A DNA stretch of 44,481 nt from Chiloscyllium plagiosum. Taxonomy: Eukaryota. Position 1 is the first letter of the stretch; each line of letters begins with the position of its first letter. Of the stretch, positions 1 through 44,481 are shown one piece after another. The translations under genes were made by a program, and so were the position numbers. The stretch covers positions 17,971,069-18,015,549 of the forward strand of contig NC_057749.1 in the NCBI RefSeq assembly GCF_004010195.1. The letters are read 5' to 3'. The notes below the pieces were generated by a model that was given only the letters and a program-made list of their open reading frames with translations, had not been told where the DNA came from and searched no databases.

Positions 1-148
1 GAATGGGGAATGGGAGATGGGGGATGGGGATGGGGATGGGAACTGGGAGATGAAGGGGTTGGGAGATGGGGAATGGGGGATATAAGATGGGGGATGGGAG
101 ATGGAGGGTTGAAGATGGGGCATGGGGGAGGGGGGGTGGGAGATGGGT
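1..148. repeat. G-rich (GGGAT/GGGGAT)n-like simple repeat, G-quadruplex-prone
   Basis: Seen directly: repeated GGG(G) runs separated by AT/AGAT. Confidence 0.9.
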
Positions 149-205
149 TGTTACTGGGGCTCCCTACATTTTGTGGCTTGATGCTCCAAACTTGCCCCAA
201 CAACT

Positions 206-410
206 GAGAGTGAGCTAACGTTCCAATTCTAGATGACTCTTCACCAGAGCTGATGTGAAGTGGTGAAGAGCTCTGGATGAGAGTGGAAACGTTAGCTCAC
301 ACTCTCTCTCACTCTCTCTCACTCTCCATGGATACTGCGTGACCTGCTGTGATTTCCAGCATTGGTTGGTTTCAGTACAAGTTCCAGCATCTGCAGCAAT
401 TCGCTCCAAC
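206..410 (+). mobile_element. Old Penelope-like fold-back insertion with decayed hammerhead
   Basis: Inverted arms gagagtgagctaacgttcca / tggaaacgttagctcacactctc; family tail gacctgctg...ttccagcatctgcag. Minus arm reads CTGGTGA-agagtcatctagaatt-GGAACGTTA, a decayed core. Confidence 0.6.
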
Positions 411-899
411 AACTGATGGGGTTTTCAAACATGTTTAAACCTTCGATATAGACTTGGTCCAGACTGCCTTGGTTAACTGCCTGGGGATCCCTCCACTTCC
501 ACCTCAGGCCTGTGATGGGCTACAGTCAAAGGTCAAACCATCCTTGCCCCAATGGTTGCCTTTGAACTGTGACCCTTGCTGGTTGTCGCTCACCCATGGA
601 TGACTGAGCAGCTGAAGGAACTGCAAATTATATCTCTGTGCTCCTCAACCCACCAACCTCCGGGCACAGACACCGGGTGTAGGATCTCCCCAAGTCTGAG
701 TCAGAGTGGAGGTATGATCAAGGCTCTGTGTACAAACCTGGCTAACATTCTGTCCCTGTGTGCACTGACATTGGTGCAGTGTAACTCAGGGAGAAAGAGA
801 TGAGTGAGAGTGATTGTCATACAGTCCTTTTGATCCACGGTTTCAGTCCAGTGTGTCAGTGCCAACTTTCTACTGGGTCATTTCACCGAGTCCTGCTCA

Positions 900-1070
900 G
901 TCACCTTATCCCCAGAGCCCAACACATCCATCCTTTTCAGATAATTTCACAGTTCCTTTCTGAAAGCTTGGAGGGAACCTACCTCGTCCACAGTCTCTGA
1001 CAGCACATTCCAGACCCTCACTACTTGTTGCGTGAGAAAATTTTCCCTCGTGTTCTCTGCTGTTTCTTTT
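900..1070 (-). mobile_element. Old CR1 LINE 3' fragment
   Basis: Minus ORF ends RENFLTQQVVRVWNVLSETVDEVGSLQAFRKEL, the typical CR1 ORF2 C-terminus. Confidence 0.75.
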
Positions 1071-1216
1071 AACAAAAGGATGAGGTGAGAGTGACAGCCC
1101 TTGACATCAAGGCCACAGTTCACCGAGTGCGGCATCAAAGAGCCCAAACAAAACTGGAGTTAGTGGGAGTCAGGGGGAAAGCTGTTTGGAGAAATATCTG
1201 GCACACGGGGGGGGGG

Positions 1217-1313
1217 GTCAAGATTAGAGTGGTGCTGGAAAAGCACAGCAGGTCAGGCAGCATCCGAGGAGCAGGAAAATCGACATTTCAGGCAAAAGCC
1301 CTTCATCAGGAAT
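1217..1313 (-). mobile_element. Single-arm Penelope-like insert with hammerhead motif
   Basis: Minus strand: attc-CTGATGA-a-gggc-tttt-gcct-GAAA-t-GTC-gatt, followed by the family sequence gatgctgcctgacctgctgtgcttttccagc. It interrupts the LINE RT region. Confidence 0.8.
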
Positions 1314-1484
1314 GATGGGACGATGGTCATGGTTATTAAAGGTCAGTTATCCCAGCTCCAGGACAGCTCTGCAGGATTCCCTCAGGGTAGTGTGCTAGGC
1401 CCAACCATCTTCAGCTGCTTCATCAATGACCTTCCCTCCATCATAAGGTCAGAAGTGGATGTTCACTGATGGTTGCACAATGTT

Positions 1485-1595
1485 AGAATCATTGAGTGTC
1501 ACAGCTGTTCGGCCCATCAAGTCTGTACTGTGAAAACAGACACTATTAGCGACACTAGCCTGATTGGCCCCACTTACCTGCACTAACCCTTGAGC
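1485..1595 (-). mobile_element. Short CR1/SINE-type 3' tail inserted in the LINE
   Basis: tagaatcat...ttcggcccatc tail signature, flanked by the direct repeat caatgtt (1478-1484, 1596-1602). Confidence 0.55.
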
Positions 1596-1832
1596 CAATG
1601 TTGCTTCTGCACCCCACTGGCGACTGCTCAGATACTGAAGCAGGTCTGTGTCCAAATGCAGCAAGACCCAGAGAATATCCAGGCTGGGGCTGCCATGGGC
1701 AATTCATGCCACACAATTACTAAACATTGTCTATCTCCAGTAGGAGGGAATTAACAGACCTGCTTAACATTCAATGACGTTATCATCACTGAATCCTCCA
1801 CTATTAACATCCTGGTCATTACTAGTGACCAG

Positions 1833-2115
1833 TGGTCAGAGGTTAGCGCTGCTGCCTCACAGCACGAGTGAAATCAGGTTCCTGGGTTCAATTCCAGCCT
1901 TGGGCGACTGTCTGTGTGGAGTTTGTACATTCTCCCCGTATCTGTATGGGTTTCCTCCCACAGTCCAAAGAGTGCAGGTAAGGGTGGATTGGCCAGGGTA
2001 AAAGCCCAATGCAAGGTTATGGGAGTTTGGGGTGGGTGCTCTTCGGATGGGCAGTGCAGATGTGATGGGCTGAATGGCCTCTTTCTGCACAGTAGAGATT
2101 CTATTATCCTTCTAT
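1833..2115 (+). mobile_element. tRNA-derived V-SINE (HE1-like)
   Basis: Head ggttagcgctgctgcctcacagc, B-box ggttcaattcc, V-domain ctgtgtggagtttgtacattctcccc, CR1-like tail. Confidence 0.85.
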
Positions 2116-2779
2116 GAGGAGCTGAACTGCACTAGCCACATAAACACACTGTCCACACGGTACAAGTCAGGAGTGTGATGGAATACTCCCCACTTGCCCT
2201 GGATGGGGGCAGCTCCAACAACACTCAAGAAGCTCGACACCATCCAGGACAAAGCAGCCACTTGATTGACACCACACCCATAAAGATCCGCTCCCTCACA
2301 ACCAACACTCACTAGCAACGGTGTGTATCATCTCCAAGATGCACTGAGGAAATTCACCAAAACTCCTCAGACAGCACCTTCCAAACCCATGCCCACTTCC
2401 ATCTAGAAGGGCAAGGGCAGCAGGTACATGGTAACACCACCCCTTGCGAGTTACCCTCCGAGCCATTCACCATCCTGACTTGGAAATATATCGCCGTTCC
2501 TTCAGTGTCGCTGGGGCACAATCCTGGAATTCCCTCCCTCAGGGCATTGTGAGTCTACCCACAGCACATGGACTGCAGCGGTTCAAGAAGGGAGCTTACC
2601 CCCACCTTCTCAAGGGGCAACTAGGGACAGAGTGATAAATGCTGGACCCAGACAGCGATGCCCATGCCCCATGAGTAAATTTAAAAAATACTTCTAACTT
2701 TCAGTCTCCATCTTTTTGTAAATGGGAACAATTTCTCCTAACTGACACTGTCCGGACCCTATCTTGAATCCACATGACT

Positions 2780-3246
2780 GTGTATATGTATACCCACACA
2801 CACACATACATATAGGTACACACACACAGACACATACAGATACATACACACATACACACAGACACATGCACGCACACACACATACAGGCACACACACACA
2901 GACACATGCAGGCACACGCGCGCGCACAGACACACGCGCACGCACACACACATATACAGGCACACGTGCACACATACATGCATGCACACACACACACATA
3001 CAGGCACACACACATACATACAGGCACACGCATGCACATACATACAGGCGCATGCACACACGCACACACATACATACAGGCACACACGCACACACACAGA
3101 CAGACACACACTTGTGCATGTACATACAAATGCACAGGTGTACCGATGCACATGCATGTGTTGCATACACACATATCCAGGCACATACATGTGCATATTC
3201 AGACACATACATACAGACACACGCATGCATATATATTGGTACACAT
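2780..3246. repeat. Degenerate (CA)n-rich microsatellite
   Basis: CA/CATA/CAGG/CGCA interspersed repeats; these explain the His/Thr and Val/Cys ORFs. Confidence 0.95.
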
Positions 3247-4327
3247 GTTCAGCTAAATGTTTATGAGTGCCATCCTTGGATCCTAATGAGCTATATCCTT
3301 TCAAAGTTGCACTAATGATGTTGTATTAGCTTTGTTGAGAATGAGACACCCTGGTGAGTTTGTCCACAGACAGTGCTGTGAACTCCAGACACAATCAATT
3401 TCACTGGGTAATTAGGTTTCCCAGCTATTAATGATATCTGTTGTTAGCTTTGATTAGAGTGAGGACTGATGTAAGGAACAATGTGACTTTTTCTTGCCTT
3501 TTATTTTGAAGTGATTATTGATAATGAGCAGCAATAAAGCTGGACAGGCCCCTTTGAGATGGTTGCGAGATGAATTGTCAATTCCTGTTGTAAGAATCCT
3601 GAAACATTCAGAATAGAACTGAGCTGCGGGAACTGTTACTGATGTGTTCTGCAAAATGCAAGTATAATTCAACGCACAAACCTGTTGACCTAAAGCAGTG
3701 TCTAACTTCTCTGTTTAGGAATCAGTGACTGCGTGAGGCTCTGACAAGCTGACGAAAGGACTGAAGAAGCTGTTAACCGGTAGGAAAGAAACACTTCCTT
3801 CATTTAAGCATTTTCACATGGCTTGTTTCTTCGTAACACTTACAGGTTTTGAAAGGTTTATGACCAAGGTGGAGGAATGAGGTTTCCATTTGCTGCAGTG
3901 GTCACTTTGGGGTGTTCTTCTGCATCTTTTTAACAGTGTTCAAGATGAGAAGGTGGGATCCGTAGAAAAGAAAGATTAATGGAAAGCAAGCTTCCAATTG
4001 ACCTTTTTACCTTCCTACTATAGACCCATTTACCTCACACCTGCCTCTCCCAATATTATCCCCATCGACAAAAACTCAGTGACAAGTCAAACCTTACAGC
4101 GTGGTGAATCCAATACTGAAAAAAGGGAGGAAGAGTCTGGAGGGAGAGGGGGTTTGGGATGGTGTTTGTGTGTTCAGAGCAGCTACATCGGTGGAAGTAG
4201 TTATTGGCCAACGTCAAGTTTGCATTTTTGCAAACCAACCACCAGGGGAAGCAAATTAGTGACGACCGGAGATGGGACATTGAACTGAAGAGGTTCCAGA
4301 ACAACCAAGAGACTGAGAGCAAAAGCC

Positions 4328-4602
4328 AAAAAACAGACAACCCAGAATGAACTGTGGATGCTGTGAATCAGGGAAGGTAAACAGAAGTTGCTGGAAAAGC
4401 TCAGCAGGTCTGGCAGCATCTGTAAAGAGAAATCAGAGTTAACGTTTCAGGTCCTGGTTCTGAGGAAGGTTCTCCAGACCCGAAACATTAACTCTGATTT
4501 CTCTCCGAAGATGCTGCCAGACCTGCTGAGCTTTTCCAGAAACTTCTGTTTACCTTCCCGGATTCACAGCATCCACAGTTCATTCTGGGTCGTCTGTTTT
4601 TT
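4328..4602 (+). mobile_element. Penelope-like fold-back element (~125-bp inverted arms) with central hammerhead
   Basis: aaaaaacagacaacccagaatgaactgtggatgctgtgaatc... mirrors ...gattcacagcatccacagttcattctgggtcgtctgtttttt. Centre: gtt-CTGAGGA-a-ggttc-tcca-gaccc-GAAAC-ATT-aac (4457-4492). Confidence 0.85.
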
Positions 4603-5194
4603 CTGGAATTTATTAACTCCTTGAGCGGAGGAGATGTGGAGGGTGGTTACTGAACGGGGAGAGGGGTAGGAGAGAGGACATGATGGTGTGGCAACGAGGA
4701 GTGCAAACAGAGGATGGGAGAGAGACTTGGACAAGGAGAGAGAGAGAGGTGAAGCTTTTGATATCAAAGTGTTTCAAGTTTGTAATTGGGTGTAAGCTCC
4801 AGAGTCCACGCTGCACAGGTTTGAAAGGATTTGCAGGCGTATTATGCTGGCTGTATTTTGGAAAGTGTGCGTGCGTGTGTGCGTGCGTGTCTGCAATTTG
4901 TTCAGCATTGAACTTTAAGCAGCCTGGATGATTGACTGGGAGTGGTGCTGAGGTGGGTTCAGGTTTGATTTAAGCTCAGGATTGTATTTCTAACTATAAA
5001 CTGGAAATGGAAGATCAGCTGCTGTGTGTTGCTGTGTTAATTCAGCTTTTCCTGACAGTGACGTCCAAGAGTAAATGGGCAGATGGATCAGCCCATAGTG
5101 CAGGCTGTAATGAATGTGTATATACACACACCAATCCCAGCCTCTAACATACCTCCTGTAAATATACGGCTTGTTTGTAAATATGTACCTGGCT

Positions 5195-5390
5195 GCGACC
5201 GTAAATATACTCGGCATTCGGAAGCCTTTGGGGATGCTCCGTTATGCGCGCGCGCAGAACAAGGTCACATGATGCTCCGATTCACGCGCCGGAGGCGTGC
5301 AGGGGGTCACGTGGTTCTCCGTTTCGCGGGCAAAACAAGGTCACGTGGGGTCAGACATCCGGGAACGTAAGGAGGCGGAGAATGGAGTCA
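5195..5390 (+). promoter_or_regulatory. CpG-rich promoter-like region with three E-box/CLEAR-type motifs, NRF1-like and ETS-like sites
   Basis: GGTCACATGA 5263-5272; GGTCACGTGG 5305-5314 and 5339-5348; TGCGCGCGCGCA 5245-5256; ACATCCGG 5355-5362. CpG density is high against a CpG-poor background, and the segment runs into an assembly gap. Confidence 0.7.
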
Positions 5391-5890
5391 NNNNNNNNNN
5401 NNNNNNNNNNNNNNNNNNNNNNNNNNNNNNNNNNNNNNNNNNNNNNNNNNNNNNNNNNNNNNNNNNNNNNNNNNNNNNNNNNNNNNNNNNNNNNNNNNNN
5501 NNNNNNNNNNNNNNNNNNNNNNNNNNNNNNNNNNNNNNNNNNNNNNNNNNNNNNNNNNNNNNNNNNNNNNNNNNNNNNNNNNNNNNNNNNNNNNNNNNNN
5601 NNNNNNNNNNNNNNNNNNNNNNNNNNNNNNNNNNNNNNNNNNNNNNNNNNNNNNNNNNNNNNNNNNNNNNNNNNNNNNNNNNNNNNNNNNNNNNNNNNNN
5701 NNNNNNNNNNNNNNNNNNNNNNNNNNNNNNNNNNNNNNNNNNNNNNNNNNNNNNNNNNNNNNNNNNNNNNNNNNNNNNNNNNNNNNNNNNNNNNNNNNNN
5801 NNNNNNNNNNNNNNNNNNNNNNNNNNNNNNNNNNNNNNNNNNNNNNNNNNNNNNNNNNNNNNNNNNNNNNNNNNNNNNNNNNNNNNNNNN

Positions 5891-6420
5891 TCCCTCCACC
5901 GTCCCCCTGTAATTCCTATCAGGAAGCTAGCTTTGGACCCAGTTTGCCAACTTGCTTTGGATCCCATGGGCACTTTCCTTTTGGATCAGCCTTTAATGTG
6001 GGACCAAGTTAAAGTCTACGTGAGCCACATCGACTGCACGACACTCATCGATGTATTTAGTCATTTTTTCAAAACCCCCTATTAAATTAGTCAGACAGGA
6101 TCTTCCCTCAACCAATCCATGCTGACCGTCCCTGATCAATCCCTGCCTTTCTAAGTGTTGATCAGTCCTGGCCCAAACAATATTTTCCAATTAATGTCCC
6201 TCCCCCTGCTGTCAGACTATCTGCTCTGTAATTACCTGGCCTCTCCCTGCTGCCCTTCTTAAACAAAGGAACCACATTAGCGATCCTCCAGTCATTCGAC
6301 ACTTCACCTGTGGCCAGCAAAGTGTTAAATATATCCGCCAGGGCCCCAGCAATCTCCTCACTCAGTTCCCGTAGCAGCCTGGGGATTTATATGTATACCT
6401 CCTAAAACATCTAATACCCA
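5891..6420 (-). mobile_element. CR1 LINE ORF2 (RT) fragment
   Basis: Minus ORF HLERQGLIRDGQHGLVEGRSCLTNLIGGFEKMTKYIDECRAVDVAHVDF. Confidence 0.9.
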
Positions 6421-6783
6421 TGCTAACTGTGCTAGCATCCTCTGTGTGCCTTGGTGTCAGCAATTTGTTTGACAATAAATTGTTCCTTGAAAAGCACTGA
6501 GACATTATGGGAATTAAAGGCGCGATATAAATGTAAATTTGTTGTTGTCTAGAGTGCACAAAATTTGGAAGTTGACATTTTCTAGTGAAACCATAAGGGT
6601 AGATAGTGAAATGTTCTCCGTGTTGACAGGAATATAGCAATAAGCAACTTCATCGTTCATTCGGGACTGTTTCTCTTCATTATACTCATGTAGCGACAAA
6701 AGTGAAATTCGGCTTTTGCACTGATAGGTTTTACAACACTGAAAAACTAGCCGGAGACTTCTCTGTACGGATGGTTTTTCCAG

Positions 6784-6785
6784 GT

Positions 6786-6822
<37 letters not shown>

Positions 6823-7169
6823 TAGAGTGGGTCTGTGTGTGTCTGAGTGGCTCTGTGTGTGTGTGAGTGGGTCTGTATGTGTGTGTGTGAGTGTGTGTGT
6901 GAGTGAGTGTGTGTGTGTCTGTGTGTGTGAGTGAGTGGGTCTGTGTNNNNNNNNNNNNNNNNNNNNNNNNNNNNNNNNNNNNNNNNNNNNNNNNNNNNNN
7001 NNNNNNNNNNNNNNNNNNNNNNNNNNNNNNNNNNNNNNNNNNNNNNNNNNNNNNNNNNNNNNNNNNNNNNNNNNNNNNNNNNNNNNNNNNNNNNNNNNNN
7101 NNNNNNNNNNNNNNNNNNNNNNNNNNNNNNNNNNNNNNNNNNNNNNNNNNGTGTGTGTGAGAGTGTGCT

Positions 7170-7220
<51 letters not shown>

Positions 7221-7226
7221 AAGAGA
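6784..7226. repeat. (TG)n/(GA)n compound microsatellite with internal gap
   Basis: Seen directly. Confidence 0.95.
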
Positions 7227-7269
7227 GATATCATTCAGTATCTGAGAGCAGTCTCCTTGACCACTGTAC

Positions 7270-7605
7270 ACATCATCTCCGTCAAGTTAGTGAAACATGA
7301 TTTCCCACACACAACGCCATGTTAATTCTCACTAATCAGTCCTTCCCTTTCCAAAAACATGTACATCAGGATCCCCTCCAACAACTTATCCACCACTGAT
7401 ATCAGGTTCTCTGATCCATAGTTCCCTGGTTTTTCCTTATCAACTTTCTTAAATAATGGAACCACATCAGCCAACCTCACCTGTGACTATCACTGATACA
7501 AATATCTCAACTCGGGGCCCAGCAATCACTTCCCCAGAGTTCTAAGATCCACCTGATCAGGTCCTGGGGATTTATCCACCTTTATGCATTTTAAGATGTC
7601 CCAAC
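7270..7605 (-). mobile_element. CR1 (HER1-like) RT fragment
   Basis: catgatttcccacacacaacgccatg...tgatcaggtcctggggattt matches the copy at 29975-30270. Confidence 0.85.
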
Positions 7606-8179
7606 CAATGTTCTAAGATAATCCACCAAACAGTGGGACATGGACCATTCAGACAGAGAGGACTGGGGACTCCCTGTGGATGGAGGAACTTTATTCCAAT
7701 AAGTGCGGTCCAAACCGTCTCACATAAACACAGCGAGAGATTGTAAGTACTGTATGATGACGGATGTCCCATTCTCTCCCTCCCCAACATCGTATTTCAG
7801 AGCAGATTGGTGAATGCTGACAGTTCAAGGTGAAAGGAAATTAGCCCTGTGTCCATAAACAGCCAACAGGAACTCGGACTGGGTGTGAGTTATAGAGTCA
7901 TAGAGTCATAGAGATGTACAGATTATAGAGTCATAGAGATTCTGTGCCAAGCACATTAGCTCCCATCCACATTGGAATTGTAAATACACATAGGGGAGTA
8001 TCTGCCCACATGGGGTGGATGAGCATGGCGGCTGCCAGTCTGATGATGGGAGGCTCTTTAAGGGGCAATAGCCAGAATCAGGCATTGCCTCAGTACAGGG
8101 TGAAGGCAGCTGTCATCATGGGACCCTGCACTTGTGAACTCCCAGCCCCCAACAGTCCTGACCATGCCATTGGTCATTG

Positions 8180-8948
8180 ACATTCTGGGTCCACTACTTT
8201 TTGTTATTTATATAAATGATTTGGATGTGAGTACAAGAGGTACAGTTAGTAAGTTTGCAGATGACACCAACATTGGAGATGTAGTGGACAGCGAAGAGGG
8301 TTAACTCAGATTACAATGGGATCTAGACCAGATGGGCCAATGGGCTGAGAAGTGGCAGATGGAGTTTAATTCAGATAAATGTGAGATGCTGCATTTTGGG
8401 AAAGCAAATCTTAGCAGGACTTATACACTTAATGGTAAGGTCTAGGGAGTGTTGCTGAACAAAGAGACCTTGGAGTGCAGGTTCATAACTCCTTGAAAGT
8501 GGAGTCGCAATAGATAGGATAGTGAAGAAGGCGTTTGGTTATGCTTTCTTTTATTGGTTTTGAGTACAGGAGTTGGGAGGTCATGTTGCGGCTGTACAGG
8601 ACAATGGTTAGACCACTGTTGAAATGTTGCGAGACCAATTCTGGTCTCCTTCCTATCGGAAAGATGTTGTGAAACTTGCAAGGGTTCAGAAAAGATTTAC
8701 AAGGATGTTGCCAGGGTTGGAGGATTTGAGCTATAGGGAGAGGCTGAACAGGAGGATGTGGTGGAGGCTGGTACAATTGCAACATTTAAGAGGCATTTGG
8801 ATGGGTATATGAATAGGAAGGGTTTGGAGGGATATGGGCCGGGCGCTGGCAGGTGGGACTAGATTGGGTTGGGATATCTGGTCGTCATGGATGGGTTGGA
8901 CCGAAGGGTCTGTTTCCCTGCTATACATCTCTCTCTGACACTATGACC
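8180..8948 (+). mobile_element. CR1 (HER1-like) LINE 3' portion with an internal deletion
   Basis: SKFADDT motif; FWSPSYRKDVVKLARVQKRFTRMLPGL; 3' UTR ttggaccgaagggtctgtttcc and ctatgac tail. Confidence 0.92.
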
Positions 8949-9631
8949 CAGTTTCCAGTAATTTCAGGAGGATCAAGCCTGAATTCTGTCCTTGCCCTTT
9001 AAGCACAAAGTCTAGGTCTGTATGTAAGTTATTATTTTCTTTTTCAGTGGAGGATTTTGGAATTGTTCCAGTCAATGTCCTTTGCTTGTGCCTGTAGACC
9101 CTCACTGCAGTTTGTCAGGGCAGTGTGGAACGAACCAGTCCACTCGGAGATATCTCTGGGTTTGCTGCCTTTCTTCCATCCCCTTCCACCCAACCCTTTT
9201 GCTGTCAGCTCACTCAGAACAGACTCAAAGAAACAGGTCTGAGTAATAATCTGACAAGTCAATGTGCCCTTTGGGGAACACAGATTCAGGAACACACTTC
9301 ACACTTTCACAGGTTGTGTGGGGATATTACAGAGCCCAAGGGATTCAGTCGGTGTTAGAAACACATCTCTTCACACTCTCGTAATGACACAGATCTTCAT
9401 AGGTCACCTTCACTACCCCTCAGCATCTGACAGTCACCCATCGTGTATACAATGCAAGTCTAATTCTGCTCTCCAGAATCAAGTTTTTGTGATTCAGCAG
9501 CTGCTGTCAGATTGAACACAGAAAAGGTACGAGTTTCTTTGAAATTTGTGGCCATGATGTTCTGATTTGTTTACTTGATAACGTAAAGGATCAATGGGGT
9601 GATCGAAAACAATTTTCTGTATTTAATATTT

Positions 9632-10061
9632 CATCAAACACCCATCGGACAGAGACTGCACAGGGTTAGATACAGAGTAAAACTCCCTCTACACCGTTCC
9701 CCCATCAAATGCTCCCCAAACAGGGACTGCATGGGGTTAGATACAGAGTAAACCTCCCTCTACACTGTCCCCATCAAACACTCCCCAGACGGGGATAGCA
9801 TGGGGTTAGATACAGAGTAAGCCTCCCTCTACACTGTCCCCATCAAACACTCCCAGGACAGGGACAGCACAGGGTTAGATACAGAGTAAAGCTCCCTCTA
9901 CACTGTCCCCCATCGAACACTCCCCAGACAGGGATAGCACGGGGTTAGATACAGAGTAAAACTCCCTCTACACTGTCCCCATCAAACACTCCCCAGACAG
10001 GGACAGCACAGGGTTAGATACAGAGTAAAGCTACCTCTACACTGTCCCCATCAAACACTCC
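9632..10061. repeat. Minisatellite, about 6 copies of a 69-71 bp unit
   Basis: The GGTTAGATACAGAGTAAA motif recurs near 9664, 9735, 9804, 9873, 9943 and 10012. Confidence 0.95.
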
Positions 10062-10334
10062 TAGATCCATATCATTACAATTATTCTGTAAAATACAAGG
10101 TTCAGTCATGGATTTTTGGAGAGATAGCTAGTGTGTAATTTGAAAAGCTTTTTCCTGTTCCCTCCCAACATCTCCCTCTGAGAGCTGACAGGCTGCTTTC
10201 ACCTGTCATTCTTCGGTTGGATAATGAAAAGGCTTGGAGATTGCTCAGGGTGAAATGGAGATGAGAGAGTGATGGTCCTATTATTTCCACTTTCAATAAC
10301 AGGGCAGCTCCTGTCATTGTACCTCAAAAGTACA

Positions 10335-10697
10335 CACTGATATTGGATCAGAAACAATCTCACCACATCCTGTTCGTCAGTCCCTGTCTAATTGAGACAC
10401 TAAATAATATTTGAGCTACCGAGCTGAATGAACTGAATTAGTTCATCACTAGGAGAGGCAAGAAGGTGAGGAACCAATGATCAGACCAGCCCTGCCTATT
10501 GATCTGCATTCAGACTGAGTTCCACTTCTGTGTATTGTCTTAATATGGGAGCGACAATGACCTCGTGCTGTCAATACTAGATGATCAATCCAGGGAGCCA
10601 GGTAATGGTCTACTCAGTAACTAATATTGTTGTGGATTAATTAGATAAGTACTGACCAACAGGATGTGGTGTGATTGTTTCTGATCCAATATCAGTG
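10335..10697. repeat. Inverted duplication (47-bp near-perfect core, ~90 bp total)
   Basis: 10335-10381 is the reverse complement of 10651-10697 with 2 mismatches. Confidence 0.9.
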
Positions 10698-10963
10698 CGG
10701 ACTGTCTGGGGACCCTGCTTCAAATCCCCCAAAGCAGATGGTGAAATTTGAATTTGATAAAAATCTGGAATTAAGAGTCTAATGGTTGTTGGAAAATCCC
10801 ATTTAGGGAAGGAAACCGCTATCCTTACCTGGTCTGGCCTACACGTGACTCCAGATCCTCAGCAAATGGGGTTGACTGTTAACTGCCCTCTGGGTAATTA
10901 GGGATTGGTAATAAATACTGGCCCAGCCAGTGACACCCTCATCCCGTGAATGAATTAAATAAA
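10555..10963 (+). mobile_element. tRNA-derived SINE with LINE-shared tail (recalled as AmnSINE2-like), head interrupted
   Basis: B-box-like cttcaaatccc; body tagggaaggaaa...ctggtctggcctacacgtgactccag; tail aataaatactggcccagccagtgacaccctcatccc resembles the LINE tails at 2635-2690 and 14790-14860. The family name is from memory. Confidence 0.75.
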
Positions 10964-11579
10964 GAAGAGCCCAGTTAAAAGAAAGGGAAGACCACAATGG
11001 TTGAGGAACTCAGAGTCAGTATTGTGCCAGTGGCTGTGGTGGAAAGGAAGTGCCCAGTGAGGATCCTTCTGCCAGTCGCTTGGCCCAGGCTGCCGAGAAC
11101 CCTTTATAACAGTCACACCGTCAGTTTGAGATTGAGAAGGGAGACAGAACTCACAGGTTGCTCCTGAGAAGGTTCAATGAGAAAGGAATTGGACAGGTGC
11201 TGGAGGGATCCGGTTTACTGACAAGAATTGGGCGTTCGCGAGACCGTACTGTCAAAGAGTCAGCGCAGTTACAATGGACTGAATGGTCTGTAATTTTCTA
11301 GGAGTCTATAAATGAATTAAATCCAGAGATTGACTTGTGTCCAGGTTAACAGAGATCACTTGTGGATCGCCTGAGTATTTTTCTGATGGATGTGGAAGCT
11401 CAGAGTTGTCAGTTTGTCTCCTTCTGAAATCTGAACGTTGCAGGCACTGATTCCCTGAATTATGGAAGGCCATTCAACCCCTTTCAATTATACTTGCCCA
11501 ATTTTCCAGCTCCCTTTTTCCTATTCCAGGCGCCATCATGCATTTGTATTAATAGCTCTGTGTATAGGTCCTCCATATC

Positions 11580-11870
11580 CTTACAGCATAGAAACAGGCC
11601 ATTCAACCCAACTCATCCCTGCTGGCTCTCTGCTGCACCTCTCGCTTTACTTCCTCTCCCCCAGTCACAGTTCGGTGTGTTCCCGCTTCCTCATGATGAC
11701 CCGGATTCTCCCGCGGAATTGATTCCTGCTGTGGGAGAGAATTCCACATTCCCACCACTCACGGGGTAAAGCTGTTTCTCCGGAGTTGCCTGTTGGATTT
11801 GTTAGCTCTGATTGGTGGTTATAGATCCTGACTGCCTTCAACATCTGTCCCTGCAATCATTCTCCTCTTA
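11580..11870 (-). mobile_element. Old CR1-type 3' fragment
   Basis: acagcatagaaacaggccattcaaccca tail and agaattccacattcccaccactc (VxxWN region). Confidence 0.5.
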
Positions 11871-11894
11871 AAAATCTACTCTCCTTTCTTTCTT

Positions 11895-12310
11895 CCAGGG
11901 ATGAGAAACTGAATAGATGAGGGTGGATTGAAGAGATTGGGGCTGTTCCCCTTGGAGAGAAGGAGAGGGTGATCTGATGGGGTGTGGTCCTGGACAGAAT
12001 AGAGAGGGAGAAACTGTGCCCCCTTCCCCCTGGTAAAATGAACAGGAACTTGGATTTTAAATGATGTGAAAGTCAAGCAAGAGTGAAGTGAGAAAGAACT
12101 TCCTCACCCAGCAAGTAGATGGGGTGTGGAATGTACAGCCTGGAAAGGTGGGAGAGGCAAATTCAACTGAGGCATTCAAGACGAGCATTTGGATGGGTAT
12201 TTGGATAGAAATGATATACAAGGAAAAAGCAGGGGATTGGCTCTCAGTGATAGATCTGGTGCAAGGACAGTGGGCTGAGTGGCCTCAGTTTGCCCTGTAA
12301 CAATTCTGTG
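11895..12310 (+). mobile_element. Old CR1 3' fragment
   Basis: LGLFPLERRR-like sequence and RKNFLTQQVDGVWNVQP...AFK. Confidence 0.75.
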
Positions 12311-12964
12311 CTTCAATATGGTGTGCAGGATTGTCCAGGAGGTTCGATATCCCCGATTCCCTGGCACTGTCCTGTATCTGAGACAATGTGATTGTGTCTT
12401 TGTCCTGTGGTTCTGACAGCTCACAGCTCACAGCTTCCTGTCTGGGAGCCACACCATCCACATCTGTCTCTCCCCCACCCTCCTCAGCCCACCGGCCTGG
12501 CACTCCCTCTTTACCCAGAGCTGGGTTTGAAGTCCCCAACCTGACGTCCAGTGGATGGTTTTGGAGCATTTAGCCTTTGTGTGTTACCCCTTCACGGGGA
12601 CTTTGGAAATGTTTTAATCACTTCTGTCTGTCTCACAGGTGATCTGGGTTTCTGAGCAACTCTCTGGTGTGGAATATTCACCATTTGTCTGTCCATTTGG
12701 TCCCTGATAGACCTAATCTTATCAACTGGGCTTCACATAGACAAGGAGAGAGATAGGGGACATTTGTTACAAATCATTTTACATCCCCAGACACCTCTCT
12801 CTCTGTCTGTCTGTTTCTCTCTCTCTCTGTGTCTCCCATTCCCTCTGTGTTTTATTAAAAATGACTTTTCCCAGAACCAATGGCCTGCCCGTCTCAGACT
12901 GAGAGCTCAGGAAGGTGATAGGATCACAACGTCCACATTCCTGAGAGATTCCTTCAACACCCTG

Positions 12965-13618
12965 ACCCCCATCCCTGCAACACCCCAACACTCCAACCCC
13001 ACACACACCCATCACCCCAACCCCACANNNNNNNNNNNNNNNNNNNNNNNNNNNNNNNNNNNNNNNNNNNNNNNNNNNNNNNNNNNNNNNNNNNNNNNNN
13101 NNNNNNNNNNNNNNNNNNNNNNNNNNNNNNNNNNNNNNNNNNNNNNNNNNNNNNNNNNNNNNNNNNNNNNNNNNNNNNNNNNNNNNNNNNNNNNNNNNNN
13201 NNNNNNNNNNNNNNNNNNNNNNNNNNNNNNNNNNNNNNNNNNNNNNNNNNNNNNNNNNNNNNNNNNNNNNNNNNNNNNNNNNNNNNNNNNNNNNNNNNNN
13301 NNNNNNNNNNNNNNNNNNNNNNNNNNNNNNNNNNNNNNNNNNNNNNNNNNNNNNNNNNNNNNNNNNNNNNNNNNNNNNNNNNNNNNNNNNNNNNNNNNNN
13401 NNNNNNNNNNNNNNNNNNNNNNNNNNNNNNNNNNNNNNNNNNNNNNNNNNNNNNNNNNNNNNNNNNNNNNNNNNNNNNNNNNNNNNNNNNNNNNNNNNNN
13501 NNNNNNNNNNNNNNNNNNNNNNNNAATCACCCCGACACACCCCCCCACACACCCATCACCCACTCCCCCCACACACCCATCATCACTCATCCCCACACAC
13601 CCCCACACACACCCATCA
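12965..13618. repeat. C-rich (CACC/CATC) simple repeat flanking a gap
   Basis: Seen directly on both sides of the N run. Confidence 0.85.
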
Positions 13619-14789
13619 TGAGTGGGCAATATTCCAGGTGAGGCATCAGGCAGCAGAGTTGTGCTCAGGGCCTGTTCTCAGCATGAGCATGAGGTAGAGG
13701 GCTGTGTCTGTGGACACAGACTGGGAGGACCGTCACTGGGCTACCAGAGGTTTATTAACCCTCAGCCAAGGCCAATGCCAGTTCCTGTGGAAGCTGGAGA
13801 TCTGAAACAAAACAGAGACAGTACTGGAGAAACTGAGCAAGACTGGCAGCGGCTGCAGAGAGAGAGAAACAGAGTTAGAATCCAGTAACCCTTCGTCCAA
13901 ACTCCATGTGAACAAACTGGGCCTTTGGAATCCAAAAGCACCAGGGTTCTACTCCCAAACCATGGAAAGCTAAAATAACCAAAGGCCCTGTCTGAGGTCA
14001 GCCTACCCAGCACCCACTGCAGGTGACAGCTCTTTCTCATCATTCCCAAGGCAGTTGGTTAAACTGAAGTAAGCTCTTATGAAATTTCGTTGATTGGTGG
14101 AGGTGTTTGTGGGAACACTGTTGTCTTGACAGAGCAGCCATTATCTCCTGTCATGTATCACACGGACGTCCATCACTCCCCATTGGCACTAACTCCATCA
14201 AATAAAGTCTTCTTGGACACCTCGTTAGAATTAGTGTAGTCATGAGCTTGCTTTACAAGAGGAAAGAATAGCAAATTACCATGCTGCCTAGACTCAGTGC
14301 TGTCCATTAATCGATGTTATGACCTGTCAGACTTCCAGGCTGAGCAGCAATGACTCAAACCAACACACCCCAGGTGTTGGATGTGTCAATATCAGCGATT
14401 CCGCATTAAAATCATCGGCAGTAGCTATTTATCTTTAGGCTAAAGCTGTGGAGAATGAGCTGTTACTAATCACTGATCATTTGCAGAAGATTGAGCAGAA
14501 AGCTTTCACTGGCACAGTTGTAAAGCAGCAGGACTTAAAGAGTGGTTGGCACATTTTCACAGGCTTCGCTTATCCCTGGGACATTCAGAGTTGTCATTCC
14601 GAGTGAAGTGCAGGCATTGGCAGTGAGTATGAAGTGACGACTTTGAAGTTGATGCATAAACAAGGAGACTGTGTGGTGTACAGTTATGTTCTGACTGTGT
14701 GCAGTCTGCTCAAACTGGGCTCCAGGCAAGACAGCACTCAGGCTGTGTCACCCTCACAGACTGAGCTGTAAAGACAGAATTTCTGATGT

Positions 14790-15880
14790 TTAGTTTTTTT
14801 TATTCATAGGATGTGGATGTCACTGGCTGGGCCAGCATTTATTGCCTGTCCCTAGTTGCTCTTGACTGTCTTCTTGTACCACTGCAGACCCTGTTCTGAA
14901 GGTAGTCCATGCTGTTAGAGAGGGAGTTCCAGGGTTTTGACCCAGTGACAGTGAACGAACAGCGATATATTTCCAAGTCAGGATGGGGAGGGGCTTGGAG
15001 GGGACCTTGCAGGGGGTGATGTTCCCATGTACCTGCTGCCCTTGTCCATGAGGCAGTAGATGTTGCAGGTTTGGAGGGTGCTGTTGGAGGAGCCAACAGT
15101 GCATCTTGTGACGGTACACGCTGCTGTGACTGAATACCAATCGTGAAGGGAGTGAATGTTGAAGGTGCTGGATGTGGTACCAATCAAGCGGCTGCTTTGT
15201 CCTGGATGGTGTCGAACTTCTTGAGTGTTGTTGGAGCTGCCCCCATCCAGAATCACATTCCTGACTTGTGCCTTGGAGATTTGCGGACAGGCTTTGAGGT
15301 GTCAGGAGATGAGTTACTTGCTGCAGGATTCCTAGTCTCTGACCTGTTCTTGTAGCTGTTGTGTTTATGTGGTGAGTCCAGTTAAGTTTCTGGTCAACAG
15401 TTACTCCTGGGTGTTGCTAATGCCTGGGAGGGGGTTCAGTGATGGCAAAACCATTGAATGCCAAAGGACAAAGGTTAGATTCTCTTTTGAAGAAGATGGT
15501 CATAGCCTGGCATTTGTGTTGTGAATGTTACTTGTCCAGATCTTGCTGCATTTGGACACGGGCTGCTTCAGTATCTGAGGAGTGGTGAACAGTGCTGACC
15601 ATTGTGTAATCATCAGTGAACATCCCCACTTCTGACCTTATAATGGAAGGAAGGTCATTGTTGAAACAACTGAAGATGGTTGGGCCTAGGACACTCTCCT
15701 GAGGAACTCCTGCAGAGGTGTCCTGGAGCTGAGGTGACTGACCCTCCAACAACCACCACCATCTTCCTCTGTCTGTGTCAGGTCTGACTCCTCCCAGCAG
15801 AGAGTTTTCCCACTGATTCCCATCGATTCCAGTTTTGCGAGGACTCCCTGATGTCAAGGGCAGTCACTCATCTTAACCTC
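14790..15880 (-). mobile_element. CR1/L2-group LINE (second family) 3' portion
   Basis: SAGVPQESVLGPTIFSCFNNDLPSIIRSEVGMFTDDYT; GSKPWNSL; A-rich tail. Homologous to 1075-2690. Confidence 0.9.
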
Positions 15881-16261
15881 CATCACAGTCACTGTAACGC
15901 TGTAAGCAGTATGGGAGACAGCTTTACACAGCAAGATCCCATGGACAATAATGGGATAATGACCAATCATTTGTTTTTGAAAAATAAAAAAAATAGCTAT
16001 TGACTCAGGACCCAGGTTGGGAGTGCCAATGGGTGGAGAGCATCTTGCATTTTATTTAGATCATGTCATATTTTTTTCCAATGGCAAAACATTGCATTTC
16101 TGTCGTGTCTTTAATACAGTAAGATACCCCAATATGCCTCACAGGGTCATTATCAAACATATTCTGACACTTTGCAATAAAAGGAGAAATTGGCTGTGAT
16201 GACCCAAGCCATAGGCAACCATGATGGTTCGACACAGTATCCGAAAAGCGGGATAGAGAGG

Positions 16262-18255
16262 TCAGAGAGTCATACAGCATGGAAACAGATCCCTTGATCC
16301 CCAGTCCACATTGACCATAATCCCAAATTAAACTATTCCACCTGCTTATTCCTGGACGCTATCCTTCCAAACCTTTCCCATTCATGCACATACCCACATG
16401 TTTTGTAAATGTTGCAGATGCCCCTGCATCCACCACTTCCTCTGGCAGTTCATTCCACGTATGAAACCACTCCCTGTGTTAAAAACATTGCCCCTCATGT
16501 CTGTTTCAAATCGTCCTCCGCTCATCTTACAAAAGGTGTCCTCTAGTTATAAACTACCCAACTCGGGGGGTGGGGGGGGGGGGGGGGAAAGACCTTTACC
16601 ATTCACTTTATCTTTGCCCCTTATGATTTTATAAACCTCAATAAGGTCACCCCTCAGCCTCCTACACTCCAGTGAAAGGTTTCCAATCTTTCCAGTTTAT
16701 TTTTATAACTTAAACCCTCCATTCCTGGCAACATCCTGGGAAACCCTCTCCAGTTTAATAATATCCTTTCTATAATAGTGACACCAGAACGGTTCCAGAA
16801 GAGGCCTCACCAATGCCTTGTCAACATAACGCCAATGCCTATGTTCAAAGGTCTGAGCAATAGAGACAAACTTGCTGAGCACCTCCTTAACTACTCTGTC
16901 TACATGTGACACACATTTCAAAGAATTATGTAGCTGAACTCCTAGATCTACAACACTACCCAGGCCCCTACCTTTAATTGTATAAGCCCCACTGTTGGTT
17001 GTTGTACCAAAATGCAATACCTCACATTTATCCAAATTAAACTCCATCTTCCATTCCTCAGCCCGTTGACCCAATTGATCAAGATCCCATTGTAACCTTA
17101 GATAGCTTTCTTCACTGTCCACTACACCACCGATATTGGTGTCGTTCCCAAACTTACTAACCACGCCTCCTAAATTCTCATCCAAATCATTTATATAAAT
17201 GACAAACAAAAGTGGACCAAGTACCGATTCCTGTGGTCACTGGCCTCCAGTCTGAAAAATAACCCTTCACCATCATTCTCTGTCTCCTGCTGTTAAACCA
17301 ATTCTGTATCCAATTAACAAGCTCACCCAGAATCCCACGTGACCCAACTTTTTTGATTAGTCTACCGTGCAGCACCTAGTCACAGCCCAAGTTACAATGT
17401 CCACCACTGATCTTAACAATCTTTTTGGTTACTTTCTCAAAAATCTCATTCAGGTTTGTGAGACATGATCTCCCTCGTACAAAGCCATACTGACTATCCC
17501 TAATTAGTTCTTGCCTCTCCAAATGAATGTAAATGCTATCTTTCAGAATCACCTCCAACACCATACCCACCGTTGAATTCTGACCCATAGCTCTACAGTT
17601 CCCAGGTTTCTCCTTCCAGCCTTTCTTAAATAAATGCACCACATTAAGCACCCTCCAGTTCTCCGGTCTTTCACCCTTGTTTATAGATGGTACACATATT
17701 TCTGCAAGGGGCCCGACAATGTCCTCCCACAACATCCTGGGATACACTAGATCAGGTCCCAGAGATTTATTCACCTTTATATTTTCTAAAACCTTCAATA
17801 ATTCCTCTTCTGTAATGTGAATTGTTTTCAAAACATGGATATTTATTTCCCAGGGTTCTCTAGCCTCCATTTCTTTCTCCACAGTAAAAACTGATGCAAA
17901 ATATTCATTTAATATCTCTCCCATCACCTGAGGTTCAAGGCAAAGACAACCTCTTTGATCTTTAAGGGGTCCTACTCTCTCTCTTGGTCTCTTGCTCTGA
18001 ATGTACTTGTAGAATTTCTTTGGATTATCCTTAACATTATTTGCCAAGACTATCTTGTATCCCCTCTTTACCCTCCTGATCCCCCTTTTAAAAGTGCCCC
18101 TTACACTCTTTATTCTCTTCAAGAGATTCATTTGAACCCAGTTGTCTGTGTCCTATGTGTGATTCTTTTTTATTCTTCACTAGAACCTAAATAACTTTAT
18201 TCAGCCAAGATTTAGAGAATGCTCTCTAATCCCACCTTTCACTCTAACAGGAACA
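16262..18255 (-). mobile_element. CR1 LINE, ~2 kb 5'-truncated, frameshifted ORF2
   Basis: NPKKFYKYI, KSLGPD, PGNCR, QYGFVRGRSCLTNL, FVIYINDLD, SKFGNDT; tail agagtcatacagcatggaaacag. Confidence 0.95.
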
Positions 18256-19935
18256 AAGTAAGTGAAAACTCAATACAGAGCTGAAATGTAACAAGGTCGG
18301 CCCTTGGTTGTCAGGGTGTGAGGATCGTTGATGAGTCCAACGTCCTTGGACAGTCATTGCCTTATCCCATTGTCTGAGTGTGATGGATTGTGCTATCGAT
18401 GACCATGTTTGTGAACCCCCTTGTCTGGAGAGCCTGATAGACTATGAGCGTCATGGAGAGTCAGTGTGATCCTGTCGATGTTGGAGGATGGTTGGATGAA
18501 GTTCAGGAATGAGCAAAATCGAAGAACATGCAGCAGCCAAGGGGATAGTCCAGTCTGCAATTTCTCAGGGGCAATGGCTTCATGAATACCTGTCACTTGC
18601 TGTGTGTCCATCACTGGAGAGGGATGTGCCCCAAAGCAGGATGGGTCATGCTGCCTAGGACAGTGAGAATTTGAAAGGGTTAATTTACATTGTGAGATTA
18701 GCTCTGGCAGTAGGGTTGATAAATAAGTGATTGCAGGAGGAACTAATCCATTCTGTGCACTACTCCTCACTCCCTATCGTATGTGTGCCACCTGGTCCTG
18801 GTGGAAGTCTGGTTCAAGTACAGGAATGTGAAGCTGATCTGAAATCTCACCTGAAGTCTTACCATGGATTCTCACCTGATTCAGACATTCTGTAACTAGC
18901 TCTTAAGTAAGACGTAATAAAGCGATTCTGTTTGTGTGGCTTGAGCCGGGTTTCTGTCTCGGACACTGTGTGGGATGGCCTCCTCCAGTTTTGAGGATTA
19001 ATATTGAGGGGAAGGATTAGTGATAGAGCAGAGACCCAGGGTATCTCAGCTGCTTCAGGTATTCACTCCATCAGAAAACTCAATGCCCCAGGAACGAAAG
19101 GTTATCCAAGAGGTAAACCTGACTGAGAATAGACAAAATGTTGTGGCTGTGTTCATTTTCATGGGCATTGTCAGTCATTCTGAATGGTTTATTATTTACA
19201 GTGAATCATACAGTAAAATACAGTGACAGTATTCAACTATTACCACAATCTGATGCTATTTTGGATAGTTTAAGGGTAAAAAGAACAGAGAGATAGACCT
19301 GAAAGATAGACCATCTTTGTTCCATGAACTTCACTGTACGTTCTGAGTCCCGGAGCAATCTCACCAATGACACCAGTACCATCCCCTCCTCCACCAGCTC
19401 ACTGCCATCTGTGCCAAACTCATCATTGTCGGAGTCATCACTCTTCAGGTGCCATCTCTTTGCCGCTGGCCCGACCTCACTGACAGGCAGCTGACGCTGG
19501 CTTCTGTGCGAAACGCTCACTCGCCCCACAGCCAGGAGACCCCTGCCACCCCCCACCTTTACCCCGGCTGGTAGAATCAGTTCAGAGAGGGGTCCAGTCC
19601 GCACTCTCCACTGGTCAAGAACCAGCCAGTAAGTGGAGATGTGACGGTGGACATTTTCTGTGGCCAATGGGCTGTGTCTGGTGATGGTGGCGTGTGTAGA
19701 AACCTCCAGAAATAACCCGAGCCAGAATTGGCAACCCCAGGGGGAATATAATCTGCGTCACTCTGCAGAGATGGTGGGGGTGGGGAAAGGGGGTAGGTGG
19801 ATGGGGCATGTGGTAGTGAGTGTGTCTTACGCATTAGATGGAGAAAGGTGCACGGTGACAGGATCACTACCACGTCAGAAAATTTACCTTTAAGAAGCTG
19901 GTACGTAATGCAACCCCTTGGGCCCGGTACTCTGT

Positions 19936-19949
19936 GTTGCCATGGAAAC
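19936..19949. promoter_or_regulatory. RFX X-box GTTGCCATGGAAAC
   Basis: Exact match to the GTTNCCATGGNAAC consensus in non-repetitive sequence. Function not shown. Confidence 0.5.
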
Positions 19950-20322
19950 CATTGCTACCAATTTGATTGTCAGATCCCTGCAGATCTGACATCATTGGCA
20001 GAGCAGAGCAAGCTGCCCATTCTTGCACAGACACAATCACAACACTGCTCAGAGTGAACAGGGAGGAGTAAACCGAGAGCCGATCCCACACTGAGGATAC
20101 AGGCTCGGGCTGACAGACACACAGACAGACTCCAAATGCTCCATGGCCCTTCCTGAAAATCAAACAGCTCAGAGAATGGACCATTCCACCCAGACAAGAG
20201 AGACTGTTGATTTCTCTGACAATTGACAGACATTAGAGAGACACCAGCAGACCCCGACCTGTAACCCAGTGGTAGAGAAATTGCAATGCACCATCATTGG
20301 ACCAGTGTGAATTGGCATTGGG

Positions 20323-20890
20323 TGGGACTGTCCCCTTGTGAGAGTCAGTGTGTGTGTGGGACTGTACCCCAGTGAGGGACAGTGTGTGTGTGGGACTGTA
20401 CCCCAGTGAGAGTCAGTGTGTGGGACTGTACCCCAGTGAGAGTCAGTGTGTGTGTGGGACTGTACCCCAGTGACTGTCAGTGTGTGTGTGGGACTGTCCC
20501 CCAGTGAGGGACAGTGTGTGTGTGGGACAGTACCCCAGTGAATGTCAGTGTGTTTGTGGGACTGTCCCCCAGTGAGGGTCAGTGTGTGTGTGGGACTGTA
20601 CCCCAGTGAGAGTCAGTGTGTGTGGGACTGTACCTCAGTGAGAGTCAGTGTGCGGGGGACTGTACCCCAGTGAGTGAGTGTGTGTGTGGGTGTGTACACC
20701 ACTGGCAGTCAGTGTGTGTGGGAGTGTACCCCAGTGAATGTCAGTGTGTGTGTGGGACTGTACCCCAGTGAGAGTCATTGTGTGTGGGAGTCAACCCCAC
20801 TGAGAGTCAGTGTGTGTGTGGGACTATACACCAGTGAATGTCAGTGTGTGTGGGACTGTCCCCCAGTGAGGGTCAGTGTGTGCGTGGGAC
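20323..20890. repeat. ~32-34 bp minisatellite (GGGACTGTACCCCAGTGAGAGTCAGTGTGTGT), runs into a gap
   Basis: Tandem copies seen directly; same unit as 36958-41062. Confidence 0.95.
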
Positions 20891-22267
20891 NNNNNNNNNN
20901 NNNNNNNNNNNNNNNNNNNNNNNNNNNNNNNNNNNNNNNNNNNNNNNNNNNNNNNNNNNNNNNNNNNNNNNNNNNNNNNNNNNNNNNNNNNNNNNNNNNN
21001 NNNNNNNNNNNNNNNNNNNNNNNNNNNNNNNNNNNNNNNNNNNNNNNNNNNNNNNNNNNNNNNNNNNNNNNNNNNNNNNNNNNNNNNNNNNNNNNNNNNN
21101 NNNNNNNNNNNNNNNNNNNNNNNNNNNNNNNNNNNNNNNNNNNNNNNNNNNNNNNNNNNNNNNNNNNNNNNNNNNNNNNNNNNNNNNNNNNNNNNNNNNN
21201 NNNNNNNNNNNNNNNNNNNNNNNNNNNNNNNNNNNNNNNNNNNNNNNNNNNNNNNNNNNNNNNNNNNNNNNNNNNNNNNNNNNNNNNNNNNNNNNNNNNN
21301 NNNNNNNNNNNNNNNNNNNNNNNNNNNNNNNNNNNNNNNNNNNNNNNNNNNNNNNNNNNNNNNNNNNNNNNNNNNNNNNNNNNNNNNNNNGTGGGTAATT
21401 TAGCATTCACCCTAACCTACACATCTTGCTTCATTGCTCCCTATAATCTCCATCTCACGTTGTTTGAGTAGCCTGTTCATTGCCCTGAGGAGACTCCATT
21501 AATCTGAACAAGAGGAATTAATGTAGTGCTGCTGATACTGTTTGATGTGTAAACCCATTGAGCAGTTTCCCACATCCCCCTCTCCCCACCCCCCCACAAT
21601 CCCCTGGTGACCCGTCCCTTCAGGCCCAAACTGGGATACAGAAGATAAACAAATTAAAAATCACTCAAACATTTCGGTTGTGATCTTATTTAAATTAGAT
21701 TTTCCTAATCCATTCAGAAACAGTGTTGAATGTACCATGGAGAAGCCAAATCATTTTACACATTTCAGACTATGATGCGATTAAGACTCCATTACGCTAC
21801 ACTTTAATGGGAGTCTGCAACACATATGAAGAGATTACCTTCTCAACAGATGCAGCTTTTGCTGAGGTGCCTGTGATACTCGCGGCTTGCTTCAGTGGGA
21901 TATCATGAACAAGGCAGCACAGAAACACAGTCGATTTAAGTTCCACCTTTCGATTAACGTATCTGTTTAAAAAGCTGGAGTGTTGTAACTGGTCAATGTT
22001 TTGTGGAGAGAGCAGTCAGTCCTGTTTCCATCCAGACTGAGTCTGAAGCTAAACTGAACAAAACAATCTCCACCCTGGCAGAAACTTCTTGTGATCAGCT
22101 AAAGTTAAACTCTAACCATCCTGATAGCCACATGATACACTAGTAATGAAGTTATTAATTCAATCTAAATCCATTACAGATAGTACAGGAAACACCCTGG
22201 AGAGCTTAACTCCAAAACCACCCTGTCTCTACTCGGAATCTTCAATCACGATAAACTATGGTTTGCA

Positions 22268-23505
22268 CAGTCATCGAGTCACACAGCACAAAAACAGGGC
22301 CTTCGGCCCATCCTGTCCATGCTGTACATCATCCCAAACCAAACTGGTCCCACCTGCCCACCCTTGGCCCATATCCTTCCAAACATTTCTTATTCACACA
22401 CTCATCCGAGTCTCTGTTAAATGTTGTAATTGTACCTGCATTCACCACATCCTCTGAAAGTGCATTCCACCCACGAACCACCCTCTGTCTAAAAACAGTG
22501 CCCCTCATGTCCTTTTTAAATCTTTTTCCTCTCACCTTAAAATATGCCCCCTAGTCTTGAAATCCCCCACCCCAGGGAAAAGACACCTGCCATTCACCTT
22601 GTGTCTGCCCTCAGGATTTTATAAACCTCTCAAAGGTCACCTCTCAACCTCCTACACTCCAGTGATAAAAGTCTCGGCCTTTTTTTATAACTCAAACTTT
22701 CCATTCCCGGCAACACTTTGATAACTCTCTTCTGAATAATCTTCAGCTTAATAATATCCTTCCAATAAGAGGATGACCAGAACTGGACACAGTATTCCAG
22801 GACAGACCTCACCAACATCCTGTACAACCTCAACATAACGTCCCAACCCCTACACTCAAAGGTCTGAGCAGTGAAGGCAAACGTGCTAAACACCTTCTTA
22901 ACCACTCTGTCTACATGTGATGGAGTCCTCACTTTCTCCTAGTTGATTATAACCTTTATCTCTATGTGGTGCAAACTTCAAAGAGCTATGTACCTGCACT
23001 CCTAGGTCTCCCAGTTCGACAACTTTACCCATTCATGGTATAAGCCCTGCCCTTGCTTGTTTTACCAAAATGTAATACCTTGCATTTATCCAAATTAAAA
23101 TCTATCTGTCACTCCTCAGTCCATTGATCCAATTGATCAAAGATCTCTTTGTAACATTAGATAACCTCCTTCATTGTCCACTATACCACCAATTTTAGTG
23201 TCATTTGCAAACTTACTAACCATTCCTCCCAGATTCTCAGCCAAATCATTTCTATAAATACCAAACAATAAGGGGCCCAATACGGATCCCTGTGGAGCAC
23301 CGCTGGTTACAGGCCTCCAGTCTGAAAGACAACCCTCCACCATCACTCTCTGTCTCCTGCCATGTAGCCAATTTTGTATCCAATTGGCAAGCTCTCCCTG
23401 AAACCCGTGTGATTGAACTTTACTAATTAGTCTAACCATGAGGAACTTTGTTAAAGATTTTACTAAAGTCCAAATAAACAATGTTCACCGCTCCGCCCTC
23501 AATCT
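22268..23505 (-). mobile_element. CR1 LINE host copy, 3' segment
   Basis: [45 protein letters not shown]. It breaks at the L1 3' end. Confidence 0.95.
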
Positions 23506-23976
23506 TTTTATTGTAAATATTTTTATTGAGAAAAAATATTTTGAAATTTTTACAAAGTTATAAAATTACTACAAAATAGTATAAAATGTTAATACTATTT
23601 TGTAGTAATTTTATAATATTGTAAAAAAATCAAATTATAATATAACAACGCTAAACTAACTACTACTCTACTCCACAAACAGTTCAAAAGAAAAGAAAAA
23701 AGACAAAGAAAAAAAGAAAAACCCCTACCCATACTACAATGAATAAATTAAACTTTTAAAATACTAAATTATATTGAATTGGACCATGACAAATTAAACT
23801 AAGTTACAACACTCAGCGCAGTCGTACCAGAGCTCCCCATCACTGAGAGCGTCAGTTGGCATTCCAGTATTTATTCTGAATTCTTCCTGTCAAGGGCCCC
23901 TGTGCTGCTATACACAGCCCTCATGGCTATATAAAGGCCCTGACCAATATAGCCAACAAGTCTGCGTCTATATAGT

Positions 23977-26724
23977 TCAAAAAGGGCCACACATCCTATA
24001 AAAGATTTCTGTTTTCTGGTGCACCATACATGTAAGGAAGTCTAGGGGGATGTGCTGCATACTAACCTTCGCCAGCCCAAGACTCCTGGGGGGATTTTCT
24101 GACACCCAGCTCAAGAGAATGTTCTTCCTCGCACAAAATGAAAGAATATTAAACAATTTCTTCCCATGCGCATCTAAAGAGGGGAGATTCGACAAACCCA
24201 AGAGGAGGGTCACTGGATCTACCTTGACCTCGGTTCCCAAGACCCTTCCAATTTATTTATGAAGCTTGTAGCATGACCACAAGCAATGGGTAAGAGTGCC
24301 AACATCTATTTTACATTTGGGGCACAATGGAGTCGCTCCTGTCTTGAATTTCGCAAGCCACTCTGGTGCCAGGTAAGCCCTTCAGTTGCATAGCCTGCAT
24401 CGTGTTGCAAATCAAAATCTTCCTTACATTCTCCTAAATATCCTCCCACACCTCTGACGAGATCTCCACCCCCAATTCCTGAATCCAGATCCCTCACAGC
24501 CGCTTAATGTCCTTCGAGACACTACCTCCTAATAAATGACCAGGAGAGTACCCATGGACCGAAGTACTCTCCTCTCCATATGGAGACTAACCATGAGTGT
24601 GGTCTTTTTCTGGATAAAGTTCCTCATCTGAAAGTAATGAGAGAGGTCCATCTTAGATAGCTCATATTTCTGACTCAACTGCTCAAAAGACATCTTGGCC
24701 TCCCCGTCAAACGAATCTCCCAAACAGGGGATTTCCCTCTGGACTCTCAGAGCCTAAAGCTAGAGTCCATCAATCCCGGCCGGAATCCTAACATTCCCAC
24801 TATGGGAGTAAACAGGGGAGTTTTTGTAAGTTGCCCTCATTTTGCTGCATCATTCTCCATGCTTTAACAGTGTTAAGGACAATCGGATTTCTGCAATGGT
24901 CCGTAACAGTCCTCATCTTGTCCATGGGCAGCCTCCCTGGGCAGCCACAAGGGGAATATTCACATGGGATAAACTAAATGAGGAAGAACATTGATTTTAA
25001 CCAGAGCTATTCCACCCAGCCAGGATACCGGAAGATCCTCCCAGTGCTGAAGGTCCTGTCTTCTCTAGCAACTGCACAAAGTTAGCTTTATATAATTGAT
25101 CGAAGGCCAGGGTGATTAAAAACGCCTAAATACAAAAAAACCTCCCTGTGACCATCTGAGAGGGCTTTGGATTCCAGCCCCAAGATTGGGTACTCTAATA
25201 AGACCCCGACAGGCATGGCCTCCATTTTCATAAGATTGATTTTATACCCTGAGAAAGAGCCAAATAAATTAATCACTTGTATTAAACAGGGCACAGATAT
25301 CATTGGGCTAGCTAGAAAGAGAAGACCATCATTGCATGAAGGATGATCTTCTGCCTTCATGATCCTACCTCTGGGGCAGTTAGATTGGGGTCCGTCCAGA
25401 TGGCCTCTGCCAATGGCTCAAGCACCAATGTAAATAGCAACAGGGAAAGGGGGCACCCTTGTCGGCTGCCTCTGTCAATGCTAAAATTATCAGGCCTTAT
25501 GCCATGAGTGAGAACCGCTGCCTAAGGATCACTATATATCACTGCCACCCACCTGGCAAAAACCCCTCCAAGACCAAACCGTTCCAGGACATAAAAGAGG
25601 TATGGCCAGTCCACCCGGTCAATGCTTTCCCTGCGTCCAGGGAGACTACCAAACTCGGAATTGACCCTTACTGGCACACCTGAGTCATATTTAGCACTCT
25701 CCTAAATTTATTAGAGGACCTGTGACCCCTAATAAAACTGTCTGGGCCTCTTTTACAATGAAGGGCAAGACCTTATCCAGCCTTAAAGCCAGCATTTTCG
25801 ACAAAATGTTAAAGTCCACATTTAATCACAAGATGGGCCTGTATGAAGTGCAATCCTCTGGGGCTTTCTCTCTCTTGAGAATAAGAGAAATGTATGCTTC
25901 TCTCTGGGAGGGTGGGAGGCAGCCCTGACTGTACGAATAATTGTACATATCCAACATTGGCCCAGACAGCATGTCTATAAATTCCTCATAAACCTCACTC
26001 TGAAATCTATCTGGGCCAGGCGCTTTACCACTCTGGAGCTGCCTCACCGCCTCCTGTATCTCTTGGATACCTGCTCCAAAACTCCACCTGGGAGGTCAAT
26101 AGTCTTAAAAAAGGAATCCAACTTCACCAATCTGTCCTCTCAGCCCTCCCGACCAGTACAACCACAGCAGAACTTTCTGAATGCTGCATTAACTTTTTTA
26201 GAATCGCAATAGAGAGTACCAGCACCCTCTTTAATGAACGTGATAGATTGGGGGCACTCTTCTTTCTGGCCAAGTACACCATACTCGAATAACCCTTTGT
26301 TTCGCAAAGGAAATCTCCCTCGTTGCTGTCTGGGTGAGCACAGCATTCAGAGCAGCCCTGAGGGTTGCAATCCACTGCGACTTAGTTACAGTCGGTCTGC
26401 CAAACTACGCTGTATTAAAGCTTTGAGGATCAGAAACCACCCACATTCATCCTTAATTTGATCTAACAAGCTGAAATGCAATGTTCTTCTGAATGAGTAT
26501 AGCTACTACTCTACTTTTCAAATTAAAGAATGAGAAAAACACCTGGCCGAACCCTCCCGGGTGTAACTTTAAGTGCTCCTTATCAGTTAGATGTGTTTCT
26601 TGCAGCAACGCTACATCAACTCTTTCTTTTTAAGTCTTGAAAGTATCTTTTTTCTCTTAATCGATGAGTGACTCCCCTTAATGTTCCAGGTGCACCATTT
26701 AAACAAACGGTTAGCCATAGCCAT
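23977..26724 (-). pseudogene. L1 ORF2p remnant (APE endonuclease + RT), disrupted
   Basis: Starts MAMANRLFKWCTWNIKG; VDVALLQETHL; GKAPGPD...SYRPI; FGSFSGYKINLMK. Many stops, frameshifts and deletions. Confidence 0.88.
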
Positions 26725-27268
26725 TCGGAACAGTCTGTGGCCCCTCAGGAGGAAGAACCTCATTTAGAGCGCACTGAGTGAAAACAGTAAACAATTTGTA
26801 TTAACTTGAAAATACAACTACAAAAACTACCAAATCAAAACTTCTAACAACTACTTTTACAATGAAGCAACAGACATCACAATAAAGAGGAGACCTTCCC
26901 CCTTGTCCACAGGGGGGCGCTCATATTACCCACTAACCCCATGGATCCTTCTAGCCGAAGCCACACCCCAAACCCAGACAAAACAAAGTACAAAGAAGTT
27001 ACACACGTCTTACAACAAGCAAATTAAAAGTGGGCATTCAACCCATCCCATCCATCCTTTGACCTGAGGCAGTCCTGGTTAACAAATAGACACCCCACCC
27101 CCCAACCCTGTACTAAGAAAGAGAAACGAAAAGGGAATGATAGAAAAGCAAAGGATTATGGGAGGGGAGAAAGAAGGGGGAGGAGAGAGGAAGAAAGAGG
27201 AAAATAAAGGGAGACCCCTCATATTAAAAAGACAAAATCAGGTAAACCAGGCAAAGTACAGAAAAGAA

Positions 27269-27528
27269 GTTAAAAAATCACACAAAACCACGTTATAGTC
27301 CAACAGGTTTAATTGGAAGCACTAGCTTTCGGAGCGTCACTCCTTCACCAGGTGGTAGTGGAGGACACTATTGTAAGACACACAATCATGTCCTCCACAA
27401 CCACCTGATGAAGGAGCGACGCTCCGAAAGCTAGTGCTTCCAATTAAACCTGTTGGACTATAACGTGGTTTTGTGTGATTTTTAACATTGTCCACCCCAG
27501 TCCAACACCGGCATCTCCAAATTATGAC
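27269..27528 (+). mobile_element. Penelope-like fold-back element inserted in the L1 inter-ORF spacer
   Basis: ~97-bp inverted arms (27269-27366 / 27390-27486) plus a 42-bp tail; approximate TSD tacagaaa(a)gaa at 27257-27268 and 27529-27539. Confidence 0.9.
27402..27436 (+). ncRNA. Minimal type I hammerhead ribozyme motif
   Basis: cac-CTGATGA-a-ggagc-gac-gctcc-GAAA-gc-TA-gtg. Core intact, 5-bp stem II, palindromic AGCT stem III, cac/gtg stem I. Confidence 0.75.
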
Positions 27529-27581
27529 TACAGAAAGAAACAAAGTGACCACGATGGTCCATATTATTTGAGCCAGCCAGT

Positions 27582-28312
27582 CTATTTTAAGGTGCCCAGG
27601 AAGTCCTTAGCCTTTTCCGATGAGTCAAAATTAAACATGGACTCTCCATGGCTGAAACGTAATATTGCCGAACATCTTAGAGAGTACTGAATATTCAAGC
27701 CCCTCAGCCTCCTTTTCACCTCATCAAAGGCCTTGCTCTTACAGATTACGGCAGTAGAAAAGTCTTGAAACAACAGAATTCTTAATACTTTATATGTCAC
27801 AGCCTGGGGATCCTAAAAGCTTCCAGCACCATTTGCTTGTCTCTATAGTGCTGGAGTTGCGCTAGGACCAGGCGAGGGTGCTGGTCTGACCTGCACCAGC
27901 GCACTGTGACCCAGTGGGCCCATTCAACCCGCACCCAGTCCACCCTGATCCCCAGCTTCAAAACCTGCAAGAGCCATTGCTCCAACCTGCTGTTCCAGGG
28001 CCTGGACCCAGCCCTCTGAAGGTCCTACCGCGGTTTCAGAAGTTGCGGCACAGTACTCCACCTCCACAACATTGGAACTCCTGGTCATGCTTCTGCAGCA
28101 TGGCTGAGATCGGTTCCAGCCTGGTTCGGGTCTCCTCCATCGCTGCATCAATCTTCTCTCGGAGTTTCACGAACTCCGAGACCCAGGCTCTGTTCCGCAA
28201 GTAAGTCTCCAGCAGTGTTGGCAGAGGCCAACACCATGGGCACGGGCGTGTCCGGCACTGCAGGGGTGTGACCTGCTGGTTCCAATCCTCGTTGTTCTTT
28301 TCCCTTAGTCAT
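27582..28312 (-). pseudogene. L1 ORF1p remnant
   Basis: Starts MTKGKEQRG; RVEWAH...HPRLVLAQLQHYRDKQMVL; ILLFQDFSTAV...AFDEVKRRLRGLNIQYSL...FDSSEKAKDFL, typical of ORF1p RRM/CTD. Frameshifted. Confidence 0.85.
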
Positions 28313-28462
28313 CTTCCTTAATCAGCAAAATATGACTGGAGATCTAAAACTGCCAGTTTTTACCCCCATAACGAGAAAGGGAGGGTAAATCCACCATTTT
28401 GCCTGAGTCATGGTGCAGAGCTCAGCAGGACAGACCTACTGGATCGCTGCCATCTTGGGTCT

Positions 28463-28798
28463 CCCTCATTAATCTTCTTAGTTGCTTCCTGAGTAAACTC
28501 AATCAGGTTTGAGAGATTGAATCTCCCTCGTGCAAAGCCATGCTGACTATCCCTAATCAGTCCTTGCCTCTCCAAATGTATATACGTCCTATCTTTTGTA
28601 ATCACTTCCAACAACTCACCGACATCAGGCTCACTGGTCTATAGTTCCCAGGCTTCTCCTGACAATCTTTCTTAAACAAAGGCACAACATTAGCCACCCT
28701 CCAGTCATCAGGCGCTTCATTCATATACAAATATTTCTGCAAGTGGCCCCACAATTTCCTCCCTAACTTCCCACAACATCATGGGATACTATAGATCA
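28463..28798 (-). mobile_element. CR1 host copy, middle segment
   Basis: HLERQGLIRDSQHGFARGR...KKINEG continues exactly from the break at ~23500. Confidence 0.9.
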
Positions 28799-28799
28799 T

Positions 28800-30270
28800 A
28801 TCATACAGTCATTGAGTCATCGAGATGTACAACACGGAAACAGACCCTTCTGTTCAACCCATCCATGCCAACCAGATATCCAAAATTAATCTAGTCCCAT
28901 CTGCCAGCACTTGGTCCATATCCCTCCAAACCCCTCCTATTCATATACCCATCCAAATGCCTCTTAAATGTTGCAATTGTACCAGCCTCCACCACTTCCT
29001 CTCACAGCTCATATCATACCCGTACCACGCTCTGTGTGAAAAGGTTGTCCTTTAGGCTTCTTTTATATCTTTCCCCTCTCACCCTAAAACTATGCCCTCT
29101 ACTTCTGGACTGCCCTACCCCAGGGAAAAGATCTTGTCTATTTACCCTATCCATGTCCCTCAGGAGTTTATAAACCTCTATAAGGTCACCCCTCAGCCTC
29201 TGACGCTCCAGGGAAAATAGCCCCAGCCTATTCAGCCTCTCCCTGTAGCTCAAACCCTGGCAACATCCTTGTAAATCTTTTCTGAACCCTTTCAACTTTC
29301 AGATCATCCTTCCGATAGGAAAGAGACCAGAAATGCACATAATATTCCAACAGTGGCCTAACCAACTTCCTGTACAGCTGCAACATGACCTCCCAACTCC
29401 TGTACTGAATGTTTCTGACCAGTAAAGGAAAGCATACCAAACGTCTTCACTATCCTATCTACCTGCGACTCCACTTTCAAGGAGCTAGGAACCTGCACTC
29501 CAAGGTCTATCTGTTCAGCAACACTCCCTAGGACCTTACCATTAAGTGTATAAGGACCATCTGATTCAGATCCTGTTGTAATCTGAGGTAACCTTCTTTG
29601 CTGTCCACTACTCCTCCAATTTTGGTGTCATCTGCAAACTTACTAACTGTACCGCTTATGCTCGCATCCAAATCATTTATATAAATGATGAAAAGCAGTG
29701 GACCCAGCACCGATCCTTGTGGCACACCACTGGCCACAGGTCTCCAGTCTGAAAAACAACCTCCACCACCACCCTCTATCTTCTACCTTTGAGCCAGTTC
29801 TATATCGAAATGGATGGTTCTCCCTGTATTCCGTGAGATCTAACCTTGCTAACCAGTCTCCCATGGGGAACCTTGTCGAACGCCTTACTGAAGTCCATAT
29901 AGATCACACCTACTGCTCTGCCCTCATCAATCCTCTTTATTACTTCTTCAAAAAACTCAATCAAGTTTGTAAGACATGATTTCCCACGCACAAAGGCATG
30001 TTGACTATCCCTAATCGGTCCTTGCCTTTCCAATTACATGTACATCCTGTCCCTCAGGATTCCCTCCAACAACCACCACCAAGTCAGGCTCACCGGTCTA
30101 TAGTTTCCATGGATTGTCCTTACCACCTTCTTAAACAGTGGCACCATGTTAACTACCAGTCTTCTGGCACCTCACCTGCGACTATCGATGATACAAATAT
30201 CTCAGTAAAGGGCCCAGCAATCACTAGATTCCCACAGAGTTCTAAGGTGCACCTGATCAGGTCCGGGGGA
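28800..30270 (-). mobile_element. Younger HER1-like CR1 nested in the host CR1
   Basis: New 3' tail at 28800-28850; [41 protein letters not shown]. Confidence 0.92.
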
Positions 30271-30755
30271 TTTAACCACTTGTATATTTTCTAAGACTAT
30301 CAGTAATTCCATTTCAGTAATGTGAACTGTTTTCAAAAAAGTTATATTTATTTCCTAGGGTTCTCTAGCTGCCATTTCTTTCTCCACAGTAAAAACTGAT
30401 GCAAAATATTCATTTAATATCTCTCCCATCACCTGAGGTCCAAGGCAAAGACAATTTCTTTGATCTTTAAGGGGTCCTACTCTCTCTCTTGGTCTCTTGC
30501 CCTTAATGTACTTGTAGAACTTCTTTGGATTATCCTGAACATTATTTGTCAAGACTATCTCATATCCGTGCTTTGCCTTCCAGATCTCCCTGTTAAGAAT
30601 GCTCCTTACACTCTTTATTCTCTTCAAGAGTCTCATTTCAACCCAGTTGTCTGTATCCAATGTGTATTTTTTTTATACTTCACTAGAACCTCATTATCTC
30701 TAATCCATTGTTTTGTAATCCTACCAGCCTTACCTTTCACTCTGTTGGGAACATA
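30271..30755 (-). mobile_element. CR1 host copy, 5' segment
   Basis: NPKKFYKYIKGK...EILNEYFASVFT; closely matches 17770-18255. Confidence 0.88.
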
Positions 30756-30814
30756 ATGACTAACATGTTCAGATTATTTTCACACAAAGTGTTTGTAATT
30801 TGTACATCAACACC

Positions 30815-30910
30815 TCTGGCTGGGCCAGCATTTACTGCACATCCCTAATTGAGGTTAAGAGTCAAACACGTTGCTATGGGTCTGGAGTCACGGGTCAGGA
30901 TGATAGATTA
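30815..30910 (-). mobile_element. SINE 3' fragment (same family as 10555-10963)
   Basis: ctggctgggccagcattta...ccctaatt...gttaagagtcaa...ggtctggagtcac is the reverse complement of the 10845-10930 region. Confidence 0.7.
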
Positions 30911-30913
30911 CCT

Positions 30914-32080
30914 TTTATATAAATGATTTGGATGTGAGTATAAGAGGTATAGTTAGTAAGTTTGCAGATGACACCAAAATTGGAGGTGTAGTGAACAGCA
31001 AAGAAGGTTACCTCACATTACAACAGGATCTTGACCAGATGGGCCAATGGACTGAGAAGTGGCAGGTGGAGTTTAATTCAGATAAATGCGAGGTGCTGCA
31101 TTTTGGAAAAGCAAATCTTAGCAGGACTTATACACTTAATGGTAAGGTTCTGGGGAGTGTTGCTGAACAAAGAGACCTTGGAGTGCAGGTTCACAGCTCC
31201 TTGAAAGTGGAGTCGCAAGTAGATAGGATAGTGAAGAAGGTGTTTGGTATGCTTTCCTTTATTGGTCAGGAGTTGGGAGGTCATGTTGCGGCTGTACAGG
31301 ACATTGGTTAGGCCACTGTTGGAATATTGCGTGCAATTCTGGTCTCCTTCCTATTGGAAAGATGTTGGGAAGCTTGAAAGGGTTCAGAAAAGATTTACAT
31401 GGACGTTGTCAGGGTTGGGAGATTTGAGCTATAGGGAGAGGCTGAACAGGCTGGGGCTGTTTTCCCTGGAGCGTCGGAGGCTGGCTGAGGGGTGACCTTA
31501 TAGAGGTTTATAAAATCATGAGGAGCATGGATAGGGTAAATAGATAAGATATTTTCTCTGGGGTCAGGGAGTCCAGCACTAGAGGGCGTAGGCTTAGGGT
31601 GAGAGAAGAAAGATATATGCAGAGGGTGGTAAATGTATGGAATGAGCTGCCAGAGGATGTGGTGAATGCTGGTACAATGCTTAAAAATGTGTTGCTGGAA
31701 AAGCACAGAAGGTCAGGCAGCATCTAAGGAACAGGAGAATCGACGTTTTGGGCATAAGCCCTTCTTCAGGAATCCCTGAAGAAGGGCTTATGCCCAAAAT
31801 GTCGATTGTCCTGTTCCTTTGATGCTGCCTGACCTTCTGCGCTTTTCCAGCAACATATTTTTAAGCTCTGATCTCCAGCATCTGCAGTCCTCACTTTCTC
31901 CCAGTGCTGGTACAATTGCAACATTTAAGAGGCATTTGGATGGGTATATGAATAGGAAGGGTTTGGAGGGAAATGGGCCAGGTGCTGGCAGGTGGGACTA
32001 GATTGGGTTGGGATCTCTGGTCAGTGTGGACAGGTTGGACCGAAGGGTCTGTTTCTGTGCTGTACATCTCTATGACTCTT
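30914..32080 (+). mobile_element. HER1-like CR1 3' portion, interrupted by a Penelope-like element
   Basis: [21 protein letters not shown], tail ctctatgactc. Confidence 0.93.
31679..31904 (+). mobile_element. Penelope-like fold-back element with 12-bp TSD
   Basis: Arms 31679-31770 / 31775-31866 plus tail; TSD tgctggtacaat at 31667-31678 and 31905-31916; core CTGAAGA-a-gggc-ttat-gccc-AAAA (mutated). Confidence 0.92.
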
Positions 32081-32532
32081 TAAAACATTGTGGGAAAACC
32101 CATCTGGTGCACTAATCATCTGACAGTGGTCATCATCAGAATCTTAATTCCACTATCAGACATGGCAGGATTTAAACCCATGTTCCAAAAGCCTGGTTCT
32201 GTGTCTCTGAATGACTAACTTACTGACGTTACCATTCACCCCCACCTCCCTTCACGCTGATTGCTGCAATTTTACAGGTGAATCAAGCAGCACTCACTTT
32301 TTATCATCGACCGTCAGGGTCTTTTCCAAAAACTGATGACTCAATCTCTGAAACATTGTACTGTTTCTATTGTCACATTTCAATTTATCAATTTAATCCC
32401 CCTCCCACAGCCCCATGTACACTCGCCTTGAATATTCCAGGGAAAATTTAGGTCAAACATGTCCCAATAAGGATGGGAACAGACATCAGAGGTTCATCCT
32501 TCTTCCCACCGTATTCCCATTGCATCGGTTTT

Positions 32533-32851
32533 AGATTAGATTAGATTAGATTAGATTACTTACAGTATGGAAACAGGCCCCTCGGCCCAACAAGTCCACA
32601 CCGACCCGCCGAAGCGCAACCCACTCATACCCCTACATTTACCCCTTATCTGACACTACGGGCAATTCAGCATGGCCAATTCACCTGACCTGCACATCTT
32701 TGGATTGTGGGAGGAAACCGGAGCACCCGGAGGAAACCCACGCAGACACGGGGAGAACGTGCAAACTCCACACAGTCAGTCGCCTGAGGCGGGAATTGAA
32801 CCCGGGTCTCTGGTGCTGTGAGGCAGCAGTGCTAACCACTGTGCCACCGTG
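32533..32851 (-). mobile_element. Young V-SINE (HE1-like) with (TCTAA)n tail
   Basis: Minus head cacggtggcacagtggttagcactgctgcctcacagc, B-box ggttcaattcc, V-domain, CpGs retained, (TTAGA)5 at the end. Confidence 0.93.
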
Positions 32852-33490
32852 GCACAGGCCCTTTACTGAGAGTCTCCCAACAATGATGGAATCTGAATAA
32901 ATACACTCAGGATACAGCACATCCCCCTGCTGTCTCAGTCAGTCCCTTGCTGGCCAATATTTTATTGCCCGATGATCTCTCCTACCCAGACTCTCTGTCT
33001 CTCTTCCATTACTGCCAACTGTGTCATTAATAAAGCTGAGAACCCAGAAAGGAAATCAATTGTATCCTGTTTTCTCAGCATCAAATCTCCGCACTGCCCT
33101 GCCTGATTAGCAAAGACTGCTCGCAAATGTGGCTGGGACCAAGCGAATCAATAATCTATAAATAATACCCACAATTACAAAGGATCTAGTGCATTGTCTG
33201 TCTCCCATTCTTTGGAAATTGATGATGAGTAATGTCCTCACCTAAATCTGATGTCAAGGAATGTCTACACTTCAGACTGGGATTATACTCCTTGGGATGT
33301 CAAAGAATGGAGGGGAGATCTTACAGAATCATACACAATTCTGAAGGGAATCGATAGGATAGGTGCGGGGCGGGGCGGGGGGGGGATTGTTTCCACTGGT
33401 GGATGAAATTAGAACCAGAGGACATCACCTCAAAATAAAGGGGGAGCAGCTTTCGGACTGAGTTGAGGAAGAACGTCTTCAGCATTGGAA

Positions 33491-33650
33491 AGTGTGGCAC
33501 TGGAAACGCACAGCAGGAATTCCTGATGAGGGGCTTATCCCCGAAACGTCGATCCTCCTGCTCCTCGGATGCTGCCTGACCTGCTGAGCTTTTCCAGCAC
33601 CACACTCTCGACTCTGGCTCTCCAGGATCTGCAGCCCTCACTTTACCCTG
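33491..33650 (+). mobile_element. Penelope-like insert with truncated left arm
   Basis: gtgtggcactggaaacgcacagcagg mirrors cctgctgagcttttccagcaccacac; family tail atctgcagccctcacttt. Confidence 0.8.
33515..33556 (+). ncRNA. Minimal hammerhead ribozyme motif, canonical core
   Basis: tc-CTGATGA-GGGG-cttat-CCCC-GAAAC-GTC-ga; GUC cleavage triplet ends at 33550; stem I is weak or bulged. Confidence 0.75.
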
Positions 33651-34134
33651 GTCAAGGACGTTCTTCCCCCATTGGGTTGGGAATCTGTGGGATTCCCTGC
33701 CCAGTGAAGCAGTTGAGGCTTCCTCATTGAATGCTTTTAAGGCAAAGCTGGATAGATTTTTGAACAGTAAAGGAATGAAGGATTATGGTCTATCCTGCTC
33801 CAAGTTCTTATGGTCTTAAGATCATGATCAATGCAGTGAAATCCTGTGATTGGGAGGCATTAACTCCCTAACCCTGTGGATCATTGTGAATGTCCATTGT
33901 CCAGTCTGACTCTGGATGGACCCTGTCTCTGTTCCGATCAGCTTTTGATTGTTCATTGCTATTTACAATGATGGCATTGACCCGGAACTGATACCCAGTG
34001 ACTGCTGCTGTACACCGTGTGAGGGGCATACACTGTGTTATATCTCAACAATTAGAGCAAGCCCACGAGGCAGTGGGTCACTGGGGAAGGTGGGGATGGG
34101 CGGGGGGGGGTAAGTGGTGAAGGCTCACTGGCGG

Positions 34135-35030
34135 AGTTTTCAGATGATACAAAGATAGGTCGGGAAGAATGTTGCATCAGAGACATAACGAGGTTGCAGA
34201 TGGATAAAGGTATGGTCAGTGAGTAGGTCAAAAACTGGCAGATGGAGTGGAAGGTGGGAGGATGTGAAATTGTTCACTTCAGCTGGAAGAACACAAACAG
34301 TGAGAGTGAGTGAAATGGAGAAAGTGTGCAGAATTTGAGAAGGATCTCGGTGTCCTGGTGCCTATATCACAGCGGGTTCATGCATGTCTGCAGAGAGGAA
34401 TTCAGCTGGTGCTGATGGAATGCTATCATTGATTGTAAGAGGAATTGAACATTATAATATGGATATTGTGTGTCATTTATACAGGGCCTTTGTGAGACCA
34501 CATCTCCACTACTGTGGGCTGGTTTGGTCTCCTTGTTGAAGGAAGGATGTAAATACATTGGGAGCTGGTTCAGGGGAGGTTTACCAGAGGGAGAGCTGGA
34601 ATGAGTGGGTTGTGTTATGGGGAAAGGGGGGACAGACTGGGCTTGTTTCCACTGCGGGTGGAAGGGGGGTGTGGTGAGGGGTGACTGATTGATGTGGATA
34701 AGATCTTGATGGTCTGGACAAGGTGACCATGGAAAGGATGTTTCCTCTTGTGGGTGAGTCTAGGATTAAGGGGCACTGTTATACAATTCGGGTTTTAAAA
34801 CAGGCAAGGAGAAAGGTTGCCTCTCGGAAGTTTGTGCAGGCTTGTACAGCAGCCAAGGTGGAGTCGGTGCACATTGTGGTGGCAGAGGTAGATAGATCTG
34901 TGTCAGGAATCGAATCCGAGGTTGTTGAGGATAAACAGGAATGTGGGATTCATGTCTGAAACAGATCATCAGGCCATCTTATTAAACTGTGCAGGAGGCT
35001 CGAGGGGCCAAATGGCCTGATTTTCTAACC
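34135..35030 (+). mobile_element. Old, highly decayed CR1-group LINE
   Basis: tttcagatgatacaaagataggt (F.DDTKIG), LVRPHL..C...WSP region, ERMFPLVGESRIKGH, tail gaggggccaaatggcct. Confidence 0.8.
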
Positions 35031-35749
35031 GTGGCTGTTTGTACCACATGGAACATGGTGTTGCTGATTGGCTGCAATTCCTTGGGAGTGTGAAAAGTGC
35101 TGCAGAAATGTAGGTCTCGCTTCCTTTCTGTTTTTGTTTACTTCAGTCTTTTTGAGAAAGATTTCCAGCCCTCAGCTCATACATTCCCAGTCAGCAAACT
35201 CACTATCAGAAGCTACTGCTACCAGAGGTCCAATTAGACTCACTGTTTCATCCAGACCCAGCTCAAGTTTAGTGTGAATTCAGATAAAACTCTGAGCATA
35301 CTGGGACAGCAGACTAATTAAAAAGAGACTTTCAGGAATCTTTAAAACCCAGAATATCCATTAAACATCCTGCAGCTTTATCAAGTGAAAAGGAATTAAA
35401 TATAGGTGGAAACGAATGAGCAGCACAATGTGTTTGCTGCCAAGGTGACAGGTAGGTACACAAATGGGAGGTGTCAGTAAACTGCTGCACCATCACAATG
35501 GTCAGATTGCTGTGGGATAGGAACTTGGGAGAATGGGAAAGGGCAGTGCGGAACTTGGAGTTCAGAAAGTGCAGACTCCGACTCCCTTCACCAAGTGCCT
35601 GAGACCTCTTTGCCTGCTCCTCAATGACACTCCCCCCCCCACCCACCAATGACTCTCCCACCTATTTACTTCCCCTCCCACAATGCAGTTCTGTGGAAAT
35701 ACTGTCTAACTTGCAAAGAGTTAGGACATTAACCCAACTGCCTTTCATT

Positions 35750-36076
35750 TCATAGAATTCCTACAGGCTATTCATCCTATCGAGTCCACATCACCCCTCT
35801 GAAGAGGAACATCCCACCCAAACCCACCCTATCATTGTACGCCTGCATTTCCCATGTTGATCTACCTAACCTACACATCCCTGGAGACTATTGGCTGATC
35901 CACGTAACTTGCCCGTCTTTGGATTGTAGGAGGAAACCAGAGCACCTGGAGGAAACCCACGCAGACAAGGGGAGAATGTGCAAACTCCACACAGACAGTC
36001 ACCTGATGATGGGATCGAGCCCAGGTCCCTGGCGCTGTGAGGCAGCGGTGCTAACCACTGAGCCACTGTGCTGCCC
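35750..36076 (-). mobile_element. V-SINE (HE1-like)
   Basis: Same head and V-domain as 32533-32851, more diverged. Confidence 0.88.
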
Positions 36077-36882
36077 CATTTTCAACCTCACAACATTCTC
36101 TGCTGTCCCCAGTGGCTATGGGGCATTTAATCACCTCAGTATGTATTTAGGAATCAATCTGAGGTTAGGAGGACCCACCTTGCTTCATGCTGGCATCTCC
36201 TGGCTTAGTCTTTGTGGCTGGTGTTGCCTCTCCTACCTTGTGAAAGTTCAGCCGCCAATTCTCACAATCTGTACCATTGTCTTTTGCTCATTTAAGTGTT
36301 TGCTTGTTGACAATTTCCAGTGAAAACTCATTTACCTGGAGCATTGGGTTAATCTAGTTTTGTTAACAGAGTACCCTTGACAGAGATGGGCTGTTTAATC
36401 CCAGTTCCAAACTGTGTCTGGGTGCTATTCACAAGGTGAACTTCAGCTGAATCCCCTCGGGAGATGTATTTAAATCTCACAATAAGCTGAATTGTGTGAA
36501 TTAGACAAACCACAATTACAGTTATTAATGAGTGCTGCCGAGTCAGCAACACAGCATCAAAGCAAGCTGAGGGCCAGAACTTAATGTGATGACTTAAAAC
36601 TGAGTCAAACGCATAAGCATTCAGTATTAATGTATAAAGTTAAATTACACCATCAGGTATTGAACGGACAGCAGGATCATTACCCAACAAAGAGCAGGAA
36701 TAGATGAGAGAGCAGTTTATTTTCCAAATAACGTGTCAATTTAAGACTGGAATAACTTGAATTCCATCCTTTTGTAATTGTTTCCTTGAAATGGCCTGAC
36801 AAACTCCGGTCACATGCACACTCTCTCGCATTTAGCCAGTCAAACAAATTTCAGTATTTCTGGAGCATCTGTCATCCTATCT

Positions 36883-36950
36883 CCATCAAACATTCCCAGG
36901 GCAAAGGCAGCACAGAGATAGATACGAAGTAAAGCTCCCTGCGCACTGTT
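36883..36950. repeat. Solitary diverged monomer of the 70-bp minisatellite
   Basis: ccatcaaacattcccagggcaaaggcagcacagagatagatacgaagtaaagctccct matches the 9632-10061 unit. Confidence 0.8.
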
Positions 36951-36957
36951 CAGCTAA

Positions 36958-39900
36958 CCAGTGAGAGTCAGTGTGTGTGGGACTGTACCCCAGTGAGAGT
37001 CAGTGTGTGTGTGGGACTATACCCCAGTGAGAGTCAGTGTGTGTGGGACTGTACCCNNNNNNNNNNNNNNNNNNNNNNNNNNNNNNNNNNNNNNNNNGTC
37101 AGTGTGTGTGGGACTGTACCCCAGTGAGAGTCAGTGTTTGTGTGGGACTGTACCCCAGTGAGAGTCAGTGTGTGGGGGACTGTACCCCAGTGAGAATCAG
37201 TGTGTGGGGGACTGTACCCCAGTGAGAATCAGTGTGTGGGGGACTGTACCCCAGTGAGAATCAGTGTGTGGGGGACTGTACCCCAGTGAGAATCAGTGTG
37301 TGGGGGACTGTACCCCAGTGAGAATCAGTGTGTGGGGGACTGTACCCCAGTGAGAATCAGTGTGTGGGGGACTGTACCCCAGTGAGAATCAGTGTGTGGG
37401 GGACTGTACCCCAGTGAGAATCAGTGTGTGGGGGACTGTACCCCAGTGAGAATCAGTGTGTGGGGGACTGTACCCCAGTGAGAATCAGTGTGTGGGGGAC
37501 TGTACCCCAGTGAGAATCAGTGTGTGGGGGACTGTACCCCAGTGAGAATCAGTGTGTGGGGGACTGTACCCCAGTGAGAATCAGTGTGTGGGGGACTGTA
37601 CCCCAGTGAGAGTCAGTGTGTGGGGGACTGTACCCCAGTGAGAATCAGTGTGTGGGGGACTGTACCCCAGTAAGAGTCAGTGTGTGTGGGACTGTACCCC
37701 AGTGAGAGTCAGTGTGTGGGAGACTGTACCCCAGTGAGAGTCAGTGTGTGTTAGGGACTGTACCCCAGTGAGAGCCAGTGTATGTGGGACTGTATCCCAG
37801 TGAGAGTCAGTGTGTGTGTGACTGTACTCCAGTGAGAGTCAGTGTGTGGGGAACTGTACCCCAGTGAGAGTCAGTATGTGTGAGACTATACCCCAGTGAG
37901 GGTCAGTGTGTGTATGTGTGACTGTACCCCAGTGAGAGTCAGTGTGTGTCTGAGAGTGTACCCCAGTGAGAATCAGCATGTGTGTGTGTGTGGCACTGTA
38001 CCCTAGTGAGGATCAGTGTGTGTGGTGGGACTGTACACAGTGAGGGTCAGTGTGTGTAAGATTGTACCCCAATGAGAGTCAGTATATGTGGGACTGTACC
38101 CCAGTGAGGGTCAGTGTGTGTGGGACTGTACACCAGTGATTGTCTGTGTGTGTGTGCGGGTTGTACCCCAGTGAGAGTCAGTGTGTGTGTGGGACTTTCC
38201 CCCAGTGACAGTCAGTGCATGTGTGGGACTGTTCCCCCAGTGAGGGTCAGTGTGTGTGGGACTGTCCCCCAGTGACAGTCAGTGCATGTGTGAGACTGTA
38301 CCCCAGTGAGGGTCAGTGTGTGTGTGTGTGTGAGACTGTACCCCAGTAAGAGTCAGTGTGCGTGTCAGACCGTACTCCAGTGAGCGTCAGTGTGTGTGTG
38401 TGGAACTGTATCCCAGTGAGAGTCAGTGTGTGTGTGGGGGGGGACTGTACCCCGTGAGAGTCAGTGTGTGTGGGATTGTACCCCAGTGAGAGTCAGTGTG
38501 CGTGTGGGACCGTACTCCAGTGAGCGTCAGTGTGTGTGTGGGGGACTGTACCCCAGTGAGAGTCAGTGTGTGTGGGACTGTACCCAAGTGAGAGTCAGTG
38601 TTTGTGTGGGACTGTACCCCAGTTAGAGTCAGTGTGTGCGGACTGTACCCTGTGAGAGTCAGTGTATGTGGGACTATATCCCAGTGAGAGTCAGTGTGCG
38701 AGTGGGACTGTATCTCAGTGAGAGTCAGTGTGTGTGTGGGACTGTACCCCAGTGTGAGTCAGTGTGTGTGTGGACTGTCCCCCCAGTGAGGGTCAGTGTG
38801 TGTGTGGGACTGTACCCCAGTCAGAGTCAATGTTGTGGAACAGTACCCCAGTGAGAGTCAGTGTGTGTGGGACTGTACCCCAGTCAGAGTCAATGTTGTG
38901 GAACAGTACCCCAGTGAGAGTCAGTGAGTCTGGGACTGTACCCAAGTGAGAGTCAGTTTGTGGGGGACTGTACCTCAGTGACAGTCAGTGTGTGGGAAAC
39001 TGTATCCCAGTGAGAGTCAGTGTGTGTGAGACTATACCCCAGTGAGGGTCCGTGTGTGTATGTGTGACTGTACCCCAGTGAGGGTCAGTGTGTGTGGGAT
39101 TGTACCCCAGTGAGAGTCAGTGTGTGCGGACTGTACCCCGTGAGAGCCAGTGTTTGTGTGGGACTGTACCCCAGTGAGAGTCAGTGTGTGTGTGAGACTG
39201 TACTCCAGTGAGAGTCAGTGTGTGGGGAACTGTGCCCCAGTGAGAGTCAGTGTGTGTGTGACTGTACTCCAGTGAGAGTCACTGTGTGTATGTGTGACTG
39301 TACCCCAGTGAGAGTCAGAGTGTGTCTGGGAGTGTACCCCAGTGAGAATCAGTGTGTGTGTGTGTATGTGGCACTGTACCCTAGTGAGGGTCAGTGTATG
39401 TGTGGGACTGTACCCTAGTGAGAGTCAGTCTGTGTAAGATTGTACCCCAGTGAGAGTCAGTGTGTGTGGGACTGTACCCCAGTGTGGGTCAGTGTATGTG
39501 TGGGACTGTACCCTAGTGAGAGTCAGTGTGTGTAAGATTGTACCCCAGTGAGAGTCAGTGTGTGTGGGACTGTACCCCAGTGAGGGTCAGTGTGTGTGGG
39601 ACTGTACACCAGTGATGGTCTGTGTGCGGGTTTTACCCCAGTGAGAGTCAGCGGGTATGTGGGGCTTTGCCCCAGTGAGAGTCAGTTTGTGTGTGGGACT
39701 GTCCCCCAGTGAGAGTCAGTGTGTGAAGACTGTACCCCAGTAGGTGTCAGTGTGTGTGTGGGAATTTCCCCCAGTGACAGTCAGTGCATGTGTGAGACTG
39801 TACCCCAGTGAGGGTCAGTGTGTGTGGGACTGCCCCCCAGTGACAGTCACTGCATGTGTGGGACTGTCCCCCAGTGAGGGTCAGTGTGTGTGTGGGACTG

Positions 39901-41062
39901 TATCTCAGTGAGAGTCAGTGTGTGTGTGTGGGACTGTACCCCAGTGTGAGTCAGTGTGTGTGTGGACTGTCCCCCCAGTGAGGGTCAGTGTGTGTGTGGG
40001 ACTGTCCCCCAGTGAGAGTCAGTGTGTGGGGGACTGTACCCCAGTGAGAGTCAGTGTTTGTGGGGGACTGTACCCCAGTGAGAATCAGTGTGTGGGGGAC
40101 TGTACCCCAGTGAGAGTCGGTGTGTGTGGGACTGTACCCCAGTAAGAGTCAGTGAGTCTGGGACTGTACCCAAGTGAGAGTCAGTGTGTGGGGGACTGTA
40201 CCCCAGTGACAGTCAGTGTGTGGGGAACTGTATCCCAGTGAGAGTCAGTGTGTGTGAGACTATACCCCAGTGAGGGTCCATGTGTGTATGTGTGACTGTA
40301 CCCCAGTGAGGGTCAGTGTGTGTGGGATTGTACCCAATGAGAGCCAGTGTATGTGAGACTGTATCCCAGTGAGAGTCAGTGTGTGTGTGACTGTACTCCA
40401 GTGAGAGTTAGTGTGTGGGGAACTGTACCCCAGTGAGAGTCAGTGTGTGTGAGACTATACCCCAGTGAGGGTCAGTGTGTGTATGTGTGACTGTACCCCA
40501 GTGAGAGTCAGTGTGTGTGTGGCACTGTACCCTAGTGAGAGTCAGTGTGTGTGGTGGGACTGTACACAGTGAGAGCCAGTGTGTGTGAACTGTACCCCAG
40601 TGAGGGTCAGTGTATGTGTGTGACTGTACACCAGTGATGGTCTGTGTGTGTGTGTGCAGGTTGTACCCCAGTGAGAGTCAGTGTGTATGTGGGGCTGTGC
40701 CCCAGTGAGAGTTAGTTTGTGTGTGGGACTGTATCTCAGTGAGAGTCAGTGTGTGTGTGGGACTGTACCCCAGTAGGTGTCAGTGTGTGTGTGGGACTTT
40801 CCCCCAGTGACAGTCAGTGCATGTGTGGGACTGTTCCCCCAGTGAGGGTCAGTGTGTGTGGGACTGTCCCCCAGTGACAGTCGGTGCATGTGTGAGACTG
40901 TACCCCAGTGAGGGTCAGTGTGTGTGTGGGACTGTATCCCAGTGAGAGTCAGTGCATGTGTGGGACTGTCCCCCAGTGAGGGTCAGTGTGTGTGTGGGAC
41001 TGTCCCCCAGTGACAGTCAGTGCATGTGTGGGACTGTCCCCTGTGTGTGTGGGACTGTATCC
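36958..41062. repeat. ~4.1-kb minisatellite array, ~32-bp unit
   Basis: Continuous GGGACTGTACCCCAGTGAGAGTCAGTGTGTGT variants; homogeneous block at ~37180-37610. Confidence 0.97.
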
Positions 41063-41269
41063 TGATGTAGACAAATCCTTTCTGCTTTGAAGCTCAGTTG
41101 GAGTAAAAGAGAACTAAACACAGTGAGTTTGTGGAGTTGTGTTGCCCCCACCTAGATATTTGATCATATTCAAATTCCATATGTTGGAGTTTAAGCAAAT
41201 AACTTACAAAGTGACAAAAATCTGGTTTCATCTTTGATAATTGTCACATTAAAATGCTCTTTTCAGTTG

Positions 41270-41430
41270 AATAATCACAACATGTGGCTCTGGAAAAGCC
41301 GAGCAGGTCAGACAGCATCTGAGCAGCAGGGGAGTCGATGTTTCAGGTATAAGCCCATCATCAGGACTGTGCTTTTCCAGCAACACACGTTTTGATTCTG
41401 ATCTCCAGCATCTGCAGTCCTCACTTTCTC
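41270..41430 (+). mobile_element. Penelope-like insert with 11-bp TSD and decayed hammerhead on the minus arm
   Basis: TSD cttttcagttg at 41259-41269 and 41431-41441; minus gtc-CTGATGA-tgggcttatacct-GAAAC-ATC-gac; tail ctgatctccagcatctgcagtcctcactttctc. Confidence 0.85.
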
Positions 41431-41554
41431 CTTTTCAGTTGTATACACCATTAAACAAAGGTGAAAATTTGGCTACATCTTCTTTCAACTTAGGAAATCC
41501 TACTTCTAAAATAGGATGGGCGTATTGTTGAATATGATCAGAAGCAATTAATGT

Positions 41555-42095
41555 ATTATCTGTATATCTACCCAGCAATGTTTACTGTCGCGTCTATATA
41601 TCTGTCAAGCAGTGTGTGCATATCTATCTCTATATAACAGGCAATACTAGCATATCCAGCCTGCAGTGTGTATAAATATGTTATTATTATATATAATATA
41701 AAAAATGTAATATTGGTATATCTGGCCAGAAGTGTCTATAAATAAGTCTGTATATCTGTACAGAAATGGCTGTATATCTGTCAAGCAATGCCTGTATATA
41801 TTTCCAGTCCTGTTGAATATCTGTATTCGACAATGGCTTTTGTATGTGTTAATATTATGTGTATATCTGTCCGGCAGTGTCTGTTTATCACTCCATCAGA
41901 GTCTGTATATATGTCAATCAATATCTTTTTATCTGACCAGCAATATTTATAAGTTTGTCCAGTAGAGTGAGTGTGCCTGACCAGCAGTATCTGTGTATAT
42001 CTGCACACCGGTGTCTGTATATCTGTCCAACATGAGCGGTATATATGACCAGCAATAACTGCACACCTGACCAGCAGTATTTGTATGTCTGTCTT
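41555..42095. repeat. Degenerate ~20-25 bp tandem repeat (TATATCTGTCCAGCAGT-like)
   Basis: tatatctg...ccagca motifs recur throughout. Confidence 0.65.
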
Positions 42096-42097
42096 TC

Positions 42098-43635
42098 GAG
42101 TTATAGTCATACAGTGTGGAAAATGACCCTTTGGCTCAACTAGTCCATACTGACCATGTCCCCAAACCAAGCTAGTCCCACTTGCCTGTGCTTGGCCCAT
42201 ATCCCTCTAAACCTTTCCTATTCATGAATGTATCCAAATGTTTTTACATTTTGTAACTGTACCTGTATCCACTACTCCATCTAGAAGCTCATTCCACACA
42301 TAAATCATTCTCTGTGTAAAAGAATTGCCCATCATGTCCTTATTAAATCTTTCACCTTTCACTTTTGCTTTGAATACCCCTTTCCCAGGGAAAAGACACT
42401 TGCTATTCACCCTATCCATGCCCCTCATGGTTTTATAAATCTCTATAAGGTCACCCCTCACCTCCGACGCTCCAGGGGAAAATGTCCCAGCCTATCCAGC
42501 CTATCTTTCTAATTCAGCACCTCCAGTCCCAGGAACATCCTGCTAAATCTCTTCTGAACCCTCTCCAATTTAATAATATCCTTGCTGTATCTGGGAGACC
42601 AGAACTGTAGACAGTATTCCAGAAGAGGCCTCACTAACATCCCGTACAAACATCCCAGCTCTTATACCCAAAGCTCTGAGCAGTGAAGGTAAGCGTGCTA
42701 AATACCTTCTCAACCACCCTGCCTACATGTGACACAAATTCCAAAGAATTATATCTCTGAACCCCTAGATCTCCCTGTTGTACAGCACAGCCAGGGCCCT
42801 ACCATTCATGGTATAAGCCCTGCCCTCATTTCTCTTACCAAAATGCAATACGCCACATTTATCCAAATTAAACTCCTCAACCCATTGACCCAGTTGATAA
42901 AGATTTCTTTGTAACCTTAGATCGTTTTCTTCACTGTCCACTATGCCACCAATTTTGATGTCATTCACAATCTTACTAACCACGCCTCCAATATTCACAT
43001 CCAAATCATTTATATAAATGACAAACAAATGAGGACCCAGAATTGATCCCTGCGGAATACTGCTGGTTACAGGCCTCCGCCACCACCCTCTGTCTCCTGA
43101 CATTATGTCAATTTTGTATCCAACTGGCAAGCCCACCATGTGATAGAACTTTCCTAATTGGTCCACTATGGGGAACCTTGTAAAAGGCTTTACTAAAGTC
43201 CACGTCGACAACATCTACCGCTCTGCCCTCATCAATGTTTTTGGTTACTTCCTCAAAAAGCTCAGTCAGGTTTGAGAGGCACGATCTCCCTCACACAAAA
43301 CCATATTGACTCTCCCTCATCAATTCTTGCCTTTCCAATAACTTACCCACCACTGGCATCAGGTTCACTGGTCTATAGTTGCCAGGTTTCTCTTCCCAGC
43401 CTTTCTTAAATAAAGGCACAACATCAGCCACCCTCCAGTCATCTGGTACCTCACCTGTGGTTATTGATGATACAAATTGTTTTGCTAAGAGCCCCATAAT
43501 GTGCTCCCTAACCTCTCAGACTGTCCTGGGATACACCTGATCAGGTCCTGGAGATTTACCCACCTTCATGTTTTCTAAGACCCCCATCACTTGCTGTTCT
43601 GTAATGTCAACTGCTCTCAAAACATCAATATTTAA
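42098..43635 (-). mobile_element. CR1 LINE 3' 1.5 kb
   Basis: DWRVADVVPLFKKG...PGNYRPVNL, SIPQGSILGP, RGDLIEIYK. Confidence 0.93.
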
Positions 43636-43646
43636 TTGAAACAAAA

Positions 43647-43934
43647 ACAGAGTTAATGTTTCAGGTCCAGTGACCTTTCCTCAGAACCGGACCCGAAACA
43701 TTAACTCTGTTTCTCTCTCCACAGATGGTGCCAGACCAGCTGAGCTTTTCTGTCCTTGTTTCTGATTTCCAGCATCCGCAGTTAGAGTCATAGAGTCATA
43801 GAGATGTACAGCATGGAAACAGACCCTTCGGTCCAACAAACATTAACTCTGTTTCTCTCTCCACAGATGGTGCCAGACCAGCTGAGCTTTTCCAGCAACC
43901 TCTGTCCTTGTTTCTGATTTCCAGCATCCGCAGT
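43647..43934 (+). mobile_element. Penelope-like element with short fold-back, partly tandem-duplicated
   Basis: Minus gtt-CTGAGGA-a-aggtc-actg-gacct-GAAAC-ATT-aac (43652-43687); same subfamily as 4328-4602. Confidence 0.8.
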
Positions 43935-44030
43935 TAGAGTCATAGAGTCATAGAGATGTACAGCATGGAAACAGACCCTTCGGTCCAACCCATCCATGCC
44001 GACCAGATATCCCAACCTAATCTAGTCCCA

Positions 44031-44385
44031 TAAATAAAAGCAAATTACTGCGGATGCTGGAATCTGAAACCAAAAGAGAAAATGCTGGAAAAATCTCAAC
44101 AGGTCTGGCAGCATCTGTAAGGAGAGAAAAAGCTGATGTTTCGAGTCTAATTGACCCTTTGTCAAAGCCTTTGGTTTCAGATCCCAGCATCTGCAGTATT
44201 TTGCTTTTATCCAGTGTTTAACCCACTGCCCTCTCTCTCCCAGGAAGACTACCCTGAAGAAGGACTGCTCTTCTCTCCGACAGCTTTGACAAAGGGTCAG
44301 TTAGACTCGAAACGTCAGCTCTTTTCTCTCCTTACAGATGCTGCCAGACTTGCTGAGATTTTCCAGCATTTTCCCTTTTGGTTCC
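44031..44385. mobile_element. Rearranged Penelope-like fold-back element with 12-bp TSD
   Basis: TSD aatctagtccca at 44019-44030 and 44386-44397; ~44068-44168 is inverted at ~44283-44383, and ~44034-44074 is inverted at ~44171-44210. Confidence 0.88.
44282..44320 (+). ncRNA. Minimal hammerhead ribozyme, U3-A8 core variant
   Basis: agct-TTGACAA-a-gggtc-agtta-gactc-GAAAC-GTC-agct; stems I and II pair, and stem III is the palindrome ACGT. Confidence 0.72.
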
Positions 44386-44481
44386 AATCTAGTCCCACCT
44401 GCCAGCACCCGGCCCATATCCCTCCAAACCCTTCCTTTTCATATACCCATCCAAATGCCTCTTAAATGTTGCAATTGTACC

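Follow-up and report, generated by a model that had tools for sequence, protein, structure and literature searches.

Insertions in the window

The window, i.e., the whole stretch of 44,481 nucleotides of the Chiloscyllium plagiosum genome analysed here (NC_057749.1, positions 17,971,069 to 18,015,549), contains ten short insertions, all from a single superfamily; their density is one in roughly 4.3 kb, and together they make up 4.9% of its non-N bases. Nine of the sites had been proposed from the letters alone to share one layout, and all nine were found by self-BLAST and with an nhmmer profile to hold insertions of related sequence; a tenth, decayed insertion (13782-13898, minus strand) had been missed. 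A 31-nt box, GATGCTGCCTGACCTGCTGAGCTTTTCCAGC, occurs eight times in the window at up to three mismatches (0 expected). The insertions appear to fall into no fewer than four related lineages, named A, B (with B1, B2 and B3), C and D. In the list that follows, bit scores are those of a covariance model.

197..416, plus strand: lineage D insertion (nhmmer 281-401 against the A/B unit profile, E 2.5e-12); clean target-site duplication (TSD) CCAACAACTGA at 197-207 and 406-416; short inverted arms 206-230 / 280-304; repeat (CTCTCTCACT)3 at 296-325; body and tail at about 326-405.
1226..1315, minus strand: lineage A single unit (nhmmer 1313-1227, E 4.2e-24) without inverted arm or tail; hammerhead 1275-1315 (-), 53.4 bits, its strict motif having a U.G pair at 15.2-16.2; lies within a decayed LINE reverse-transcriptase frame (RVT_1 fragment 1164-1466); no TSD found at its edges.
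4328..4602, plus strand: lineage B1 full fold-back, arms 4328-4453 / 4477-4602 (126 nt, 93% complementary), both with tail-like ends; one decayed hammerhead core in the 23-nt centre, 4454-4496 (+), 31.0 bits; hairpin MFE -214.7, z -26; no TSD found at its edges.
13782..13898, minus strand: decayed B-like unit (nhmmer E 1e-10, profile positions 7-122).
27257..27541, plus strand: lineage C insertion, arms 27273-27374 / 27382-27483 (102 nt, 95% complementary; hairpin z -31); imperfect TSD TACAGAAA(A)GAA at 27257/27529 (8 nt exact, about 12/13 with one indel); intact hammerhead 27405-27433 (+), CTGATGA-a-GGAGC-gac-GCTCC-GAAAGCTA; tail 27484-27528.
31667..31916, plus strand: lineage A full fold-back in a CR1-like LINE 3' region, arms 31679-31770 / 31775-31866 (92 nt, 95% complementary; hairpin z -31); clean TSD TGCTGGTACAAT at 31667/31905; tail 31867-31904; hammerheads 31735-31775 (-), 52.9 bits, and 31770-31810 (+), 36.7 bits.
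33488..33650, plus strand: lineage A unit (nhmmer 33519-33645, E 5.7e-32); short inverted arm of distal body sequence only, 33488-33517 (nhmmer 33517-33480 (-), E 0.011); canonical intact hammerhead 33517-33557 (+), 52.9 bits; tail at about 33613-33648.
41259..41441, plus strand: lineage A insertion; clean TSD CTTTTCAGTTG at 41259/41431; inverted arm without tail, 41273-41368 (nhmmer 41368-41273 (-), E 2.4e-24); hammerhead 41330-41370 (-), 40.3 bits; direct copy shrunk to body end and tail, 41367-41430 (nhmmer 41367-41428 (+), E 1.5e-12).
43644..43989, plus strand: lineage B2 insertion; short inverted arm 43644-43668; hammerhead 43648-43690 (-), 41.1 bits; direct 5'-truncated unit with tail, 43686-43785, adjoining a CR1-type (AGAGTCAT)n end; then a tandem duplication (55-nt copies 142 nt apart, 89-nt copies 152 nt apart; tandem-repeat families D1 and D2, 100% identical), its second copy, 43838-43937, without hammerhead core.
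44019..44397, minus strand: lineage B3 insertion; clean TSD AATCTAGTCCCA at 44019/44386; inverted arms 44090-44168 / 44283-44362; complete unit with tail 44034-44168 (-), hammerhead 44128-44171; tail fragment 44170-44210 (+); 72-nt leader 44211-44282 (+); tail-less unit 44283-44383 (+) with an intact U3-A8 hammerhead, 44280-44323.

Inverted arms, expected of most insertions, are present in eight of the ten, the 1217 site being a single arm without fold-back, and the four full fold-backs give predicted RNA hairpins with z = -20 to -31. Clean TSDs of 11-12 bp had also been noted from the letters and do occur, but at four insertions (197/406, 31667/31905, 41259/41431, 44019/44386) rather than three. 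The proposed density of about one per 5 kb proved right, and in a further 139 kb of DNA from outside the window the figure is one per 3.1 kb; by extrapolation the load would reach the order of 10^6 insertions in the 3.56 Gb genome. Most of the window copies are dead relics.

Hammerhead motifs

The units carry a predicted minimal type I hammerhead of the kind found in Penelope-like elements (PLEs), about 125-135 nt from the 3' end. In order, this motif would comprise a 3-5 bp helix I, the core (C/U)UGAN(G/A)A, in most cases with one extra base after it, a 4-6 bp helix II, GAAA, a palindrome of 4 nt that stands in for helix III and has no loop, and H17. A strict descriptor of this motif matches at 1282-1309 (-), 27405-27433 (+), 33523-33550 (+) and 44286-44316 (+), and by this measure four window copies keep a complete hammerhead; the shuffle mean is 0.009 and 0/1000 shuffles reach four. 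The loose pattern CTGANGA-N6-30-GAAA has ten matches, six of them inside the elements, compared to 3.67 +/- 1.94 in shuffles (2/100 reach ten). A covariance model of A/B type recovered nine copies at E < 1e-6, four of which are training rows, and no Rfam hammerhead family matched the window even at E <= 10. In the window plus the loci read elsewhere, 75 strict motifs were counted in 311,198 bases, all but one (74/75) with an extra base between A9 and 10.1.

Two of the proposed motifs were read differently. The 44031 copy does not carry CTGANGA, its core being TTGACAA (U3-A8), and the hammerhead assigned to the 206 copy is not credible, with weak matches only at 210-253 (-) (16.6 bits, E 0.017) and 267-300 (+) (11.6 bits, E 0.6); lineage D has no readable hammerhead. 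Where a hammerhead is not intact, the damage is mostly CpG decay in the ACGU palindrome: among 82 A-type matches, 49 read ACGT, 25 ACAT or ATGT, and 8 another sequence. G12 is replaced by A in both hammerheads of the 31679 copy and, since the change is common to its two arms, this copy derives from a source with a dead ribozyme.

Five lineages share a fixed catalytic core while stems I, II and III co-vary. As had been proposed, the stems vary with pairing kept, 85.5% of cells being paired versus 77.6 +/- 0.6 in shuffles (0/500 reach it) and 16-51% with slid partners, counts in which the independent lineages are few (5) and cells are sequences, not events. Helix II reads GGGC/GCCC in A, GGGUC/GACUC in B3, AGGUC/GACCU in B2, GGAGC/GCUCC in C and AUUACC/GGUGAU in E, the helix III palindrome is AGCU in C and ACGU in A, B and E, all four bases occur at position 7, and B3 has the U3-A8 core variant.

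Link to Penelope-like elements

No PLE open reading frame was found within the window. The proposal that the insertions are truncated or non-autonomous PLE products is nevertheless supported by copies elsewhere in the same 3.56 Gb genome: when extended, A, B3 and C copies run upstream into a reverse transcriptase (RT) and then a GIY-YIG-type endonuclease (EN), the hammerhead unit and a tail of 35-45 nt forming their 3' end, the middle of the long ORF copies being masked, so that each element was read in part. In lineage A, locus L025 (2431-4452) is an open frame of 674 aa with RVT_1 at 31.0 bits (cut-off 29.6) and GIY-YIG at 21.4 bits, just under the Pfam cut-off of 22.6, which the 51% identical P0022 exceeds (25.0 bits). 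A search at E <= 1e-10 gave 1937 relatives of this frame, of which the best with a name are uncharacterised carpet shark and ray proteins; many have precomputed PF00078 and PF01541. Of the 12 lineage A loci matched by an endonuclease peptide, 11 also contain a hammerhead on the same strand, 30-250 nt beyond the match in the downstream direction.

Copies of the B3 family are 96-98% identical to the window copy. Two B3 loci, L078 and L080, have PLE RT/EN sequence 400 nt upstream of the unit, and a third, L071, is bounded by a direct repeat (14/15) and ordered as inverted arm, unit and tail, leader, ORF remnant, unit and tail; the sequence after its upstream terminal repeat matches the leader of the window copy (92% over 115 nt). 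Lineage C counts 2856 first-look candidates in the genome, and the scoring of 40 of these gave 44 matches; L044 and L048 have EN-like coding sequence about 790 nt upstream in colinear homology, and among 28 copies the 5' ends range widely, between positions 200 and 1516. Inverted arms nearly always lack the tail, a published signature of PLEs: 14 of 15 full inverted arms of B3 stop at unit position 97-104 of 135, and the eight lineage C arms reaching the distal end stop at 100-114 of 150.

Origin of the insertions

We consider it very likely (probability about 0.88) that all ten insertions represent the 3' terminal parts of Penelope-like retrotransposons with PLE-type minimal hammerheads, made by target-primed reverse transcription. 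Anatomy, homology to RT and GIY-YIG frames, core conservation with co-varying stems, and tail asymmetry were all observed here. Reverse transcription would start at the element's 3' end and leave a direct copy with its 35-45 nt tail as well as, in 8/10 window copies, an adjacent inverted copy without tail, the whole being bracketed by an 11-12 bp duplication. Following published work, the inverted arm may arise through cDNA priming from both ends of the DNA or through template jumping by the RT, with one DNA end using an internal, tail-less start site, and cutting may occur only when two hammerhead copies pair through the palindrome. Counting against this explanation are the 4328 copy, with tails on both arms and without TSD, the G12-to-A change common to both arms of the 31679 copy, the lack of a readable hammerhead in lineage D and of a PLE frame in the window, the negative result with the Rfam hammerhead families, and the GIY-YIG score of the shark frame just under the cut-off.

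The inverted arms and the short direct repeats that end the insertions would also be expected of MITEs derived from a DNA transposon that has terminal inverted repeats, the hammerhead-like words then being due to chance, but this is already contradicted and highly improbable: the arms are unequal with a tail at one end only, inner break points differ among copies, single-arm copies are common (about 31/45 events), colinear homology extends into RT/EN frames, and the strict-motif count far exceeds chance. Equally slight are the prospects of microRNA or other hairpin-RNA genes, suggested by Rfam precursor matches at 4375-4555 (MIR6457, 82.9 bits) and 31742-31806 (mir-2432, 45.2 bits), which are far under the gathering scores (140 and 100) of models from unrelated taxa and match in hairpin shape alone, at loci that bear TSDs and have thousands of dispersed copies. 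A rather unlikely reading, though a more serious one, is that the hammerhead is kept as a structural or protein-binding module (e.g., for RT recognition or RNA 5'-end protection) and not as an in vivo ribozyme. The predicted cleavage site, after H17, coincides with the insertion end in no copy read, the 31679 copy comes from a G12A source, and the young B3 family has ACAU for ACGU in 29/44 units, a count biased by a query with ACAU; moreover, such motifs have low in vitro activity (Cervera and de la Pena, 2014; PMC4209133, available text), and for a lizard PLE the available text reports in vitro insertion independent of cleavage and no RNA-seq reads ending at the site (Frangieh et al., 2024; PMC11167929). 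Against it, every catalytic-core position, not the helices alone, is fixed across five lineages, U3-A8 is a compensated core pair, and the palindrome survives the swap from ACGU to AGCU, which are the constraints expected of catalysis.

The 5' edge of short A and B units is sharp, at the first base of helix I, and hints at a discrete RNA template of about 130 nt. That these units copy such an RNA, starting 4 nt before core position 3, instead of being random truncations, is a tentative reading that we hold at somewhat less than even odds; its source could be a SINE-like non-autonomous parasite, or else the 5' end of the PLE's own transcript, copied by an RT that initiates at the tail site in the upstream terminal repeat and, once at the 5' end, joins the target or jumps to another template. 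The B3 edge lies at (A)GCUUUGAC, within 3 nt, in 24/29 copies, the B2 start GGUU|CUGAGGA has the same geometry, and lineage A starts at ATTCC or TTCC in 5/9 targeted loci; none of 17 untargeted motif-bearing A copies passes the test for upstream PLE 3'UTR, L051 being borderline. Short B3 copies are 96.0-100% identical to the reference L078 over the unit, compared to 88-94% for four aligned ORF-linked copies, and the junction partners are of four kinds, namely unrelated flank, inverted arm, leader (window 44282/44283) and RT-coding DNA (L071). In the available texts, the RT uses internal start sites (PMC11167929) and the pseudo-LTR (pLTR) contains a transcription start in Penelope and Chlamys (Craig et al., 2021; PMC8557442). 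Against this reading, ranking the matches by likeness to the query gives an advantage to full-length units, the same edge would result from a recombination hot spot or from a site where the RT prefers to stop, and lineage C displays ordinary scattered truncation.

Comparison with known systems

The preferred origin, as PLE 3' ends, agrees with the PLE insertion pattern in the available text of Craig et al. (2021; PMC8557442), i.e., strong 5' truncation, partial pseudo-LTR tandems, on the 5' side an adjacent copy that is inverted and 5'-truncated, and a 30-40 bp tail, often at one end only. The new clades described there lack canonical hammerheads, unlike the elements reported here, and that text makes no mention of a sharp helix I edge. 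In the Poseidon PLE of Anolis carolinensis, PAc, the RT precedes a C-terminal GIY-YIG EN, the terminal repeat contains a hammerhead, and a tail of 30-40 nt is optional, all as here; the tail is explained there by a pair of neighbouring internal start sites for the RT, and the two target strands are both cut and extended, as they would be here (Frangieh et al., 2024; PMC11167929, as far as available). The PAc frame begins inside the hammerhead, whereas in the shark elements the EN-coding region is followed by the hammerhead, whose AUG opens a frame that closes after 17 codons.

Non-LTR retrozymes are likewise non-coding hammerhead repeats, thought to be non-autonomous PLE derivatives, with one cartilaginous fish reported in the available texts (Cervera and de la Pena, 2020, PMC7229834; Li, Clavereau and Pollet, 2026, 10.64898/2026.07.22.740005). 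The 44031 copy resembles them in joining tail, leader and hammerhead unit without ORF; retrozymes, however, form tandem arrays giving circular RNA, while the insertions here are dispersed, solitary or fold-back, with TSDs, and the window has no tandem array of hammerhead units.

Also among the closest known systems are the minimal hammerheads of metazoan PLEs, such as Xena, Poseidon and Neptune of fishes and Cercyon of Schistosoma (Cervera and de la Pena, 2014; PMC4209133). A literature search found no description of them from cartilaginous fishes. The motifs found here match the four features listed for them in the available text; common to both are type I topology, a short helix I, the extra base A9/10.1, G10.1-C11.1 (here in lineages A, B3 and C), the palindromic 15.2-16.2 without loop 3, the U3-A8 variant, an occurrence mostly solitary or in nearby opposite-strand pairs, and many sequence families per genome; helix II differs in being only 4-6 bp here. 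The element is of a known kind and is notable here for its load: about 100 strict motifs per Mb, by a different descriptor, is far above the approximately 4,000 motifs of the coelacanth and 9,000 of Xenopus given there.

Short insertions in the window

The DNA of the window, interrupted by five N runs, is vertebrate-like and rich in repeats, among them decayed fragments of LINE reverse transcriptase and 3' ends of the CR1 type. Related short insertions of the kind left by Penelope-like elements (PLEs) are present at all nine sites named in the original prediction, whose start positions serve here as names of the copies. An nhmmer profile built from units of lineages A and B added a tenth, decayed copy, and showed that the body and tail of the 206 copy are homologous to those of the others. 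A unit comprises a minimal hammerhead, a body that carries a 31-nt box, and a tail; an inverted arm is an adjacent copy on the opposite strand. The ten insertions are as follows.

206: lineage D
1217: lineage A, single arm
4328: lineage B1, fold-back with both arms tailed
13782-13898, minus strand: tenth copy, decayed
27269: lineage C
31679: lineage A
33491: lineage A
41270: lineage A
43647: lineage B2, followed by a tandem duplication
44031: lineage B3

Taken together they occupy about 2.1 kb. The window has 42.7 kb of non-N sequence, so their share of it is 4.9% and their density one per 4.3 kb. The box downstream of the hammerhead occurs eight times in the window at three mismatches or fewer, where none is expected. 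Inverted arms are present in eight of the ten, and the hairpins predicted for the four full fold-backs reach -168 to -215 kcal/mol (z -20 to -31 against shuffles). Most copies carry a tail of 35-45 nt beyond the direct arm, without counterpart in the inverted arm; the exception to this one-sidedness is the 4328 copy, which also lacks a target-site duplication (TSD). Clean TSDs of 11-12 bp, three of which had been predicted, number four, with an additional imperfect one. The initial description of these insertions is therewith confirmed, apart from small corrections of this kind.

The duplication after the 43647 copy has a copy spacing of 142 and 152 nt, and its second copy is devoid of the hammerhead core. 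It extends over 43696-43989, spans the end of the PLE unit and an adjoining reversed CR1 tail, and contains blocks of 55 and 89 nt that are 100% identical, so that it is either a very recent event or an assembly artefact.

Several other repeats were encountered. A satellite with a unit of 32-34 nt (GTCAGTGTGTGTGGGACTGTACCCCAGTGAGA) occupies 37098-41045, 36958-37056 and 20322-20890, with about 119 copies in a 3.9 kb array and 17 copies in a second array, both of which abut N runs; the strong GC skew of the satellite blocks is due to it. At 9632-10061, a 69-nt unit is repeated in tandem 6.2 times (88% matches); a G-rich minisatellite of 7/14 nt (ATGGGGG) lies at the start of the window (1-147), and a (CA)n-rich array with sub-threshold mir-297-type Rfam matches at 2783-3111. 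The look-alikes of miRNA hairpins in the window, all sub-threshold in Rfam, were rejected as shape matches.

The hammerhead fold across lineages

The loose motif used in the original prediction is only mildly enriched in the window, with 10 matches against 3.67 +/- 1.94 in shuffles. A stricter descriptor requires a paired 3-8 core, a helix II of at least 4 bp, GAAA, pairable 15.2-16.2, U16.1 and H17, and allows a single extra base. It retrieved four complete motifs distributed across three lineages (shuffle mean 0.009; none of 1000 shuffles reaches four). A covariance model trained on 11 A and B instances from the genome detected nine window copies at E < 1e-6 and weak traces only in the 206 copy; it is limited to A and B because MAFFT did not align C and E in register with these, and the C copy is undetected by it. 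Rfam hammerhead models presuppose a genuine helix III or a loop 3, neither of which minimal motifs of the PLE type possess; the families type I, II, III, HH9 and HH10 gave no match in the window at gathering score or at E <= 10.

Table. Hammerhead features by lineage (E was found elsewhere in the genome)
Lineage A: helix II GGGC/GCCC; helix I 2 bp + 1-2 bp; helix III ACGU; position 7 U or A; H17 C
Lineage B2: helix II AGGUC/GACCU; helix I GGUU/AACU; helix III ACAU in the window copy, ACGU inferred from the B1 inverted arm; position 7 G; H17 U
Lineage B3: helix II GGGUC/GACUC; helix I AGCU/AGCU; helix III ACGU; position 7 C; H17 C
Lineage C: helix II GGAGC/GCUCC; helix I CAC/GUG; helix III AGCU; position 7 U; H17 A
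Lineage E: helix II AUUACC/GGUGAU; helix I UCA/UGA; helix III ACGU; position 7 U; H17 C

The conserved core, C3(U3) U4 G5 A6 N7 G8(A8) A9...G12 A13 A14 A15.1...U16.1 H17, is present together with helices I and II. U4, G5, A6, A9, G12-A14, A15.1 and U16.1 are unchanged across the five lineages, no lineage has G at H17, and an extra base separates A9 from 10.1 in 74 of 75 strict motifs. Among 130 model matches (120 distinct rows), standard pairs fill 85.5% of the paired cells versus 77.6 +/- 0.6 after shuffling (0/500 reach the observed value), and 16-51% when partners are slid. Compensatory change between families was found, with both sides altered in seven of eight helix pairs; these cells count sequences and not events, the independent events being a few lineage splits, and the alignment was itself fitted to the model. 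Cervera and de la Pena (PMC4209133) cite such features of the fold as evidence that PLE minimal hammerheads did not arise by chance. The motif at 44286, with the core UUGACAA, has the U3-A8 variant of the C3-G8 pair which the same source describes in Schistosoma.

Signs of decay are also visible. A G12-to-A change is common to both arms of the 31679 copy, which indicates that its source already had a dead core. Among 82 A-type matches from the window and other loci, the helix III word is ACGT in 49 and ACAT or ATGT in 25, the other 8 differing from all of these; the main route of decay is therefore CpG transition. As regards cleavage as a dimer, no two intact motifs lie close together on the same strand within the window, where the palindrome (ACGU or AGCU) is the sole feature seen.

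Link to PLE open reading frames

The original prediction regarded the insertions as truncated or non-autonomous PLE products, a view supported by copies elsewhere in the same 3.56 Gb assembly that are linked to frames coding for reverse transcriptase (RT) and a GIY-YIG endonuclease. Lineage A units at other loci are 90-93% identical to the window's copy, and several run upstream into a shared sequence whose translation includes a cysteine-rich region, the motif VIYCI..C..CG.LYIGETGR and HFNSPSHS. A 186-aa endonuclease peptide from this lineage gave 142,690 first-look candidates in the genome, the best 150 all at E <= 2.9e-77, and a hammerhead lies on the same strand 30-250 nt past the match in 11 of the 12 loci returned by this search. 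At one locus (L025:2431-4452), a 674-aa open frame matches RVT_1 (31.0 bits, cut-off 29.6) and then GIY-YIG (21.4 bits, just under the cut-off of 22.6), with an A unit 350 nt beyond it; a second locus (L026) gave the same result, and a homologous protein that is 51% identical to the L025 frame (P0022) scores 25.0 bits for GIY-YIG, above the cut-off. Copies outside the window thus carry the single frame of RT followed by GIY-YIG endonuclease that is canonical for EN+ PLEs. Relatives of this frame include uncharacterised proteins of Chiloscyllium punctatum (81%), Rhincodon, Stegostoma, Mobula and many invertebrates.

The other lineages present a similar association. In B3, PLE RT/EN coding sequence lies about 400 nt upstream of the unit at two loci (L078, L080). 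A third (L071) starts with an inverted tail-less arm and a unit with tail; a leader follows, then remnants of N-terminal and RT coding and a second unit with tail, and the two ends form a direct repeat at 14 of 15 positions. The 44031 copy has 72 nt between its tail fragment and its direct unit (44211-44282); since these are the leader of L071, the copy is a derivative without the frame. Among the genomic copies in general, L088 has an inverted unit 5' of the frame and a direct one 3' of it, 93.6% identical to each other. Hammerhead-bearing pLTRs therefore flank the frame, or its remnant, in L088 and L071; the middle parts of the long copies are masked. In lineage C, endonuclease-like coding sequence was seen about 790 nt upstream at two loci (L044, L048), and 28 copies are colinear with 5' ends scattered from position 200 to 1516, as in ordinary 5' truncation. 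Lineage E (L069:2577) has its hammerhead, with a quite different helix II, directly after a frame in which the stretch NVIYKIPC..C...YIGQ weakly matches the GIY-YIG region of P0022; by pairwise BLASTP, one piece of the frame matched this motif region over 21 aa only (E 8e-4), and Pfam found no match in two split pieces of it. Pfam on the endonuclease peptide alone returned nothing relevant, and a genome search with PF01541 gave one match among the best 150 of 14,403 candidates.

Within the window, tblastn with four PLE proteins found no PLE frame, and Pfam on 192 of the 204 window ORFs of at least 65 aa found decayed RVT_1 fragments only and no GIY-YIG; the scan covered all but the first four ORFs, six in the simple repeat at 2697-3312 and two overlapping the 4328 fold-back. 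The RVT_1 fragments (1164-1466, 15531-18152, 23140-23484, 29531-30033, 30907-31308 and 42768-43214) are decayed, do not match PLE proteins and presumably belong to LINEs of the CR1/L2 type; several of them, as well as their 3' ends, harbour inserted PLE pieces. In the long frame-bearing copies L024, L026, L027 and L088, the middle consists of N, so the 'open frames' of 900-1200 aa at such loci, possible masking artefacts, cannot be counted as intact genes. The idea that the frame starts or stops inside the hammerhead core was dropped, as the interval between endonuclease and hammerhead is of low complexity and its frame differs between copies.

Inverted arms and the origin of the fold-backs

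The inverted arms end at a defined place. In B3, 14 of 15 full inverted arms end at position 97-104 of the 135-nt unit; for C, the end point is 100-114 of 150 in all eight arms that extend to the distal end. This point is the boundary between body and tail in both lineages, and the arms are tail-less. The insertions hence display the PLE arrangement of an inverted, 5'-truncated copy adjoining a direct one, with a tail of 30-40 bp at one end only. In C, the inverted and direct copies are truncated at differing inner points, and the inverted copy would be produced afresh at each insertion. A MITE or DNA transposon would have symmetric terminal inverted repeats and a TSD of fixed length, a reading rejected given the unequal arms, the one-sided tail and the varying inner break points, and also contradicted by single-arm copies in about 31 of 45 insertion events in 139,430 flank bases. 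An inherited fold-back master was considered for B3, where one base is G in 12 of 15 inverted arms versus A in 25 of 29 direct arms; this difference most likely reflects a bias in the ranking of matches, the query having A, and the proposal was discarded.

In vitro, a PLE protein cuts and extends both target strands, and reverse transcription starts at two adjacent internal sites with the tail between them, according to the experiments reported by Frangieh (2024, PMC11167929). By analogy, the fold-backs could be generated through cutting and extension of both target strands from two internal RT start sites, and the tail-less inverted arms and helix I junctions agree with this two-start-site, two-strand model drawn from a lizard PLE. 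The box (33568-33598 in the window) starts with GAUGCUG, and the complement of this word, CAGCAUC, is found in tails (e.g., 31880-31892), the two being paired in folds of single units. No compensating changes in this pairing were seen between lineages; the folds suggest a possible, unexplained 3' stem around the two RT start sites.

Load in the genome

In the 139,430 flank bases sampled outside the query targets, 45 insertion events were counted, that is one per 3.1 kb and 4.7% of bases, with 15 strict hammerheads. About 14 of these events match on both strands, at least one of them being two adjacent families and no true fold-back. If the window and flanks are typical, the 3.56 Gb genome would hold insertions numbering on the order of 10^6, together with about 3 x 10^5 motifs that look intact, a rough estimate as the sampled flanks adjoin other PLE copies.

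A sharp 5' edge at helix I

In the short copies of A and B, the 5' edge is sharp and coincides with the initial base of helix I, which precedes core position 3 by 4 nt (AUUC-CUGAUGA, AGCU-UUGACAA and GGUU-CUGAGGA, core position 3 following the dash); in B3, it falls at the start of helix I in 24 of 29 copies. What lies across this edge may be unrelated flank, an inverted arm, the leader (44282/44283 in the window) or RT-coding DNA (L071). No copy starts at the predicted cleavage site, and of 17 untargeted A-type motifs none proved positive for an upstream PLE 3'UTR, one being borderline. We found no description of such an edge in the literature consulted.

The simplest reading is a discrete RNA that starts at helix I, either as the transcript start of a terminal repeat or as a SINE-like derivative; from its 5' end, the RT would join the target or jump templates. 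The same edge may instead reflect a preferred RT stop, or a bias in the ranking of matches. Extending the reading of a discrete RNA, we tentatively propose, at a probability of about 0.3, that the A/B hammerhead fold sits exactly at the 5' end of a self-sufficient module of about 130 nt whose RNA is the main PLE template genome-wide. This module would run from the start of helix I through the hammerhead and the conserved 31-nt box to the tail. This RNA would represent the capped start of a PLE transcript, read from the internal RT start site of an upstream repeat, or else a SINE-like parasite, and template jumps from its 5' end would yield fold-backs and chimeric junctions. If true, insertions in the order of a million, making up about 5% of the DNA, would trace back to this module, as would some 3 x 10^5 hammerheads that look intact.

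In the B3 family (L059-L087), the 135-nt unit is 96-98% identical to that of the window, which points to recent activity of this U3-A8 hammerhead lineage.

Comparison with known systems

PLEs are listed among the repeats of the whale shark (PMC8455134) and are reported from all vertebrates studied in a further survey (PMC4350176). A 2026 preprint (10.64898/2026.07.22.740005) reports that one cartilaginous fish has hammerhead retrozymes and makes the case for a PLE origin of retrozymes; we found no description of PLE minimal hammerheads in sharks in the literature searched. Non-LTR retrozymes differ in forming head-to-tail tandem arrays of hammerhead units, which give circular RNA; no such array was found in the window, and its sole duplication of about 150 nt (43696-43989) is unlike such an array, since the core is missing from the second copy. 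Minimal hammerheads were estimated at about 4,000 in coelacanth and 9,000 in Xenopus by Cervera and de la Pena (PMC4209133), and the number extrapolated for C. plagiosum is far above these counts, which were obtained with a different descriptor.

A shark-type genome would thus be saturated with PLE 3' ends, each with a minimal hammerhead and often in a perfect hairpin of 90-125 bp, which annotation can easily mistake for unknown repeats, MITEs or microRNA-like hairpins. They constitute a very large natural data set on the purpose of minimal hammerheads in PLEs, which also bears on the way in which target-primed reverse transcription gives rise to tails, inverted copies and sharp 5' edges. The anatomy of the fold-backs fits the insertion pattern of PLEs as published by Craig (2021, PMC8557442), and the insertions of the window belong to a known kind of element, remarkable mainly for their abundance and for the clean footprints that the PLE insertion mechanism has left in them.

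Follow-up and report, generated by a model that had tools for sequence, protein, structure and literature searches.

A minimal hammerhead motif with a U3-A8 core pair at the start of a Penelope-like terminal repeat in Chiloscyllium plagiosum

Terminal repeats of Penelope-like elements (PLEs) carry minimal hammerhead motifs (min-HHRs), which according to Cervera & de la Pena 2014 (PMC4209133) have no helix III/loop and a short helix I and are expected to act as dimers. The same paper lists a conserved G10.1-C11.1 pair, a palindromic 15.2-16.2, many solo copies, pairs on opposite strands and, as a recurrent trait, an unpaired nucleotide after A9. For vertebrates, it describes min-HHRs in the elements Xena, Poseidon and Neptune of fish, coelacanth and amphibians, with a canonical core.

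In the active hammerhead, C3 and G8 form a Watson-Crick pair. Natural covariation of this pair to U3-A8 was reported by Perreault et al. 2011 (PMC3088659), where the exchange is stated to be proven active in vitro, citing Przybilski & Hammann 2007. Within PLEs, U3-A8 covariation has been described for the Cercyon elements of Schistosoma mansoni, and a U3-A8 descriptor retrieved about 1,300 matches (PMC4209133).

We analyzed a stretch of 44,481 nucleotides from the genome of Chiloscyllium plagiosum (contig NC_057749.1), hereafter called the window. A preliminary description of this stretch had proposed a hammerhead with a U3-A8 core at 44282-44320, and every part it named was found at its coordinates. 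By sequence inspection, the motif reads AGCU/UUGACAA/A/GGGUC-AGUUA-GACUC/GAAAC/GUC/AGCU and is composed of the following parts.

44282-44285, plus strand: helix I 5′ strand AGCT, at the same time bases 1-4 of the PLE terminal repeat (pLTR)
44286-44292, plus strand: catalytic core TTGACAA (UUGACAA), with U3 at 44286 and A8 at 44291 replacing C3 and G8
44293, plus strand: unpaired A between A9 and G10.1
44294-44298, plus strand: helix II 5′ strand GGGTC, pairing with GACTC at 44304-44308
44299-44303, plus strand: helix II loop AGTTA
44304-44308, plus strand: helix II 3′ strand GACTC, giving 5 bp that include G10.1-C11.1 and one G-U
44309-44316, plus strand: G12 A13 A14 A15.1 C15.2 G16.2 U16.1 C17, i.e., GAAACGTC, with the cut predicted after C17 (C44316)
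44317-44320, plus strand: helix I 3′ strand AGCT

All invariant core positions except 3 and 8 are intact, and the G10.1-C11.1 pair is G44294-C44308. Helix III consists of A15.1-C15.2/G16.2-U16.1 only, which form the palindrome ACGU at 44312-44315 without a loop, and the motif therefore cannot close as a monomer. This loopless helix and the unpaired A44293 were missing from the preliminary description. The motif is not a chance occurrence, as the 19-nt pattern AGCTYTGACRAAGGGTCAG has 2,661 matches in the genome compared to 0 for the reversed control, and the 16-nt 3′ part of the motif occurs three times in the window where 0.15 matches are expected. The structural traits of a min-HHR are all present, i.e., the core boxes, A15.1-U16.1, an H17 that is not G, the unpaired A, G10.1-C11.1 and a loopless palindromic helix III. 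Its location in PLE terminal repeats follows from the full-length relative L076 described below.

In its overall type, the motif resembles the Schistosoma Cercyon min-HHRs: both are minimal type-I hammerheads without helix III/loop, reside in PLE terminal repeats, occur as solo and opposite-strand copies and show U3-A8. The host differs, being a CpG-depleted genome of 3.56 Gb here and a trematode there, and helix II has 5 bp compared to the 7-8 bp reported for Schistosoma. Moreover, the family studied here is nearly uniform, with about 98% U3-A8, whereas the Schistosoma matches are described as highly heterogeneous. With Xena, Poseidon and Neptune, the motif shares the vertebrate terminal-repeat setting and the architecture, but not the canonical core described for them in the 2014 paper. 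The hammerheads of Perreault et al. 2011 contain the same compensated pair, but are full versions with three closed or stable helices. Newt satellite and viroid RNAs are comparable (Forster et al. 1988): with their short helix III a monomer cannot act, and two units form a double hammerhead via a palindrome; these RNAs, however, keep a small helix III loop and loop-loop tertiary contacts, both of which our motif lacks. Non-LTR retrozymes of animals (Cervera & de la Pena 2020; Li et al. 2026) are also short non-coding hammerhead repeats from PLE terminal repeats; they form head-to-tail tandems with a hammerhead in each unit, from which circular RNAs arise, and have been reported in one cartilaginous fish (Li et al. 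2026 preprint). Among our copies, the window's internally deleted derivative of 208 nt and those of 1.0-1.6 units resemble such repeats, but the hammerheads of retrozymes are of the classical type I and possess a helix III, which is absent from our motif. Long tandem arrays were not seen among the copies examined.

The U3-A8 pair at the center of the preliminary description is thus a known variant, as it was printed in 2011 for natural hammerheads (PMC3088659) and in 2014 for Schistosoma PLE min-HHRs (PMC4209133). A U3-A8 min-HHR in a vertebrate PLE was not found in the literature searched, which included text of the 2014 paper.

The preliminary description had further expected CTGANGA-based searches to miss the motif. 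Rfam indeed misses it: no hammerhead model matched at the gathering score in the whole window, nor at E values of up to 10 around the site. The cause is a different one, however, since a relative with a canonical core at 33517-33556 also remained without a match to any of the five models (type I, II, III, HH9, HH10). Thus, the absence of helix III accounts for the miss, and not U3-A8. Standard annotation thereby overlooks a very abundant class of motifs, of which one family alone, family A (see below), has at least 70,858 exact 16-mers.

A search of the C. plagiosum genome returned 47 matches to the repeat at 93-100% identity, and 41 copies were aligned. Most of the aligned copies begin exactly at (AC)AGCT, with unrelated flank upstream, and they end near CTCTTTTGG(TT) or 36 nt further at ...GCTTTTAT. 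Longer copies have 12-14 bp of target-site duplication and the invariable 3′ terminus TTTTGG; their 5′ ends vary, with 5′ truncation and an attached inverted fragment, and they include partial tandems of the 208-nt unit (1.0-1.6 units) and the 36-nt tail. Other copies hold an internal sequence of variable length between ...CCGACAG and the next AGCT. By following the internal sequence of longer copies we arrived at a PLE. In one copy (L060), this sequence codes for a protein fragment with at least 150 scored genome relatives among 44,370 first-look candidates, and several of these are found at a distance of 1-1.7 kb from the repeats, with which they share the orientation.

In the full-length relative L076, the motif starts at 504 and at 3740, the first base of each of two direct repeats. 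Between the repeats, a match to RVT_1 (31.9 bits, cut-off 29.6) is followed by a weak match to Pfam GIY-YIG (14.7 bits). The translation displays YIDD, a CX4CXXC linker and then the C-terminal motif VYCIRC..CG.IYIGET. L076 therefore shows the arrangement of a canonical EN+ PLE, a reverse transcriptase followed by a C-terminal GIY-YIG domain in a single frame, and the CX4CXXC linker is typical, according to Craig et al. 2021, of Neptune and Nematis. The element is flanked by a 12-bp target-site duplication, TTTGCTTATGTC. Its PLE reading frame, which is broken in the PLE copies examined, runs in sense on the same strand as the hammerhead. A Pfam GIY-YIG search of the genome gave one match, which was irrelevant. 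An origin of the repeat as a LINE or SINE tail was rejected, because the internal region of the family codes for a PLE protein; the LINE frame near 31,000 only contains an insertion of another min-HHR family.

As described by Craig et al. 2021 and also by Frangieh et al. 2024, PLE insertions carry partial tandems that give pseudo-LTRs, are truncated on the 5′ side, include a 5′ copy in inverse orientation and have at one end a tail of 30-40 bp. The relatives show this signature, and so does the window at 44019-44397, where the insertion is organized as follows.

44019-44030, no strand: left target-site duplication AATCTAGTCCCA, with the same 12 nt at 44386-44397
44031-44169, minus strand: inverted copy, head-to-head with the plus-strand copy, as seen from the inverted repeats
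44034-44069, minus strand: 36-nt 3′ extension ('tail') of the inverted copy
44131-44169, minus strand: second hammerhead motif, within the inverted copy, GAAACAUC
44170-44385, plus strand: internally deleted PLE derivative of about one 208-nt unit, which starts and ends in TTTGG, with its 3′ end at TTTTGG(TT); relatives are built alike
44386-44397, no strand: right target-site duplication AATCTAGTCCCA; relatives have duplications of 12-14 bp

The insertion (44031-44385) is a dead, rearranged copy, made up of the inverted copy and one unit of the internally deleted derivative. The preliminary description had also noted TTGACAA in the inverted arm, and it is seen there at 44131-44169 on the minus strand; this arm keeps the core, yet it reads GAAACATC, with its CpG decayed. 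As the window motif lies within a head-to-head inverted repeat, a transcript of this copy would form a long hairpin and not a hammerhead. We regard it as nearly certain that the motif is the minimal, dimer-type hammerhead of a PLE. The terminal repeat of the element opens with these 39 nt, and the motif marks the element boundary at the exact first base of that repeat.

The genome harbors further min-HHR families. The window itself contains copies of three of them with a canonical C3-G8 core, at 33517-33556, 27399-27439 and 4454-4495 (all plus strand) and at 43649-43690 and about 1270-1310 (both minus strand). In family D and in the family at 27399-27439, the palindrome of helix III is AGCU instead of ACGU. 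Among 12 representatives of four families, the unpaired A after A9 is present in 11, and G10.1-C11.1 is a G-C pair in 10. Helices I, II and III covary among these families; 15.2-16.2, for example, is either C-G or G-C, and II.4 is found as U-A, C-G or G-C. Pairs were counted by parsing each motif, as the MAFFT alignment placed family D one column off. This covariation, read from the compared motifs, argues for a long-term structural constraint.

Family A is far larger than the U3-A8 family: its 16-mer TTCCTGATGAAGGGCT has 70,858 exact matches in the genome, so that the family comprises at least 70,858 copies and hammerhead-type motifs rank among the commonest short motifs of this genome. Its core states are C/G in 70,858, U/G in 2,345, C/A in 1,923 and U/A in 96 copies. 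The 96 doubles compare to 63.6 expected (odds ratio 1.5). Independent U3-A8 subfamilies within family A, hinted at by two copies of other families that carry U3/A8, were rejected, as the excess of doubles is small and of the kind that age heterogeneity produces.

The preliminary description had named a CTGACGA consensus, with independent decay of the window copy, as the finding that would speak against it, and had suggested counting TTGACAA copies against single mutants. Using the 19-nt context, 2,599 of the 2,661 genomic copies are U3/A8 (97.7%, by difference), 43 are C3/A8, 17 are U3/G8 and two are C3/G8. UUGACAA is therefore the family consensus, and U3-A8 is a state of the subfamily and not a private decay. 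When contigs from three organisms were placed on L076, no alternative letter reached 10% at position 3 or 8. The repeat family and its core state are thus common to at least three species labels.

The direction of change proposed earlier, from C-G to U-A, also holds. The sister families A, B and D of the same genome carry C3-G8, and an older relative that shares the first 19 nt (L031) has the core CTGACGA and reads AGCTCTGACGAAGGGTCAG. Starting from a C3-G8 ancestor, two transitions are needed, of which G8>A sits at a CpG. In the window, the observed/expected ratio of CpG is 0.26, in line with the CpG-depleted state of the 3.56-Gb genome. As a CpG change, G8>A is fast, which counts against the reading of a selected pair.

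In order to follow possible intermediates, we compared 20 C3/A8 copies (three of these rows were left out, as they held the neighboring arm), 17 U3/G8 copies and 20 pattern-sampled U3/A8 copies as a control. The median number of differences from the majority letters of the control was 5 for C3/A8, 5 for U3/G8 and 6 for the control itself, and no shared diagnostic variants were found. The single mutants are therefore late, scattered changes, and neither C3/A8 nor U3/G8 qualifies as an amplified intermediate subfamily. One of the C3/G8 copies, L032, was likewise rejected as ancestral: its five differences are all private, and it is indistinguishable from a double revertant, because about 0.27 such copies are expected by chance. 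The large and near-uniform U3-A8 family, together with its C3-G8 sisters in the same genome, offers a clean natural test of the 3-8 pair.

Two substitutions that hit both partners of the sole Watson-Crick pair of the core, while the other invariant positions are kept, are suggestive of compensation. In our preferred explanation, the double change was kept because the pair matters, so that RNA of the family master would still fold and cleave, slowly and as a dimer. Two RNA copies would pair via the ACGU palindrome to give a helix III of 4 bp and via AGCU/AGCU to give helix I; these copies could be tandem repeats of one transcript or two separate transcripts. In each active site, the core of one strand would cut the other strand after C17 (C44316), with U3-A8 taking the place of the C3-G8 pair in the active fold. 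We consider this account of the double change to have an even chance of being correct, and the same balance applies to the explanation as a whole, identity as a PLE min-HHR and function included. In a nearest-neighbor folding of the dimer, the window copy reached -15.3 kcal/mol in the double-hammerhead pairing compared to -21.8 kcal/mol for the minimum free energy structure, a gap of 6.5 kcal/mol; for three canonical copies of family A, the gap was 8-18 kcal/mol. As a separate observation, the minus strand of L124 (1-201) holds two motifs of the target family in the same orientation, 47 nt apart, a natural close tandem that, judging by its layout, could form a double hammerhead within one RNA.

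The folding brings in a further possibility. With C3-G8, CUGACG of the core can pair along its whole length with CGUCAG, which spans the cut (window 44286-44291 versus 44313-44318). For L032 with its natural C3-G8 (1501-1541), misfold and double hammerhead are 14.4 kcal/mol apart, compared to 6.5 kcal/mol for the U3-A8 window copy. According to this model, U3-A8 may also relieve a misfold. That the switch was adaptive twice, keeping the pair and at the same time breaking an inactive 6-bp CUGACG/CGUCAG trap, seems unlikely to us; if true, it would represent a natural experiment in how the ribozyme of a retrotransposon gets out of a misfold. In the same unlikely reading, the motif, at about 33 nt downstream of a TATA box (see below), would form the very 5′ end of the transcript, and its cleavage would remove a capped leader of 35 nt.

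The main rival is a relic that hitch-hikes with its element. Here, the min-HHR would be present by descent and its cleavage would not be needed for the spread of the family: G8>A would have arisen by CpG decay in the master, C3>U would have followed as a second neutral change that restored the pair by luck, and amplification would have proceeded regardless. Several results are in line with this course. No insertion end at GUC|AGCU was seen among the copies examined. The 5′ ends of insertions lie at AGCT, which precedes the predicted cut by 35 nt, or at scattered truncation points, and the 3′ ends lie at TTTTGG, which follows it by about 65 nt; we therefore rejected hammerhead cleavage as the event that sets insertion ends in these copies. 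The single mutants are scattered and late, without an amplified intermediate (medians of 5, 5 and 6 for C3/A8, U3/G8 and control), and the U3/A8 doubles of family A are near the neutral expectation (96 versus 63.6). In addition, PLE min-HHRs are reported to cleave poorly in vitro, even as dimers (PMC4209133), and PLE clades that have no hammerheads are reported to proliferate well (Craig et al. 2021), which indicates that hammerheads may be dispensable for PLEs. On the other hand, we estimate that a neutral second change would fall on the partner base, and with the pair-restoring letter, in only about 1-2% of cases among the 38 other positions. Moreover, the consensus keeps the remaining invariant core bases as well as helices I, II and III intact, and the helix covariation across families speaks for a structural constraint over long times. 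We regard a relic as a serious possibility, although a somewhat improbable one.

The preliminary description had taken the preserved pair to suggest selection for activity in the subfamily. This is not borne out: the uniformity of the copies is what descent from one master lineage produces and does not in itself reflect selection, and no insertion end coincides with the cut. With a single lineage and no cleavage footprint, a retained, selected function has about even odds. Comparison of the U3-A8 family with the C3-G8 families could show whether hammerheads are of any consequence to PLEs.

Another reading takes the 39 nt as DNA or RNA signals of the element and not as a catalyst. Candidates are a transcription-start region downstream of a TATA box and the palindromes AGCT, ACGT and CTTTG-A-CAAAG, through which two like-sense cDNAs could pair and give rise to head-to-head insertions. 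In both repeats of L076, TATAAATA is located 33 nt upstream of AGCT (L076:468-475 and L076:3703-3710); the window shows no counterpart upstream of 44282, because its copy is internally deleted. AGCT is the exact start in most of the 41 aligned copies, and the depth of contigs rises about tenfold at this point in three runs. Taken together, this suggests a TATA-driven transcript that has the first motif base as its start. The AGCT palindrome is the exact junction of several inverted pairs (L010, L008, L025 and L023), and U3 and A8 turn CUUUGACAAAG into a near-palindrome. However, such roles leave unexplained why the GAAA box, the pairing of helix II and the NUH triplet are kept across four families of differing sequence, and they could coexist with a ribozyme function. 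As an alternative to the ribozyme we consider them quite unlikely.

A chance resemblance to a hammerhead within an unrelated repeat, which could appeal to the missing Rfam match even at E values of up to 10, has a negligible probability and is already refuted by the full set of published min-HHR traits, the location in PLE terminal repeats, the homologous families with canonical cores and compensated helices, and the equal blindness of Rfam to a canonical-core relative.

Some further features were observed in and around the insertion. The motif lies between two pyrimidine tracts, TGCTCTTCTCTCCGACAG and CTCTTTTCTCTCCTTACAG (44264-44283 and 44321-44340), which both terminate in CAG and resemble 3′ splice acceptors; the first of them (44264-44283) is the point at which the internal sequence is deleted in several relatives. 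PLEs are described to keep introns near hammerheads (Cervera & de la Pena 2014, PMC4209133). A block at 44309-44368, which reaches 3′ of the motif (GATGCTGCC.GACCTGCTG.G.TTTTCCAGCA), is common to the older families of the window at 80-87%. Its sequence conservation is above that of the hammerhead 5′ half, and it ends near the constant 3′ end of the insertions.

Elsewhere in the window, a head-to-head pair of family A min-HHRs at 31690-31880, both with G12 decayed to A, is inserted in the C-terminal coding part of a LINE-type reverse transcriptase frame (30907 to about 32000). Degraded reverse transcriptase fragments at 15528-18152, 29528-30033 and 42765-43214 (all minus strand) have RVT_1 matches below the cut-off or LINE-like translations. 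Finally, two foldbacks at 33480-33616 and 44047-44197 gave weak, sub-threshold matches to plant and animal microRNA-precursor models of Rfam, e.g., MIR2871 with 29 bits (gathering 99) and MIR1033 with 23 bits (gathering 70). These matches reflect long hairpins and not microRNA genes.
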